DNA from: an uncultured Gammaproteobacteria bacterium
GTDB taxonomy: Bacteria > Patescibacteriota > Microgenomatia > UBA8517
Reading direction: 5' to 3'
Length of the DNA stretch: 44,242 nt
NCBI GenBank assembly: GCA_964617045.1
Contig: CAZTVZ010000001.1
Location: forward strand, 90,521 to 134,762
Position numbers and translations under genes: made by a program. The notes under the pieces are model-generated. The model made no database searches and was not told the origin of the DNA. It saw only the letters and a list, made by a program, of their open reading frames with translations. Of this stretch, positions 1 through 44,242 are shown piece by piece (positions within the stretch are counted from its first letter, which is position 1; every line of letters begins with the position of its first letter).

Positions 1-2
1 TT

Positions 3-1790
<1,788 letters not shown>

Positions 1791-1813
1791 TAAGTTAGTT
1801 GTTAACTTGAATT

Positions 1814-2293
1814 ATGGATTTTGAAGTCCTCATTGAAATACCCGCTGAGAGTCAAGTTAAATATGAGGTTGATAAAGAAACCGGACAACTAAGGGTCGAC
1901 AGATTCCTTCACACCTCAAGTATTTATCCCTACAACTACGGATTTATTCGCAACACAAACGGAAAAGATGGGGATCCCTTGGACGCACTCGTTATTTCAT
2001 CCGAAAGAATATATCCGGGAGTATTAATAGAATGTCATGCTGTCGGACTACTTGAAATGGAAGACGAGGCAGGAAAAGACACAAAAATTCTTGCGGTTCC
2101 CGACAAAAAGATTGATCCTGTTTTTGGTGTATACGATTCAATTGACGACGTACCCGAGGCAACAAGAAATTTGATTAAGCAGTTCTTCCAAAATTATAAA
2201 TCTCTGGAACCCAAAAAATGGGTTAAGGTGCACGGCTTCAAAGGAGCGGGAGAAGCAAATAAAGTACTTGAATCGTCTTCCTCTTTTAAGTAA
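1814..2293 (+). CDS. ppa: Inorganic pyrophosphatase (family I)
   Basis: KYEVDKETG, YPYNYGFI, DGDPLD active-site motif, DEAGKDTKI. Confidence 0.95.
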   Translation: MDFEVLIEIPAESQVKYEVDKETGQLRVDRFLHTSSIYPYNYGFIRNTNGKDGDPLDALVISSERIYPGVLIECHAVGLLEMEDEAGKDTKILAVPDKKIDPVFGVYDSIDDVPEATRNLIKQFFQNYKSLEPKKWVKVHGFKGAGEANKVLESSSSFK

Positions 2294-2331
2294 GTCTTCC
2301 CAAAAATTAATTTCTCGGGTATATTTTTGCC

Positions 2332-2667
2332 ATGTCAATTGAATTTAGAGAAAAACTACTCGCTATGTACGGAGGAAAAATCGAGACTCCGACACCGAAG
2401 CGGATCGAGGATATGCTCATTGTCGGCAATGATATATCTCAATTATCCGCCGAATTAAACTATTATAACTGCGAACTTCTGAAAGAAGTATTTCACCCAA
2501 ACGGATCGTTTTTTGCACACAAGGTTCCAAATTTTGCTTCTTCACTGAACAGCCTAAGAGATAAATATTCCGAAGAAAACTTGATGCTTTTAAGTGCCAG
2601 GTGTGTCAGAACCGACGGGACAATAAACGAAAGGCGTTTTAAAAGAATATTGAAAAAAATTAGCTAA
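2332..2667 (+). CDS. Hypothetical protein, 111 aa
   Basis: Uninterrupted ORF between ppa and the next genes. TATATT lies 6 nt before the ATG, as for other genes here. Confidence 0.6.
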   Translation: MSIEFREKLLAMYGGKIETPTPKRIEDMLIVGNDISQLSAELNYYNCELLKEVFHPNGSFFAHKVPNFASSLNSLRDKYSEENLMLLSARCVRTDGTINERRFKRILKKIS

Positions 2668-2687
2668 ACCTGTATTTTATTGATGTC

Positions 2688-2861
2688 ATGAGAGCCGAAA
2701 TAGAATCAAACGAAATAAAAACCATAATCGACAAAGGAAAGCCTCCTGTTCCCGAAACCGGCCCAAAACCAATCGGGCCAACAAAAGAAATATCTTGGGA
2801 CATAAGAAGACATATGCCCAGACCGGATTCGGCAAAAATTGACAAGAAAAACAGAAAATAA
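2688..2861 (+). CDS. Small Pro/Lys-rich hypothetical protein, 57 aa (below the ORF-track cutoff)
   Basis: Hand translation MRAEIESNEIKTIIDKGKPPVPETGPKPIGPTKEISWDIRRHMPRPDSAKIDKKNRK*. Fills the gap on the same strand as its neighbours; TATTTT lies 9 nt upstream. Confidence 0.45.
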   Translation: MRAEIESNEIKTIIDKGKPPVPETGPKPIGPTKEISWDIRRHMPRPDSAKIDKKNRK

Positions 2862-2879
2862 CTGTTGTATAGTTAATTA

Positions 2880-3404
2880 ATGCGCAACTTCATTATTCTT
2901 CTTGGAATTCTACTAATCTTTGCAACGGGTTATTGGGTTTTCAAAAACTCCGAAAAGTTTGGATTAGATTTCAGTTCACCGGAAATACAGGATAAACCTA
3001 TTGATTTGGCAATAAGGAAATATATAACTTCAAAAATAATTTACGACATCTATCCTCAATCGAAAGTGTTTTGTTCATACCATACATACGGAACCGAGAA
3101 AGAAGAGGAGCACAACTACACCTTAGCTTACCTTTGGGTCTATTGTGAAGAATATTATATTGAAAACAACCAACCGGTGTTGGGGCAAGGTGTTTCATAT
3201 CCCGTAAAACTAATAGTTGAAGAAGTGGACGGAAAGTTTTCTGTTCAATCTCACGAAGAACCCGAAGACGGAGAGAATTATGCAAAGTCTATAAGAGATA
3301 TGTTCCCCGACAAGTACGAGGATGCGGCGATAAACGGATACAAGATAGAAAGATTTAACCCCAACCCCTTGGATCAGGCAAAGATGTACTTCAGTTTAAA
3401 TTAA
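2880..3404 (+). CDS. Membrane-anchored/secreted hypothetical protein with a Cys pair
   Basis: N-terminal hydrophobic helix, FCSYH and YLWVYCEEY motifs; TATAGT 6 nt upstream. Confidence 0.8.
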   Translation: MRNFIILLGILLIFATGYWVFKNSEKFGLDFSSPEIQDKPIDLAIRKYITSKIIYDIYPQSKVFCSYHTYGTEKEEEHNYTLAYLWVYCEEYYIENNQPVLGQGVSYPVKLIVEEVDGKFSVQSHEEPEDGENYAKSIRDMFPDKYEDAAINGYKIERFNPNPLDQAKMYFSLN

Positions 3405-3940
3405 ACAACAAGTTTTCTCCTGAGCATTTCGGCATCTGATTCTTTTGCGTTTTCCCAAGTATCCAAACCTTTAATTGCTAAGATACTTTTTGCGAAGCCG
3501 CGACCAATTTTCTCCGAAGGAACAATACCCGATCGTGCCAATTCTTTTGCTGCTTCTTGATGATAATCATTTCTCAATTGATCAAGAGCAACAACTTCTT
3601 CTCCGCTTTCGAATCCTTCTCTTGTTTTCCGGTTAATATCGATTACTAATTCTTCATAATTTTTGATAGCTTCCACGCATCTGGGGGGGTAATTATTTGG
3701 ACAATATCTGAAATTAACATTGTTTTGACAAAAATTTACAAAGTCTATCTTGGCTTGATCGCTTTCTAAAAACACCCTTTCTTTTTCTTTCTGCGTAACG
3801 TCAGAGGAGAGAGTTTTGTTGCGATAAAAGTTTTCAATTCCTTCTTGGTAGTTATTGCTTTTATAAAATCGGTCCATCAGTTCAAACGGATCTTTCAATA
3901 CGTCATTGTTATTTCCTTCTGTTTGTTCGCAATTCTCCAT
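3401..3940 (-). CDS. Hypothetical helical protein, 179 aa (start moved to MENCEQ)
   Basis: Long ORF. TAATAT lies 7 nt upstream of the ATG at 3940, favouring this start over 3982. Confidence 0.65.
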   Translation of the reverse strand: MENCEQTEGNNNDVLKDPFELMDRFYKSNNYQEGIENFYRNKTLSSDVTQKEKERVFLESDQAKIDFVNFCQNNVNFRYCPNNYPPRCVEAIKNYEELVIDINRKTREGFESGEEVVALDQLRNDYHQEAAKELARSGIVPSEKIGRGFAKSILAIKGLDTWENAKESDAEMLRRKLVV

Positions 3941-3987
3941 GTATTTAATATTACATAAATTGCTATAATTCCGTAACATCAATTTCC

Positions 3988-4317
3988 ATGGATTTTAATT
4001 ATTATCAAAAAAGATCACGCAAAACCGCACAATATCCTGCAATCGGAAATAAGATAATTTATCCGACACTCGGACTCTTGGGAGAATCGGGTGAAGTTGC
4101 AGAAAAAATTAAAAAACTTTTTAGGGATAAAAAGGGGAAACTCACGAAAGAATATAAAATGGAAATTGTCAAAGAACTAGGCGATATTCTTTGGTATCTT
4201 TCTCAAATGACAAGTGAACTGGGTATTTCGTTAAACGATGTTGCAAAAAACAATCTGGAAAAAATTGAATCCCGAAAAGACAGAAACCTGATTTCCGGTG
4301 ACGGCGACAACAGATAA
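3988..4317 (+). CDS. MazG-like all-alpha nucleotide pyrophosphohydrolase
   Basis: LGLLGESGEVAEKIKK and KELGDILWY ExxE...ExxD motifs; C-terminal GDGDNR typical of short MazG-like NTP-PPases. Confidence 0.88.
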   Translation: MDFNYYQKRSRKTAQYPAIGNKIIYPTLGLLGESGEVAEKIKKLFRDKKGKLTKEYKMEIVKELGDILWYLSQMTSELGISLNDVAKNNLEKIESRKDRNLISGDGDNR

Positions 4318-4336
4318 TTTTGTTATAATATTATTA

Positions 4337-4729
4337 ATGCCTCACTTATTAAAAGTTTACTTGTCCTCTCTTCCTATCTTTCTTGGCATTGACGCTTTGT
4401 GGCTTTTTGTAATCGCCAAAAATTTTTATGACAAACAATTTGAAGCCTTTGACAGAACGGCACGCTTGGCTCCTGCAATCCTTGTTTATCTTCTTATTCC
4501 TTTGGGAGTACTTCTTTTTGCGGTTCCCAAAGCAAACGGGAATTATCTTCATGCACTCGGTTGGGGAGCATTATTCGGATTAATAGGTTACGGTATATAT
4601 GATCTTACAAATCATGCAATTCTTTCCAATTTTTCTCTAAAACTAACAATTGTTGACATTATCTGGGGAATGACCGTTTGTGGTATCAGTGCAGTTATTA
4701 TGACATGGCTAACAAAAATAATAAAATAA
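4337..4729 (+). CDS. DUF2177-family membrane protein
   Basis: GIDALWL, YGIYDLTNHA, DIIWG motifs. Start chosen from TGnTATAAT 7 nt upstream of ATG 4337. Confidence 0.8.
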   Translation: MPHLLKVYLSSLPIFLGIDALWLFVIAKNFYDKQFEAFDRTARLAPAILVYLLIPLGVLLFAVPKANGNYLHALGWGALFGLIGYGIYDLTNHAILSNFSLKLTIVDIIWGMTVCGISAVIMTWLTKIIK

Positions 4730-5187
4730 AACCGTATCAATTATTAATCCCGCTTATCACCGTTTTAGTTGCCTTTGTCGGTAGTCAATTAACAAATGTC
4801 GGATTGAACGATTGGTATTTCCTCATCGACAAACCTGCGTGGACACCACCCGGATCGACAATCGGAATGGTATGGACCGTTATTTTTATCCTTACTGCCA
4901 TATCAGCATTTATTGTTTATTCCAAAAAACCAAAAAACATTAGGGCAATCACAACTCTTTTCATAATCAACGCAGGGCTAAATATCTTTTGGAGTGCTCT
5001 GTTTTTCGTTTTTCATGCTCTTCAAATTGCTACCGTCGAAGCTGGTATTTTAGCTCTTAGCGTAGTTGCTCTAATTATTAATATCTGGCCGGTTTCGAAA
5101 ATCGCATCGTTTCTTTTAATTCCTTACGCAGCGTGGGTATCGTTCGCTACATATCTTACACATATGGTTTCATCAATGAACCCCTAA
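4705..5187 (+). CDS. tspO: TspO/MBR tryptophan-rich sensory protein
   Basis: WY..IDKPAWTPP, VWTVIF, NIFWSALFF, LLIPYAAWVSFATYL. Confidence 0.93.
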   Translation: MANKNNKIKPYQLLIPLITVLVAFVGSQLTNVGLNDWYFLIDKPAWTPPGSTIGMVWTVIFILTAISAFIVYSKKPKNIRAITTLFIINAGLNIFWSALFFVFHALQIATVEAGILALSVVALIINIWPVSKIASFLLIPYAAWVSFATYLTHMVSSMNP

Positions 5188-5223
5188 GCATCTTGAATTG
5201 AAAGCTTATTGTGGTTTATTCTA

Positions 5224-5252
5224 TTGCTTCACAAACCCAAAAAGGGTAGAAT
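5224..5252 (+). promoter_or_regulatory. Probable sigma70 promoter of gyrA
   Basis: TTGCTT-17 nt-TAGAAT, 44 nt upstream of the gyrA ATG. Confidence 0.6.
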
Positions 5253-5296
5253 GATTTAAGGCTAACTAGCCTGATTTTTTTGTTTAAAGAATAGTA

Positions 5297-7927
5297 ATGG
5301 AAATCGGAAAAGTACAACCCGTAGAGATTACCAAAGAACTGTCACAAAGTTATTTGGATTATGCAATGAGTGTTATCGTTGCAAGAGCTCTTCCCGATGT
5401 CAGAGACGGTCTTAAACCCGTACACAGAAGAATCCTTTACGCAATGAATTTAATGGGACTGGGACCGGGTTCTTCTTTTTCCAAATCCGCAAAAGTCGTT
5501 GGAGAAGTATTGGGTAAATATCATCCTCACGGAGATTCTCCGGTATACGAAGCAATGGTTCGTTTGGCTCAAGATTTTTCAATGAGGTATCCACTTGTCA
5601 AAGGGCAGGGTAATTTCGGATCTGTTGACGGTGATCCGGCCGCCGCAATGCGTTACACCGAAGTCAAACTCGCAAAGATATCGGAAACAATGCTTACGGA
5701 TATCGAAAAAGATACGGTTGAATATACAGAAAACTTTGACGCAACGCTTAAAGAACCAGTTTATTTACCGGCACTTCTTCCCAATCTTCTTTTGATGGGT
5801 TCGGAAGGTATTGCTGTCGGAATGGCCACGAAGATACCTCCACATAACTTAACAGAACTTGTTGATGCCATTACGGCAATGATCAAAAAAGGCAAAGTAA
5901 TCTCTGAAGAAAAAGAGGCTACCGATCAAACAGATTTTGTCATTAAAAAAATTAGCCTAGTCGCTTCAGGGGAAGAAAAATCCCTTTCGGAAGAAGATAT
6001 CACCCCCAACACAATTAGTTTCGACTCCGATATAACATCAGACGAATTATCTGAATTCATTCCTGGTCCCGATTTTCCAACCGGGGGAGCAATTTATGAT
6101 GCAAATTCTCTGAAAGAAGTATATGCGACAGGAAGGGGAAGAATAGTAGTAAGAGGAATTGCCGAAATCAAAGAAGGTGCAAAAGGAAAGCAACAAATCG
6201 TAATTACAGAAATTCCGTATCAAGTAAACAAATCAGAATTGGTAATGAAAATTGCCGATCTGGTGAAGGACAAAAAAGTGGTCGGGATATCGGATATCCG
6301 GGACGAATCGGACAAGGACGGAATGAGCGTTGTAATAGACCTTAAAAGAGACGCAAAACCCAAGTCGATTCTAAATAACATCTATAAACACACAAAATTG
6401 CAAACAACATTCCCTGCAAATTTCGTTGCGCTTGTAGATGGAACGCCACATACCTTAAACCTCAAAACCATTCTTACGGAATATGTTAAACACAGACAAA
6501 GAGTAGTAACAAGAAGAACCATATTTGAATTAACGGAAGCCAAAAAACGAGCACACATATTGGAAGGATTGAAAATTGCACTTGATAACTTGGACGCCGT
6601 AATTAAAACCATACGTGAATCCAGAACTCAAGATGACGCAAAAAAGAATTTGATCGAAAGATTCGGTCTTTCGGCTATTCAATCTACTGCAATTTTGGAT
6701 ATGCAACTTAGACGTTTGGCTGCTCTGGAAAGAGAAAAGATCGAAAAAGAATATGAAGAAATCAAAAAACTTATTGATCAACTAACGGCAATTCTAAAAA
6801 ACCCGCAAAAGGTATTGGATATTATCGTGGATGAAATTACCGCACTAAAAGAAAAATTTGGCGATCAAAGAAAAACAAAAATTTACAAATCAGCAATAGG
6901 GGAGTTCTCCGAAGAAGATTTGGTTGCCAAAGAAGAAACTTTAATAACTGTCACCAAGACCGGTTACATCAAAAGACTTCCGATTAATACTTATAAAGCA
7001 CAAAGACGCGGTGGAAAAGGTGTTCTCGGAATGACCACCAAAGAAGAGGATGAAATTTATCATATAATCTCGGCAACCACCCACGACACGATACTTTTCT
7101 TTACAGATAAGGGAAGGGTATTCGGGACAAAGGCATGGGAAATACCCGAATCCTCGAGACAAGCCAAAGGGCAAGCGTTGGTTAACATCCTGAATCTTGA
7201 ACAGGGAGAACAAATTAAATCGATTCTTCCTTTGAGTAACGACCCCGAAGTAAAACATCTCATAATGGCAACAAAATTCGGCGTCATTAAAAAGACTGCT
7301 CTAAAAGAGTTTGAAAACCTTAGATCCTCGGGTTTGATCGCCATTAGGTTGCACCCGCAAGATGCACTCGTATCGGTTCATCCCACAAAGGGAGAAGACC
7401 ACATAATCATGCTTACTTGGGAAGGTAAATCCATTAGATTCCCCGAGCAAAATGTGAGACCAATGGGAAGAGCAACATCGGGTGTTGCAGGTATTAGATT
7501 AGACAAAAACGATGAAGTCATTGGAATGGAAGTATTCCCCGGGAAAGAAAAAATTATTGCCGACAAAAGAAGAAAAGTATTCAGAGATATACTAACCATT
7601 GCAGAAAAAGGTTTAGGCAAAAGAACTCCAATACATCTATTCCCCATACAAAAAAGGGCAGGCAAGGGAGTCAAAGCAGCCGTAGTTACATCAAAAACTG
7701 GTAATCTGGCAACCGCGGTAATGGTTACTGAAGAATTTGATCAGGTAGTAATGACATCCAAGAATGGACAGGTTATCAAGCTTCCTATTAAGAACATTCC
7801 ACAACTCGGAAGGGCAACCCAAGGAGTAATCCTGATGAGATTTAACGACAAAACAGACACTGTGGCTGCAGCAACCTGTCTCAAGAAAGACGGCGAAGAA
7901 GAAACTTCGGAACCTCAAGCACAATAG
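5297..7927 (+). CDS. gyrA: DNA gyrase subunit A
   Basis: [26 protein letters not shown] catalytic Tyr, GyrA-box QRRGGKG, C-terminal pinwheel repeats. Confidence 0.97.
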
Positions 7928-7973
7928 TAAACACTCTGGCCTCATTTTTTCCACTTCATAATTCTCAACGATC

Positions 7974-7982
7974 TGATATACT
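7974..7982 (+). promoter_or_regulatory. Extended -10 promoter of cassette A
   Basis: TGATATACT followed by a leader of about 37 nt and AAGGAGG 4 nt before ATG 8026. Confidence 0.6.
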
Positions 7983-7999
7983 ATGGGTGTTCTTTTAAA

Positions 8000-8602
8000 A
8001 TCGGAAACTATTAAAAGGAGGAAAAATGAACCCAAAAAAGGCTTTTGTGTTTTTATCTTTCCTGGTCTTGGTTACCCTGGTACTTACCGCTTGCCAACCG
8101 CAGGTTGTATATGTTCCCAGTGAGCCTCAGGTTGTGTATATTACCCAACCGGCTCCGCCACAGACCGAATCACAGCCACAAGTTGTGGTTGTTCAAGCTC
8201 CACCGGCTCAACAGCAACAGCAGCAACAACAATCAGTTGTGGTTGAAGTTGCACCCAATCCGATAGTTGTTGTCGAACCGACGCCTGAACCAAGAATTAT
8301 TATTGCACCAGATCCTTGGGAAGCATGTCCGGGAGCGAGGCTTTCTAGACTATATCCAGGAATGACTGCATATGTAGCATACGATCCACCATTGGATCAA
8401 AGAGTTCGAAAAGGAGCGGGTACAAAATACGAAATTGTTGGCATGATGGATCCTGGCACACAATTTTCGATTCTTGATGGACCAAAATGTGCAAACGGTT
8501 GGGTGTGGTGGAAAATCGAAACCACAGACTGGACTCTGTCAGGATGGACAGTCGAAGGAGACGAATCAGACTATTGGCTTGTTCCAATATATTAGTTCCG
8601 AT
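8000..8602 (+). repeat. Cassette A closing inverted repeat (arms 8000-8010 and 8593-8602)
   Basis: ATCGGAAACTA pairs with TAGTTCCGAT (10 bp plus one bulged A); the right arm starts with the stop codon. Confidence 0.6.
8026..8595 (+). CDS. Lipoprotein with Pro/Gln/Val repeat linker and C-terminal SH3-like domain
   Basis: Signal peptide with lipobox LTAC; QPQVV repeats and Q8; RVRKGAGTKYEIVG...GP.C..GWVWWKI bacterial SH3-type signature. Confidence 0.8.
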   Translation: MNPKKAFVFLSFLVLVTLVLTACQPQVVYVPSEPQVVYITQPAPPQTESQPQVVVVQAPPAQQQQQQQQSVVVEVAPNPIVVVEPTPEPRIIIAPDPWEACPGARLSRLYPGMTAYVAYDPPLDQRVRKGAGTKYEIVGMMDPGTQFSILDGPKCANGWVWWKIETTDWTLSGWTVEGDESDYWLVPIY

Positions 8603-8613
8603 GTAACCAAAGA

Positions 8614-8649
8614 GGGGTAAATTCTCATAAGAAGTTTACCCCTTTTTTT
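8614..8649 (+). terminator. Intrinsic terminator of cassette A
   Basis: GGGGTAAATTCT-CATA-AGAAGTTTACCCC followed by a T tract. Confidence 0.85.
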
Positions 8650-8666
8650 ATTATGGGTTAACTATG

Positions 8667-8675
8667 TGCTATAAT
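8667..8675 (+). promoter_or_regulatory. Extended -10 promoter of cassette B
   Basis: TGCTATAAT directly after terminator A; SD AAAGGAGG at 8732-8739. Confidence 0.7.
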
Positions 8676-8744
8676 CGGGCGTCGTCTGGAAAGCCCAAAC
8701 GATAATGCACCTTAAAATTCATTCAATTCTAAAAGGAGGCTGGG

Positions 8745-8969
8745 ATGGAAGATAGATTGCTAAGAACAGACTCATCCATTGATGTCCTTCAAAAAGCAAT
8801 TGCGGATGGACACGTTAAAACACTCAGAGATGCAATCAATTTTGCATTTCATCGAGGCCTTGATTTCGGAGAAGGCGTTCACACAACAGATGTGTTGATG
8901 ACTCTTTCCTCTCAAGGGAAATTGTTTATTGATCCCGAAAGCGGGAACATAACAAAAATACAAGAGTAA
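8745..8969 (+). CDS. Small soluble hypothetical protein, 74 aa (possibly winged-helix-like)
   Basis: Strong SD. Predicted helices followed by a GKLFIDPESGNI beta-hairpin-like end; the fold is inference only. Confidence 0.75.
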   Translation: MEDRLLRTDSSIDVLQKAIADGHVKTLRDAINFAFHRGLDFGEGVHTTDVLMTLSSQGKLFIDPESGNITKIQE

Positions 8970-8981
8970 TAAGGAGGAGAT

Positions 8982-9143
8982 ATGTTCGAAGAAATCAATA
9001 ATATTATTGCCTCAATTGGTTCATCTCTTGCAATCCTCCTCTGTGTTGTTGCATGGCCGACAATTCTTTGGATCTTGTTCAAAGGGATTTACCATTCTGT
9101 TTTTAAAGAAAAAGACAGAACAAAAAAAGAGGGGGAAATATGA
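8982..9143 (+). CDS. Small single-pass membrane protein, 53 aa (missed by the ORF track)
   Basis: AAGGAGG SD; MFEEINNIIASIGSSLAILLCVVAWPTILWILFKGIYHSVFKEKDRTKKEGEI*; ATGA overlap with the next gene. Confidence 0.75.
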   Translation: MFEEINNIIASIGSSLAILLCVVAWPTILWILFKGIYHSVFKEKDRTKKEGEI

Positions 9144-9487
9144 ACCCATACACAAATATATTTTCAAACGTATGCGTAATTATTGCATCCGTGTATATTC
9201 TGTATGCGTTTCTCACAAGAAGAATGGGAGAAGAATTCGAAGAAAGCTTTCGACCTATTCTGGTAATTGCTTTTCAGCTGATCAGCATCGGCTACACGGG
9301 ATTTATCGTCTTGGCGATAATTGCCCGGGATATTACTACCGCACTTTCATATCTGCTAATCCTATCCATACTTATCATCCTCACAATATTGAACATTAGG
9401 TTGGTTGAACCAAAATCACTCTTGTTCGACGAACTATTGTTTTTAAGTATGAGAAAATTTTTGTCCAGTGATGATATGGATGAGTAG
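9140..9487 (+). CDS. Membrane protein, 115 aa, about 3 TM segments
   Basis: Three hydrophobic stretches; translationally coupled by the ATGA overlap. Confidence 0.75.
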   Translation: MNPYTNIFSNVCVIIASVYILYAFLTRRMGEEFEESFRPILVIAFQLISIGYTGFIVLAIIARDITTALSYLLILSILIILTILNIRLVEPKSLLFDELLFLSMRKFLSSDDMDE

Positions 9488-9505
9488 AATTGAATGTTCA
9501 TTAGT

Positions 9506-9555
9506 AGGCACGGGTTGGATTATTCCAACAGAACAATTGTTCACCGTGCCTTTTT
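9506..9555 (+). terminator. Branched intrinsic terminator of cassette B
   Basis: AGGCACGG/CCGTGCCT stem plus T tract, enclosing GTTGGA-TTAT-TCCAAC and GAAC-AATT-GTTC hairpins. Confidence 0.75.
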
Positions 9556-9573
9556 CTATGTTATAAATTAATT

Positions 9574-10077
9574 ATGGATAGGGTAGTGGTTGTAAACGAT
9601 AAAATGCAAAAGGATTATTCCTATCATCTTTCAGAAAAGATGGGGGATGGTTTTGATCCCGATTTTAAACCTGAATTAACCCCAAAAGAAATGCTAAAGA
9701 TGGGAGTATTCGGTGGAAAATACATGACAGATTGTGCAAGGGAATTTCCTAAAGATTGGTATACCGAAGCAAAATTAAATTCCGAAAAGCATGATCCTCA
9801 GTTGAATTATTTTGGTGTTAATGCTTCTCAACCCCTTTCCGTATGGAAGAAAAAGGGATGGATAAATAAACAGGATCCGAGGGGTTGGTTTCAATGGTAT
9901 TGTCGATATTTTATGGGCAGAAGAAGTCTTGATGACGAAAGACAAATCAAAAGATGGAAAGCCATCAAAAGACATATCGGTCAAATCAAAAAGAATTGTA
10001 AACCGAAAGACCTAAACTGCAGAAAAGTCCAAAGACAAGCCCTTCTTCATTGGGCTATTGATTCCAGGAAGATTTAA
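9574..10077 (+). CDS. Conserved hypothetical protein (TPxEML..GVFGGKY / DPRGWFQWYCRY..GRR family)
   Basis: Highly patterned Trp/Tyr/Arg motifs that I recall from an uncharacterised family; function unknown. Confidence 0.8.
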   Translation: MDRVVVVNDKMQKDYSYHLSEKMGDGFDPDFKPELTPKEMLKMGVFGGKYMTDCAREFPKDWYTEAKLNSEKHDPQLNYFGVNASQPLSVWKKKGWINKQDPRGWFQWYCRYFMGRRSLDDERQIKRWKAIKRHIGQIKKNCKPKDLNCRKVQRQALLHWAIDSRKI

Positions 10078-11024
10078 TGTCCTTTGCCGTGGAATGCTTG
10101 ATGAATATCCCTCAATTGCTTATTCGTAACGTGTGTATATATTTGAGTGGTTGCAATATTTTTATGGCCCAACATTTCCTGAACGCTTCTCAAGTCAGCT
10201 CCGGCCATTAATAGATCCGTTGCAAAAGAATGTCTCAATACGTGAGGTGTTACTTCCATGGGCAACTTAATTTTTCTTGCATAACCTTTGATCATTCTTT
10301 GAATGCTTCTTACAGTTAGCCTCATTTTTTCATCACCGGTTGAAGGATCTTTAGATCCTTTATGTCTTATAAATAAAGGCTTGTAGTGATCATTTCTGTT
10401 TTTGAGATAGTTGTCTATCCATTCCGCAGCTCTTCCGGAAAGGAATACCACTCTTGCCCTTCCTCCTTTTCCGACTATCCCAAACTCTTTTCTTTCCATA
10501 TCAATTTGATCCCTATTTAGTTTAGTAAGTTCGGAAACACGAAGCCCTGTTGAAAACAATACTTCGAGAATCGCCTTGTCTCTTTTTCCTTGTATTGTGG
10601 ATAATGTTGGAGCATTTAAGAGTCTGTCTACCATATCTCCGGTTAAAAATTTGACCGTTCTTTCGGGTATTTTCGGTAAATCAATTTTTTCGGGGGCCAT
10701 CACTTTAAGGTCATTTTTAATAAGCCATTTAAGAAAAGACCGTAATGCGATTACATGATAGCCTTGAGTTTTTCTCCCCAAAGTACCACCTTTTCCGTCA
10801 GTCAGTCCCGACAAATAGACCCTGTAAGACCTGACAACATCGGAATTGATGTCGTTTAGCCCTTGGTGAATATGTTCGTTTTCCAGATAATGAATAAATC
10901 TGTCCAAATAATGTTTGTAATTTCTTATTGTTAGGGGAGAGGAGCCTTTTTCGACTTGAAGATAACCCAAAAAATCAGTTACTTTTTTCGCAATTTCAGA
11001 CTGATTGGGCTGGGACTCAGTCAT
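10074..11024 (-). CDS. XerC/XerD-family tyrosine recombinase
   Basis: N-terminal SAM-like domain, LFSTGLRVSEL, HVLRHSFATDLL, LGHKNIATTQIYTH catalytic residues. Confidence 0.95.
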   Translation of the reverse strand: MTESQPNQSEIAKKVTDFLGYLQVEKGSSPLTIRNYKHYLDRFIHYLENEHIHQGLNDINSDVVRSYRVYLSGLTDGKGGTLGRKTQGYHVIALRSFLKWLIKNDLKVMAPEKIDLPKIPERTVKFLTGDMVDRLLNAPTLSTIQGKRDKAILEVLFSTGLRVSELTKLNRDQIDMERKEFGIVGKGGRARVVFLSGRAAEWIDNYLKNRNDHYKPLFIRHKGSKDPSTGDEKMRLTVRSIQRMIKGYARKIKLPMEVTPHVLRHSFATDLLMAGADLRSVQEMLGHKNIATTQIYTHVTNKQLRDIHQAFHGKGH

Positions 11025-11032
11025 GTTATTTC

Positions 11033-11061
11033 ATAATAATGTTTCACAGAGGATGTGTCAA
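11033..11061 (-). promoter_or_regulatory. sigma70 promoter of the xer gene (near-leaderless)
   Basis: TTGACA-17 nt-TATTAT-8 nt-ATG on the minus strand. Confidence 0.7.
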
Positions 11062-11084
11062 TAAGATTGTGCGACGTAGAAGAA

Positions 11085-11768
11085 TTATTTACCTACAAAT
11101 AATTTTTTATAAACAGGGTAGAGTGTCGGCTCCTTGTCCAAATCGACTTCGATTTCGTCATATTCTATTACCCTGGGCATAGGTTTAACTTTATAGTTGT
11201 ATCTATGTGGAACAAGCATAATTTCGACTTTGTCGTCAACTTCAAGAATTTTTTCTGTATCTTCCAAAGAATCTTCTATATGAAGTGCAATTCCAAGTCT
11301 TTTTATGGTATTCGCTTTGAACATTTTTCTTTCTTCACGAACATTCGTATTACAAAGATTTATTGTATTTTGATCGACAAAAGGAAAATGAATTTTAAAC
11401 CATTCCCTGGTCATTTCTGCGCTCCTAGCCTCACGGGAAGTAATTATCTGAGGCTTAACTCCATAATCGTAGAGTTTTCCAAGAAGAATTTCGGCTCCTT
11501 CAATGGGTGGAGATTTTAATAAAATTTCGGGCGTATACCATAATTTTATAAGCACTTCATAAGCTTCGGCTTCAGACAAACCTTCATCCATTGCCCAATG
11601 TTGGACACAATCCCAGTGATCCAAATCCGCAGGTTTTTTATTTGTTCCAAAAATTTTATTAAATTCTTCAACAACCGGAACACCTGAATAAGCAAGACAT
11701 CCATCAACATCGAAACTGATGTTGGAATATTTTAAAATTTCTCCTGTTCTAGGTCGTTCCAGTCTCAT
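11085..11768 (-). CDS. HAD-superfamily 5'(3')-deoxyribonucleotidase-like protein
   Basis: FDVDGCL motif I, ITSR motif II, HIEDS motif. Start placed at 11768 because TACAAT lies 7 nt upstream. Confidence 0.75.
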   Translation of the reverse strand: MRLERPRTGEILKYSNISFDVDGCLAYSGVPVVEEFNKIFGTNKKPADLDHWDCVQHWAMDEGLSEAEAYEVLIKLWYTPEILLKSPPIEGAEILLGKLYDYGVKPQIITSREARSAEMTREWFKIHFPFVDQNTINLCNTNVREERKMFKANTIKRLGIALHIEDSLEDTEKILEVDDKVEIMLVPHRYNYKVKPMPRVIEYDEIEVDLDKEPTLYPVYKKLFVGK

Positions 11769-12145
11769 TTCGGGCATTGTACACGAGGTAAATTAATAAT
11801 TCCATTGGAATATAAATTAGCCTCAAATATAACCTCACCAAATCGATTCTAAGGCCTGTCTAAATGAAAAGACGACTATCTATTCATCCCGTACTATTGG
11901 GCTTTTATGCAAATCGTTATTTTTATTATTAACACTATTTTGTAACTATTTTTCACAAACACTGGAAAACAGGGGAGGGGTACTAAACGATAAAATTCAT
12001 TTCGGGATAGTTTCGGTCGGAGAAAATAAATATCGAACATCAAAAACAGGGAAAATACATAGTAGTACAGTTACTTTTCGTTTTTTATGCCAGACATGTT
12101 CCTTAGCATACACTGACCTTATCCCTACCCTTACATTTTTAGAAT

Positions 12146-12173
12146 AGGTCGCAAAAGTTACATTGTGCGACTT
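12146..12173. other. Candidate dif-like Xer recombination site (11-6-11)
   Basis: AGGTCGCAAAA-GTTACA-TTGTGCGACTT; arms are 9/11 complementary. It lies in the long intergenic gap about 1.1 kb from xer, near the gene-strand switch. Confidence 0.5.
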
Positions 12174-12359
12174 ACCATATTCAAAGAGGCTGGGATGAAT
12201 AAATCATTAATTAATAAGTATTCAATACCATCGAGGGATAATCTAAAAAACATTGTGTAATAAATTTTAAAGGGTCTTCCCCGGTTGTTCCGTCTATCTA
12301 ACCGTTACACGCCTAGAAAGAGCGAAAGAGGCTCTTGTAGGCATATTAGCCTTGAAAAG

Positions 12360-12368
12360 TTATCCACA
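12360..12368 (+). promoter_or_regulatory. Consensus DnaA box
   Basis: TTATCCACA exact match; TTTTTCACA at 11949-11957 also fits TTWTNCACA. Confidence 0.45.
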
Positions 12369-12634
12369 GAGAGAAGGTTTAGAGGAATAATTACGTGTTT
12401 TCGTGCCTAGTAACTATATCATTGTGTATCACCATTTACCCCCAAGGGAAGTTTCGGGTTTTTTCCGCAATACGATTTGTCGCAAATTGTGAAAATTGTG
12501 AAGTATATTTGTGAAAATTAGCACTCCCCAGTCTTGATTAATAACCTATAATTATAGGGTGTGTACTACCCTCTCTCCCCTTGTCGGGGTATGTTTAAAT
12601 TTTTTTCTTATTTTGTGCGTAATCTGAAGCTAAT

Positions 12635-13405
12635 TTATAAACCCCATTTCGTGGCTATGAACATTCCAATAAAAACAAGCCCAACCATGAAAAGATATTC
12701 CCTCAGAGTTTGTGAGAATAATCTACCCTCCCACAGAGCCTGACCTAAACCTACCAACATGTAAATTGCCATAGTTAAAAACAACGAACCGACAACAACC
12801 GTAACCGGCCAAAAGAATAAAGACGCTGCAATCTCCCCCACTATCAAACTAGAAATCAAACTGTATGTAACTATTTCTTTTGAAAATTCGTTTTTTAAAT
12901 CTACCTGCCAAATTCCCTGAACCATTAATGGAAATGCTAATGCGGCAATAGACAGTGCAGTGATGGGGAGGAGAGTTCTTAAAGACAATATTGCATCAAA
13001 AACAAGGAACGAAGTGACAAGTGTGAGTACAAATCCAACACCGCGAGCGGCCCTCAACAGTGCAATTGTTCTTACAGCAGAAACGGTAAAAATATTCATT
13101 GTTAATGCAAGTATGTAGATGCCTATTCCGAAAAACAAAATTATCGGGATTCTGGTAAACACACTTGAAGGAAGAAGGAACCAAAAAATTCCCACACCCA
13201 ATGTAAACATAGTAGGTAAAATTAGTGTAAGAAGAGTCGCGTTTTTGCCGATTCCTTCGCGTAAACTAAACCAAAAAAGTCCCGTTGTCAGAAGTCCCAA
13301 TAATCCGATTGCAGGAAACTTAAATCTTTCATCTAACAGCTGTATACCGATAAATCCCAAGGAAAGGAGAATGGAAGTTAATACAAATTTACGTCTTTTG
13401 CTCAT
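12635..13405 (-). CDS. Multi-pass membrane protein of unknown function (possibly DUF5656-like)
   Basis: About 8-9 hydrophobic segments, directly downstream of yebC; the family label is from memory and uncertain. Confidence 0.75.
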   Translation of the reverse strand: MSKRRKFVLTSILLSLGFIGIQLLDERFKFPAIGLLGLLTTGLFWFSLREGIGKNATLLTLILPTMFTLGVGIFWFLLPSSVFTRIPIILFFGIGIYILALTMNIFTVSAVRTIALLRAARGVGFVLTLVTSFLVFDAILSLRTLLPITALSIAALAFPLMVQGIWQVDLKNEFSKEIVTYSLISSLIVGEIAASLFFWPVTVVVGSLFLTMAIYMLVGLGQALWEGRLFSQTLREYLFMVGLVFIGMFIATKWGL

Positions 13406-13420
13406 TGTTCGGGCAAGGGC

Positions 13421-14167
13421 TTATTTATTAAGTTGAGCCATTATTTCATCCGAAATTTCGCTGTTGTCCGAAACTTTCTGAACATCATCGTCGTCGTTAA
13501 GGCTGTCCAAGAAATTAAGCACCTTTTGGGCATCTCCCGTATTATCGATTTTTACGGTATTAACAGGTTTCATGTAAAGTTCCAAATCCGATATTTCAAA
13601 TCCTGCTTCTTCAACCTTTTTCCTGGTTTCCGAAAGTTTATCCGGAGCCGTATAAACCTCTATTGATCCGTCCATCTCTTCGACATCCTCGGCCCCCAAA
13701 TCAATTAGTTCCAACATTAAATCCTCGATGTTTCCTTCTTTTTTGGCAACAAAGTACCCCTTGCTGACAAAGTTGAAAGAAACCGATCCTGGTCCACCCA
13801 AGTTGCCCCCTACTCTTTCAAAAAGATTTTTAATAACCTGTCCGGTTCTGTTTTTATTATCAGTTGCAACCGTAACAAGGACCGCTATTCCGCAAGGACC
13901 GAATCCTTCGTAGGTTGCTTCTTCGATGTTTTCTGCTGAAGACTGAGCTCTGGCAAGTGCCCTGTCGATATTATCTTTAGGCATGTTAGAACCTCGGGCT
14001 TTTTCAATAACAACCCTTAATTTGAAGTTGGTATCAGGATCAGGACCGCCTCCGGTTTTAATCGCAATTGCGATTTCCTTGGCGATCTTACTGAATATCT
14101 TCCCTTTTTGGGCATCTTTCAGTTCCTTCTGTCTGTGTATTGTTGCGTAATGTGAATGACCTGACAT
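13421..14167 (-). CDS. yebC: YebC/PmpR family protein
   Basis: MSGHSHYATI, NMPKDNIDRA, YEGFGPCG, TDNKNRT, DDDDVQKV. Confidence 0.95.
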   Translation of the reverse strand: MSGHSHYATIHRQKELKDAQKGKIFSKIAKEIAIAIKTGGGPDPDTNFKLRVVIEKARGSNMPKDNIDRALARAQSSAENIEEATYEGFGPCGIAVLVTVATDNKNRTGQVIKNLFERVGGNLGGPGSVSFNFVSKGYFVAKKEGNIEDLMLELIDLGAEDVEEMDGSIEVYTAPDKLSETRKKVEEAGFEISDLELYMKPVNTVKIDNTGDAQKVLNFLDSLNDDDDVQKVSDNSEISDEIMAQLNK

Positions 14168-14229
14168 ATAAAAAGCCCTTTCGGACTTGGGATATTATAC
14201 CTCATAGGCCACTCCCCTTTCAAACCACG

Positions 14230-14281
14230 AAAAACCCGAGGCTTGTAGATGGCATAAGCCAAATACTTACCTCGGGTAAGT
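14230..14281 (-). terminator. Terminator-like 3' element of cassette C with an alternative fold
   Basis: ACCCGAGG/CCTCGGGT plus TTTT; competing ACTTACC-CGA-GGTAAGT hairpin. Confidence 0.6.
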
Positions 14282-14293
14282 CATACTGCGAAT

Positions 14294-14449
14294 TTAATAC
14301 GATCCAAGTATTGCAAGGATAATAATTAGTATTACAAGCAAAAAAGCACAAAGAGCTGAAATTGATGCTTCAAAGATATGCCTTAATGTTTGCACGACCC
14401 TTCCTATTTTTCTTTTTTCTTCCCTCAAGTCGGCCATGGCAACCACCAT
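14294..14449 (-). CDS. Small membrane protein, 51 aa
   Basis: TAATG coupling to the upstream ORF; MVVAMADLREEKRK...SALCAFLLVILIIILAILGSY* with a C-terminal TM segment. Confidence 0.6.
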   Translation of the reverse strand: MVVAMADLREEKRKIGRVVQTLRHIFEASISALCAFLLVILIIILAILGSY

Positions 14450-14583
14450 TATGGTATCGCCGGACCGCCAACAAGCGGAATAATTACAAATAGGATTACG
14501 ATCGCAATAACAATGAACCAAAATGTTTCTTTTGCGCTTGGTGTTGTGTTAGGATCTCGAACATACTTAATCTGTTTGGACAT
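14449..14583 (-). CDS. Small single-pass membrane protein, 44 aa (missed by the ORF track)
   Basis: GGAGG SD inside the end of the upstream ORF; MSKQIKYVRDPNTTPSAKETFWFIVIAIVILFVIIPLVGGPAIP*. Confidence 0.7.
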   Translation of the reverse strand: MSKQIKYVRDPNTTPSAKETFWFIVIAIVILFVIIPLVGGPAIP

Positions 14584-14584
14584 T

Positions 14585-14785
14585 TTATCCTCCTGAACCG
14601 GCATATTTACTGCAAATGTTTGTTAACAAGATCAAAAAATACCACAAGGTAACAATGGTTGCCACGCCAAAGGCAGTCGCAACATCTGCAGCGGATCTTT
14701 TTGTCAACACTAAGTAAGCAGTTGTTCCCCACAAAAGACCGGCCGAAAGCACAAAAGCTAAAGGAATAATTAACTCGATTACCAT
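14585..14785 (-). CDS. Small two-pass membrane protein, 66 aa
   Basis: GAAAGGAGG SD; two hydrophobic helices. Confidence 0.75.
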   Translation of the reverse strand: MVIELIIPLAFVLSAGLLWGTTAYLVLTKRSAADVATAFGVATIVTLWYFLILLTNICSKYAGSGG

Positions 14786-14830
14786 TTTTCCTCCTTTCTT
14801 CGCAGTATGTTAAAGAGCAAATTTCGCTAC

Positions 14831-14874
14831 AAAAAAAGCTCCTCTTTGGTAAGGCTAACCTTGCCACTGGAGCT
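14831..14874 (-). terminator. Leader terminator/attenuator of cassette C
   Basis: AGCTCC...TGGCAAGG-TTAG-CCTTACCA...GGAGCT followed by a T tract, between the promoter and the first ORF. Confidence 0.65.
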
Positions 14875-14893
14875 CCTCTTGAGCAGTGTGGGT

Positions 14894-14922
14894 ATTATAT
14901 CACATTATGGGTCATTTGTCAA
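14894..14922 (-). promoter_or_regulatory. Consensus sigma70 promoter of cassette C
   Basis: TTGACA-17 nt-TATAAT with extended TG. Confidence 0.85.
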
Positions 14923-14946
14923 GTACTTGGGTTTTAAATTAGGCAT

Positions 14947-14983
14947 AAAAAGGGGGTAATTTCCTTGTTAGGATTTTACCCCC
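14947..14983 (-). terminator. Intrinsic terminator of cassette D
   Basis: GGGGGTAAAATCCT-AACA-AGGAAATTACCCCC plus TTTTT. Confidence 0.85.
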
Positions 14984-14987
14984 ACTT

Positions 14988-16119
14988 CACTTCATCAGAT
15001 CGGATATTGCCTTACTACCAAATGGTTCAATGCCTCAATACGCACCTGCATGTCTTTGATCAGGTTTGCGTCCTCGAATTCGCATGCATATTCGAATTGT
15101 TTTGGACTATGTGCATTGATCATCATTCCTGAAATGATTTGGTTCATCATTCCCAAATCACACCAAAAAGCCTCAGTACAAGCAATTTCTACCCATTCGC
15201 GGTACTCATCGGCAAGGGTGATTGCCCTATCAAGAAGATTCTTGTAAATACCAGGGTCGTCATGCAACTTAGGCTCATACTCCTTAATATAAAACATTAT
15301 CTGTTCGAAATTGCCAATCAAATTTACTGCTGTACTGATAGCCTCAGGCTGATATCTATTTGATTGTTCGAATACAAGCTGACAATCTTCAGGCATAACT
15401 TCCTCTTCCTTGAGAAGTTGAGCACATGCTTTTTCCTTCGCATCTACCGCTTTCTTGGATATTTCTTGCGCTTCAACTTCAATCACTTGATTAAGTTCGT
15501 CGACTCCCGAGGCAAGTTCACATGCTTTTAAGTATGCATTTTCGGCTATTGCCAGATACTCGGCATTGGTTTGGAATTCAACGTTATTTGATGCGACTTC
15601 GTAAACTCCAAAATAGTCAGAAAATGTTTTGGCCATACAATGGCTCTTTCGTAAAAGGTGCAGCTGTGTTTTCTTCTCCTCAATGTATTCAAATATGGGA
15701 ATCGCCATATCCGTTCTGCCGGCATCCAAAATTGCACTTCGAATAATCTCCCATTTCCATTCCGAACTTATGTCCGGATCTGATTGAATCAGACGCAACG
15801 CCGTTTTAATTTCATCGGTGTAATGAGAGTATATATATATCTTATTGAGCAGATCCTTTTTTTCCTTGGCTCTCTCATGCTGATCTTTGACCTGGTCATA
15901 CATCCTCAATTCCCATAATTCCAAAAAGTTGTTAAAGGATGCTCCGGAATACGAATATAATTCGGCCTTTACCTTTTTCTCAATCTTTTTCCCTCTTGAT
16001 ACACATACCTTGGCATATTCCATCCATGCTCTACGGGTTCCAATACGGCCGGCAAGATACCGCAATAAAAATAACGGTGCTTTCATTTTTCCCTCCTTTG
16101 GGTTAAATCTGATGAAATG
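14988..16119 (-). repeat. Cassette D closing inverted repeat (arms 16119-16107 and 15000-14988)
   Basis: CATTTCATCAGAT / ATCTGATGAAGTG, 13 bp with one U-G wobble in the sense RNA; the right arm contains the TGA stop. Confidence 0.8.
14995..16086 (-). CDS. Hypothetical alpha-helical (repeat-like) protein, 363 aa
   Basis: Start moved to MKAPLF because AAAGGAGG precedes ATG 16086; no recognisable catalytic motif. Confidence 0.8.
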   Translation of the reverse strand: MKAPLFLLRYLAGRIGTRRAWMEYAKVCVSRGKKIEKKVKAELYSYSGASFNNFLELWELRMYDQVKDQHERAKEKKDLLNKIYIYSHYTDEIKTALRLIQSDPDISSEWKWEIIRSAILDAGRTDMAIPIFEYIEEKKTQLHLLRKSHCMAKTFSDYFGVYEVASNNVEFQTNAEYLAIAENAYLKACELASGVDELNQVIEVEAQEISKKAVDAKEKACAQLLKEEEVMPEDCQLVFEQSNRYQPEAISTAVNLIGNFEQIMFYIKEYEPKLHDDPGIYKNLLDRAITLADEYREWVEIACTEAFWCDLGMMNQIISGMMINAHSPKQFEYACEFEDANLIKDMQVRIEALNHLVVRQYPI

Positions 16120-16179
16120 TAAAAGTACAGTGCTTACAGTAAGCACAAATTAACTTTGAGCATAATTTCAAAGTGCCTG

Positions 16180-16208
16180 ATTCTAGCCTATTATAGGCTT
16201 AATGTCAA
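16180..16208 (-). promoter_or_regulatory. sigma70 promoter of cassette D with a palindrome in the spacer
   Basis: TTGACA-17 nt-TAGAAT; AGCCTAT-N-ATAGGCT dyad at 16185-16199. Confidence 0.8.
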
Positions 16209-16271
16209 AAATGTCTCATCTAGTTCTTGACTTCTTTCCCCACTTTTCTATACTCTTTTTTAGTCTTAATC

Positions 16272-16976
16272 ATGGATACGTCTGCCCAACTGGCAATAAA
16301 ACAAGCTCTCCAAGGAAACTGGGTTGAAGCAATTAAAATAAACGAAGGAATTTTAAAAGATAATCCTGAAGATATTGATGCTCTCAATAGGCTTGGCCGT
16401 GCACACAGTGAACTTGGATGCATTAAAAAGGCAAAAGATGCAGCACAAAAGGTTCTTAAAATATCTCCCGACAACTCAATCGCCCTTAAGGCTTTAATCA
16501 AACTCGAAAATATGGATGAGGGAGAATGCCCATGTGGGAAGATATCCTCACCGGACGATTTTTTGGAAGAACCAGGGAAAACAAAAATGATGTATGTCAT
16601 GCATCAGGGAGACCCCAAAGTAATTGCCACTCTTGATGCTGGAGACGAAGTTAGGCTTGACTCCCACAGCCACAGATTGGAGATATTAACCGAAGACGGA
16701 AAATATGTAGGAAGGTTGCCTGATGATTTGTCGGCGAGAATTAAAATGCTTATCTCATGTGGTAACGAATACAAAGTGGTCATTAAGTCTCTCGATCAAG
16801 CTGGCGTAAAAATACTGCTTAGAGAAACAAAAAATAAGAGTGGCACACCCAGCTTCCCGGCAGAAAAAATTGAATATGTGAGTTTTACTCCTCCCGAGTT
16901 GGTACACAAAAACGATATGGAGATTTCCGCTTCGGAAGAAGAGTCACATTCTTTGGACGGAGCAGGAGTATCTTAA
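16272..16976 (+). CDS. TPR-containing protein with a C-terminal HIRAN-like beta domain
   Basis: AIKQALQGNWVEAI / DIDALNRLGRAH TPR pattern; GKYVGRLPDDLS HIRAN-like segment. TTGACT-16-TATACT promoter upstream supports start 16272. Confidence 0.7.
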   Translation: MDTSAQLAIKQALQGNWVEAIKINEGILKDNPEDIDALNRLGRAHSELGCIKKAKDAAQKVLKISPDNSIALKALIKLENMDEGECPCGKISSPDDFLEEPGKTKMMYVMHQGDPKVIATLDAGDEVRLDSHSHRLEILTEDGKYVGRLPDDLSARIKMLISCGNEYKVVIKSLDQAGVKILLRETKNKSGTPSFPAEKIEYVSFTPPELVHKNDMEISASEEESHSLDGAGVS

Positions 16977-17905
16977 TATCTCTTTCCAAACTTCTCACCC
17001 AATTCGACAACCAAATCAAAATTACCTTCGGGCTTTTCATATTTCTTACCACAAGAGTAGATCAAAGATACTTCGTTTACCATTTTTTTGTTCTCCCCTT
17101 TTACCAGGCAGTCAAATTCAATTTTCTCACCCTTATCGACAGAGGCGGCTTTAATACCCAATACCTCAAGGGTAGATCCGACTTCTTGGGCAACATATAA
17201 TTTCCCCGTGTTGTCTTTGATTAGAGCTTTATATCCCATTCTTCCGTATTCCTGACTGCCGAATACCACAAGCAAGTTGTTGGGTATTTTGGATGTGGGA
17301 ACATATCCCATTTCCCCATCAACAAGTTTTTCTTTTCTCAAATATGTTGTATTTTCCAAACTCATATCTATTCTTTTTCCTCCGGACACACCCATTGAAT
17401 AGATCATCAGGTTAATTTTGTCTCCAAAACCCATATTGGATCCTCCGAACGAGAACAAAGATCCCAGCATTGGAAGAAGTTTGCCTTCAGCAAGAGCAAG
17501 ATGTTTATCGTTCGCCCAAGCCGAAACAGGAAAGTGAAAATTACGCACAATGGACTCCTGCATTAACGTTCCTCCCATTTTCTCATTCTCTCCCAATTTC
17601 CAAAGACTTTTTGATTTCCATGAACCCAACTGTCTCGATACGGTAAGTTGAGTGTTTGCAGGAATCGTAATATTTGTAATCTCACCCGCTTCAGGATCAA
17701 AGGTGGATACAATAATTTCTCCTTCTTTGCCCTGAATCGCAATACTAACTTTATTTTTCCCTCCAAAATGACAATCCGTACAAAAGACATATGCAATGAT
17801 TCCAAGGATTACAAACAAGGGAATAAGAATTGGCCAAACGTTAAACGAAGACTTTTTCTTTCTATACACTCTCATTCTGTGGTTTTGGGCAGTTTTTCTC
17901 TTCAT
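16973..17905 (-). CDS. Membrane-anchored LytR/CpsA/Psr (LCP)-like protein
   Basis: Basic N-terminus plus TM segment, ITNITIPANTQL LCP-like strand, C-terminal LytR_C-like DLVVELG. Confidence 0.55.
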   Translation of the reverse strand: MKRKTAQNHRMRVYRKKKSSFNVWPILIPLFVILGIIAYVFCTDCHFGGKNKVSIAIQGKEGEIIVSTFDPEAGEITNITIPANTQLTVSRQLGSWKSKSLWKLGENEKMGGTLMQESIVRNFHFPVSAWANDKHLALAEGKLLPMLGSLFSFGGSNMGFGDKINLMIYSMGVSGGKRIDMSLENTTYLRKEKLVDGEMGYVPTSKIPNNLLVVFGSQEYGRMGYKALIKDNTGKLYVAQEVGSTLEVLGIKAASVDKGEKIEFDCLVKGENKKMVNEVSLIYSCGKKYEKPEGNFDLVVELGEKFGKRY

Positions 17906-17963
17906 TAAACCGTACTTCTTAGTCTAATAAGAAAAGGTCATGCGTGTAAAGGGGATTGTGAAA

Positions 17964-18674
17964 TTACTCTACTTGATTCAGATTATTAACAACCTTTTGA
18001 AGGTCTTCCGGCAAGTCTTGGGAGTAGGTTACCCTTTCTCCGCTGCCGGGATGATTAAACGAGATGTCTTTGGCGTGCAAAAATAATCTTGGGCACCATT
18101 TCCTGTCGTTTCTGGCTGTTTTTCTCCCGGCATAAAAATCGTCAGCAACAATAGGATTACCCAAATGCTTCATATGTATTCTTATTTGATGTGTTCTCCC
18201 CGTCTTGGGTTTACATTCGACAAGAGAATACGATCCTTCTTGGTTGGAATAGTGTGCTTTTACTTCGTAAAGAGTAAGAGCATCCCTTCCCCCGGGCAAT
18301 ACGCCAAAACGATCCCTCCTCCAAGGAAGCCTTCCGACTGGAGCGTTTACCTCTCCCTTTTCGCTGGCTAATTTTCCGTGGACCAGACAAACATACGTTT
18401 TTTCTACTTCCCTCTCCTTAAATTCGCGTTGGAGAGCCCAAAACACCCCTTCGGTCTTGGCAACAAGAAGCAGTCCTGATGTTTCTTTGTCCAGTCTGTG
18501 CACAATGCCATTTCGAAGCTCACGATTATTGTTAAGGGGGTAATCAAGAGTTGTTCTTGCCCATTTCTGCAGTACGGGTTGGGTTGTAGTGGTATCAGCC
18601 TCATTCGTAATCCAGCCGGCTGGTTTTGATACAACAAAATACTCCGTATTTTCGTATATTACTTTAGGTTCCAT
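17964..18674 (-). CDS. RluA-family pseudouridine synthase
   Basis: VSKPAG, VHRLDKETSG catalytic Asp, KTGRTHQIRIH, LFLHA. Confidence 0.95.
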   Translation of the reverse strand: MEPKVIYENTEYFVVSKPAGWITNEADTTTTQPVLQKWARTTLDYPLNNNRELRNGIVHRLDKETSGLLLVAKTEGVFWALQREFKEREVEKTYVCLVHGKLASEKGEVNAPVGRLPWRRDRFGVLPGGRDALTLYEVKAHYSNQEGSYSLVECKPKTGRTHQIRIHMKHLGNPIVADDFYAGRKTARNDRKWCPRLFLHAKDISFNHPGSGERVTYSQDLPEDLQKVVNNLNQVE

Positions 18675-18695
18675 GAGAGTATTTTAACACGAAGA

Positions 18696-19082
18696 TTAAC
18701 TCTCTCTTTTTTTCTGGCATGAAGTGCACAGTGTGGCTTCCGGATATATGGAAAGTCTGTCGGTATCGATCATCTTTCCACAGTCTTCACAAAGTCCATA
18801 CTTTCCCTTTTCAAGTCTTTTCAAAGCTTTTTTGGTTTGATCGATTTTCTTGTTTAATTCTTTTTTAATTGCCGCAGTTCGCGCATGACCGAATTGTTCA
18901 TCTGCTTCCGTATCAGGAGCTGCATTATCGGAAACCCTCAAATCATTCTTGAAAGGATCTTCCTTTTCTATTGTTTTCTTTCTTAAGGTCAATTTTTGTA
19001 AGTTTTCCTTTAAAAAGACTCCAATAGGACTAAGCAGGTTTGTCGGAAACATTACTTTTTTATTTTCTTCTTTCTTGCTCAT
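18696..19082 (-). CDS. TraR/DksA C4-type zinc-finger protein
   Basis: Coiled coil plus YGLCEDCG...RL...P.ATLCTSC. Confidence 0.88.
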   Translation of the reverse strand: MSKKEENKKVMFPTNLLSPIGVFLKENLQKLTLRKKTIEKEDPFKNDLRVSDNAAPDTEADEQFGHARTAAIKKELNKKIDQTKKALKRLEKGKYGLCEDCGKMIDTDRLSIYPEATLCTSCQKKRES

Positions 19083-19681
19083 GTTCTTTGCCTTGCTAAG
19101 TTAAATACTAACAGAAAAAATGTAAATGCAAAAATACCCGAAACAATCACTTCGTATTTACCAGAGAAGGATATCACGAAAGGAAAAAAGGAAGCAATGA
19201 TTGCTCTTGCCAGGAAAAACAATCCAGATATGGTAAGCCCGGTAAAACCGATTCTTCCGGAACGATACCAAGAAAACTTTTTATAGTGTCTGTCAAAAAA
19301 ATATGCCAAACCCATGAGAATAACAATAAAAATAAAATAACCGAAGGAAAATAAACTTCTTGCCCCAACGGAGTCAATTAAAAAAGTAAAAGAAAGCATC
19401 GGCAGAATACTGACAACAAATGCTTCGTAAGTTTCATAGAATCTAAGCTTATTTTTGATTATCCCCAGAGACAATCCAACGGTAAGCCCGACAACTCCTC
19501 CGTACATCCACCATGGCTGCAGATATTTGGTAAAAATAAAAAGGAAAATAGCCAAACCCAATAGCGAAAATAAACCGGTGGAAAATATTTGATTTGCAGG
19601 ATAATCTTCTCTTAATTTTTTCCAGAAAAGAAACAGGTACAGAAATATCCCCAGAATATTAAAAAGTATTGAGATAAACAT
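19079..19681 (-). CDS. Multi-pass membrane protein (weakly Lgt-like)
   Basis: About 6-7 TM segments; start at 19681 from TGATATACT 8 nt upstream. The canonical Lgt HPTQLYE motif is not seen. Confidence 0.65.
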   Translation of the reverse strand: MFISILFNILGIFLYLFLFWKKLREDYPANQIFSTGLFSLLGLAIFLFIFTKYLQPWWMYGGVVGLTVGLSLGIIKNKLRFYETYEAFVVSILPMLSFTFLIDSVGARSLFSFGYFIFIVILMGLAYFFDRHYKKFSWYRSGRIGFTGLTISGLFFLARAIIASFFPFVISFSGKYEVIVSGIFAFTFFLLVFNLARQRT

Positions 19682-19736
19682 CCGACACCAGTATATCATT
19701 TGACTTAGTGTGAAAAATAGCTTTAAGATTTAAACA

Positions 19737-20198
19737 ATGTTGGAAACTCCACATGTTCTGGTCGGCGCGGCAATAGCCACAAAAATTCCCAATCCCTTTA
19801 TTGCAATTCCGCTTGCTCTTCTGTCTCATTTTGCCTTGGAAAAAATTCCCCACTGGAATCCTCACCTTAATACCGAAACAAAAAAGTACGGAAAGTTAAC
19901 ATCACAAACAATGAGAATAATTGTTGCCGATACTACGATTGCCCTAATATCCGGAAGTATTATTTCCACGCTGGTACTGCCCGATCGTGCACATGCTTTA
20001 ACAATTTTACTTGCCTGTTTTGCATCCGCTCTTCCGGACATCGTTGAAGCACCATACTTTCTTTTCAAGGTGCGGGCAAAAATACTGGAAGATTACATCA
20101 AGTTGCAGAAAAAACTTCAGGTGGATGCACCGATTATCCCAGGACTTATTACTCAGCTTTTTGTCATCGCAGGTGCTATTTGGTGGATACTTACTTAG
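19737..20198 (+). CDS. Membrane-bound putative metal-dependent hydrolase (YdjM-like)
   Basis: PHVLVG, SHFALEKIPH, LPD motifs with TM helices. Confidence 0.6.
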   Translation: MLETPHVLVGAAIATKIPNPFIAIPLALLSHFALEKIPHWNPHLNTETKKYGKLTSQTMRIIVADTTIALISGSIISTLVLPDRAHALTILLACFASALPDIVEAPYFLFKVRAKILEDYIKLQKKLQVDAPIIPGLITQLFVIAGAIWWILT

Positions 20199-20751
20199 CT
20201 CTCTCAATATAAGAAGAATCTCTTGTATCAACGATTATCTTTTCCCCCGCCTTGATAAACAAAGGAACTTTTACGTTCATTCCGTTTTCCAACACTGCAG
20301 GTTTATATAAATTGGTAGCAGAATTTCCTTTTACTCCCGGATCGCACTCTTTTACGGTTAAGGCTACTTTGGGAGGAAGTTCAACCGAAAGTGCTTTGTC
20401 GTCCCAAAACAAGATATTGGCGTTTTCCCCTTCTTTCAAAAAAAGGATTGAATCGCCGAGAACGCTTATTGGTATTTCGACTTGTTCAAAGGATTTGGGA
20501 TCCATAAAAAAGGCGTTTGTATCGTCTTTGTACAAATATTGAAGAATCTTTCGATAGGTATTGGCTTCATCAACGGCAACATTGGAACTGAAAGATTTCT
20601 CTTCCACCGAACCGGTTTCCAAATTTCTAACCTGGACTTTTACAACAGCACCTCCCCTACCCATTTTGATAAGAGAATATTTGATAACCTGATAGGGCTT
20701 TCCATATTGCTGAAAAGCGACCCCGTTTTTTAAATCTGTGGAATTAATCAT
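20191..20751 (-). CDS. efp: Elongation factor P
   Basis: KMGRGGA loop, PGVKGNSAT..KPA.LENG..V.VPLFI..GE.I.VDTR. Confidence 0.96.
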   Translation of the reverse strand: MINSTDLKNGVAFQQYGKPYQVIKYSLIKMGRGGAVVKVQVRNLETGSVEEKSFSSNVAVDEANTYRKILQYLYKDDTNAFFMDPKSFEQVEIPISVLGDSILFLKEGENANILFWDDKALSVELPPKVALTVKECDPGVKGNSATNLYKPAVLENGMNVKVPLFIKAGEKIIVDTRDSSYIERAK

Positions 20752-20796
20752 ACAGAGGGTATTTTAACCTAATTTTTGGTATAATTGAAGCCTTAA

Positions 20797-20881
20797 GCCG
20801 AGGTGGCGGAATGGCAGACGCTCAGGTCTCAAAAACCTGTGAGGCTAACACCTCGTGGAGGTTCGACTCCTCTCCTCGGCA
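20797..20881 (+). tRNA. tRNA-Leu(CAA), CCA not encoded
   Basis: Acceptor GCCGAGG/CCTCGGC, D-loop GG, anticodon arm CAGGT-CTCAAAA-ACCTG, long variable arm, GTTCGAC T-loop; TGGTATAAT upstream. Confidence 0.97.
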
Positions 20882-20882
20882 C

Positions 20883-20921
20883 AAAAAAAGCCCTTCCAGA
20901 CTGTTAAGTCAAAGAAGGGCT
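20883..20921 (-). terminator. Intrinsic terminator of cassette E (abuts the tRNA 3' end)
   Basis: AGCCCTTC...GAAGGGCT plus T tract on the minus strand; inner GACT-TAAC-AGTC hairpin. Confidence 0.8.
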
Positions 20922-20929
20922 ACTTACCT

Positions 20930-21352
20930 TCATTTCCACATTTTTTAACGATCGAGTGATTGTTCCGGCCAATCTTCGTAACTTCTACAAGTCAAGGTTA
21001 TTGTCACGGCGGGATATTCCTTCGAAAGAAGGTTGGCAAATCTTTCTGCCCTTTGCAAAGAGCCGTAATACCAGAATATCCATGAGTTTTTCTGGCAAAA
21101 TTCCAGATCTCCCAAATAATAACGCTCCTTAATATTCAACAATTTTTGGATTTTATTCTGGGGCAAAAACTCGTTTGTCGTAAATATCGAAAGCTTACCA
21201 ATGATCGGATCGGGGTACATTTGAGGTACACCTATACTTCCGAATTCATAACCGATGCTTCTTACGAAGTCGATTAATTTCAATAAGTCTACATCCTTTG
21301 CTTGCTCAACTCTGACGCCCATATTTTCCTCCTTATGATTGCGTGGAAATGA
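20930..21352 (-). repeat. Cassette E closing inverted repeat (arms 21352-21342 and 20940-20930)
   Basis: TCATTTCCACG / TGTGGAAATGA, 11 bp with one G-U wobble in the sense RNA; the right arm starts 4 nt after the stop. Confidence 0.75.
20945..21322 (-). CDS. Hypothetical alpha/beta protein, 125 aa
   Basis: Start moved to MGVRVE because TAAGGAGG precedes ATG 21322. Confidence 0.75.
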   Translation of the reverse strand: MGVRVEQAKDVDLLKLIDFVRSIGYEFGSIGVPQMYPDPIIGKLSIFTTNEFLPQNKIQKLLNIKERYYLGDLEFCQKNSWIFWYYGSLQRAERFANLLSKEYPAVTITLTCRSYEDWPEQSLDR

Positions 21353-21395
21353 TATTTGAATGTGCCGATTAACGCATTTGTTAATCCAATGTGGC

Positions 21396-21424
21396 ATTCT
21401 ATAGTGTTATAGGCTATCTGTCAA
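21396..21424 (-). promoter_or_regulatory. sigma70 promoter of cassette E
   Basis: TTGACA-17 nt-TAGAAT, overlapping the dnaB stop region. Confidence 0.8.
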
Positions 21425-22761
21425 GATTTCGAGGCTGATTCTTTCTTTTGTGTTTCTCTTCCGTAGAACTTAATTCTGTCTCCCTTGAAGAAGAGGTTTA
21501 TGGATTTTAGAGGTCCGTTACGGTGCTTTGCTATATCCAAGACTACGTTTTCGGGAGCCTCGTTGTCTTCCCTCCATAAAAACATAACAACATCGGCATC
21601 CTGCTCGATTGACCCTGATTCTCTAAGGTCCGCAAGTTGAGGTTTGTTTCCCCCTCTTTGTTCGACCGCACGGGACAACTGAGATAGCGCAAGCACCGGT
21701 ACTTTCAATTCTCTGGCCAAGTTTTTAAGTCCCTGTGATATTTCCGAAACTTCTTGAACCCTATTCTCCAGCTGTCTCGATCGAGCCAGCTGCAAATAAT
21801 CGACCACGATTAAATCAATCCCCCCGGTTTCAACCTGCAATCTTCGGGCTTTTGTTCTCATTTCAAGAATGGTTAGAGCTGGTGTATCGTCTATATATAT
21901 CGGAGCTTCCGCGAGTTCACCCATTGCTTGCGACAACTTGGAAAAATCATCGTCGTTCAGTTTTCCCGTTTTAAGTTTCCATGCGTCTATGTCTGCCTGC
22001 CCCACAAGAAGTCTATCCACAAGTTCTTCTTTGCTCATTTCCAATGAGAAAAATCCAACCGATCTCTTGTATTTAACTGCCAAATTTTGGGCGATATTCA
22101 AGGCAAAAGATGTTTTTCCTATACCAGGTCTTGCAGCAAGAATAATTAGATTGGATTTTTGCATCCCGGCAAGAGTATCGTCCAAATCTTTAAATCCGGT
22201 AGGAACTCCCCTAAGGGAATCTCCTTGTTTGTGAAGTTCATCTAACCTGTCAAATGATTCTTCCAATGTCGCCCTGACGGGAGTAAATGCTTTTGCGATT
22301 GCTTTTTGGGTAATATGAAATATTTCCGATTCCGCTTTATCGAGAAGTTGATCAGCACCCAAAGAATCATCCAAAGAAAACTCAACCAGTTTGGAAGCTG
22401 CGGTCATTAATGTTCTTTTAGTTGCAGCTTCTTTAACGATTTTTCCGTAATGTTCAACATGAGCTGCAGTCGGAACTTTATTAACAAGTTCGGCCAGATA
22501 TGTTGCTCCCCCGACTTTTTTTAAATCTTTTTGTTTTTTTAATTTTTCCGTTACGGTTAATACGTCAACCGGAACTCTCTCTTCATAAAGAGCGACACAA
22601 GCTTCAAAAATCATTTTGTGTCTGTCGTCGTAAAAATCGTCTGCACTTAAAAACTCCGCAACTGCAATAATTGCGTCTTTATCCAGTAGGAGCGCACCAA
22701 GGACAGATTCTTCAGCTCCGGCAGAATGAGGTGGTATTCTAACGTTCAATGCTTCCGGCAT
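21421..22761 (-). CDS. dnaB: Replicative DNA helicase
   Basis: PPHS..AE.SVLG, AARPGIGKT, FFSLEMS, VVDYLQL, LSQLSR, DLRESGSIEQDADVVMFL. Confidence 0.97.
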   Translation of the reverse strand: MPEALNVRIPPHSAGAEESVLGALLLDKDAIIAVAEFLSADDFYDDRHKMIFEACVALYEERVPVDVLTVTEKLKKQKDLKKVGGATYLAELVNKVPTAAHVEHYGKIVKEAATKRTLMTAASKLVEFSLDDSLGADQLLDKAESEIFHITQKAIAKAFTPVRATLEESFDRLDELHKQGDSLRGVPTGFKDLDDTLAGMQKSNLIILAARPGIGKTSFALNIAQNLAVKYKRSVGFFSLEMSKEELVDRLLVGQADIDAWKLKTGKLNDDDFSKLSQAMGELAEAPIYIDDTPALTILEMRTKARRLQVETGGIDLIVVDYLQLARSRQLENRVQEVSEISQGLKNLARELKVPVLALSQLSRAVEQRGGNKPQLADLRESGSIEQDADVVMFLWREDNEAPENVVLDIAKHRNGPLKSINLFFKGDRIKFYGRETQKKESASKS

Positions 22762-22781
22762 GTTAGATTAAATAAATACTC

Positions 22782-23429
22782 TTATTTTCTTTCAAGAACA
22801 ACTACTTTTTGTTCTTCGCCAAATTCTTCTTTTTTAATTGATAGTTTTGGCAGAGTCTCGACAGGAAGACCCATATCTTTTACAAATTCATCGTAAGTAT
22901 TTAGGTGTCCAAAATTGGTTTGGTTTAACCCTTCTTCCTGATAATGCATTGGGATAATTATTCTTGGCTCAATTGCCTGTGCAACTTTAACCGCGCTTTC
23001 CGAGTTAAGAGAAGACCCTCCCCCAACCGGGATCATCAGTATGTCTATATCCCCGATATCTCCAATTAAACTTTCCGATAATTGGTGTCCAAGATCACCC
23101 AAATGACACAACCTAAGACCATCAATTTCGTACACATAAATTGTATTTTTTCCTTTTTCCTCACCTTTTTTGTCATCGTGATAAGAAGGAAATCCCAGCA
23201 CTGTTACTCCTTGAATTTCGTATTCACCTGGTCCTTTGAGAATTTTTCTTGCTCCGGCAACAAGTTGCGATTGATTATGGTCGTCATGATTATGGGAAAC
23301 AGTAACAATATCCCCCTCAACTCCGGAATATTTTAATCCAACATTTTTCGGATCAAAAGGATCTATAACAACACTTGTTGTTTTCCCTTTTAATTTAAAA
23401 GAAGAATGACCCAAGAAATATATTTCCAT
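22782..23429 (-). CDS. Metallo-beta-lactamase-fold hydrolase
   Basis: LGHSSF, IDPF, VSHNHDDH, HLGDLG, IIPMHY. Confidence 0.9.
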   Translation of the reverse strand: MEIYFLGHSSFKLKGKTTSVVIDPFDPKNVGLKYSGVEGDIVTVSHNHDDHNQSQLVAGARKILKGPGEYEIQGVTVLGFPSYHDDKKGEEKGKNTIYVYEIDGLRLCHLGDLGHQLSESLIGDIGDIDILMIPVGGGSSLNSESAVKVAQAIEPRIIIPMHYQEEGLNQTNFGHLNTYDEFVKDMGLPVETLPKLSIKKEEFGEEQKVVVLERK

Positions 23430-23461
23430 ATACATTGGCAGGATAACAAAATGGCGTTTCG

Positions 23462-23490
23462 TTGACAAGGGTAAAAAGAATTCGTATATT
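23462..23490 (+). promoter_or_regulatory. sigma70 promoter
   Basis: TTGACA-17 nt-TATATT, 19 nt before ATG 23510. Confidence 0.7.
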
Positions 23491-23509
23491 ACCAAGGACT
23501 GCCTTACTA

Positions 23510-24508
23510 ATGAAAAAAGAAGTCATATATGCAATTGTCGCGGGAGGGATATTGGGCCTCCTGATTGCTTTTGGAGCTTGGAGGGTAAATTCCGCTTTAT
23601 CACCCAAAGAAAAGGAAACACCAAAAGTACAAAACAATATTATTAAAAATTCCACAAATATTTCTATTGCTTCACCAAACAATCTGGATGTGCTTGTTAA
23701 ATCTCCAACAACTATAAGCGGGCTTGCAAAGGTTGCCTCGTTGGTGGTAATCAGCTCCGACGAAGAAGACGTTTTGGTCAGATCCGACAATGAAGGATCA
23801 TTTTCCGGAGAGATAGAACTTTCTGGGGGTGTAAATAATATCAACGTAGGAATATTCAACGACAAAGGAGATTATGAAAAACAATCAATAAAAGTTGTAT
23901 ATTCAACCGAATTTGCAAAAATTACTCCTCCGGAAATTCCCACGGACAATCCCACATCTTCAGATTCTGTAAGACAAAAAGTTCAAGATAAATTAAAAGA
24001 TGCTTACAACAATCCCCTTGCGTATATGGGAACAATTACCGACATTTCGGAGAACGGAATTCAGATAAAAACTTCCGAAGGAGAAATCGAACAAATCTCA
24101 ACAACCGAAAGTCCAACCGTTATCCAAGACGGTAAAAACGCAAAAGAAGTAAAACTCACGGATATTGCCATTGGAGATTATGTGGTTGCAATGGGTTTTA
24201 CGGGAAATCATGTCCTCACCGCAAAAAGAATATTAATTACTACCGAAAAACAAATGAATACCGCTGCATATCTTTCGGGAAAAGTAGAAAAAGCAACAAG
24301 TAAGGATATTACAGTTAAAAACGACAAGGACGAATCGTCCGTTCTTGCTCTTTCTCAAAGTACAACTTCGACATATCTTCTGGAAGGAGATAAATTGTCC
24401 AAAGTAAAGTTCAGCAACATTTCGGTTGACGACAAAGTATATCTGATTGGAAAAATAGAAAACGAAAAGTTTCTCCCGAGAACAATCTTTATAATCGGCA
24501 GGCCTTAA
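23510..24508 (+). CDS. Membrane-anchored surface protein with Ig-like and two OB/DUF5666-like beta domains
   Basis: N-terminal TM segment; TISGLA..DNEGSFSGEIEL..GVNNI Ig-like segment; two repeats of G.I..I......V.T...DI..GD.V. Confidence 0.7.
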   Translation: MKKEVIYAIVAGGILGLLIAFGAWRVNSALSPKEKETPKVQNNIIKNSTNISIASPNNLDVLVKSPTTISGLAKVASLVVISSDEEDVLVRSDNEGSFSGEIELSGGVNNINVGIFNDKGDYEKQSIKVVYSTEFAKITPPEIPTDNPTSSDSVRQKVQDKLKDAYNNPLAYMGTITDISENGIQIKTSEGEIEQISTTESPTVIQDGKNAKEVKLTDIAIGDYVVAMGFTGNHVLTAKRILITTEKQMNTAAYLSGKVEKATSKDITVKNDKDESSVLALSQSTTSTYLLEGDKLSKVKFSNISVDDKVYLIGKIENEKFLPRTIFIIGRP

Positions 24509-24553
24509 TAGGCGGATTACATCCTCACTTAATTTTGCTAGAATTAAATCATT

Positions 24554-25789
24554 ATGGACGCAATGCAACCGCTAAAAGGATTCCGTGATTTTTTGCCTCA
24601 AAAAATGGCAATCAGATCGGAAATAATAAAAAGGCTGAAAAAGGTATTCGAAAAATACGGATTTGAAGAATTACAAACACCTACTCTCGAATATGCAGAA
24701 GTATTGTTGGGCAAATACGGCGAAGAGGCTGAAAAATTAATGTATATCTTCGACGATCCCGGAGGAAGAAAGGTGGGTTTGAGATACGACTTAACCGTTC
24801 CCCTGGCCAGAGTGGTGGCCAGTTACCCCTCTTTGCCAATTCCTTTTAAAAGATATCAAATACAACCGGCATGGAGGGCTGAAAACACCCAAAGGGGAAG
24901 ATACCGTGAATTTTATCAATGCGACATTGATACCATTGGCAGCTCATCCCCCATTGCCGATGCCGAAATACTGGCAATCATTAACGATTCGCTGAAAGCT
25001 GTCGGATTTTCAAAATACAAGATCCGAATTAATTCCAGAGAAGTATTGTTTGAGCTTGTTAAATCCTCAGGTATTCCGGAAGAATTAAAATTTAAAACAA
25101 TCCAATCTATAGACAAGTTGGATAAAAAAACAAAAGAAGAAGTTGTAAAGGAATTATCCGAAAGAGGTCTTTCAGATGATCAAATTAAGTCCTTGTTTGA
25201 GAATATCGAAAAAGCAAGGCCTGATGAATATTTAAGAAAAGTAATAGACATGGCCGATTCTATGGGAGTTGCCGACAACTTGGTCTTTGATCCAAAACTG
25301 GCAAGAGGTCTGGACTATTACACCGGACCTATTTTTGAAACATATGTCGAAGAACCGAAAGTCGGATCTCTTACCGGAGGAGGAAGATACGACAAATTAT
25401 TATCTTCCCTGGGAGGAAAAGATCTTCCCGCCGTTGGTTCAACAATAGGATTGGAAAGAATAGTCGAGGTGGTGGAAGAAATGAATTTAATACCCGATAT
25501 TAAACCGACACCCATTAAGGCGTTGGTAACAATATTTTCGCCCGAATTTCTGCTTCAATCCGTTAAAGTAGCAAGTGAGCTGAGAGAAAAAGGTATCAAT
25601 GTTGAACTGTATTCGGATGAAAATGCTCGTCTCGATAAGCAGATGAAATATGCCGACGAAAGAAAGATTCCTTTTGTCATAATCATGGGCCCCGAGGAAA
25701 TAGCAACCAATAAGGCAACTCTTAAAAACATGTTTGATAAAACCCAAGAACAAATTGATCTTAGTTCCCTTTCCGAAAGCCTTTCATGA
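24554..25789 (+). CDS. hisS: Histidine--tRNA ligase
   Basis: LKGFRDFLP, LRYDLTVP, RGRYREFYQCDID, LARGLDYYTG, GGGRYD. Confidence 0.97.
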   Translation: MDAMQPLKGFRDFLPQKMAIRSEIIKRLKKVFEKYGFEELQTPTLEYAEVLLGKYGEEAEKLMYIFDDPGGRKVGLRYDLTVPLARVVASYPSLPIPFKRYQIQPAWRAENTQRGRYREFYQCDIDTIGSSSPIADAEILAIINDSLKAVGFSKYKIRINSREVLFELVKSSGIPEELKFKTIQSIDKLDKKTKEEVVKELSERGLSDDQIKSLFENIEKARPDEYLRKVIDMADSMGVADNLVFDPKLARGLDYYTGPIFETYVEEPKVGSLTGGGRYDKLLSSLGGKDLPAVGSTIGLERIVEVVEEMNLIPDIKPTPIKALVTIFSPEFLLQSVKVASELREKGINVELYSDENARLDKQMKYADERKIPFVIIMGPEEIATNKATLKNMFDKTQEQIDLSSLSESLS

Positions 25790-26709
25790 GTAAATCAAGA
25801 CTAACTGCCTATCTCTATCTAACGATAGCCTTTATTATCTGGGCTTTCGCAGTTCCGATAATTAAGTACGTTCTGGGAGAAGTCGATCCATTTACATTTC
25901 TCACCTATCGTTTTGGTATTTCTGCGGTTTTTGCTCTCCTCTATTTCGGAATAAAAAAGTTTCGGTTTTTTAAAAATCTAAAAAATTTAGGGTTGCTTCT
26001 TCTACACGGTGTAATCACTTCCACAATTACTCTTGGTCTTCTTTTTATCGCGCTAGATAACACCACTGTTGTTGACTATTCGATTATTAATATGGTCTCA
26101 CCGTTAATAATATCGGTCATGGGTGTATGGTTTTTGAATGAACATGTTACAAATAAAGAAAAAAAGGGAATGTTTATTGCCCTATTGGGAACTGCATTGA
26201 TAACATTCGGACCTTTGATTTTCTACGGAACCGACGGTCCGGTTCTTTCGGGAAACCTGCTGTTGTTTGCCTATCTTTTCTCAAATGCATTCTCGATCAT
26301 TATTACCAAAAAACTTCTCAAATTGGGGCATCAACCGATGGATATCACCAACTTCATGTTTATCGTTGGTTTTATCACAATGCTTCCTCTTTTGATGCTT
26401 TTTGGAAACATCAAAGATTCCATTAGTTTGATCTCGGGTTTATCCATACCGTTCCAGCTGGGTATTTTCTATATGGCTCTTTTATCCGGGGTAATTGCTT
26501 ACTGGTTAAATTCAAAGGGTCAAAAAACTATCGAGGCGGGAGAAGCTTCCGTATTTAATTACCTTTACCCACTTATTGAACTACCTATCGCCGTAATTTG
26601 GCTCGGCGAAAAGATCACTATTTTGTTTGTTGTTGGAGGTATAATAACCCTACTCGGAGTATTCATCGCCGAAGTCAAAAAACCCAGCCTTGCCAAGAGT
26701 AAGCGTTAA
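25786..26709 (+). CDS. DMT/EamA-family transporter
   Basis: Ten TM segments in two EamA repeats. Confidence 0.9.
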
Positions 26710-26729
26710 CTGGTATAATTTCCCCGTCT

Positions 26730-27038
26730 ATGAAAGCTCAAATTCATCCTAAGTGGTATCCTGAAGCCAAGGTTGCTTGTGCTTGTGGAAATTCTTTTAC
26801 AGTAGGTGCATCAACACCGGAACTTTCCGTGGATGTTTGCAGTATGTGCCACCCATTCTATACAGGACAGATGAAATACCTCGACACCGCAGGAAGAGTT
26901 GAAGCATTTAAAGCCAGAATGGATACTGCAAAAAATCAGAAGTTTGTAAGCAAAACCCAAAAAAGAGAACTTAAAAGACAAAGAAAACTTCAAGAAGAAC
27001 TTGAAAGACCGGACTCTTTGGCCGATCTTCGCAAGTAA
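26730..27038 (+). CDS. rpmE: 50S ribosomal protein L31 (Zn type) with a basic C-terminal extension
   Basis: [29 protein letters not shown]. Confidence 0.95.
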
Positions 27039-27049
27039 CCATTATCTAA

Positions 27050-27754
27050 ATGGATAACACTTCTCAAATAGCATTTATTGAAATCCGTGGTGCAACCGGA
27101 GGCGAAGAAGCTAAACTTTGGGGACAAGACCTTCTTAGGATGTACATCCGATATGCAAACAAAAAAGGCTGGACCGTAACCCAAATCGAAGATAATTCTA
27201 TTAAGATAAAGGGGGCGAGTGTTTACGATCTTCTGAAAAACGAGTCAGGGGTACACCGCGTTCAAAGAATACCTGCAACCGAAAGGCACGGACGAATCCA
27301 TACTTCTACAGCAACAGTGGTGGTTCTTCCCGAAATTAAATCGGAGGACGTAAAGCTCAACTTTGCGGACATCGAAATTCAATTTTTCCATTCATCTTCC
27401 CAAGGAGGACAAAACGTTCAAAAAGTATCGACTGCAGTAAGGCTTATTCACAAGCCGACAGGCATCGTTGTTGCTTCACAAAGAGAAAGATTCCAAGAAC
27501 AAAACAGACGCTTGGCCGAGGATCTCTTAAGAACCAGACTTTGGGAAAAGGAAGAAGAAGAAAAAATGAAAACAATTGCCGGGTATAGATCGGCAATCGG
27601 CAGAGGCATGAGAGCAGAAAAGATCAGGACATATAATTTCCCTCAAGATAGAATAACAGACCATAGAATCGGAAAATCCTGGGGTAATCTGGAAAGAATA
27701 ATCGACGGAGAATTGGATAAAGTAATCGATTTAACGAAATCAATTACTCCTTAA
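27050..27754 (+). CDS. prfA: Peptide chain release factor 1 lacking N-terminal domain 1
   Basis: EIRG.TGGEEA, GVHRVQRIPATE (PxT), GGQ, EKIRTYNFPQDRITDHRI; only 234 aa. Confidence 0.88.
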   Translation: MDNTSQIAFIEIRGATGGEEAKLWGQDLLRMYIRYANKKGWTVTQIEDNSIKIKGASVYDLLKNESGVHRVQRIPATERHGRIHTSTATVVVLPEIKSEDVKLNFADIEIQFFHSSSQGGQNVQKVSTAVRLIHKPTGIVVASQRERFQEQNRRLAEDLLRTRLWEKEEEEKMKTIAGYRSAIGRGMRAEKIRTYNFPQDRITDHRIGKSWGNLERIIDGELDKVIDLTKSITP

Positions 27755-28978
27755 AACCTCAATTGCTTTAATAAGTTGCTCGTCTTCTTCAGTGTCTGGA
27801 TTATTTTCCACCTCAAAATCCGGGGACAATCCTTTTTCGTGTACCCACGTTCCCTTGGGGGTTAACCATTTGGCAATAGTGATATGAAGCCTTGTGCCGT
27901 TATCCATATTTACCGGTTCCTGAATCGTTCCTTTACCGAATGATTTTTGGCCGATTAACTTAAATCCTTTTTGATCTCTTAAGGCTCCAGCCAATATTTC
28001 CGATGCGGATGCCGAACCACCGTTAACCATTACCACCGTTGGAAAGTTGTTTAATAGTCCCAATCTTTCGGTTTTAAATTCAATGGTTGTTCCGTCCCCT
28101 CTCTCTTCAATTACGGCAACTGTTCCTGTTTTTACAAATTCTGCGGATATGTCGACCGCCGCTTGAAGATATCCTCCGGGGTTTCCTCTAACGTCTAGTA
28201 TCAACCCTTTTACTTCTGGTTTTTTAATAATCTCTCTTACTGCGGAATTCCATTCTTCTTCTGTTTCCCCGCCGAATTTTAGAAGCCTGACATGAGCTAT
28301 TGTTCCATTGTCGACATATTCAGTTTTTACGGAAGGTACATCAATTTTCTCTCTAACCAAACTTACATCAAACGGACTATCACTTCCTTCTCTCATAATC
28401 GTAAGGACAACGGTTGTTCCCGCTTTCCCTCTTATATGTTGTACTGCCTCAGTTGTACTCATTCCTCCTGTTCCCAAGTCTATTTGTTTAAGGTCATCCT
28501 TAATTCTAAGAATCATATCCCCCGGTTTGAGCCCGGCTTTATCACCGGGTGTTCCGGCAATCGGTGAAACAACCACAAGTTGTGTTCCTCTGTATCCAAT
28601 TTCGATTCCTACTCCTTCAAATGAACCCGACAGATCTTCGGATACCACCTTTGATTCTTCGGGGGGCAAAAATACTGTGTAGGGATCCCCAATACCGGAA
28701 ACCATGCCCTGAATTGCACCGTAAATCATGTTTTGACTGTTTAGCTTGGCTTTATCGAAGTATTTTGATCCAACCGTGTCCCATACTTTCCAGAAAAGAG
28801 AAAAATCCAAATTTCCTTTGTTGGGTGGTGTTCCTCTTTCTATCTCGACTTTATTAAAGGACTGAATATTTATTTTGTATCCCTGGCTTCCCAATAAATA
28901 TCCGCCGCCAAAAAGAACAACCACGGAAATGACTATCAGAAGATATTTTCTTAATAAATGAAAGTTTACTCTGGGCAT
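27740..28978 (-). CDS. S41 family C-terminal processing peptidase with PDZ domain
   Basis: GIGIEI PDZ, DVRGNPGG, SASASEI catalytic Ser, SFGKGTIQ, TIAKWLTP. Confidence 0.93.
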   Translation of the reverse strand: MPRVNFHLLRKYLLIVISVVVLFGGGYLLGSQGYKINIQSFNKVEIERGTPPNKGNLDFSLFWKVWDTVGSKYFDKAKLNSQNMIYGAIQGMVSGIGDPYTVFLPPEESKVVSEDLSGSFEGVGIEIGYRGTQLVVVSPIAGTPGDKAGLKPGDMILRIKDDLKQIDLGTGGMSTTEAVQHIRGKAGTTVVLTIMREGSDSPFDVSLVREKIDVPSVKTEYVDNGTIAHVRLLKFGGETEEEWNSAVREIIKKPEVKGLILDVRGNPGGYLQAAVDISAEFVKTGTVAVIEERGDGTTIEFKTERLGLLNNFPTVVMVNGGSASASEILAGALRDQKGFKLIGQKSFGKGTIQEPVNMDNGTRLHITIAKWLTPKGTWVHEKGLSPDFEVENNPDTEEDEQLIKAIEVLRSN

Positions 28979-29015
28979 GACAAATTTAGCTATAACAAAT
29001 GTGATTATATTTAAA

Positions 29016-29258
29016 TTAACCGGTGAATGGAAGAAGACCTAAATGCCTTGCTCGCTTTACAGCTACTCCCAAACGTCTTTGGTGTTTTGCACAAAGACCG
29101 TTTCTGGTCTTGGCAAGAATCTTTCCACGATCAGTAATGTACTTTTTCAGATCGTCGTATTGTTTGTAATCGGGCATTGTATTTCCTTTACAGTAAGGGC
29201 AATTGGTTGCCACGATTCTTGGCATAATTTTTCTTCGCTTTTGTTTTTTTGGTGCCAT
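29016..29258 (-). CDS. rpsR: 30S ribosomal protein S18
   Basis: CPYC, DYK...[10 protein letters not shown]...[21 protein letters not shown]. Confidence 0.96.
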
Positions 29259-29266
29259 GTTAATTC

Positions 29267-29740
29267 TTAGAAGGGTATTTCGTCGTCCGGATTATCGGAA
29301 GCTTCTTTCTTTCCTTTCTTTTCTTTTGGAGCTTCTTCCATCGGTATTTCTTCTACATTTCCCGAATCCTGAGATACTTCGAATTCTTCTCCCGGAGCAA
29401 CAGCTCCTTTGTTGTCCAAAATAATCATATCGTTAATTACGACTTCGGTTGTTTGTCTTTGCGCTCCGTCTTGTGCTTGCCAAGATCTGGTTTGAAGTCT
29501 TCCTTCTACATATACTTTTCTTCCCTTTTGCAATAGATTTGCACAAATTTCCGCCAATTTGTTCCATGCAACAATTCTATGGAATTCAGCATCTTCTTTG
29601 TTTTCTCCGGATTCCGTTTTCCATTGCCTGTTGGTTGCAATAGAAAATGTACACACAGCAGTTCCCTGTGGTGTGTATTTTAGTTCTGGGTCTCGGGTAA
29701 GATTTCCGATTAATTCGACTTTGTTTAAGCTTCTTGCCAT
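29267..29740 (-). CDS. ssb: Single-stranded DNA-binding protein
   Basis: [25 protein letters not shown], acidic C-terminal DDEIPF. Confidence 0.97.
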
Positions 29741-30028
29741 TTACTTTGCACTCCTTACAAGTAAGTATCTGATTATATCATTTTCGGTTTTTATCTTTTC
29801 CGTCAATTTCTTGGCTGCTTCCGCGGGAAGATCCAAGGGGATAAATACAAAAAGACCTGCTGTTAATTTCTTAATGGGGTAGGAAAGTTCTTTTACTCCC
29901 CAATCTTCAACCGTACCCATTTTCCCGGAAAGAAGACCAACTGTTTTTTCCAACGTCTCCATTACGGCTTTCTTTTTGGCACTGGTGGCCTTGCCGTCAA
30001 GTACGATGGTTAATTCATATTTACTCAT
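29741..30028 (-). CDS. rpsF: 30S ribosomal protein S6
   Basis: KYEL, EDWG.KEL.YPIKK, IIRYLLVR; start from TGTTATAAT 9 nt upstream; rpsF-ssb-rpsR order. Confidence 0.95.
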   Translation of the reverse strand: MSKYELTIVLDGKATSAKKKAVMETLEKTVGLLSGKMGTVEDWGVKELSYPIKKLTAGLFVFIPLDLPAEAAKKLTEKIKTENDIIRYLLVRSAK

Positions 30029-30075
30029 ATCCGGGAAATTATAACACAGGCTCAAAAACAATGGAAGAACTGGGA

Positions 30076-31176
30076 TTATTGTCCTATCTTAAATTCTATT
30101 ACGTCTCCGTCTTTTACAATATAGTCTCTTCCTTCCGATCTGCATTTTCCGTCTTCTCGCGATTTCTTCCATCCCAAACTGACAAAATCCGAGAAATTAA
30201 CCACATCGGCCTTAATAAATTTAAGCATGAAATCCGTATGAATAACTCCGGATGCTTCCTGTGCGTTAATTCCCTCCTTAATTGTCCATGCACGTACTTC
30301 TTTTTCTCCGGCAGTCAAGAATGTGATAAGGCCAAGGGTAGAAAAAGCTTTTCGTATCAACCTCTCCAGTCCGGAACTCTCTACTCCTAAATCTTTTAGA
30401 TACGATTTTTGATCTTGCTCGGAAAGATCTGACAATTCCGATTCCGTTTTGGCACATATCGCTACTACCTGGTCTTTTTGAACACCCAGGCTTACACTAA
30501 AATGCTCCTCGATTTCACCAGCTCTCGCCAAATCTCCTTCATCAACATTTAAGGCAATTAGTATTGGTTTTAAAGTTAACAAGCTTAGGCTTTTGGCAAC
30601 TTTTAGCTCTTCTTCGTTTAGATCAACATCTCTTGCGGATTTACCCCCCTGCATTTCTTCTTTAAGTTTTTTAATTACAGTCCACCTTTTTTGTAGTTCT
30701 TTGTCTGGAGAACCTCCAGGGTCTTTCTGTTTTTCCAAAGTTTCGTAATCAGCCAAAGCAAGTTCTGTTTCGATGGTTTCAAAATCATCCTTCGGAGATA
30801 CAATACCGTTTTTTACAATATCCGGGTCGGAAAACACTCTCACCACATGGCATATTGCATCCGTTTCTCTAATATGGGAAAGGAATTTATTACCCAACCC
30901 CTCACCGCTATGGGCACCTTTAATAAGTCCTGCGATATCCACAAACTCAACCGTTGCGGGAACTTCAGGAGGCATCTCATTCATCCCTTCAGTTTCTTTT
31001 ACTATCTTTGCCAGCTCTGACAATCGAGTGTCGGGAACAGGAACAACACCAATGTTGGGTTCAATCGTAGCAAACGGAAAATTAGCAACATATGCCTGCT
31101 GCTTTTTGAGAAGTGCATTAAATAAAGTTGACTTTCCAACATTTGGAAGTCCGACAATACCAACTGATAGGCTCAT
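30076..31176 (-). CDS. ychF: Redox-regulated ATPase YchF
   Basis: GIVGLPNVGKSTLFNAL, NFPFATIEPN, DIAGLIKGA..GEGLGNKFL, GKCRSEGRDYIVKDGD; start from TGTTATAAT 6 nt upstream. Confidence 0.96.
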   Translation of the reverse strand: MSLSVGIVGLPNVGKSTLFNALLKKQQAYVANFPFATIEPNIGVVPVPDTRLSELAKIVKETEGMNEMPPEVPATVEFVDIAGLIKGAHSGEGLGNKFLSHIRETDAICHVVRVFSDPDIVKNGIVSPKDDFETIETELALADYETLEKQKDPGGSPDKELQKRWTVIKKLKEEMQGGKSARDVDLNEEELKVAKSLSLLTLKPILIALNVDEGDLARAGEIEEHFSVSLGVQKDQVVAICAKTESELSDLSEQDQKSYLKDLGVESSGLERLIRKAFSTLGLITFLTAGEKEVRAWTIKEGINAQEASGVIHTDFMLKFIKADVVNFSDFVSLGWKKSREDGKCRSEGRDYIVKDGDVIEFKIGQ

Positions 31177-31238
31177 ATTGCGATTATAACAAATGGTGGT
31201 TGCGTTGATACTCTCAGTTTGTTTAAATTGACTCTTGT

Positions 31239-31565
31239 ATGACAAAGTTTCGCGAATACTACAAAAGAATGATTGATGCGAACAAAGAAGAATTTGACGC
31301 ATTTAGAACTATTCACGACAAATACGCAATCGCAGATGATACGGACACACTGCAGGAAGAATACAACCTTGCGGGAGATAAAATCCAAAAAATAGTAAAA
31401 GAATGGGAACAAAAATTATGCTCCCAATCCGAAAAAGCCGGTTACGGTGGATATACGGGGAATCTCGCAGAAAAATTCCACGAGGAAATATTAAAAGGCT
31501 TTCCGATGTACGACCACATCGGATTAATCGTAAAAAAATTCTCGATAAAGAAAATTAGGATATAA
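31239..31565 (+). CDS. Hypothetical helical protein, 108 aa
   Basis: Clean ORF ending at the shared terminator. Confidence 0.75.
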   Translation: MTKFREYYKRMIDANKEEFDAFRTIHDKYAIADDTDTLQEEYNLAGDKIQKIVKEWEQKLCSQSEKAGYGGYTGNLAEKFHEEILKGFPMYDHIGLIVKKFSIKKIRI

Positions 31566-31601
31566 AAAAGGGTGACTCCTCTATAACAGAATTGTCACCC
31601 T
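31564..31601 (-). terminator. Intrinsic terminator between convergent genes
   Basis: AGGGTGAC/GTCACCCT stem with a T tract on the minus strand. Confidence 0.8.
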
Positions 31602-31617
31602 ATTTCGGTTGAATGAA

Positions 31618-32049
31618 TTAAAGATAGTAGATGTCTCTTCGCAGTCCCAAAACAAATTTCCTGAAAAAATTTTCAAGATATCTTTTTTGAGCATGATAAG
31701 GTTCATCGTGTGGTTGAATTTTTTCCAACCATATCTTCATTCTCAACCTGTTTGTACCATGTACCGGAGCTTCCAAAAAACGAATTCTTGGAATTCTTTT
31801 GTCGACAACTTCCAATGAATCCTTCCAAACAAGAACACCGTCAATGTACACTTTGAGATTGTTTTTTTCGTATTCTCTGTGCACACAGAAAGGATAATTG
31901 TCCCTGGAAACAATAGTAACCTCAATTGAGATCAAATCGTCTTTGTCGACAGCTACAGTACCGAGTCTTCCAAGTTCGCTGATTATGAATTCCTTTAATT
32001 CAGGAAACTCCCAGCGTTCCTGGCCACCTACAAGGGGTGTTTTTTTCAT
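31618..32049 (-). CDS. Hypothetical protein, 143 aa, SD-led
   Basis: AGAGGAGG SD, own promoter-like TTGACC-17-GATAAT and own terminator. Confidence 0.75.
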   Translation of the reverse strand: MKKTPLVGGQERWEFPELKEFIISELGRLGTVAVDKDDLISIEVTIVSRDNYPFCVHREYEKNNLKVYIDGVLVWKDSLEVVDKRIPRIRFLEAPVHGTNRLRMKIWLEKIQPHDEPYHAQKRYLENFFRKFVLGLRRDIYYL

Positions 32050-32126
32050 AGTACCTCCTCTTTAGTGTAAAAAGTGCTTGTTCCGCTTGTGGAACCCGAA
32101 TATTATCCCACTATACGACTTGATGG

Positions 32127-32774
32127 TCAAATCTCGGCAATTAGTTCAGGAGACATTTCTTTGAAGCTATCAATCGTTATATCCGCTTCTTCAAGGCTTT
32201 CTTCACAGCTTTTACGCACAATTCCCACCACTTTCATCCCTGCTCTGTGAGCCGCTTCAACCCCAGCATCTGCGTCTTCGAATACCAGACAATTCTCGGG
32301 ATCAATATCCAACTTCTTAGATGTCAAAATGAAAATATCCGGATCGGGTTTTTTGAACTCAACTTCTTCTCCGGTTGTTACTGCATCAAATAATCCTTCA
32401 AAGCCAAACTTTTCGAAAACTTTATCGACAATTTCCCAGTTGTTTGATGTGGCCAAAGCTACTTTAACACCGCTTTCTTTCAGATCGTTGATAAACTCGA
32501 CAATTCCGTCTTGCAGGGTAATTTCATCAATCATATCTTCATAGGCTTCCTGCGTCTCTTTGGCAAGCTCAAGTGGGGTTTTTTCCGTCTTAATCCCATA
32601 CTTCTCAATCAACTTGGGCCAATTCTCTTCGACGCCTATTCCTGCAATGTGAGGAATATCATCTACTTCATCAATGTCGAATTGCTTCAATACCCGTGCA
32701 AATGCTTTGCCGTATTCATCTTCATCGGAAAGAATAGTTCCATTAAGGTCAAAGATTGCTGCAGAAATAATCAT
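32127..32774 (-). CDS. HAD-family phosphatase (beta-phosphoglucomutase-like)
   Basis: FDLNGT, LATSN, KKPDPDIF, FEDADAGV.AA..AGM. Confidence 0.9.
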   Translation of the reverse strand: MIISAAIFDLNGTILSDEDEYGKAFARVLKQFDIDEVDDIPHIAGIGVEENWPKLIEKYGIKTEKTPLELAKETQEAYEDMIDEITLQDGIVEFINDLKESGVKVALATSNNWEIVDKVFEKFGFEGLFDAVTTGEEVEFKKPDPDIFILTSKKLDIDPENCLVFEDADAGVEAAHRAGMKVVGIVRKSCEESLEEADITIDSFKEMSPELIAEI

Positions 32775-34198
32775 TGATTAGATTTTACCTGAGGTCCTTC
32801 GGGAGTATCCAGTACTTTGTATCCATGTTTCTCAATTTCTTTTCTTGCTTGATCAGCTTCCTCAAAATCTCCGGATTTCCTTGCCTGCTCACGAACTTCA
32901 ACAAGTTTCATCACAGACTGAGGTATTTCAACCGATACTACTTCTCCAAGTCCAAGCCCTAATACCTCATCAAAAGAAAGTGCCATTTCGTATTTATCCT
33001 GTGACGGAAGATTACTTTTCAGCATTGACCAGAAAGCTGCGAGAGCTTTCGGAGTGTTTAAGTCGTCATTAATAGCCATTGTAAATTCGTCCCTGAATTT
33101 CTCCATTCCTTCTGCTTTCTCCTGAGACAATTGAGTTCTTTGAGATTGGTTTTTGGAAGCCCTAACGAGTTCCCTCATGTTGTTCAATGTTTTTTGTGCA
33201 TTATCAAGAGAATCCCAGGTGAAATTAAGAGGAGACCTGTAGTGTCCGGTAAGATATAGATACCTAAGGGCCAAAGGATCATATCCCTTAGCAATCAATT
33301 CTTCTAACCTGTAAGCATTGCCTTTGCTTTTACTCATTCTTGCTCCGTCTACCTGTAAAAATGCCGAATGAATCCAGTATTTAACAAACTGTTTTCCCGT
33401 TGCGGATTCGCTTTGGGCAATTTCGTTCGGGTGATGGGTAGATCTTAAATCTTCTCCTCCCGCATGAATATCAAAACTTTCTCCCAAATATTTCATGCTC
33501 ATTGCGGAACATTCAATATGCCAACCAGGAAAACCCATACCCCAAGGGCTTTCCCACTCCATTTGTCTTTCCCCGGGTTTATCGGAAAATTTCCAGAGAG
33601 CAAAATCTCTCGGATCCTTTTTCTCAGGATTTTCTTCAACCCTGGCACCTGCTTTAATTTGATCCAAGGTTGATAATTCTCCATACACTTTCTTTGTATC
33701 TATTTCAAACTTTTTGGTATCAAAATAAATTCCATCGGATGTTTTATAAGCCAATCCTTTTTCTTCAATTTTTTTAACCAAATTTATTTGTTCTTCTATG
33801 TGATCTGTTGCTTTGGGCATCATCCAAGGCCTTCGGATATTTAGCCTATCCATGTCGTTCAAAAATGCGTCAGTATAAAACTTGGCAATATCCCAAGCGG
33901 TCTTGCCTTCTTTTTTGGCCGATTCTTCCATTCTGTCTCCACCCAAATCCGCATTACCAGAATTGTCTCCGGTCAAATGTCCGACATCGGTGATATTCAT
34001 TGCATACCTCACCTGATAAGAGTTGTACCCTAAAAGACGAGCCAAAATGTCTGCAACAACATAAGTCCTAAAGTTTCCTATGTGAGCAAACTGATAAACG
34101 GTCGGTCCACAGGTGTACATTCCCACATATGGAGGATTAATCGGTTCAAATTTTTCTTTTTTCCCTGTAAGTGAATTTGTTAAATAAATATCAGCCAT
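32771..34198 (-). CDS. cysS: Cysteine--tRNA ligase
   Basis: YTCGPTVY..AHIGN, GWHIECSAM, HHPNEIAQS, RMSKSKGN. Confidence 0.97.
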   Translation of the reverse strand: MADIYLTNSLTGKKEKFEPINPPYVGMYTCGPTVYQFAHIGNFRTYVVADILARLLGYNSYQVRYAMNITDVGHLTGDNSGNADLGGDRMEESAKKEGKTAWDIAKFYTDAFLNDMDRLNIRRPWMMPKATDHIEEQINLVKKIEEKGLAYKTSDGIYFDTKKFEIDTKKVYGELSTLDQIKAGARVEENPEKKDPRDFALWKFSDKPGERQMEWESPWGMGFPGWHIECSAMSMKYLGESFDIHAGGEDLRSTHHPNEIAQSESATGKQFVKYWIHSAFLQVDGARMSKSKGNAYRLEELIAKGYDPLALRYLYLTGHYRSPLNFTWDSLDNAQKTLNNMRELVRASKNQSQRTQLSQEKAEGMEKFRDEFTMAINDDLNTPKALAAFWSMLKSNLPSQDKYEMALSFDEVLGLGLGEVVSVEIPQSVMKLVEVREQARKSGDFEEADQARKEIEKHGYKVLDTPEGPQVKSNQ

Positions 34199-34215
34199 GA
34201 CTGTATGATATCAAA

Positions 34216-34644
34216 TTATCCTGTTGGCGGCAGAGGTTTTTCTATTCTTGTTTGTTGTTGTTTCGCTTTTTGCGGCATTCCGATTTTTCTTCCAGGTTTT
34301 GAAGACGGCATTGGAAGAGCCGACGTTCTGTTTTCTGCAGCTTTTTCCTGTAATTCAATTTGTTCTTTCATCTGTTCCTCTTTTTCTTTTTGTATTTGAA
34401 TATCTTTTATCTCGCTTTCCAAAGCCTGAAGTTGTCTTTGACCTTGAATATCAATTTTTCTTTTTTCTTCGAGTGGCATTTCTTCAAGAGAAGAATGTTG
34501 TTGTTCTTGGGGAACATTCTCAATGCCGATTAGCTGTTCTTTTGATTCCTTGATTATCTCGCCAGGTTCTTGAAAAAAATCTTTAGCAATTTGTTTGGCA
34601 AGATCAACGGCTTGTTGTTTTGCCGAATTTGTAATTGTTCCCAT
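34216..34644 (-). CDS. Hypothetical Gln/Glu-rich coiled-coil protein
   Basis: Co-oriented ORF between recR and cysS. Confidence 0.7.
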   Translation of the reverse strand: MGTITNSAKQQAVDLAKQIAKDFFQEPGEIIKESKEQLIGIENVPQEQQHSSLEEMPLEEKRKIDIQGQRQLQALESEIKDIQIQKEKEEQMKEQIELQEKAAENRTSALPMPSSKPGRKIGMPQKAKQQQTRIEKPLPPTG

Positions 34645-34658
34645 TAATTAATTGTACC

Positions 34659-35258
34659 TCACAATTCCCTTCTCCCTTGAATTGCTTGCGTCAGCGTAAC
34701 CTCGTCTGCATATTCAAGATCCGCACCTGTCGGAATACCCATTCCCAATCTTGTGATTTTCACTTCGGAAGATATCTTTTTAATCTCTTTATTCAAATAC
34801 ATTGCCGTTGCTTCCCCTTCCATGGTTGGATTTGTGGCAATTATTATTTCCCTGATACCGGGTTTAATTCTTTTCAATAAATCGTCAACATATATTTCAT
34901 CCGGTCCAATGTTGTCCAGTGGAGATATTGATCCGTGAAGAACATGATAAAGACCCTGATACTTGCCTGTTTTTTCAAAAGCCAAAATATCCAAAGGTTG
35001 TTCCACAACTAAAATTGTCTCTTTGTCTCTCGAATCATCTGCACAAACAGGACAAGGATCGTTTTCCGACACATTGCGACAAGAACTGCAAAGTACGGTT
35101 TCTTTTTTTAGGTTTTCCAAACTTTCGGCAAATTCAGTAAGATCTCTTTGTGGGACATGCAACAAATAAAAAGTAAGTCGTTGTGCACTCTTCGGTCCTA
35201 TGCCGGGAAGTTTTTCAAATGATTGTATGAGGCGTGCAATGGGCTTGGCTATCTTCAT
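34659..35258 (-). CDS. recR: Recombination mediator RecR
   Basis: LPGIGPKSAQRL, C..C...C.VC zinc finger, YHVLHG.ISP, ATNPTMEGEATA. Confidence 0.97.
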   Translation of the reverse strand: MKIAKPIARLIQSFEKLPGIGPKSAQRLTFYLLHVPQRDLTEFAESLENLKKETVLCSSCRNVSENDPCPVCADDSRDKETILVVEQPLDILAFEKTGKYQGLYHVLHGSISPLDNIGPDEIYVDDLLKRIKPGIREIIIATNPTMEGEATAMYLNKEIKKISSEVKITRLGMGIPTGADLEYADEVTLTQAIQGRREL

Positions 35259-35260
35259 TC

Positions 35261-35542
35261 TTAAAGTTTACCAAGGAGTCCCGAAAGTCCTCCGCCCATT
35301 TCCATCATTTTCTTGGCGGACTCTTTTTGGACTTTTTTCAAGGTTTCGTTGATAAGATCAACAAGTTTCTTTTGTTCTTCCCCATTTATTTCAATATATG
35401 AAATTTTTTGATCTCCTGTTACAACCACTCTCATTCCGTCTTTTTCTTCGGAAAGTTTTATTTTTTCAAGTTCCTTTTGTAAAGCCATTGCCTGATTTCT
35501 CATTTTTATCAGTTCGGCTCCTTGTTTAAATTTGTCAAACAT
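35261..35542 (-). CDS. ybaB: YbaB/EbfC nucleoid-associated protein
   Basis: Position between dnaX and recR; AMALQKEL...V.VTGDQKI. Confidence 0.88.
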   Translation of the reverse strand: MFDKFKQGAELIKMRNQAMALQKELEKIKLSEEKDGMRVVVTGDQKISYIEINGEEQKKLVDLINETLKKVQKESAKKMMEMGGGLSGLLGKL

Positions 35543-35547
35543 ATTTA

Positions 35548-37053
35548 TTAATTACCGAATATTTCTTCGGCAGCTTGAATTATATCTTTATCCTTTCCTT
35601 CAGTCAAAGTAGTCCCAACCGTCGTCGGAATTGGTCTTTCCGGTGGTTCAGTTAACATGCAGCAAATTCTAATTGGAGTTCCGACAACACTTGCAACAAC
35701 ATCTTCCAATATTTTTCTATGATGCGTTTCTTCAAGTCTTTCTTTGTGGAATCGATAATATACGCCAAGTTGTAATGTTTTACCGTCGTAAGCCAATGGT
35801 TTCGCCGCCCTCAATAAAGCTTCCATCGAAGTATTGATTGGTTTTATTCTTGCCAGGATATCTCTCCAGTCTTGTTCAGGGAGCTCTTTCAGATTGTTTC
35901 CGTCAAGTTTGATTTCTTTTTCCGGGGCGGGATGTCGTACAACTTTTAAAGAGGGTTCCTCCTCTTTGGGTAAGATAATCGTTGCTTTGGAAATTGTTTC
36001 AACCTCTGTTTCAATTTTTGTACTCCCTGTAGTTCCTTCGCACCATTTGATTATCGCCAGCTCCAAAGGCAATTCTTCGATAACCGATGTTTTAATTTTT
36101 GGAATGTAATCAGTCAGTGTATCGACCAAGGAAATCAGATCCTTTTTGTCGATATCAATTCTTTTTTCTCCGATTCCGATATGGGCAAGCAATTCTTTTC
36201 TTAGCGAAGAGACAAGTTCTTCTGCCAAATCCATTGGCCTTACCCCCGACCCTGTTGCTTTGGCAATCAACTCCAATACGGTTTTTATATCTCTTCCAAC
36301 AATACTCGCAATCAACGAGTCAATGTCGATATTTTTTGATTTAAACAAAAAGTTCTCGACTTCCACTTCGTCAAAACTTCTTTCCTCGAAGAGCATCTGT
36401 TCAACAGTTTTAACCGCATCTCTGAAAGAACCATTGGCATACTTTGCGATAAGGTGCAAACTTGCTTCCGGTATTTTTATTTTTTCTCCGGATGCAACTC
36501 TGGTTAAAGACCGTGCAATCTCGTCGTTATTTGCTTTTCTGAAATTTATATTCGCAGTTCTAGATCTAATTGTCCCAATTAGTTTTTCTGGATTAGTTGT
36601 TGCCAAAATAAAAGTGACATGTTCTGGTGGTTCTTCCAATGTTTTTAAAAGAGCATTTGATGCTCCGGTTGATAACATGTGCGCTTCATCAATTATATAT
36701 ACCTTCTTTTTTGCCTTGGCTGGTGCAAGTTTAGCAGCATCTCTTATCTCTCTGATATTGTCTACCCCCGTATAACTGGCTGCATCGATTTCAATAACAT
36801 CTATGTTGTTTCCGTTTTCGATTGAAACACATTGATCACATTTTCCACATGGTTTTTCTTTTTCGTTTTCGCAATTTAATACTTTGGCGAATATTCTTGC
36901 AGCAGATGTTTTACCTGTTCCTTTTGGTCCGGAAAAAAGAAGTGCCTGTGGGAATTTGCCCGTTTTAACAAGTCTGGCAAGAGAATCACGAACTTCGGAA
37001 ATATCCAAATCTTCAATTTTTTGCGGACGATATTTTCTGTATAAAGTTATCAT
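35548..37053 (-). CDS. dnaX: DNA polymerase III subunit gamma/tau
   Basis: LYRKYRPQ, GPKGTGKTS, EIDAAS, IIDEAHMLS, LLKTLEEPP, GSFRDA. Confidence 0.97.
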   Translation of the reverse strand: MITLYRKYRPQKIEDLDISEVRDSLARLVKTGKFPQALLFSGPKGTGKTSAARIFAKVLNCENEKEKPCGKCDQCVSIENGNNIDVIEIDAASYTGVDNIREIRDAAKLAPAKAKKKVYIIDEAHMLSTGASNALLKTLEEPPEHVTFILATTNPEKLIGTIRSRTANINFRKANNDEIARSLTRVASGEKIKIPEASLHLIAKYANGSFRDAVKTVEQMLFEERSFDEVEVENFLFKSKNIDIDSLIASIVGRDIKTVLELIAKATGSGVRPMDLAEELVSSLRKELLAHIGIGEKRIDIDKKDLISLVDTLTDYIPKIKTSVIEELPLELAIIKWCEGTTGSTKIETEVETISKATIILPKEEEPSLKVVRHPAPEKEIKLDGNNLKELPEQDWRDILARIKPINTSMEALLRAAKPLAYDGKTLQLGVYYRFHKERLEETHHRKILEDVVASVVGTPIRICCMLTEPPERPIPTTVGTTLTEGKDKDIIQAAEEIFGN

Positions 37054-37442
37054 TCGTGATGAATTCCCATTAAATGAAGTGCACCATGATCACATAGTTC
37101 AACTACTTTTTCATCAATCAACACTCCTTCGTATTTTGCTTCCTCAACAACTTTCGGATAACAAATTACAATTTCCCCCAAATGAAGAATTCCATCCGGT
37201 GGATTAATAAATTCTCCTCTTACCTCGTCTGGGGTGAATGAAAGAACATTGTGAACGTTTTTTCCGTCTTCGTTCAAATATGTTTTACCAAGTTCCTGCA
37301 TTTTCTCTTTTCCGACAATGGCAACGGAAACTTCGGCATCGGATACTATTCCGTTGTCTTTGAAAAAATTGGATAACGAGTCTTTTATTTTTTTAACACT
37401 GGATGGATAGTTTGATTGTTTTTTAACATTCACCCTAATCAT
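37050..37442 (-). CDS. ybeY: rRNA maturation factor YbeY
   Basis: NVLSF, LGEIVIC, HGALHLMGIHH zinc motif. Confidence 0.92.
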   Translation of the reverse strand: MIRVNVKKQSNYPSSVKKIKDSLSNFFKDNGIVSDAEVSVAIVGKEKMQELGKTYLNEDGKNVHNVLSFTPDEVRGEFINPPDGILHLGEIVICYPKVVEEAKYEGVLIDEKVVELCDHGALHLMGIHHE

Positions 37443-37882
37443 TTTGCCAGTTTCTCCTTAATCATTGACGAAACTCGAGAGCCGTCCGCAAGTCCTTTTA
37501 CCCGACCCATTACCGCTCCTATTGCTTTCCCCATTTCCGAAGGTGAACTTACATTCATTTCACCCAAAACTTGATCAACAATTCTCGACAACTCTTCGTC
37601 ATCCATTTGTTTGGGCAAATATGCTTCCAGTATTTCGAGTTCTTGTTTCTCCTTGTCTGCCCTATCTTGGGCTCCGGCTTTTTCATATGCTTCAATTGCA
37701 TCTTTTCTTTTCTTTGCTTCTTTTCTAACAACAACCAATTCTTCTTCCTCCGAAAGCTCGTGCTGTTTTGCAATCCTTTCGTAATTAAATGCCGAAGACA
37801 AAAGCCTAAGTGTAGACAATCTCAACTCGTCATGGGCTTTTAGTGCTTCTCCAATTTCTTTTTGTAAAGTATTTCCAATCAT
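37439..37882 (-). CDS. yqeY: GatB/YqeY domain protein
   Basis: KEAKKRKDAIEAYEKAG, E.EILEAYLPKQM, MGKAIGAVM. Confidence 0.92.
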   Translation of the reverse strand: MIGNTLQKEIGEALKAHDELRLSTLRLLSSAFNYERIAKQHELSEEEELVVVRKEAKKRKDAIEAYEKAGAQDRADKEKQELEILEAYLPKQMDDEELSRIVDQVLGEMNVSSPSEMGKAIGAVMGRVKGLADGSRVSSMIKEKLAK

Positions 37883-38199
37883 ATTTCTCTTTCTTGATCC
37901 ACCTCCCCCAAAAAATGAACATGCAGATGATTTACTGCTGCTGCTTCTCCCGCATTGTTTACAAGTCTAAATCCGTTTAATTTGAATTCTTTACCGAGGT
38001 TTATCGCAATATCTCTGACTTCTTTCCATTCGTTTTCTGGGATTGTGTGAATGTCATTATAATGGGTTTTTGGAACGATAAGAAGGTGTATATCGGCTTT
38101 AGGGTGAAGATCTTTGAAAACAATAAAGTTTTCCGTTTCCTTTACTATATCGGCAGGTATTTCTTTGGCAACAATTTTACAAAATACACAACCATCCAT
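37879..38199 (-). CDS. HIT-family nucleotide-binding protein
   Basis: CVFCKIV..EIPA, HLLIVPK, HLHVH triad; start from TATACT 6 nt upstream. Confidence 0.92.
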   Translation of the reverse strand: MDGCVFCKIVAKEIPADIVKETENFIVFKDLHPKADIHLLIVPKTHYNDIHTIPENEWKEVRDIAINLGKEFKLNGFRLVNNAGEAAAVNHLHVHFLGEVDQEREI

Positions 38200-38238
38200 A
38201 ACGGCAGTATATAAATTTCCCCTTCTTTTCACAAGGGG

Positions 38239-39210
38239 TTAAAGAAGCTTAATGATTGCTTTGGCAAGTTTCTCGGGACTGTGTCTGAAAAATGTAGTAT
38301 TGTCGACAAAATCACCCGAAATGATTTTAAAAGATTTTTTGTTTCCCTTGCTTAGATCGTCTATTACCGGAGAGGATCCGTATTTTTTGTACCAAGCCAT
38401 TATCTGTTTTCTTCCACCGTTAATTTTTTTGTTGACAACAACATGAGTTAATTTATCGGAAGAATTATCCATATATTTAATAAACGTGTTCACAAAATCC
38501 GATACTTTATAATTGTCCGTTTCTCCTTTTTTTGTCATTAAGTTCACAACGTATAAGACCTTTGCCTTACTTTTTGTAATTGCATCGTTCATTCCTTCGA
38601 CCAATAGTGTGGGAATAAGACTTGTATACAAATCCCCGGGGCCAAATACAATCAAGTCAGCTTTTTGAATCGCATTTTTTGCGTCTTTAAATAACTTCGC
38701 TTTTGGGGAGAGGTATACGGATTTGATAGGAATTTCCGGTTTTATTTTCCTTCTGTCGATATTGCTTTCTCCAAACACCCTTGTCCCATCACCGAGTATT
38801 CCGACAAGGTTTGCCTTGTCCAAGGTTACCGGAATTATTTTTCCGGAAGCATTTAATATTCTGGCGGCTTCGTTTATCGCTTTGTCCATGGATCCCGTAA
38901 TCTGAACAAGAGCCGCAATCAGAATATTTCCAAGAGAATGTCCTGCAAAACTTTTTCCGTTTTCAAATCTGAAGTCGAAAACTTCTTCCAATGTTTTTTG
39001 GGCAAAGGGTAAATCAGATAAGGCAAGGATTGCTCTTCTTACGTCGCCCGGAGGGAGAATCCCTAATTCTTTTCTGAGTCTTCCTGTTGATCCACCGGAA
39101 TCACACATCGAGATAACGGCAGACAGTTCGAGATCTTCGAATTTCTTTAAACCGGTAAGGACTTGGTATGTTCCGGATCCCCCACCTATAACAACTATCT
39201 TTTTACTCAT
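38239..39210 (-). CDS. yvcK: YvcK/CofD-like (gluconeogenesis factor family) protein
   Basis: IGGGSG, DSGGSTGRLR, PPGDVR, GHSLGN, GPGDLYTS. Confidence 0.9.
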   Translation of the reverse strand: MSKKIVVIGGGSGTYQVLTGLKKFEDLELSAVISMCDSGGSTGRLRKELGILPPGDVRRAILALSDLPFAQKTLEEVFDFRFENGKSFAGHSLGNILIAALVQITGSMDKAINEAARILNASGKIIPVTLDKANLVGILGDGTRVFGESNIDRRKIKPEIPIKSVYLSPKAKLFKDAKNAIQKADLIVFGPGDLYTSLIPTLLVEGMNDAITKSKAKVLYVVNLMTKKGETDNYKVSDFVNTFIKYMDNSSDKLTHVVVNKKINGGRKQIMAWYKKYGSSPVIDDLSKGNKKSFKIISGDFVDNTTFFRHSPEKLAKAIIKLL

Positions 39211-40665
39211 TTAATAGGGCTGACCAAAGTACCAAACTTCTGAATCTTCTTTGCCGCAATATATACACTTTCCTCTCTTGTTCTGTTCAAAAGGCTTTAC
39301 TCTTGTTGCCGCTTTTGTTTCTTCTTTGATAGACAGTTCACATTTGGGATTACCACACCAATGGGCTTTGATAAACCCTCTTTTATCTTTCATTAATTGT
39401 TTAAAATCATCATATGTTTCCACTTGATGAGTGTTATCTTCAAGCAATTTTTCGGCTCTAACCAATAAAGTTGACTGGACTTTTGATAGAAGATCTTCGA
39501 CTTTCTTTCCGACATCGGTAATTCTTGTTACCTGGGCTCCGATTTCTTCGACACGAGTGTTAATCGAAACGGTTTTTTCGTCATATTCCCTTCCTCCAAC
39601 CGCGATTCTGATCGGGATTCCTTTAAGTTCTGCGTCATTTACTTTCCAACCATAACTTTTTTCCGTATCGCCATCTATCACAACATCTCCCGGATATTCC
39701 GACACAATTTTTTCAATATTTATCTTTATTTTTTCGCAGTATTTGAGAATTTCCTTATCTCTTTTTCCTAATATGGGAATTATTATTGCTTTCACCGGAG
39801 CAACTTTCGGAGGTAGGATTAATCCTTTATCGTCACCATGAGTCATAATCAGTCCACCCAACGATCTTGTGGAAATTCCCCAAGATGACTGAAAAACATA
39901 TTTGGTATCTCCATTTTTATCTTGAAATTTAATATCGAATACTTTAGAGAAATGATCACCCAAATGGTGTGATGTACCGGCCTGCAATACTTTTCCGTCC
40001 GGCATAACAAATTCAATTCCGTATGTATGGTCAGCACCAGCAAATTTTTCGGCTTCACTTTTTAGTCCTATTACTGAAGGAATTGCATATACACTTCGAT
40101 AAACTTCGGAGTATGTTTGAAGTGCATCCATTGTCATCTTTTCGGCTTCTTCATACGTTGCATGAGCCGTATGGCCTTCTTGCCATAAAAACTCCAATGT
40201 TCTTAGGAAAAAGTAAGTTCTTTTTTCCCATCTGACAACATTGCACCATTGATTGATAAGAAGAGGAAGGTCTCTCCATGAATGAATCCATTTGGAATAG
40301 CTTTCATACATAATGGTTTCCGAGGTCGGTCTTACAACCAAAGGTTCATCCAATTTTTTTCCTCCCCCATGGGTTACAACCGCAAGTTGAGGAGAAAAAC
40401 CTTCGACATGGTCTTTTTCTCTTTGTAGAAACTTCATTGGAATAAACAAGGGAAAATATGCATTTTGAACACCCATTTTTTTAAACCGTTTATCAAATTC
40501 TCTTTGGATTGTTTCCCACATTGAGTATCCGTACGGTTTAATCACCATTGTTCCCCTGACAGGACCATAATCGGCAAGACCGGTCAAAGATATAACATCC
40601 GTATACCACCTTGGTGTATCAACGGATTTTTTGGTCAGAAGTTTTTTGTCCGAAATATCAGCCAT
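39211..40665 (-). CDS. proS: Proline--tRNA ligase, archaeal/eukaryote type
   Basis: WY..VI....LADY.PVRG, RPTSET, QWCNVVRWE, FLWQEGHT, C-terminal zinc domain ending FGQPY. Confidence 0.96.
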   Translation of the reverse strand: MADISDKKLLTKKSVDTPRWYTDVISLTGLADYGPVRGTMVIKPYGYSMWETIQREFDKRFKKMGVQNAYFPLFIPMKFLQREKDHVEGFSPQLAVVTHGGGKKLDEPLVVRPTSETIMYESYSKWIHSWRDLPLLINQWCNVVRWEKRTYFFLRTLEFLWQEGHTAHATYEEAEKMTMDALQTYSEVYRSVYAIPSVIGLKSEAEKFAGADHTYGIEFVMPDGKVLQAGTSHHLGDHFSKVFDIKFQDKNGDTKYVFQSSWGISTRSLGGLIMTHGDDKGLILPPKVAPVKAIIIPILGKRDKEILKYCEKIKINIEKIVSEYPGDVVIDGDTEKSYGWKVNDAELKGIPIRIAVGGREYDEKTVSINTRVEEIGAQVTRITDVGKKVEDLLSKVQSTLLVRAEKLLEDNTHQVETYDDFKQLMKDKRGFIKAHWCGNPKCELSIKEETKAATRVKPFEQNKRGKCIYCGKEDSEVWYFGQPY

Positions 40666-40669
40666 TCCC

Positions 40670-41782
40670 TCATTTTATCATCGAGTTCACAAAATTTGAA
40701 AGGGAACCTGCTGAGATTAGTTTTCTCAAATCACCGATCGTTATAAGAATAAGGAGAGCGATCAGCAATAACATTCCCACCATATGTACGTAGTTTTCTA
40801 CTTTCGGCAATACTTTTTTGCCGACTATGCCTTCCAAGGCGACAAAGAACACTCTTCCTCCATCAAGTGCCGGCAAAGGAAGAATATTTAGAATAGCCAA
40901 ATTAACGGATAGTATTCCCATAAAGTTAATCAAGGAGAGAATTCCTGTTTTTGCAACTTCGGTCGTTACGGCAAATATTCCCACCGGACCGGCAACATCT
41001 TTGGGGGTTTCCCCTCTGAATAAGCCTGTTACCATATCAAATAAGCTAAGTAATATTGTTTTTCCCCAGAATACGGCTTCTTTTGTACCGTAATACACTC
41101 CCACAAAAGGCCTTTGCCATGCCGGTGGGTACCATAATTCCATCGTGGAAATGACTACTCCCATTGAACCTTCTCCTTCGGGAGGGTTTTCTCTGGGTGT
41201 AAGAGTTATTTTTTTTATTTCTTTTTCATCTCCAACTTTTCTTTCAATTTCCAATGCAACTTTTTTTCCCTTTTTATCTTCAACATACTTCATAAAATCA
41301 TTTGTTGATTTGACTTCGTTTTTGTCAATTGAAAGAACAATATCCCCAACCACCATGTTTGCAATTTGAGCAGGGCTACCTGTACTGATATCCAAAATTT
41401 TTACTCTTCCCGTATCTTTGGGAATTCCGGAAAATGAATAAACAAGTGCAAAGGCGACAATACCAAGAAGAATATTCATTATCACTCCGGCAGTTAATAC
41501 GGCGATTCTGACTCTTTTACTTTTCGAAGAAAATGATCTTTTTGGATCATCTGCAGTGTCTTCATTGTTTTCTCCTTTAAGTCTGACAAATCCTCCGAAA
41601 GGAAGCGCATTAACCGATACTATCGTGTCACCAATTTTTTTACCCCAAATCCTGGGGGGAAGTCCTATTCCGAATTCTTCGGCAAGAATTCCGTTTTTTC
41701 TTGCAACAAGATAATGGCCGAGTTCATGAACAAGAACTAAAATTGAAAGGACAATAATGAAGGTAAGGACAGAAGATAACAT
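40670..41782 (-). CDS. rseP: RIP metalloprotease RseP (M50) with PDZ domain
   Basis: HELGH, LPFGGFV, NILPLPALDGG. Confidence 0.94.
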   Translation of the reverse strand: MLSSVLTFIIVLSILVLVHELGHYLVARKNGILAEEFGIGLPPRIWGKKIGDTIVSVNALPFGGFVRLKGENNEDTADDPKRSFSSKSKRVRIAVLTAGVIMNILLGIVAFALVYSFSGIPKDTGRVKILDISTGSPAQIANMVVGDIVLSIDKNEVKSTNDFMKYVEDKKGKKVALEIERKVGDEKEIKKITLTPRENPPEGEGSMGVVISTMELWYPPAWQRPFVGVYYGTKEAVFWGKTILLSLFDMVTGLFRGETPKDVAGPVGIFAVTTEVAKTGILSLINFMGILSVNLAILNILPLPALDGGRVFFVALEGIVGKKVLPKVENYVHMVGMLLLIALLILITIGDLRKLISAGSLSNFVNSMIK

Positions 41783-42336
41783 TAAAGTTCCAAAAGCTCC
41801 GATTTCTTTTTCTCACCGGCTTCGTCTATCTTTTTAATAAATTCATCGGTAATTTCCTGCATCTTCTTTTCTTTTAGGAATTTGTCGTCTTCGGTTATCT
41901 CTTTTTTCTCAAACCTTTCCTTAATCTCATGCATCCCGTCTCCCCGAACCTGTCTAATCATTACCCTTCCGTTTTCCAGTTTCGAGGATAACAACTTTAC
42001 ATATTTTTCCCTGTCTTCGGTAGTCATCGGAGGAAATGTTATGCGAAGAATTTCTCCGTCGATTGAAGGATTCATCCCAACGTTTGCTGCCAAAATACCT
42101 TGCCTAATTTCACCGATAATCGATTTGTCCCAGGGGTCGATTACGATTGATTGAGTATCTGGAGCCGTGATAGTACCGACTTCTTTAACTGTAAGCTTTT
42201 GTTGTCCTCCGTATACGGCAACGGAAATATCCTCGACAAGCGCGGGTGTTGCCCTACCGGTTCTAATTCCGCCAATGTCGGAGACTACAAGTTCCAACAC
42301 TTGTTGCATTTTGGAGCGTACTTCTTGTTCGTCCAT
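41782..42336 (-). CDS. frr: Ribosome recycling factor
   Basis: IRTGRA.PAL, PWD, R..FPP.T.E.R, EITEDD. Confidence 0.96.
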   Translation of the reverse strand: MDEQEVRSKMQQVLELVVSDIGGIRTGRATPALVEDISVAVYGGQQKLTVKEVGTITAPDTQSIVIDPWDKSIIGEIRQGILAANVGMNPSIDGEILRITFPPMTTEDREKYVKLLSSKLENGRVMIRQVRGDGMHEIKERFEKKEITEDDKFLKEKKMQEITDEFIKKIDEAGEKKKSELLEL

Positions 42337-42800
42337 TACTTACCTAATTCTATACGATAAATTCTTCCGATGCGAACATTTTCGCCGGTTTTCGCTATAA
42401 CTTCCTTTACAAGATCGGAAATCTTCTTGGAGGGATCTTTAATGAATTCTTGAGAAAGCAGGTCTTGTGTATCTTTTGCTTCCATTGATGCCAGCTGGAG
42501 TGCGACGTCGTGAGCCATTGCTTTAAATACTTCGTTTCTGGCTACGAAATCCGTTTCACAAAGTACTTCGATTACGGAAGCAACTTTTCCGGAATGGTGG
42601 ACATAGGTTTCGATTACACCTTGTCCTGTCTCTCTTCCTTCTCTTTTCGATGCTTTTTCAAAACCTTCTTTTTGGAGTATCTCAAAAGCTTTTTTTTCGT
42701 CTCCGTTCATTTCTTCCAATACTTGTTTTGCACGAATAACGGGAGCACCGGTTGCTTCTTTGAGTTGTCTTATTTGATCGGCTGTAGCTTTGTATGCCAT
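42336..42800 (-). CDS. tsf: Elongation factor Ts, short form (154 aa)
   Basis: LKEATGA, EVLCETDFVARN, LLSQEFIKDP, GENVRI.R. Confidence 0.95.
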   Translation of the reverse strand: MAYKATADQIRQLKEATGAPVIRAKQVLEEMNGDEKKAFEILQKEGFEKASKREGRETGQGVIETYVHHSGKVASVIEVLCETDFVARNEVFKAMAHDVALQLASMEAKDTQDLLSQEFIKDPSKKISDLVKEVIAKTGENVRIGRIYRIELGK

Positions 42801-43504
42801 TATTTTGCAGCTTTCTTGGCGGGTTTTTTACCTTCAAGAATAGCTTCCTTGACTAATTCTAATACATAATCTGTTGCTTTACTTGCGTCGTCATTCATTG
42901 GAATCGGATAATCAACAAGGTCTGGATTTGCATTGGTATCGACGATACCGACAACCGGAACTTTTACTTTATTTGCTTCTTTTACTGCGCCGATTTCTTT
43001 GTGGGTATCAACAATAAACAAAATGTCCGGAGTCTTTGTAAGTCCTGAGATTCCACCTAAAAATCTTTCCATTCTTTCAATATCTCTTTCTATCATAAGC
43101 CTTTCTTTTTTGGTGTAATCTTTGTATTCACCGGCTGCCATCTTTTCTTTTGTCTCACTCATTTTTCGAATCGATCTTTGAACTTGTTCGAAATTGGTTA
43201 ATGTTCCGCCCAACCATCTTTCGGTAATATATGGAAGCCCTGCTTCTTTTGCAATCTCGGCAATTTTCTCTTTTGCCTGTTTTTTGGTTCCCAAAAGAAG
43301 AACAACCTTGCCTTCTTTAATGGAATTAGTGAGAAAGTTCAATGCCTCCTCCAAACATGTTTTAGTTTTGGTTAAGTCAAAAATATGGATTCCTTCCTCT
43401 TGCCCGTAAATATAATCGGTCATTCGAGGATTCCAACGTCTGGTTTGATGCCCAAAATGAGCACCTGCTTCCAGCAATTTTTCGAGTGATACTTTTACCG
43501 TCAT
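42800..43504 (-). CDS. rpsB: 30S ribosomal protein S2
   Basis: LLEAGAHFGHQTRRWNP.M, RWLGGTLTNF, DTNANPD..DYPIP.NDD. Confidence 0.97.
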   Translation of the reverse strand: MTVKVSLEKLLEAGAHFGHQTRRWNPRMTDYIYGQEEGIHIFDLTKTKTCLEEALNFLTNSIKEGKVVLLLGTKKQAKEKIAEIAKEAGLPYITERWLGGTLTNFEQVQRSIRKMSETKEKMAAGEYKDYTKKERLMIERDIERMERFLGGISGLTKTPDILFIVDTHKEIGAVKEANKVKVPVVGIVDTNANPDLVDYPIPMNDDASKATDYVLELVKEAILEGKKPAKKAAK

Positions 43505-43512
43505 GGTTTTTG

Positions 43513-43566
43513 TGCTTTCTTAAACCGCCATTGATCGGGAGACCCAGAAAGCATGATCAATGTGTG
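43513..43566 (-). promoter_or_regulatory. rpsB 5' leader with a predicted H-type pseudoknot (probable S2 autoregulatory element)
   Basis: P1 CATTGATC/GATCAATG and P2 TGCTTTCT/AGAAAGCA interleave; CACAC near the 5' end and GGGT between the helices. Confidence 0.65.
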
Positions 43567-43577
43567 ATGAGGGTATT

Positions 43578-44240
43578 TTAACAAACCTTTTTGGCCTTAG
43601 CAACTGCAGCCTCAACCAGGTTGTACATTAGGTATGCAATTGTCATTGGTCCTATTCCCCCAGGAACAGGAGTAATAAATCCCGCTTTTTCGTAAACATT
43701 TTTAGAAAACTCTGCACTTGGAGCTCCTACATCAATACACAAAGAACCTTGCTTGACCAAATCGGAATTAATTAAACCTGGTTCTCCGGAAGCCGATATT
43801 ACGATATCGCATTTCACAAGGTCGTCCAACACATCGCCCTTGTCGAATTTATGAATATCGTATCCCGAAAGAGTTGCTGCAATTTTTTTTCCTATAAATC
43901 CGTTCGCTCCGACAATGCCCACTTTCGTACTCTTCTCACCTGAACTTTGTATCACCTCAAGGACTGACAAGGCAACCGGACAAATAAAAGAGCTGTCGTT
44001 TTTCATTCCGTCAACGTCTTTAACGGAAGATATTTCCTCGATCAGCCTCTCTTTGTCCATCGTGGAAGGAACCGGCAGTTGAATCATAATCCCGTCGATA
44101 TTTGCGTCCTCGTTCAAATCTCTAATTTTGTCGATTATCTGCCGCTCTGATGTTTTCTCGGGAAATTTTTGAATAATCATTTTTGCCCCAATTCTTTCGG
44201 CAAATTTTTGTTTCAAAGACACATACAGTTCACTCCCTTT
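43578..44240 (-). CDS. folD: Methylenetetrahydrofolate dehydrogenase/cyclohydrolase, 5'-partial
   Basis: Frame is open to the window edge (KGSELYVSLKQK); GIMIQLPVP, KDVDG, IDVG, ITPVPGGIGPMT. Confidence 0.92.
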   Translation of the reverse strand, partial: KGSELYVSLKQKFAERIGAKMIIQKFPEKTSERQIIDKIRDLNEDANIDGIMIQLPVPSTMDKERLIEEISSVKDVDGMKNDSSFICPVALSVLEVIQSSGEKSTKVGIVGANGFIGKKIAATLSGYDIHKFDKGDVLDDLVKCDIVISASGEPGLINSDLVKQGSLCIDVGAPSAEFSKNVYEKAGFITPVPGGIGPMTIAYLMYNLVEAAVAKAKKVC

Positions 44241-44242
44241 GT

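What the first reader, a model, noticed from the sequence alone, without database searches (positions are those of the whole stretch)
7974..21424. Closed-loop expression cassettes: five unrelated accessory units share SD-to-stop base pairing
Seen: five units (A 8026 lipoprotein; B three ORFs 8745-9487; C three ORFs 14785-14294; D 16086-14995; E 21322-20945) follow the same plan. It is promoter, leader, left arm ending 2-9 nt before AGGAGG, ORF(s), right arm overlapping or within 4 nt of the last stop, then an intrinsic terminator. Arm pairs: ATCGGAAACTA/TAGTTCCGAT, CATTCAATTCTA/TAGAATTGAATG, CATACTGCGAA/TTCGCAGTATG, CATTTCATCAGAT/ATCTGATGAAGTG, TCATTTCCACG/TGTGGAAATGA. Arm sequences differ between units while position and pairing are kept. 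The two non-Watson-Crick pairs (D, E) are G-U only in the sense RNA. In polycistronic B and C the stem spans the whole operon. Inference: selection acts on an mRNA helix that places the final stop codon beside the first SD without covering it. Possible roles are closed-loop ribosome re-initiation in a cell whose core genes look leaderless, a processing or circularisation stem (RNase III or RNA ligase), or 5'-3' end protection like the long-distance pairing known from type I toxin mRNAs. I do not know this as a described general architecture.
Basis: partly seen in the sequence, partly recalled or inferred. Interest (0 to 1): 0.93.

Follow-up and report, generated by a model that had tools for sequence, protein, structure and literature searches.

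The report
mRNA ends paired around accessory genes
In this small uncultured bacterium, four (probably five) unrelated accessory gene units have a short stretch just before the ribosome-binding site that matches a stretch just after the last stop codon. This resembles the 5'/3'-UTR pairing shown to control stability of the Bacillus subtilis hbs mRNA, but here it recurs across several genes.

Summary
Units B, C, D and E carry 12, 11, 13 and 11 bp of complementarity; D and E each include one G-U. The left arm lies 2-9 nt upstream of AGGAGG and the right arm overlaps the final stop or starts within 4 nt after it. An intrinsic terminator follows 4-10 nt later. Unit A is weaker (7 bp, a bulge, then 3 bp). 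A sixth AGGAGG-led unit, F (32049-31618), has no pairing.

Controls support it. Non-cognate leader/stop pairs reach at most 8 bp and 36 core genes reach 3-8 bp. I estimate the chance of four of six units reaching 11 bp at about 1e-10. Whole-transcript folds contain the helix in all five units, and sister-species orthologues of C, D and E keep it. No compensatory substitutions were found in the arms, so selection on pairing is inferred, not shown.

[quoted passage not shown] So this is a recurrent variant of a known kind, in a Microgenomates-like (CPR) chromosome whose core genes lack SD sequences.

Closed-loop re-initiation is unlikely, because a terminating ribosome must melt the 3' arm. The function is untested.

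The parts
7955..7982 (+). Unit A promoter-like site (TTCATA-16-TATACT, with TG before the -10)
8000..8010 (+). Unit A left arm ATCGGAAACTA, 5 nt upstream of AGGAGG (8016-8021)
   Evidence: pairs in the whole-transcript MFE as 7 bp + bulged A + 3 bp
8026..8595 (+). Unit A CDS, 189 aa, signal/lipoprotein-like N-terminus and SH3_3 domain
   Evidence: only its own cluster among 5.8e9 proteins
8593..8602 (+). Unit A right arm TAGTTCCGAT (includes stop TAG)
8609..8652 (+). Unit A intrinsic terminator
   Evidence: fold; T-run 8643-8649
8667..8675 (+). Unit B extended -10 (TGcTATAAT)
   Evidence: read by eye; not called by the scan
8682..8702 (+). Unit B 5'-proximal leader hairpin
8720..8731 (+). Unit B left arm CATTCAATTCTA, 2 nt upstream of AGGAGG (8734-8739)
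   Evidence: 12/12 pairs in MFE, probabilities 0.85-0.99
8745..9487 (+). Unit B three ORFs (8745-8969, 74 aa; 8982-9143, 53 aa; 9140-9487, 115 aa; last two overlap as ATGA)
   Evidence: no Pfam/PHROG/PADLOC hits
9485..9496 (+). Unit B right arm TAGAATTGAATG (includes stop TAG of the third ORF)
9506..9557 (+). Unit B intrinsic terminator
14894..14922 (-). Unit C promoter (TTGACA-17-TATAAT, 12/12)
14825..14885 (-). Unit C leader hairpin followed by a U-run (terminator/attenuator-like)
   Evidence: compensatory G-C to A-T change in sister species
14799..14809 (-). Unit C left arm CATACTGCGAA, 3 nt upstream of AGGAGG (14795-14790)
   Evidence: 11/11 in MFE; identical in L001
14294..14785 (-). Unit C three small membrane-like ORFs (14785-14585, 66 aa; 14583-14449, 44 aa; 14449-14294, 51 aa)
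   Evidence: (gene calls in relatives)
14282..14292 (-). Unit C right arm TTCGCAGTATG, 1 nt after stop TAA
14229..14277 (-). Unit C intrinsic terminator
16180..16208 (-). Unit D promoter (TTGACA-17-TAGAAT, 11/12)
16130..16174 (-). Unit D two leader hairpins (16174-16153 and 16146-16130)
   Evidence: sister-species changes fall in the loops
16107..16119 (-). Unit D left arm CATTTCATCAGAT, 9 nt upstream of AGGAGG (16097-16092)
   Evidence: 13/13 in MFE; 12/13 kept in L001
14995..16086 (-). Unit D CDS, 363 aa, no known family; only two homologues found
14988..15000 (-). Unit D right arm ATCTGATGAAGTG (spans stop TGA 14997-14995)
14946..14989 (-). Unit D intrinsic terminator
   Evidence: compensatory T-A to C-G change in L001
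21396..21424 (-). Unit E promoter (TTGACA-17-TAGAAT, 11/12)
21367..21386 (-). Unit E leader hairpin GATTAAC/GTTAATC
   Evidence: compensatory A-T to G-C change in L088
21342..21352 (-). Unit E left arm TCATTTCCACG, 8 nt upstream of AGGAGG (21333-21328)
   Evidence: 11/11 in MFE
20945..21322 (-). Unit E CDS, 125 aa, no known family
20930..20940 (-). Unit E right arm TGTGGAAATGA, 4 nt after stop TAA
   Evidence: in L088 two changes leave 9 of 11 pairs
20883..20921 (-). Unit E intrinsic terminator, abutting tRNA-Leu (20797-20882, + strand)
31563..32095 (-). Unit F: same plan (extended -10, 5' hairpin, AGGAGG 32059-32054, CDS 32049-31618, terminator) but without 5'-3' pairing; a negative case within the set

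Best explanation
Each unit is transcribed from its own sigma-70-type promoter to an intrinsic terminator. In the mRNA, two UTR segments pair over 10-13 bp (predicted duplex -14 to -23 kcal/mol). One lies between the 5' hairpin(s) and the very strong SD (AAAGGAGG). The other lies between the last stop codon and the terminator hairpin. These are the only stretches left single-stranded when each UTR is folded alone.

The result is an hbs-type 5'/3'-UTR long-range interaction that closes the whole mono- or polycistronic message. The most likely role is to hide the A/U-rich leader segment next to the SD, the usual entry site for an endoribonuclease such as RNase Y or E, and the short 3'UTR. That would stabilise the transcript while it is not being translated and tie its decay to translation.

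Because the 3' arm overlaps or abuts the stop codon, every terminating ribosome must open the helix. So the helix reports whether the message is in use.

Shown here: the complementarity, its positions, its statistical excess, its predicted formation in full-length folds, and its retention in sister-species orthologues.

Inferred: that the helix forms in vivo, that it was selected for pairing, and which nuclease or step it affects.
For: - Arms verified and specific to cognate pairs.
- Controls: 36 core genes give 3-8 bp. Random windows give P(>=11 bp) of about 0.002. Sliding-window energy percentiles are 0.0002-0.017.
- The helix is in the MFE of full-length transcripts with pair probabilities near 1 in all five units.
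- Both arms are unpaired when leader or 3'UTR is folded alone. Leaders B-E begin with hairpins.
- Orthologues in sister species (76-81% protein identity) keep 11/11, 12/13 and 9/11 pairs.
- The arms changed at 3/70 positions, against 35/364 in other UTR sequence and 322/1961 in CDS.
- Local hairpins in the same UTRs do show compensatory changes, so these UTRs evolve as structured RNA.
- The experimentally tested hbs mRNA has the same layout. It has hp1/hp2 and a 14-nt segment just downstream of hp2 that overlaps the RNase Y site before an exceptionally strong SD. The complement lies just upstream of the terminator, dG is -19 kcal/mol, and compensatory mutants were made (PMC5737220).
- Long-range intramolecular pairing over hundreds of nt has been shown to act in vivo in B. 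subtilis (PMC12697547).
Against: - No compensatory double substitution was seen in any arm. The lower substitution rate in arms versus other UTR sequence is not significant (p=0.17).
- Part of unit C is identical between the two lineages and may be a recent recombination tract.
- One of the two changes in the E right arm of L088 breaks a pair.
- Units F and G (the latter only in relatives) have the same plan without a convincing helix.
- Unit A has no 5' hairpin and only a bulged 7+3 bp helix.
- The nuclease repertoire of this organism is unknown. No RNase Y, J, E or III gene lies in the window.
- Thermodynamic folding ignores ribosomes and co-transcriptional kinetics.
- No such units were found in the few more distant relatives available.
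Confidence: 0.5

Rival explanations
1. Translational gate or feedback, including the reader's closed-loop idea. The helix ends 2-9 nt from the SD, at the 5' edge of the 30S footprint. It would lower initiation or remove a standby site. Ribosomes reaching the stop melt it and so promote further initiation, or hand over to the nearby SD.
For: - Left arms lie at -14 to -33 relative to the start codon.
- Right arms begin -3 to +7 nt from the first base of the stop.
- The units are the only SD-led genes in an otherwise SD-poor genome.
- Long-range pairing near the RBS is known to change decay and translation (PMC12697547).
Against: - The SD and start codon are not covered by the helix.
- At termination the ribosome occupies the 3' arm, so stop and SD are not held together at that moment (inference from ribosome footprints).
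- In hbs the same layout acts on decay, with the 3' arm far from the stop.
- The short 3'UTRs explain the proximity to the stop without any termination-linked role.
Confidence: 0.2
2. Processing stem. The helix is a substrate for a double-strand-specific nuclease (RNase III or Mini-III) or a ligase. It would yield trimmed or circular mRNAs, as with rRNA processing stems or the icaR 5'/3' duplex.
For: - The helix brackets the whole coding part, as rRNA processing stems do.
- The D helix can be extended to about 22 bp with G-U pairs.
- The icaR 5'/3' duplex is cut by RNase III (PMC7821165).
Against: - The core helices are 10-13 bp, well under two helical turns.
- The D extension competes with the terminator stem and loses a pair in L001.
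- Cleavage would remove both protective end hairpins.
- No bulge-helix-bulge or other known processing motif is present, and there are no Rfam hits.
Confidence: 0.08
3. DNA-level feature. Either the inverted repeats flank an invertible coding segment (an on/off switch), or they are the remains of palindromes into whose loops the SD-plus-ORF segments were inserted.
For: - The inverted repeats exactly bracket SD plus ORF(s) between a fixed promoter and terminator.
- A tyrosine recombinase gene lies nearby (10074-11024).
- Accessory content varies between strains (unit G).
- One of the four non-Watson-Crick positions would be G-U on the antisense strand only.
Against: - The repeats are 10-13 bp and differ in every unit, so there is no shared recombinase core.
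- All 12 related contigs from independent samples show the same orientation.
- The recombinase looks like the housekeeping XerC/D.
- The arms always fall inside the transcript. Three of four non-Watson-Crick positions are G-U in the sense RNA.
Confidence: 0.07
4. Chance complementarity picked out by eye.
For: - Runs of 10-12 nt complementary to the leaders occur elsewhere within 3 kb.
- Unit A alone is not significant by longest stem.
Against: With mechanically defined windows, four of six units reach at least 11 bp, where the per-unit chance is about 0.002. Thirty-six core genes and all non-cognate pairs stay at 8 bp or below.
Confidence: 0.01

Closest known systems
B. subtilis hbs mRNA 5'/3'-UTR long-range interaction (Braun, Durand & Condon 2017, PMC5737220)
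   Same: - Structured 5'UTR with 5'-proximal hairpins.
- A complementary segment lies between the last hairpin and an unusually strong SD.
- Its partner lies just upstream of the intrinsic terminator.
- Similar helix length and energy: 14 bp at -19 kcal/mol, against 10-13 bp at -14 to -23 kcal/mol here.
   Different: - hbs is a single housekeeping gene with an ~80-nt 3'UTR, so its 3' arm is far from the stop. Here the 3'UTRs are 11-24 nt and the arm overlaps or abuts the stop codon.
- Two helices here span three-gene operons.
- The layout recurs in five unrelated ORFan units of one genome.
- No experimental evidence exists here, and no RNase Y site is known.
S. aureus icaR mRNA 3'UTR anti-SD pairing (Ruiz de los Mozos et al. 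2013, as summarised in PMC7821165)
   Same: Intramolecular 5'UTR-3'UTR base pairing in a bacterial mRNA.
   Different: In icaR the 3'UTR UCCCC motif pairs with the SD itself, blocks initiation and creates an RNase III site. Here the SD is left free, 2-9 nt from the helix, and the arms have no anti-SD sequence.
Type I toxin mRNAs with 5'-3' long-distance interaction (hok fbi/tac, aapA1; PMC5416894, PMC6733600 listed)
   Same: - A helix between the two ends locks the full-length message.
- Units B and C encode small hydrophobic peptides.
   Different: - No antisense RNA gene is evident.
- Units A, D and E encode 125-363 aa proteins.
- The helix does not sequester the SD.
- No 3'-processing signal is known.
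Eukaryotic closed-loop mRNA (cap-eIF4E-eIF4G-PABP-poly(A))
   Same: The two ends of the message are brought together.
   Different: The eukaryotic loop is protein-bridged and lies outside the translated region. Here there is a direct RNA helix that the terminating ribosome must unwind.

Membership tests
hbs-type 5'/3'-UTR long-range interaction | Fully or nearly fully complementary segments of more than 10 nt in the 5'UTR and 3'UTR of the same mRNA | tested here: met
   B 12, C 11, D 13 (1 G-U), E 11 (1 G-U). A is 7+3 with a bulge.
hbs-type 5'/3'-UTR long-range interaction | 5' segment lies between 5'-proximal hairpin(s) and the SD | tested here: met
   Leader folds show this for B, C, D and E. 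A has a 25-nt leader without a hairpin.
hbs-type 5'/3'-UTR long-range interaction | 3' segment lies just upstream of the intrinsic terminator | tested here: met
   4-10 nt from the terminator stem in all five units.
hbs-type 5'/3'-UTR long-range interaction | Very strong SD whose bound ribosomes shield the message | tested here: inconclusive
   AAAGGAGG-type SD in all units. The organism's 16S 3' end is not in the window and ribosome shielding cannot be tested.
hbs-type 5'/3'-UTR long-range interaction | Pairing masks an endonuclease (RNase Y) site and changes mRNA half-life; rescued by compensatory mutations | not testable with these tools
   Needs experiments. No nuclease genes lie in the window.
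icaR-type anti-SD 3'UTR pairing | 3'UTR segment pairs with the SD itself | tested here: not met
   The helix ends 2-9 nt upstream of AGGAGG. The arms lack a CCUCC-like sequence.
Type I toxin-antitoxin mRNA | Small hydrophobic toxin ORF plus an overlapping antisense RNA gene | tested here: inconclusive
   B and C encode 44-66 aa membrane-like peptides. A, D and E do not. No strong antisense promoter or terminator is seen. No PADLOC hit.
RNase III processing stem | Helix of about two turns (20 bp or more) flanking the processed RNA | tested here: not met
   Core helices are 10-13 bp. Only D can be extended, through G-U pairs that compete with its terminator.
Invertible DNA segment (inverton) | Both orientations present in populations; inverted repeats share a recombinase core | tested here: not met
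   Same orientation in 12 related contigs. The arm sequences are unrelated between units. Read-level data were not available.

The most novel reading that the evidence does not exclude
This CPR lineage may translate most genes without an SD and use a dedicated mRNA design for its SD-led, fast-evolving accessory genes. The message would be closed by a 5'UTR-3'UTR helix whose 3' arm sits on the stop codon. Each termination event would then reopen the leader, coupling termination to the next initiation or to decay. That would be a systematic, RNA-only bacterial counterpart of end-to-end mRNA communication.
Probability: 0.15. Interest if true: 0.85.

Novelty: new variant of a known kind. Interest (0 to 1): 0.6.

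Why it matters
Only a handful of single-gene cases of 5'UTR-3'UTR pairing are known in bacteria: hbs, icaR and RNAIII/hld. The 2021 review states that it is open whether the mechanism applies to other genes (PMC7821165).

Here the same plan recurs in four to five unrelated units within 14 kb, including two operon-spanning helices. The organism is from the uncultured Candidate Phyla Radiation, and its core genes lack SD sequences.

If confirmed, it would show that end-to-end mRNA pairing can be a general design rule for a class of genes. It would also give compact, sequence-defined elements that can be tested by disrupting and compensatory mutations in a heterologous host.

Tried and rejected
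1. Covariation. Homologues of A, D and E were sought among 5.8e9 proteins. Only the same species and one sister lineage exist. Their contigs (L001, L088) show no compensatory change in the arms.
2. Wider relatives. A YebC-centred scan of GTDB genomes gave a nearest relative at 57% identity (Ca. Woesebacteria). Its SD-led genes show no convincing leader-to-stop helix.
3. Promoter-pattern scan of metagenomes (TTGACA-N5-CCTATAA-N5-TAGAAT). It gave 56 loci from unrelated organisms. Their SD-led, terminator-ended units (L104, L128, L148) have no helix. These serve only as extra negative controls.
4. Extending the window by about 8 kb and 9 kb (L093, L094) found no further AGGAGG-led units.
5. Rfam, at gathering and at E<=1, found nothing in the leaders.
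6. Pfam, PHROGs and PADLOC on the cargo proteins found only SH3_3 in A. So there is no evidence that the units are phage, defence or toxin modules.
7. Inversion. No contig has the opposite orientation.
8. The G-U strand-asymmetry argument rests on 3 of 4 positions and is not significant.
9. Unit F was examined for an alternative 5'-end/3'UTR helix. None appears in the MFE or the ensemble.

Full report
**What the window is.** The window is a piece of bacterial chromosome carrying gyrA, xerC/D, yebC, rluA-like, dksA-like, efp, tRNA-Leu, dnaB and hisS. It also carries a DUF5656 protein. The closest YebC in GTDB genomes is from Candidatus Woesebacteria (57%) and then Levyibacteriota. This points to a Microgenomates-group CPR organism with 39% G+C. 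Of 36 core genes, only 4 have any SD-like 4-mer before the start. Sixteen have a TAnnnT box 5-10 nt before the ATG.

**SD-led units.** The sixth, F, lies at 32049-31618 on the minus strand. About 17 kb of extra flanking sequence from the same species adds no further unit.

**The observation.**
- B is a perfect 12-mer and C a perfect 11-mer.
- D is 13 bp with one U-G and E is 11 bp with one G-U.
- A is 7 bp, a bulged A, then 3 bp.
- Left arms end 2-9 nt before AGGAGG.
- Right arms overlap the last stop (A, B, D) or start 1 nt (C) or 4 nt (E) after it.
- Each right arm is followed 4-10 nt later by a hairpin and a T-run.
- C, D and E have the three best sigma-70 matches in the region.

**Statistics.** I used mechanically defined windows: 30 nt before the SD, and -12 to +25 around the last stop.
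- Cognate stems are 7, 12, 11, 13, 11 and 5 bp for A-F. Non-cognate combinations reach at most 8.
- Thirty-six core genes give 3-8 bp with uniform energy percentiles.
- Real leaders against random windows give P(>=11 bp) of about 0.002. Four of six units at that level is about 2e-10.
- Energy percentiles against sliding windows are 0.017, 0.0011, 0.0049, <0.0002, 0.012 and 0.89 for A-F.

**Is it an RNA feature?**
- Full-length transcripts, folded from the predicted start site to the terminator (509-1229 nt), contain the long-range helix in the minimum-free-energy structure of all five units. Pair probabilities are mostly above 0.95.
- When leader and 3'UTR are folded alone, both arms are unpaired. 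Leaders B-E begin with one or two hairpins.
- Independent assemblies of the same species carry the same arms.
- A sister lineage (D 76% and E 81% protein identity) was recovered on L001 and L088.
  - C arms are identical there.
  - The D left arm loses its last pair.
  - The E right arm has two changes. One is A to G opposite U, which is still a pair in the sense RNA. The other is G to A opposite C, a mismatch.
- The helix is still predicted in the sister lineage: 11/11, 12/13 and 9/11 pairs.
- The arms changed at 3/70 positions. Other UTR sequence changed at 35/364 (p=0.17) and CDS at 322/1961 (p=0.004).
- No compensatory double change occurs in an arm. Such changes do occur in local hairpins of the same UTRs: the E leader hairpin, the D terminator and the C leader hairpin.

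So selection on pairing is plausible but not demonstrated. Divergence is too low, and part of unit C may be a recent recombination tract.

**What it resembles.** The B. subtilis hbs mRNA has two 5' hairpins. A 14-nt segment just downstream of the second hairpin overlaps an RNase Y site in front of an exceptionally strong SD. Its fully complementary partner lies just upstream of the terminator (-19 kcal/mol). Disrupting either arm speeds cleavage or decay, and a compensatory mutant was tested (PMC5737220). Units B-E have the same layout and similar energies (-14 to -23 kcal/mol).

The 2021 review lists hbs, icaR and RNAIII/hld as the known cases and leaves generality open (PMC7821165). Work in B. 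subtilis shows that long-range pairing over hundreds of nucleotides acts in vivo (PMC12697547).

There are three differences here:
- The 3'UTRs are only 11-24 nt, so the 3' arm sits on or next to the stop.
- Two helices span three-gene operons.
- The plan recurs in unrelated ORFan units.

**Mechanism.** I favour an hbs-like role. The helix would hide the single-stranded leader segment next to the SD and the short 3'UTR. This would stabilise the untranslated transcript and link decay to translation.

From known ribosome footprints, a ribosome with the stop codon in its A site covers roughly the next 9-12 nt. It must therefore melt most or all of the 3' arm in A-D and part of it in E. This argues against the closed-loop hand-over idea, because the stop and the SD are not held together at termination. 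It is compatible with a translation-sensing helix.

A translational gate is the main rival. An RNase III or circularisation stem is unlikely for 10-13 bp. An invertible or insertion-derived DNA repeat is unlikely because the arms differ in every unit and all twelve related contigs share one orientation.

**Limits.**
- The cargo proteins are ORFans, apart from an SH3_3 domain in A.
- No known RNA family matches the leaders.
- Unit F has the same plan without a convincing helix. So does a strain-variable unit G found between dksA and rluA in relatives.
- More distant relatives and unrelated genomes sharing the D/E promoter pattern showed no such helices, but the sample is small.
- Everything about in vivo pairing and function remains to be tested.

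Noticed in passing
window 31563-32095 (minus strand): A sixth AGGAGG-led unit (F, 143 aa ORFan) with an extended -10, a 5' hairpin and a terminator, but no 5'-3' complementarity. It is a natural negative comparator for experiments.
   Followed up: yes
window 14894-14922, 16180-16208, 21396-21424 (minus strand): The promoters of C, D and E share the layout TTGACA-N5-CC(T/C)ATAA-N5-TA(G/T)AAT, that is, a second -10-like box inside the spacer. The strict pattern occurs in 56 metagenome contigs, many in front of leaderless genes or tRNAs. It may be a common strong-promoter form or an operator site.
   Followed up: partly
window 14825-14885 (minus strand): The leader of unit C contains a long hairpin followed by a run of seven U, like an intrinsic terminator or attenuator upstream of the SD. 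It shows a compensatory change in the sister species and has no Rfam match.
   Followed up: partly
window 11778-12634: About 860 bp without a credible ORF between the NT5C-like gene and the DUF5656 gene. It contains one perfect DnaA box (12360-12368). No Rfam hit.
   Followed up: partly
window ~10000: GC skew changes sign near 10 kb, where gene orientation converges next to the xerC/D-like gene. DnaA-box counts in the window are not above chance.
   Followed up: partly
L001 778-2340; L003 1-620; window 18675-18695: Relatives carry an extra segment between dksA and rluA that is absent from the window. It holds a 79-aa gene with an SD and a terminator (unit G), preceded in L001 by a ~250-nt leader that I have not folded, plus a 308-aa apparently leaderless gene. 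The 5' regions of G differ strongly between L001 and L003.
   Followed up: partly
alignments of window vs L001/L088 (units C, D, E): The UTRs are more conserved than the coding sequences: about 10% against 16% nucleotide differences, and D protein is only 76% identical. Divergence is mosaic, since the last ~130 nt of unit C and its terminator are identical. This suggests fast-evolving cargo and/or recombination.
   Followed up: partly
window 16146 and 21397 (minus strand): Automatic gene calls in public assemblies start D at an upstream GTG (383 aa) and E at an ATG inside the -10 box (150 aa). The AGGAGG-preceded ATGs at 16086 and 21322 are the likely starts.
   Followed up: yes
window 14167-14223 (minus strand): yebC has an 11/12 promoter match (14223-14194). 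It is followed by a small hairpin and a T-run (14188-14173) ending only a few nt before its ATG.
   Followed up: no

Follow-up and report, generated by a model that had tools for sequence, protein, structure and literature searches.

CPR/Patescibacteria comprise a large share of bacterial diversity, almost none of which is cultured, and their chromosome replication and segregation are, to our knowledge, essentially unstudied. In the window, i.e., the whole stretch of 44,242 nucleotides that was analysed, which comes from an uncultured member of the Woesebacteria, a 28-bp near-palindrome lies close to a gene for an Xer-type tyrosine recombinase, and the locus thus raises the question of whether this repeat is a dif site, the role assigned to it in the original prediction. 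The interpretation favoured here, with a probability of roughly three in four, is that the repeat is the chromosomal dif of a single-recombinase Xer system common to the Woesebacteria/Microgenomates and to about half of the Patescibacteria sampled; the candidate is supported, at the level of sequence comparison, by its conservation, its single copy, its linkage to xer, its near-symmetric arms, and its occurrence on integrase-less phages. A search of the literature on dif or Xer in CPR found no paper, and none that describes the 28-bp site. The features of the locus are collected in Table 1.

Table 1. Coordinates of the features of the xer locus in the window.
Feature	Position	Strand	Basis or detail
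xer, tyrosine recombinase of XerD/XerC/XerA type, 316 aa	10074..11024	(-)	Profile and structure matches
Predicted xer promoter	11033..11061	(-)	-35 TTGACA 11061-11056, 17-nt spacer, -10 TATTAT 11038-11033
Left-arm half-site GTCGCACAAT, candidate Xer operator	11066..11075	(-)	4 nt upstream of the xer -35 box
NT5C-like HAD nucleotidase gene	11085..11777	(-)	Pfam NT5C, 8e-10
Candidate dif core site	12146..12173	(-)	Sequence read and comparison
Conserved non-coding gap, DUF5656 gene to site	12174..12634	(-)	Alignment of 18 loci

Sequence and Geometry of the Site

On the plus strand, the site is composed of AGGTCGCAAAA (12146-12156), GTTACA (12157-12162), and TTGTGCGACTT (12163-12173); read along the xer strand, these become the left arm AAGTCGCACAA (12173-12163), the centre TGTAAC (12162-12157), and the right arm TTTTGCGACCT (12156-12146). 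The 11-6-11 layout with near-symmetric arms is therefore present as predicted, with complementarity of the 11-bp arms at 9 of 11 positions. In 68 distinct host sites, the arms reach 11 bp once the conserved flanks are included, and the flanks of 89 phage sites fit the same arm length; the consensus arm is A[T/C]GTCG[C/T]ACAA, of which the other arm is a near-mirror. The asymmetry between the arms, GCACAA versus GCAAAA, is strictly retained in Woesebacteria loci and in phages, and the central 6 bp are variable. The arms differ at one position or none, and in some lineages they are identical. Such near-symmetric or identical arms fit a single recombinase that binds both of them.

Within the window, these features occur at the level of chance. 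Inverted repeats of 9-6-9 geometry with at most one mismatch number 10, compared with 8.8 +/- 2.8 in shuffled sequences, and the 10-mer of the half-site, at the same tolerance, has 2 matches for an expected 1.7. The significance of the site comes from comparison only.

Conservation and Linkage to xer

The core was searched as GTCG[C/T]ACAA-N6-TTTT[G/A]CGAC. With up to two mismatches, 40 of 41 relatives each carry the site in a single place; the reversed pattern, used there as a control, gives 9 scattered single matches. When 121 genomes sampled evenly across the Patescibacteria were searched with at most one mismatch, 53 carried the site, in nearly all cases in one place, while a control matched once. 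In the 110 xer loci that were read, the site always has the same orientation and precedes xer by 0.3-4.4 kb, within the gene order YebC > DUF5656 > gap > site > variable slot > xer. The motif search near xer genes that had been proposed as a check thus found a site conserved across the family and, at its widest, in about half of the phylum members sampled, single in each genome and fixed in orientation. A strict single copy together with class- to phylum-wide conservation in very small genomes argues for a housekeeping role.

Between the site and xer there is a slot whose length ranges from 328 to 4403 bp and which, over 94 loci, holds 41 unrelated ORF families; an NT5C-like gene, as in the present locus, occupies it in 23 of these loci and plays no role in the mechanism. 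Insertions of 2-3 kb are found on the opposite flank of the site as well. The conserved gap contains a perfect DnaA box (12360-12368), two to three copies of TTTTCACR (~12487-12520), and an extended -10-like element, TGATATAGT; among 75 loci, the DnaA box is found in 53, at least two TTTTCACR copies in 55, and TGATAYANT in 56. Lying ~180 bp from the site, the DnaA box might couple the activity of xer/dif to the replication cycle. Rfam searches of the whole window at the gathering threshold, and of the gap at E-values up to 10, gave chance-level matches only. A third arm-like element, GTCGCAAA, is present at 12479-12486 as originally claimed; the genome has 16 copies of it when both strands are counted, and it is kept in only 14 of the 75 loci, so it is probably not essential and was set aside.

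The Half-Site at the xer Promoter

The recurrence of the 10-mer ATTGTGCGAC just upstream of the xer -35 box was verified by reading the sequence. This half-site falls between the stop of the NT5C-like ORF (11085) and the start of xer (11024), and the order along the xer strand is GTCGCACAAT-CTTA-TTGACA(-35)-17 nt-TATTAT(-10)-8 nt-ATG. Since only 8 nt separate the -10 element from the ATG, the xer mRNA is probably leaderless or nearly so. Of 96 distinct related loci, 87 have a half-site with at most one mismatch at their xer promoter, and in 71 of these a TTGAC-type -35 hexamer follows it at 1-5 nt; TTGACA downstream of the half-site recurs in relatives. An Xer-binding site with an autoregulatory role would be expected to resemble this conserved half-site; autoregulation by Xer, which had been proposed from the single locus, is probable in view of the conserved placement directly upstream of the -35 box in related loci. 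Three further genomic copies of GTCGCACAAT share no common flanking context and were treated as chance occurrences.

Recombinases and FtsK

The xer product is a full-length enzyme that retains the catalytic set R, K, HxxR, H, and Y (GLRVSE, GKGGR, HVLRHSF, GHKN, IYTHV) and matches Phage_integrase and SAM_1 in Pfam. Against the NCBIfam models, it scores 249 bits for XerD (cut-off 330) and 248 bits for XerC (cut-off 335), both below cut-off, and 226.1 bits for XerA_Arch (NF040815), which is above the cut-off of 220 although lower in raw bits than XerD and XerC. Its best solved relative is E. coli XerD (1a0p, 6e-41), followed by XerA (4a8e), and 5hxy is also matched. Orthologues are 65-80% identical across the Woesebacteria. 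The genome also encodes, on contig C4, a second, divergent Xer-like recombinase of 288 aa with ~30% identity and NCBIfam scores of 155 bits for XerD and 151 bits for XerC; a second, weaker Xer match is present in 39 of 41 relative genomes. The description of the system as having a single Xer thus holds insofar as there is one recombinase of the XerD/XerA type, but not in the literal sense, as nearly every relative has a second Xer-like recombinase, which could be a partner or the true enzyme. A 722-aa ORF on contig C3 carries FtsK_SpoIIIE (1e-61) and FtsK_gamma (2e-28) domains.

Position Relative to the Replication Terminus

The site lies 133-141 degrees from dnaA, which is located at the cumulative skew minimum in genomes G000 and G018. 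Its distance from the cumulative GC-skew maximum is 26-76 kb in four genomes, i.e., 3.6% of the genome length in G000, 4.5% in G018, 4.8% in G017, and 7.8% in G008; in a fifth, G010, the skew maximum is at least 100 kb away. Predicted dif sites of Proteobacteria and Firmicutes lie within ~1.4% of the skew switch (PMC3025954). The comparison with the GC-skew extremum that was proposed as a check therefore places the site in the terminus region, but not at the extremum itself, and this offset is the weak point of the dif interpretation. The maximum of gene orientation coincides with the site in G008 only, and xer converges with a block of opposite-strand genes at window position 10077. In the complete genome of G018, a search for a KOPS-like polar motif gave nothing specific, the top skewed 7- and 8-mers being generic T/G-rich words that mirror the base skew.

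Phages Carrying the Site

The exact site pattern is present in more than 103 IMG/VR viral contigs, compared with 13 for a control pattern. The carriers include tailed phages of 40-50 kb with TerL, portal, and primase genes, as well as inovirus-like elements with Zot and a G2P-type Rep. Tyrosine recombinases (PF00589) are absent from five of six carrier records that are at least 90% complete, and PF00239 from four of four. No host xer-locus genes were found near the viral sites, which indicates that these contigs are not fragments of the host locus. The phage site is intergenic in 94 of 103 loci, and many tailed phages have it next to the terminase genes or between them, a location shared with packaging sites. 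No prophage flanked by copies of the site was found, nor were second or hybrid copies around enlarged intervals; among the relatives, a single genome has the phage TerL, which lies there on a different contig from which the site is absent. Where contigs of G007 and G035 end close to the site, the breaks were judged to be ordinary assembly breaks.

Alternative Explanations

The variability around the site could be taken to mean that it is an attB- or attI-like integration hot spot, not mainly a place of dimer resolution, at which Xer or the second recombinase captures phages or cassettes beside xer. The range of lengths and unrelated genes in the slot, the insertions on the other side, the presence of the site in phages, its offset from the skew maximum, and the conservation of a second Xer-like recombinase are all in keeping with this. 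However, the copy number and the breadth of conservation point to a housekeeping function, no cassette-type repeated sites or hybrid copies surround the inserted genes, the integron-integrase model is matched at 132 bits versus 265, and the genome offers no other dif candidate, so that a hot spot in place of a dif is judged unlikely. Known dif sites also serve as integration hot spots, and the roles in dimer resolution and in integration are therefore not mutually exclusive.

Palindromes of this size are also typical of operators, and it is conceivable, if quite unlikely, that the repeat and the half-site are bound by some other protein, e.g., a regulator of the host or of a phage, or a factor that organises the terminus, with the linkage to xer being only regulatory. 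The promoter location of the half-site would suit such a protein, as would the intergenic position of the phage sites, often beside terminase genes, and the chance-level frequency of the features within the window; yet one copy per genome is unusual for a regulon, no linked gene encodes a candidate regulator, and xer is the gene that is always retained next to the site on its promoter side. Moreover, the repeat combines a conserved arm asymmetry with 11-6-11 spacing and a variable centre, all hallmarks of the core sites of tyrosine recombinases, it resembles E. coli dif in its core, and the carriers include integrase-less inovirus-like elements, the classical type that exploits Xer. A hairpin in a transcript or a cruciform, e.g., a terminator or processing site of an RNA from the gap, is disfavoured and very improbable, although the repeat could fold into a stem of 9 bp with a single mismatch, capped by a 6-nt loop, and the conserved -10-like element in the upstream gap reads towards the repeat. 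Here, the variable arm position is decisive, since it assorts independently (CG 25, CA 25, TG 10, TA 8), which argues against base pairing in RNA or DNA: sequence and not pairing is conserved, and many C-A or A-C mismatches result on either strand. In addition, no T-run follows the repeat, no Rfam family is matched, the same 28-mer occurs in unrelated phage contexts, and the copy at the promoter, being a single arm, has no partner to pair with.

Proposed Mechanism

For the dif interpretation, we infer Xer binding and catalysis, a dependence on FtsK, a direction of regulation, and a use of the site by phages along the following lines. Two monomers of the adjacent XerD/XerA-type recombinase would bind the two nearly identical 11-bp arms; two such sites on a chromosome dimer would synapse at the division septum, probably with FtsK, and strand exchange across the 6-bp central region would resolve the dimer. 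The lone left arm, which precedes the -35 box of xer by 0-5 nt, would let Xer bind its own promoter, with repression by occlusion of the -35 box as the most likely outcome, holding Xer at a set level. The integrase-less inovirus-like elements and tailed phages presumably borrow the host Xer, whether to integrate at dif in the manner of IMEX or to resolve their own multimers.

A joint, further-reaching reading would be that Patescibacteria share one lineage-specific dimer-resolution system, consisting of a single XerD-like recombinase, a dif with a 'palindromised XerC arm', and an Xer level self-set via the lone dif arm at the promoter, and that this system is a route of lysogeny or genome maintenance for CPR phages generally, including the integrase-less tailed phages of 40-50 kb. 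This joint reading is tentative and, on balance, doubtful.

Significance

A recognisable single-copy dif would provide a landmark of the terminus region for finishing and orienting CPR genomes and would also aid growth-rate estimates from coverage. Although the organism is uncultured, the 316-aa enzyme and its 28-bp site are tractable in E. coli or in vitro, and the conserved promoter half-site makes the old speculation on autoregulation in single-Xer systems directly testable. The shared site on contigs of integrase-less phages provides a sequence handle with which viruses can be matched to CPR hosts, and its carriers hint that Xer exploitation reaches beyond filamentous phages. We know of no established tailed IMEX; if the joint reading is true, the tailed carriers would be the first tailed phages that exploit Xer.

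Comparison with Known Systems

An integron (IntI/attI) was rejected as a model of the locus, with TIGR02249 at 132 bits for a cut-off of 265 and no repeated site copies flanking the slot genes. A closer parallel is the XerL/dif of the Legionellales, which was discovered via a mobile element carrying a dif mimic (PMC9765430), along with the IMEX LME-1, CTXphi, VGJphi, and TLCphi (PMC9765430, PMC5357621); as there, a lineage-specific single-recombinase dif is revealed by its mimics on mobile elements, and integrase-less inovirus-like elements carry the site. The present case differs from IMEX in that integrase-less tailed phages of 40-50 kb carry the site as well and that no integrated copy was found.

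E. coli XerCD/dif shares with the present system a 28-bp site of 11-6-11 geometry, one per chromosome and in the terminus region, a recombinase here closest to XerD, and an FtsK with a gamma domain. At 17 of 24 core positions, E. coli dif is matched by the Patescibacteria variant GTCGCACAA-TGTATC-TTATGCGAC, with the agreement extending over the XerC arm, the centre, and the inner XerD arm. In contrast to E. coli, both arms are XerC-arm-like and nearly or fully identical, only one recombinase of XerC/D grade is present, with equivalog scores below the cut-offs, the gene is linked to the site, and the skew offset exceeds the ~1.4% typical elsewhere. A two-recombinase XerCD/dif system was rejected, given that neither recombinase passes the XerC or XerD models and that the arms differ at no more than one position. 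When five known dif sequences were compared with the whole genome, no credible canonical site emerged, and the best match had 7 mismatches.

Analogous to XerS/difSL of streptococci and lactococci (PMC1914069; Nolivos 2010, PMC2965235) and XerH/difH of Helicobacter and Campylobacter, a single recombinase has its site beside its gene as one module, and FtsK is involved in both of these systems. However, XerS and XerH are longer (about 355 aa, and about 356 aa for the XerS type, versus 316 aa), difSL measures 31 bp versus 28 bp, and the xer product matches XerS (NF003462) at 130 bits, in its C-terminal half only, for a cut-off of 267. Autoregulation by binding at or near the promoter has been speculated for difSL-xerS (Le Bourgeois et al. 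2007, PMC1914069); unlike in that module, the full site here is 0.3-4.4 kb away beyond a variable slot, and a separate half-site, not dif itself, is placed on the promoter.

The archaeal XerA/dif systems of Pyrococcus and Thermoplasma (PMC5357621) differ in that XerA acts without FtsK, whereas the host here is a bacterium that has FtsK with its gamma domain; the best solved relative of the present enzyme is bacterial XerD, and the arms have another sequence. For XerA, the literature yielded no description of a conserved half-site at the promoter. Nevertheless, the two systems have in common one recombinase of XerC/D size and a 28-bp dif of 11-6-11 geometry, and the xer product passes the XerA_Arch cut-off and matches the XerA structures 4a8e and 5hxy. 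Archaeal dif is, furthermore, often found at 122-144 degrees to oriC and in some cases makes up a module with xerA (PMC5357621), and the 133-141 degrees from dnaA recorded here are similar.

The site, the half-site and the xer promoter

The candidate 28-bp core upstream of xer, the main tyrosine recombinase gene of the window, reads AGGTCGCAAAA-GTTACA-TTGTGCGACTT, as originally noted, and AAGTCGCACAA-TGTAAC-TTTTGCGACCT on the xer strand. The arm copy claimed at the xer promoter (ATTGTGCGAC) is also found there, and the region reads GTCGCACAAT-CTTA-TTGACA-(17 nt)-TATTAT-(8 nt)-ATG on the xer strand; thus, 4 nt separate the lone arm from the consensus −35 box that follows it. Since the −10 box (TATTAT) is located 8 nt from the ATG and the sequence read before xer (window 11022-11038) contains no Shine-Dalgarno sequence, xer is probably expressed from an mRNA with little or no leader. 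No ORF of at least 60 aa, tRNA or Rfam family is present in the 857 bp at 11778-12634.

Judged in the window alone, these features are not unusual: the 10-mer has 2 matches with at most one mismatch against 1.7 expected, the window has 10 inverted repeats of the 9-6-9 type with at most one mismatch where dinucleotide shuffles give 8.8, and GTCGCAAA is common across the genome. The case therefore depends on comparison with other genomes.

Locations of the recombinase genes, the site and neighbouring elements
Feature	Location	Strand	Context
xer (main Xer gene)	window 10074-11024	minus	
Half-site (lone arm)	window 11066-11075		xer promoter
Variable slot	window 11085-12145		
NT5C-like HAD gene	window 11085-11777		between xer promoter and full site
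Candidate dif-like site (11-6-11)	window 12146-12173		
Non-coding gap	window 12174-12634		beside the site
DnaA box	window 12360-12368		
Second Xer-like recombinase, 288 aa	G000:C4:47767-48633 (L002:1456-2322)	minus	beside TrwB/VirD4-like coupling ATPase
Region with integrase, 368 aa (Arm-DNA-bind_5 and SAM_5 domains)	G000:C10:4999-8190 (L003)		8-kb contig, next to a large unknown protein

Conservation among relatives

The source assembly (G000; 715 kb, 38% G+C, 11 contigs), in which the window spans C1:90521-134762, contains no canonical dif. Genomes from the same family, order and class (41 in total) were searched for GTCGYACAA-N6-TTTTRCGAC with at most two mismatches, and 40 of them have the pattern at one location each; the reversed pattern, used as the control, gave nine scattered single matches. 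The search near xer genes of related genomes bore out the proposed association, in that the site is found upstream of xer, in the same orientation and 328-4403 bp away, across 110 loci, of which relatives supplied 30 and public genomes 80. The closest xer loci belong to records named Candidatus Woesebacteria, Microgenomates and Patescibacteria. The gene order is YebC, DUF5656, a gap of ~450 bp, the site, the variable slot and xer, followed by a convergent 876-aa gene. In a phylum-wide sample, the site (at most one mismatch) is present in 53 of 121 genomes versus a single control match, with a right arm of TTTT-, TTAT- or TTGT-GCGAC, of which the TTGT form renders both arms identical. The phylum variant GTCGCACAA-TGTATC-TTATGCGAC and E. 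coli dif have the same base at 17 of the 24 positions of the core, with agreement in the XerC arm, the centre and the inner XerD arm.

The 68 distinct host 28-mers have nearly invariant arm cores; their outer positions prefer A[T/C] and [G/A]T, which indicates 11-bp arms, and their central 6 bp vary (TAATAC, TATAAC, TGATAC, TGTAAC and others). The single variable arm position (left C/T, right G/A) assorts independently (CG 25, CA 25, TG 10, TA 8). An RNA helix was rejected on this ground, as the sequence is kept and the pairing is not; conservation of this kind fits two protein-bound half-sites.

The variable slot measures 328-4403 bp in loci L004-L135; it is empty in 36 loci and occupied by an NT5C-like HAD gene in 23, and its contents amount to 41 unrelated ORF families. 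In some genomes, insertions of 2-3 kb also separate DUF5656 from the site. Conservation extends to the non-coding gap next to the site, which includes a perfect DnaA box (TTATCCACA in the window; TGTGGATAW on the xer strand), a kind that occurs only 17 times in the whole genome. Among 75 related loci, the box is present in 53, always facing the same way, and its median distance to the site is 182 bp; at least two TTTTCACR copies are found in 55, and an extended −10-like TGATAYANT in 56. One possibility is that the gap holds a promoter under DnaA control, or else a small RNA, running in the direction of dif and xer.

Recombinases and probable autoregulation of xer

Xer (316 aa) carries the full catalytic set. 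It scores 249 bits against XerD and 248 bits against XerC, both under the equivalog cut-offs, and 226 bits against XerA_Arch (cut-off 220); among solved structures, E. coli XerD is the closest to it and those of XerA come next. XerS (130 versus a cut-off of 267 bits) and integron integrase (132 versus 265 bits) were rejected as identities. Contig C3 encodes an FtsK that has a gamma domain. Two further tyrosine recombinases exist in the genome. In one, on C4, the first His of the HxxR box is replaced by N, and nearly all of 40 relatives contain a second recombinase match of this kind, with ~24-33% identity to the main Xer; the other lies on C10, a contig that represents a mobile element or else entered the bin as contamination. 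The postulated single Xer holds as one main XerD/XerA-type enzyme, but because of the C4 recombinase and its counterparts, Xer is likely rather than certain to be the sole recombinase of the system.

Of 96 distinct loci in which xer is preceded by 160 bp or more of sequence, 87 have the half-site (GTCGCACAAT, at most one mismatch), in every case as the left-arm version, and in 71 of the 87 a TTGAC-type hexamer follows after 1-5 nt, most often 1 or 4 nt. A Xer monomer clamped on the half-site would overlap the −35 region, from which we infer negative autoregulation of xer; the same idea was speculated upon for difSL-xerS by Le Bourgeois et al. (PMC1914069). Activation of xer from this position may be the alternative.

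Position on the chromosome

In G000 (C3, ~100.9 kb) and the complete relative G018 (127.9 kb), the position of dnaA coincides exactly with the minimum of cumulative GC skew. The xer/site locus falls within the zone where the skew goes from positive to negative, not at the maximum; in G000, G008, G017 and G018, it occupies one edge of a low or mixed-skew plateau of 25-76 kb between strongly skewed arms. Relative to the skew extremum, the site is placed in the terminus region and not at the switch itself, with offsets of 3.6-7.8% in four genomes and at least 100 kb in G010.

Position of the site relative to the cumulative GC-skew maximum in G000 and relatives
Genome	Site (kb)	Skew maximum (kb)	Offset	Plateau (kb)
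G000 (C1)	102.7	76.6	3.6% of genome	75-100
G018	620.9	585.9	4.5% of genome	555-620
G017	650.6	689.6	4.8% of genome	650-690
G008	236.4	312.8	7.8% of genome	236-311
G010	577.3	beyond stretch read	≥100 kb	

In each of the four complete genomes, the site stands 133-141 degrees from dnaA, which makes the replichores unequal. G008 alone has its gene-orientation maximum at the site. In G018, skew and gene orientation are both inverted in a 15-kb block at 595-610 kb. Predicted dif sites of Proteobacteria and Firmicutes are usually within ~1.4% of the skew shift point (PMC3025954), and archaeal dif sites are reported to lie 122-144 degrees from oriC (PMC5357621).

Phages carrying the site

The exact pattern is present on more than 103 IMG/VR contigs versus 13 for the reversed pattern; the viral flanks also fit 11-bp arms, and the arm asymmetry is retained. 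Among the contigs with the site are tailed phages, which encode large terminase, portal, primase and helicase, and small inovirus-like elements, which encode Zot and a rolling-circle initiator of the G2P type. Nine genes from around the xer locus have no clear homologue on the viral loci, the sole match being a 24%-identical recombinase on L144. Of the six viral records estimated to be at least 90% complete, five encode no tyrosine recombinase, and none of the four tested for a serine recombinase has one. Such a distribution would be expected if the elements rely on the Xer of their host, like IMEX elements and the LME-1 of XerL (PMC5357621; PMC9765430).

The phages may use the site for integration or for multimer resolution. 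Among relatives, no integrated copy was found around enlarged site intervals or with phage TerL. In 94 of 103 viral loci, the site falls between genes, often adjoining those of the terminase, and a packaging-related role may apply in tailed phages. In many tailed-phage contigs, it occupies the short interval that separates the small from the large terminase gene or lies just upstream of the small terminase (L137, L160, L172, L184, L192, L212, L220, L228, L238 and others); integration at such a site would split the packaging operon of the prophage.

Comparison with known systems

The simplest interpretation is that the neighbouring Xer acts on a dif-type core site and is autoregulated through a half-site embedded in its promoter. 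On sequence comparison, this xer/site system is conserved from G000 to a large part of Patescibacteria, and a literature search on dif/Xer in CPR found no published description of it. The system resembles the single-recombinase systems of XerA, XerS, XerH and XerL, but differs from each of them in enzyme class, site sequence or the separate promoter half-site.

Follow-up and report, generated by a model that had tools for sequence, protein, structure and literature searches.

In leader-peptide attenuators of the Escherichia coli pyrBI type, translation across the terminator blocks that terminator, and STAB-SD elements and 5' stem-loops have stabilizing roles in Firmicutes. To our knowledge, almost nothing has been established experimentally about RNA-level gene control in CPR/Patescibacteria. 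Leader terminators that come without an annotated sensor are common and were catalogued by Naville and Gautheret (2010; PMC2965389). Leader terminators were also mapped by Term-seq (Adams et al., 2021; PMC7815308), and ChiZ and IspZ of E. coli are 5' UTR-derived small RNAs that arise from such premature termination (PMC7815308).

We analyzed a stretch of 44,242 nt (the window) in which a leader on the minus strand lies ahead of three small open reading frames, P1, P2, and P3. The explanation that we favor, with a probability of roughly 0.58, is that the leader holds a promoter-proximal intrinsic terminator that acts as an attenuator for an orphan operon of three membrane-protein ORFs and releases an RNA of ∼57 nt. 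All of the components that had been pointed out in an earlier note on this DNA are present. We compared them across five leader haplotypes taken from contigs of other samples, with identities of 88 to 99%, and the coordinates of the features are collected in Table 1.

Table 1. Features of the leader element, its cassette, and the terminators compared with it (window coordinates)
Feature	Coordinates	Strand	Description or basis
Promoter -35, TTGACA	14922..14917	minus	17-nt spacer to -10
Promoter TG and -10, TATAAT	TG 14902..14901; -10 14899..14894	minus	extended -10
Predicted ∼57-nt leader RNA	14831..14887	minus	inferred from promoter geometry and terminator
Weak alternative 5' hairpin, CACUGCUC-AAGAG-GAGC-UCC-AGUG	14865..14888	minus	includes CACUG/CAGUG; competes for terminator 5' arm
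Direct repeat copy 1, AAGAGGAGCU	14871..14880	minus	final 4 nt are the start of the terminator 5' arm
Two-tier terminator hairpin (predicted)	14837..14874	minus	base stem AGCUCC/GGAGCU, 2x4 internal loop, upper stem UGGCAAGG/CCUUACCA, loop UUAG
Direct repeat copy 2, AAGAGGAGCU	14837..14846	minus	internal-loop 3' side and base-stem 3' arm
U tract, 7 T	14831..14837	minus	6, 7, or 8 T in other strains
Leader 3' of terminator, with SD AAAGGAGG	14786..14830	minus	85-87% identity between haplotypes
P1, 66 aa, two predicted transmembrane helices	14585..14785	minus	gene calls on near-identical public contigs
P2, 44 aa, one transmembrane helix	14449..14583	minus	2 amino-acid changes between haplotypes, conserved
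P3, 51 aa, C-terminal transmembrane helix	14294..14449	minus	start overlaps P2 stop (TAATG)
Cassette-end intrinsic terminator, ACCCGAGG...CCUCGGGU then U5	14234..14277	minus	-26.7 kcal/mol
Intrinsic terminator of upstream 363-aa orphan gene, GGGGGUAAAAUCCUAACAAGGAAAUUACCCCC then U run	14952..14983	minus	hairpin-plus-T-run scan, dG -17.5 kcal/mol
Gene-end terminators ranking near the leader hairpin	8612-8644	plus	hairpin scan
	14234-14277, 14952-14983, 20889-20921, 31569-31601	minus	hairpin scan

The earlier note had described a perfect promoter followed by a leader of ∼100 nt ahead of the Shine-Dalgarno (SD) sequence and the ORFs, and both hold. The promoter (14894..14922), of the sigma-70 type, matches the consensus at 12 of 12 positions in the window allele and also has the extended -10; no other site in the 40 kb scanned reaches 12/12. 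The minus-strand leader runs for ∼102 nt from this promoter to P1, with the SD ∼45 nt beyond the U tract and the P1 ATG at 14785. The -35 hexamer is identical in all haplotypes and the -10 differs at one position, being TATAAT or TATATT, the latter in most strains, while the 20 nt directly 5' of the promoter vary freely between strains. Transcription is predicted to start at A14887, possibly at A14889. Upstream, the 363-aa orphan gene (14995-16086) ends at 14995 on the minus strand and is followed by its own terminator, and the leader promoter therefore begins a separate transcription unit. At the other end, the cassette runs into a terminator that is the top hairpin-plus-T-run site of the window and almost invariant across strains, with the yebC promoter directly beyond it.

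The yebC unit itself has an 11/12 promoter (TTGAAA-18-TATAAT; window 14173-14223, minus strand). A small hairpin, AAGUCCGAAAGGGCUU, sits at the extreme 5' end of its transcript and ends 5 nt before the ATG. There is no clear SD in this leader outside the hairpin, and the region is 97 to 99% conserved between strains.

The leader RNA reads ACUGCUC-AAGAGG-AGCUCC-AG-UGGCAAGG-UUAG-CCUUACCA-AAGA-GGAGCU-UUUUUU. In its base stem, AGCUCC (14874..14869) pairs with GGAGCU (14842..14837) in 6 bp, 4 of which are G-C pairs; in the upper stem, of eight positions, UGGCAAGG (14866..14859) faces CCUUACCA (14854..14847), and the internal loop between the stems has AG on its 5' side and AAGA on its 3' side. The long hairpin with its U tract that the earlier note had claimed thus exists in both parts, with two corrections: the upper stem of the window carries one C.A mismatch (7/8 paired), and the first T of the tract closes the stem, leaving only 6 U unpaired. 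With the flanking A/U pairing, the terminator fold reaches -21 to -24 kcal/mol and is dominant in the ensemble. Compared with 200 dinucleotide shuffles, none of which was as stable, a 61-nt RNA has a folding z-score of -3.1 and the 106-nt leader one of -3.3.

The direct repeat reported for this leader is present twice as well, AAGAGGAGCT occurring in the window in two exact copies only (14880..14871 and 14846..14837), but it is not invariant across strains: copy 1 becomes AAAAGGAGCU in haplotype E (L107) and copy 2 becomes AUGAGGAGCU in haplotypes C and D. Six of the 10 repeated bases follow from the palindrome GGAGCUCC, which is the base stem, and we attach no separate function to the 10-nt repeat. 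A reading of the hairpin as an integron attC-like element was dropped by eye, GTTAGCC not fitting GTTRRRY. We also rejected a helix 3' of the terminator that would sequester the SD (CUCUUU with AAGGAG), which is weak in the window and weaker still in other haplotypes.

To place the hairpin among the terminators of its own genome, we searched the two strands for single hairpins followed by a run of 5 or more T. Of the 35 sites found, the leader hairpin is the fifth best, and the sites ranking near it include five gene-end terminators. These five and the leader hairpin have similar energies and a common two-tier design, in which a GC-rich base stem is followed by an internal loop (symmetric in the gene-end terminators) and a short upper stem capped by a tetraloop. 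Three of the five also drew weak secondary matches from a covariance model of the haplotypes. With a GC-containing stem-loop, a directly adjacent U tract, and this likeness to the gene-end terminators, the leader hairpin reads as a terminator by the standards of its genome. The earlier proposal that the leader terminates transcription to yield a short RNA, of 55 to 60 nt in that note and ∼57 nt here, with a predicted end near 14831, is strengthened by an architecture and strength equal to those of gene-end terminators and by its retention in five haplotypes. A simple consensus scanner misses all five of the gene-end terminators and the leader hairpin.

The strain comparison shows which parts of the element are kept. 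The base stem, the UUAG loop, the -35 hexamer, and at least 6 T are unchanged in 5/5 haplotypes. Haplotypes B and E share a linked set of four upper-stem changes that turns UGGCAAGG/CCUUACCA (7/8 paired) into UGAUGAGG/CCUUAUCA (8/8 paired) through one double change from G-C to A-U, one repair from C.A to U-A, and one change from A-U to G-U. These changes take the hairpin energy from -15.7 kcal/mol in the window to -19.5 kcal/mol (haplotype B), a value equalled by 2.4% of random five-transition sets. They are non-synonymous in the overlapping GUG frame, which argues that the RNA structure and not a peptide is being kept. The earlier note had staked its proposal on structural conservation in homologous leaders, and this was borne out within a single lineage, the hairpin being kept in every haplotype with changes that preserve pairing. 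There are only two independent versions of the hairpin, a pair-count control is not significant (176/500 shuffles), and the conservation of the leader (88%) does not exceed that of the genomic background (∼89 to 90%). T-run length varies between strains at more than one place, with 6, 7, or 8 T at the leader terminator and 5 to 8 at the terminator of the upstream gene (14946-14951).

We place the host, from the gene content and protein similarity of the window, as an uncultured, ultrasmall CPR bacterium of the class Microgenomatia that is Woesebacteria/Levybacteria-like. DUF5656 adjoins yebC in the window, and a search with YebC of GTDB species representatives gave its closest match in Woesebacteria (57% amino acid identity), with 49% in Levyibacteriota. 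In this Woesebacteria relative (L011:3360-4741), a TPR gene abuts yebC and the 363-aa gene, the cassette, and the leader are absent; the 363-aa gene and the cassette (14294-16146, ∼1.9 kb) are therefore a lineage-specific insert. We found the leader element and its genes only in one species-level Microgenomatia lineage (88 to 99% identity), and anaerobic digesters, sludge, and wastewater are the sources of the public runs that contain the locus. A search of JGI metagenome and viral contigs with the pattern GAGGAGCTCC-N18-30-GAGGAGCTTTTT returned five matches, all in coding sequence and none a homologue; among them are two copies of one locus and one other in L29-like genes, and we read all five as chance. 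The covariance model of the five haplotypes, run against the window and 40 other loci, found no second copy.

Two other regions of the window deserve a mention. A related strain (L091:768-2338) has ∼1.6 kb extra relative to window ∼18692-18696, a segment that carries opposite-strand genes of 308 and 79 aa and lies between a DksA/TraR-type zinc-finger gene and a pseudouridine synthase gene. Positions 11777-12635 form 858 nt without a credible ORF; they have no Rfam match (best E = 0.32, noise), their conservation between strains, 74 to 93%, is not above background, and there is no sign of a structured RNA.

The proteins encoded downstream of the leader are orphans. Searches of 5.8 billion proteins with P1, P2, and the 363-aa protein found strain variants of one species-level lineage only, P1 had a single other representative among 1.84 billion, from the same lineage, and P2 had no relative in JGI metagenome contigs. 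Pfam, NCBIfam, PHROGs, and PADLOC gave nothing significant for P1 to P3 and the 363-aa protein, and phage and plasmid collections gave no match. P1, which has 60 aa in other strains, diverges fast between strains, with a nucleotide identity between haplotypes of only 76.6% against ∼89 to 97% in the flanks. The 363-aa gene shows 82.5% nucleotide identity between strains against 89 to 97% in its neighbors, and P1 has at least three allele types that are shuffled relative to the leader haplotypes; the shuffling and the fast divergence of both genes would indicate recombination or diversifying selection. We also considered a type I toxin-antitoxin locus, in which a small hydrophobic protein goes with an overlapping or complementary antisense RNA. 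Small transmembrane proteins are present, but we rejected this candidate because the leader RNA is transcribed from the cassette's own strand and shows no complementarity to it; the sole opposite-strand promoter-like site is weak (9/12, 14294..14323).

Public sequencing runs labelled as RNA give a partial view of expression. They consist of low-depth contigs in which 5' and 3' ends cannot be read, and libraries of this kind would lose a 57-nt RNA. In the cDNA-labelled wastewater runs X26, X27, and X39, a 20-kb stretch of this genome yielded full-length, near-identical contigs only in the cassette ORFs; the other matches were pieces of 35 to 50 nt that came from conserved genes or tRNA of other organisms. 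One cDNA contig (14582-14839) crosses the U tract and reaches the hairpin's 3' arm. Several other runs labelled RNA-Seq cover the promoter and its flanks at equal depth and may contain DNA. Since the cassette is expressed in RNA-labelled runs, read-through occurs, and since it is apparently well expressed, termination is not near-complete under those conditions; the data suggest an active promoter and read-through by a good share of the transcripts. In run X36, a contig matching window 14727-14979 has a 17-nt loose end that copies 14956-14972 and has the look of a fold-back (snap-back) artefact arising at the hairpin of the upstream terminator.

We propose that RNA polymerase initiates at about A14887, at the strongest promoter of the window, and that after ∼50 nt the nascent RNA would form the two-tier hairpin directly adjoining 6 to 8 U. 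A share of the complexes would release the ∼57-nt RNA, whether by-product or product, at the U tract, and the rest would read through to give a P1-P2-P3 mRNA that ends at the strong terminator at 14277..14234. Such an attenuator would scale down, and possibly gate, the output of a near-consensus promoter, and it would do so without a ligand-binding aptamer. Termination at the U tract, the fraction of complexes that terminate, and the regulation of that fraction are what we infer from sequence. If the fraction is regulated, the candidates are a weak 5' mini-hairpin and ribosome loading at an SD-like GAGGAG together with GUG 14867, both of which overlap the 5' arm of the terminator. To place a strong terminator after the best promoter with no evident sensor seems wasteful, and this hints at a hidden regulator.

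The 5' mini-hairpin leads to the question of a riboswitch. The earlier note had seen that an upstream CACUG could pair with CAGUG in the 5' arm of the hairpin and had proposed a conditional terminator, possibly a riboswitch, of no class that it recognized. The last point agrees with our searches, in which Rfam 15 gave no relevant match in the whole window at gathering thresholds and, at E <= 10 on 14550-15050, only three noise matches of 11.7 to 15.6 bits. The complementarity also exists, CACUG (14888..14884) being the reverse complement of CAGUG (14869..14865), and the two folds are mutually exclusive, as would suit conditional terminators, which typically use two alternative folds (PMC5314783). 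As an anti-terminator, however, the helix falls short. Its 5 bp are worth -3.6 kcal/mol alone and -7.6 kcal/mol when stacked on the GCUC/GAGC mini-hairpin, which requires transcription to begin no later than 14888; should it begin at 14887, the mini-hairpin alone forms (-4.8 kcal/mol), and against -21 to -24 kcal/mol for the terminator fold the pair probability of the alternative at equilibrium is ∼0. It can pair in the three haplotypes counted, through G-U wobbles and with no double change, and it is weakest exactly in the haplotypes with the strongest terminator. A riboswitch, or a protein-dependent antiterminator of the RAT/BglG kind, in which a ligand or an RNA-binding protein would stabilize the 5' hairpin (CACUGCUC...GAGC..AGUG) and so block the terminator, is thus very improbable. 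Only 8 to 13 nt separate the predicted start from the terminator stem, which leaves no room for an aptamer, no gene for an RNA-binding regulator is adjacent, the neighboring proteins being orphans, and the element is limited to one lineage. We found neither an aptamer nor a described class, neither competing folds of comparable strength nor recurrence across taxa near related genes, and we conclude that the leader is no riboswitch and represents no new class of them. Even so, the mini-hairpin could compete with the terminator transiently, on a kinetic basis, and make it leaky. Among conditional mechanisms, the leading rival is a ribosome that loads at the SD-like GAGGAG (14878..14873), starts at GUG 14867, and translates an upstream ORF across the hairpin and U tract, thereby blocking the terminator, so that read-through would track translational capacity or a stalling signal; we consider this unlikely and do not adopt it as the main explanation. 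Repeat copy 1 does place GAGGAG 5 nt 5' of the GUG within the 5' arm of the terminator, motif, spacer, and GUG recur in the haplotypes compared (AAGGAG in haplotype E), and in every haplotype the ORF extends across the entire hairpin and the U tract. It is also short in other strains (13, 14, 18, 18, and 28 codons), its stop overlaps the P1 start in haplotype C (AUGA), and nowhere in the window but in the leader do three AGGAG motifs fall within 105 nt. This clustering loses significance once the genuine SD is discounted, and in the window allele the frame has no stop in the leader and runs for 86 codons, out of frame across P1. Because the T run has 6, 7, or 8 T, neither the frame after the U tract nor the stop position is conserved, and the stem changes alter the encoded residues, leaving no conserved peptide. 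Moreover, the GUG lies only ∼36 nt before the end of the U tract, so that coupling would need a polymerase pause, for which we found no evidence. An SD-like motif, a start codon, and an ORF overlapping the terminator are therefore all in place, whereas a conserved frame, stop, or set of regulatory codons is not.

The hairpin may instead matter for the RNA that it ends or for the mRNA that it heads. The ∼57-nt transcript could be the functional product, either as a trans-acting small RNA or as a GGAG-exposing sponge for a protein or ribosomes, with read-through into the ORFs secondary. Promoter, ∼57 nt, and terminator do make a complete small unit under the best promoter of the window, a predicted single-stranded 5' end of 7 to 13 nt followed by a terminator hairpin is the usual small-RNA layout, and E. 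coli offers documented cases of short 5' UTR-derived RNAs that function in their own right (PMC7815308). A duplex scan of the 57-nt RNA against the window, however, gave only self and antisense matches and no convincing target, there is no second copy and no relative outside the lineage, and the supposed seed varies, with G to A in haplotype E, all of which makes this reading improbable. Little more can be said for a 5'-proximal stabilizing stem-loop, possibly with a sequence of the STAB-SD kind, that would shield the mRNA from 5'-end-dependent decay without useful termination. It would explain the high abundance of cassette transcripts, the cassette ORFs being the best-represented part of 20 kb in cDNA runs. 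The stem lies 3 to 8 nt from the predicted 5' end, 3 to 4 nt in the full-length fold, with the SD-like GAGGAG at +10, and the neighboring units also have promoter-near hairpins (the YebC leader at 14188..14173 and the leader of the 363-aa gene at 16146..16130). A stabilizer would not need a U tract, yet 6 to 8 U directly follow the GC-rich base stem in every haplotype, and the structure matches the real terminators of the genome; we consider this explanation improbable. A regulatory device specific to CPR bacteria and of an undescribed kind is a comparably long shot: read-through could be set by 30S or ribosome capture at the SD mimic, or the ∼57-nt RNA, with two GGAG SD mimics, could act in trans on ribosomes or an RNA-binding protein. 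If either version were true, the expression of orphan, fast-evolving membrane proteins would be tied to translational state.

As a probable attenuating terminator in a leader, the element is of an ordinary type and known from one lineage, in a poorly studied phylum. The locus offers a clean, compact, and testable case, in which a consensus promoter and a canonical terminator precede the genes for three orphan membrane proteins with apparently high expression in wastewater communities. Confirmed termination would mean that classic leader attenuation is at work in reduced CPR genomes, and the locus would supply a natural promoter-terminator pair for work in these organisms.

Set against described systems, the leader does not fit the two-fold architecture of conditional terminators treated by PASIFIC (Millman et al., 2016; PMC5314783). 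Both have a segment further upstream that is able to pair with the terminator's 5' arm, but here the alternative helix reaches only -4.8 to -7.6 kcal/mol where the terminator has -21 to -24 kcal/mol, and there is neither an aptamer nor an Rfam match. With leader-peptide attenuators, of the E. coli pyrBI type and of Streptococcus gallolyticus pil1 (PMC3894217), the leader shares an SD-like motif and a short ORF across the terminator; it differs from them in an ORF that ranges from 13 to 86 codons with frame and stop not conserved, in having no regulatory codons or repeat tract before the terminator, and in showing no evidence of a pause site. Like ChiZ and IspZ (PMC7815308), the predicted RNA is a short transcript from the promoter of the mRNA itself that would end at a leader terminator, although, unlike them, it has no target in our duplex scan of the window. 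The closest likeness is to the leader attenuators catalogued and mapped in bacteria (PMC2965389, PMC7815308). From these the present leader differs in having no recognizable aptamer, T-box, conserved leader peptide, or protein-binding repeat, in a hairpin that begins only 8 to 13 nt past the start, and in the genes under its control, which are lineage-specific orphans of a CPR bacterium. It shares with them the promoter, the short leader, and the GC-rich hairpin with a U tract followed by the SD and the genes, and the expected outcome is likewise a short 5' RNA together with a read-through mRNA.

Follow-up and report, generated by a model that had tools for sequence, protein, structure and literature searches.

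CCYATAA, a conserved heptad in the -35/-10 spacers of three Patescibacteria promoters

Known operators and spacer elements

Operators of the LacI, TetR and LexA types that lie between the -35 and -10 hexamers are classical sites of steric repression, and they consist of dyads of 12-20 bp. Shorter recognition units are known as well: the "0A box" of Spo0A is the 7-bp sequence TGTCGAA, and the omega repressor of plasmid pSM19035 is a ribbon-helix-helix protein that binds heptads. In plastids, the psbA promoter contains a TATA-like element between -35 and -10. A different kind of spacer sequence is the Z-element, which lies 5 bp upstream of the -10 and spans -24 to -18, with a core at -22 to -18; it is a loose element (AACCT, AACAT, AAATT) that functions in one orientation and matters mostly when the -35 or the -10 is weak (Yuzenkova et al. 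2011, PMC3173786).

Here we describe a heptad, CCYATAA, that is present in the spacers of three promoters (C, D and E) in a 44,242-nucleotide stretch of DNA (the window) from a Microgenomates-like genome. Like the LacI-, TetR- and LexA-type operators, it is a short conserved word in a 17-bp spacer of near-consensus promoters that precede unrelated genes, and it is kept by selection; however, those operators are dyads, whereas each of the window promoters has one asymmetric heptad. Like the Spo0A and omega sites, it is a 7-bp asymmetric unit found singly, in tandem or inverted, both at promoters and in other non-coding regions, but the sequences are unrelated and the corresponding Patescibacteria factor is hypothetical. 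The psbA element is also a TATA-like word in a spacer flanked by TTGACA and TATAxT, but it belongs to another lineage and lacks the CC prefix, and the resemblance is a lead only. The Z-element occupies the same spacer window; in contrast to it, the heptad is sharp, resides in consensus promoters, also occurs reversed or off-register, and does not conform to the loose AAC(C/A)T consensus.

The heptad in three promoters of the window

The three promoters are as follows.

14894-14922, minus strand: promoter C, with -35 TTGACA at 14917-14922, heptad CCCATAA at 14905-14911, a TGTGA extended -10, and -10 TATAAT at 14894-14899
16180-16208, minus strand: promoter D, with -35 TTGACA at 16203-16208, heptad CCTATAA at 16191-16197, and -10 TAGAAT at 16180-16185
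21396-21424, minus strand: promoter E, with -35 TTGACA at 21419-21424, heptad CCTATAA at 21407-21413, and -10 TAGAAT at 21396-21401

These are the only exact matches to TTGACA-N5-CCYATAA-N5-TAnAAT in the window, all on the minus strand, against none expected from 100 shuffles, and tolerating three mismatches yielded no further site. The first-pass annotation had placed CCYATAA at spacer positions 6-12 of all three promoters, and the spacers indeed read as it quoted them; at 17-bp spacing these positions correspond to -24 to -18. According to a simulation, the probability that three random 17-nt spacers have seven aligned columns in common is about 1.5e-6. Taken as a bare word, the heptad is as frequent in the window as expected by chance (12 times against 12), so that it is the promoter context, and not word frequency, that makes the signal. 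Just five sites of the form TTGACA-N16-18-TAnnnT are present in the 44-kb window, and three of them contain the heptad.

Promoters C, D and E are also the three top-scoring sites between 8000 and 24000 (12/12, 11/12 and 11/12), and they have the properties of sigma-70-type promoters, with hexamers 17+/-1 bp apart and AGGAGG plus ATG 64-100 nt downstream. The heptad invariably goes with -35 and -10 hexamers that are nearly perfect and 17 bp apart. The stop codon of dnaB (TGA, 21421-21423) sits within the -35 of promoter E. No similarity among the three promoters or their flanks was found outside the hexamers and the heptad, and additional heptad copies are not abundant nearby (one observed within +/-150 bp, 3.8 expected).

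Each promoter is followed by lineage-specific coding sequence, either an orphan gene or an operon of small peptides, and all of these map to two variable spots that conserved core genes flank.

14825-14885, minus strand: leader of transcript C, between the promoter and the first ORF, with a strong terminator-like hairpin followed by a U-run (-34.7 kcal/mol, z -3.49)
14294-14785, minus strand: operon C, three small hydrophobic ORFs (66 aa, 14585-14785; 44 aa, 14449-14583; 51 aa, 14294-14449)
14995-16086, minus strand: gene D, a 363-aa all-helical orphan protein (AlphaFold2, pLDDT 51)
20945-21322, minus strand: gene E, a 125-aa orphan protein (AlphaFold2, pLDDT 48)

The ORFs of operon C are matched by gene calls in the loci L128-L131, and compensatory changes in the leader hairpin can be read from the ortholog in the related locus L127. 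The protein of gene D belongs to just two clusters among 5.8e9 proteins, and a protein cluster search likewise returned only two clusters for that of gene E. The confidence of the AlphaFold2 models of both proteins is too low to support a fold search. Searches of Pfam, PHROGs, PADLOC and NCBIfam with the C, D and E proteins and the neighbouring orphans gave no family match, and Rfam searches of the window and 23 related loci identified tRNAs only. Gene D is present in a metatranscriptome contig and is therefore transcribed; the contigs from the RNA runs, which cross the promoters, show nothing beyond this. Most of the runs are labelled "METAGENOMIC RNA-Seq" and look like DNA, and the contigs, which have no 5'-end resolution, gave no readable start site.

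The promoters were compared with their orthologs in relatives (C and D with L127, E with L122) in which the orphan proteins share 76-81% identity with those of the window. In these orthologs, 12 of 30 other spacer positions are substituted against none of the 21 heptad positions (Fisher p=5.4e-4); in the hexamers there are no changes in the -35 (0/18) and two in the -10 (2/18). The first-pass annotation had named absence of the motif from orthologous loci as grounds for abandoning its proposal; the heptad is instead kept in all three. These comparisons support the view that it is a selected cis-element common to the three promoters. The same annotation had drawn attention to AGCCTATAA, shared by the spacers of D and E, and to the dyad AGCCTAT-A-ATAGGCT in promoter D, and both are present as stated. 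A functional half-site arrangement in D does not find support, however, because the dyad is lost in L127; promoters C and E have none. A MerR-type activator site, which has a spacer of 19-20 bp and a central dyad, was also considered and rejected, as the spacers are 17 bp and the dyad of D is not conserved. The reverse word TTATGGG at promoter B (8651-8657) exists too, but it is a single copy overlapping the weak -35 of B, and the number of such words in the window matches chance.

Recurrence in other Patescibacteria and a conserved inverted pair

The same promoter layout is found in other Patescibacteria, at the rpsO genes of Saccharibacteria and Dojkabacteria and at genes for secreted proteins. 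The layout occurs at unrelated genes, the housekeeping gene rpsO included, in three Patescibacteria classes. Our collection scan gave about 38 matches, although its pattern fixed both register and orientation, so that no other arrangement could be found by it. Promoters that had not been selected for the motif carry it forward at offset 2 (L344), reversed at offset 2 (L026) and reversed at offset 4 (L053); the evidence for other registers or orientations amounts to four such sites, whereas the window sites are all forward at offset 5. In related genomes the word appears to be free in orientation and register. Two further sites, the unselected Saccharibacteria-like rpsO locus L253 and a second site in L053, have the register and orientation seen in the window.

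Among 420 permuted words the heptad ranks second in the Patescibacteria loci, and it is not enriched in the non-Patescibacteria loci. None of 16 further consensus promoters from the same set of Patescibacteria loci carries the heptad (0/16), nor do they resemble it in a graded manner. A metagenome scan with CPR S15 proteins, which was aimed at an unbiased sample of rpsO promoters and is usable as a control only, found the motif in 0/79 non-CPR loci and in the one Saccharibacteria-like locus (1/1). When phage contigs were scanned with variable gaps, a broad hump at offsets 3-5 appeared, without a sharp peak at offset 5. Our literature searches found no description of the motif.

Outside the promoters, two copies of the heptad face each other in a conserved region without ORFs.

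12545-12558, no strand assigned: inverted heptad pair CCTATAA and TTATAGG (CCTATAATTATAGG), in the ORF-less region downstream of a DUF5656 gene

The first-pass annotation had listed the palindrome at this position alongside the motif, and its two halves are both copies of the heptad. Within a conserved region of about 850 nt, this inverted pair is kept in four lineages (the window, L340, L341 and L343), together with one more copy at a distance of about 45 nt. The Y position changes independently in each copy, a pattern that half-sites should give and an RNA helix should not. An RNA helix between two heptad copies of the region was rejected, because in L341 their Y/R positions show no covariation. 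The region was also considered as an origin of replication; it contains one invariant perfect DnaA box and no box cluster, and the cumulative GC skew near 10-11 kb has a maximum, not a minimum.

An operator word and the alternatives

The explanation that we consider best, and to which we give about an even chance, is that CCYATAA serves as a 7-bp operator, recognised by a single sequence-specific DNA-binding protein of this Patescibacteria lineage. This putative protein would sit in the spacers of the window's three best sigma-70-type promoters, and at -24 to -18 it would be expected to compete with RNA polymerase; judging from this position, it is probably a repressor. The genes behind the three promoters would in that case belong to one regulon, and the inverted pair at 12545-12558 may be a dimer site. 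The selection on the heptad, its recurrence and the conserved double copy fit one trans-acting regulator, that is, co-regulation. To this extent the proposal of the first-pass annotation that the three transcription units, which it called cassettes, form a co-regulated set is partly supported, but the element is not specific to cassettes, as its presence at rpsO and secreted-protein genes demonstrates. Several observations fit an operator less well: most bacterial repressors would bind only weakly to the one asymmetric heptad of each promoter, auxiliary copies are absent near the promoters, and the window sites have a single register and a single orientation, which places them exactly where the Z-element lies (-24 to -18). 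No candidate regulator was found: YbaB/EbfC (35261-35542) and YebC (13421-14167) are the only DNA-binding candidates annotated in the 44 kb, and nothing ties either of them to the heptad.

The position at -24 to -18 raises the question of whether RNA polymerase, or a factor travelling with it, reads the word directly. According to this explanation, the main alternative, which we regard as rather unlikely, the heptad would be a lineage-specific, high-information Z-element, contacted by the beta' zipper or zinc-binding region, that tunes or boosts very strong promoters. Its position coincides with the window by which the Z-element was defined in a -24 to -18 swap (PMC3173786), and the order of the spacer, A/T-rich, CC, TATAAT and G-rich TRTG, resembles a four-region organisation found across bacteria (PMC12641261). 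The identical register and orientation of the window promoters, L253 and the second L053 site point the same way, as does the occurrence at unrelated genes, including rpsO, in three classes; the approximately 38 collection hits are uninformative here because the scanned pattern fixed both properties. On the other hand, the distribution is discrete rather than graded (0/16), the heptad, at 7 bp, greatly exceeds the loose Z-element in specificity and differs from it in sequence (YATAA versus AACCT/AACAT), and it never substitutes for a weak -35. Neither the reversed and off-register copies in unselected promoters, nor the inverted pair outside recognisable promoters, nor the lack of a sharp offset-5 peak in phage promoters is what a polymerase contact predicts. 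Moreover, mutagenesis in E. coli showed in one case that, with consensus -35 and -10 hexamers at 17 bp, weak and strong spacers give about equal promoter strength (PMC12641261); if this applies here, the near-perfect hexamers make additional polymerase affinity an unlikely reason for the heptad.

Two other explanations appear far less probable than either of these. It is very doubtful that CC-YATAAY represents the -10 of a second, overlapping promoter, which would precede the main -10 by 10 bp and produce start sites in tandem. In promoter D, CCTATAAT is a perfect TATAAT, where a GAGACA-16-TATAAT match also lies, and in the relative L339 CCTATAAT is the -10 of a TTGATT-17-TATAAT promoter. However, the final T, the most critical position of a -10, is C in E (in both the window and L122) and in the L127 ortholog of D, while most rpsO promoters have A there; the CC is fixed although no -10 needs it; and there is no conserved upstream -35. 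A tandem -10 should keep A as its second and T as its sixth base, and it is rejected because position 6 is C in those same three sites. A variant of this idea invokes sigma-28, whose -10 consensus is GCCGATAA, and to which GCCTATAA is identical at 7/8 positions; a sigma-28 (FliA/SigD) promoter was nevertheless rejected, as TAAA is missing about 15 nt upstream in C, D and E and the G of CCGATAA is T or C. Similarly improbable is that the three promoters are merely copies of one ancestor, a shared origin that the first-pass annotation had offered as an alternative, with the word as a functionless leftover. Their common orientation and register, the AGCCTATAA and TAGAAT shared by D and E, and the location of the genes in variable regions with DNA gain and loss would agree with this. 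But a neutral remnant would have decayed, given that 40% of the other spacer positions change between close relatives; the similarity does not extend beyond the hexamers and the heptad; and the word recurs at unrelated loci in other lineages. A shared promoter ancestor may still lie at the origin of the three, but it would not explain a fixed heptad amid a changing spacer.

Patescibacteria have tiny genomes, few recognisable regulators and hardly any cultured members, and how this group, the candidate phyla radiation, controls its transcription is, to our knowledge, almost entirely uncharted. A selected short word across unrelated strong promoters of several classes is a handle for finding the protein that binds it. 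It is also usable for predicting regulons from metagenomes and for studying how lineage-specific orphan genes are switched; as such orphans are often membrane or secreted proteins, this may matter for the host-attached lifestyle. If RNA polymerase reads it, the heptad would be an unusually sharp spacer element. More speculatively, and with a low probability in our estimation, CCYATAA could be a Patescibacteria-wide promoter code, in which a conserved global regulator or a clade-peculiar part of the holoenzyme of Microgenomates, Dojkabacteria and Saccharibacteria would read -24 to -18 and control very strong promoters, from rpsO to surface and orphan genes peculiar to the lineage. Such a code, if true, would constitute an extra core-promoter or global-control element in the phylum.

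The heptad in three promoters and their orthologs

The pattern TTGACA-N5-CCYATAA-N5-TAnAAT has three exact matches in the window, in promoters C, D and E, and none is expected from shuffled sequences, which bears out the earlier remark that the heptad CCYATAA occupies one register in three promoters. The sites and the orphan genes they drive are as follows:

14894-14922, minus strand: promoter C, exact match
16180-16208, minus strand: promoter D, exact match
21396-21424, minus strand: promoter E, exact match
14294-14785: operon C, three small hydrophobic ORFs (66, 44 and 51 aa), driven by promoter C
14995-16086: gene D, a 363-aa all-helical protein, driven by promoter D
20945-21322: gene E, a 125-aa protein, driven by promoter E

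No further site was found in the window with up to three mismatches. The whole window has only five TTGACA-N16-18-TAnnnT sites, and C, D and E are the top sigma-70-like sites in 8-24 kb. In simulation, seven aligned columns common to three random spacers had a probability of ~1.5e-6, and beyond hexamers and heptad the three regions are unrelated to each other. The bare heptad is found 12 times against 12 expected; thus, promoter context alone is special, and the excess over background is confined to it. With the word at chance level, TTATGGG at 8651-8657, which the first-pass annotation had pointed out upstream of promoter B, carries no weight: the heptad is present here just once and in reverse, and it runs into the weak -35 of promoter B, a promoter that depends on an extended -10.

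Promoter E was compared with its ortholog in L122, and D and C with those in L127, the nearest diverged relatives (orphan proteins 76-81% identical).

Changes in the orthologous promoters
Heptad: 0 of 21 positions
Other spacer positions: 12 of 30
-35 hexamer: 0 of 18
-10 hexamer: 2 of 18

The heptad is therefore kept at all three orthologous loci, and it differs from the other spacer positions (Fisher p = 5.4e-4), which change faster than any other bases of these regions. In D, the dyad AGCCTAT-A-ATAGGCT, of which the motif was earlier seen as one half, is broken in L127 (ATCCTATAACATGCT) and so is not the functional unit. A second -10 box was also rejected as an explanation of the heptad, since the TATAAT-like word in the spacer has C as its last base in promoter E of both the window and L122 and in promoter D of L127.

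Orphan genes at variable spots

The products of C, D and E have no match in Pfam, PHROGs, PADLOC or NCBIfam. For D and for E, a search of 5.8 billion proteins yielded just two clusters of relatives apiece, and their AlphaFold models are of too low quality for use; the sole expression evidence is the occurrence of gene D in one metatranscriptome contig. Core genes surround all three (gyrB, gyrA, xerC-like, yebC, DUF5656, rluA-like, dksA-like, efp, tRNA-Leu, dnaB, rpsF-ssb-rpsR, rpsB-tsf-frr and several tRNA synthetases). Five syntenic relatives (L339, L340, L341, L343 and L344; 78 kb; EF-P 73-76% identical) all keep the order dnaB-[x]-tRNA-Leu-efp ... TPR-[y]-yebC-DUF5656, and at x and y they hold different, unrelated genes or none (692-aa and 102-aa proteins; a 161-aa protein; a 201-aa protein; a TrmB-like and a 157-aa protein; small membrane peptides). 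Hence C/D and E sit at two variable spots between conserved genes. Promoter E directly abuts dnaB (gap 0), whose stop codon TGA (21421-21423) is part of the -35 hexamer (21419-21424).

Window GyrA shares 71% identity with its counterpart in a "Patescibacteria group" genome, the nearest named relatives of its EF-P are Woesebacteria (~70% identity), and window DNA is present in anaerobic-digester and sludge metagenomes; judged from these sequence matches, the window originates from Patescibacteria near Microgenomates, in digester sludge.

Between promoter and first ORF, transcript C has a leader (14825-14885, minus) that forms a strong, terminator-like stem-loop followed by a U-run (z -3.5; -34.7 kcal/mol); compensatory changes keep it in L127, and it may act as an attenuator or give rise to a ~65-nt small RNA. 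The entire leader of E shows stronger conservation than the first part of the coding sequence; its 7-bp hairpin GATTAAC/GTTAATC (21367-21386, minus) has undergone two compensating changes in L122, to GATTAGC/GCTAATC. The terminators directly upstream of B and C (8614-8649 and 14952-14983) have similar stems (GGGGTAAA...TTTACCCC), which may reflect chance or a common terminator type. Around the B genes, the 97%-identical strain L333 has an adjoining 498-aa Peptidase_M23 gene, whereas the window (8026-8745) has a 189-aa SH3-domain ORF alone after gyrA, which is a structural difference among close strains.

Recurrence in other genomes

Scanning one genome per species gave at least 120 loci with the motif. 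Among the matches listed, 24 are labelled Patescibacteria (Saccharibacteria, Dojkabacteria, Collierbacteria, Daviesbacteria, Microgenomates or "Patescibacteria group") and ~13 more resemble them, a fraction far exceeding the phylum's sequence share in the collection, as roughly estimated. The listed matches include 11 rpsO (S15) promoters from different Saccharibacteria and Dojkabacteria species, five promoters of one orthologous secreted-protein gene in Collierbacteria and Microgenomates, and a gut-genome group with the common ~40-bp consensus aaattgcctcTTGACAaaaagCCYATAAtgtgaTATAAT; the listed non-Patescibacteria matches are mostly Clostridia and include unrelated operators, e.g., TATACCCnnnnGGGTATA. 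As an independent control, 80 rpsO loci were chosen without regard to promoter motif: the single Saccharibacteria-like locus (L253) has it at the same position, and it is absent at all 79 loci of other phyla.

In Saccharibacteria and Dojkabacteria (L003, L007, L009, L011, L012, L045, L058, L074, L078, L116, L120 and L253), the rpsO leaders have a hairpin in common and, after it, TTGTAAAT-like sequence 35-45 nt past the -10, possibly an S15 autoregulatory leader outside Rfam coverage. The secreted protein (~218 aa, with signal peptide; L030, L037, L046, L077 and L100) has its ATG only 8-9 nt downstream of the -10, and its mRNA is therefore probably leaderless. In L344 (6345-6817, minus), a heptad promoter, TTGACA-at-CCTATAA-tagtttgg-TAGAAT, faces ~450 nt of hairpin-rich, ORF-less DNA between dnaB and tRNA-Leu; this stretch has no match in Rfam and may be an unannotated RNA.

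Inverted heptads and the choice between regulator and polymerase

The palindrome at 12545-12558 does belong with the heptad, being an inverted heptad pair conserved across four lineages:

Window and L340: CCTATAA/TTATAGG
L343: CCCATAG/TTATAGG
L341: CCCATAA/TAATAAG

Another copy, flanked by two GTGAAAA repeats, lies ~45 nt away. The Y positions of the copies in this region do not co-vary, which argues against an RNA helix between them and fits independent, putative protein half-sites. The surrounding ~850 nt (11778-12634), from the DUF5656 gene to an NT5C-like gene, lack an ORF in a genome that is otherwise tightly packed; their length and sequence blocks are conserved in L340, L341 and L343, and they have no match in Rfam. 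They could be a large RNA gene of a new type, or a replication or regulatory region, and contain:

12360-12368: perfect, invariant DnaA box (TTATCCACA)
12148-12171: conserved hairpin

The main rival to a regulator is a sharp, lineage-specific contact with the polymerase resembling the Z-element, which we consider rather improbable. The heptad's position, -24 to -18, is exactly the Z-element window (PMC3173786), and its spacer layout matches the general AT / GC / AT / G-rich organisation reported for bacteria (PMC12641261). The rival retains some weight because each promoter site has just one asymmetric heptad, because orientation and offset (5 nt from the -35) are the same at the three window sites and at unselected sites in L253 and L053, and because the evidence for other arrangements consists of four sites. 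However, the distribution is on/off, with no heptad in 16 other consensus promoters of the same loci and no graded resemblance, and the heptad accompanies only near-perfect hexamers, never standing in for a weak -35. Unselected promoters carry it shifted or reversed (L344, forward, offset 2; L026, reverse, offset 2; L053, reverse, offset 4), phage promoters show a broad hump at offsets 3-5 rather than a sharp peak at 5, and the inverted pair is conserved in four lineages. Furthermore, among 420 permuted words the heptad ranks second in Patescibacteria loci, and in non-Patescibacteria loci it does not stand out.

Selection on the orthologs and recurrence elsewhere make three other explanations unlikely: pure common descent of the three promoters, a tandem -10, and a sigma-28 promoter. 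Of the two explanations first proposed for the set, co-regulation is the better supported, and a common promoter ancestor is unlikely as the sole explanation. The best-supported reading, to which we give an even chance, is that the heptad is the operator of one putative DNA-binding protein. Because a protein bound there would block RNA polymerase, its effect on these genes would likely be repression.
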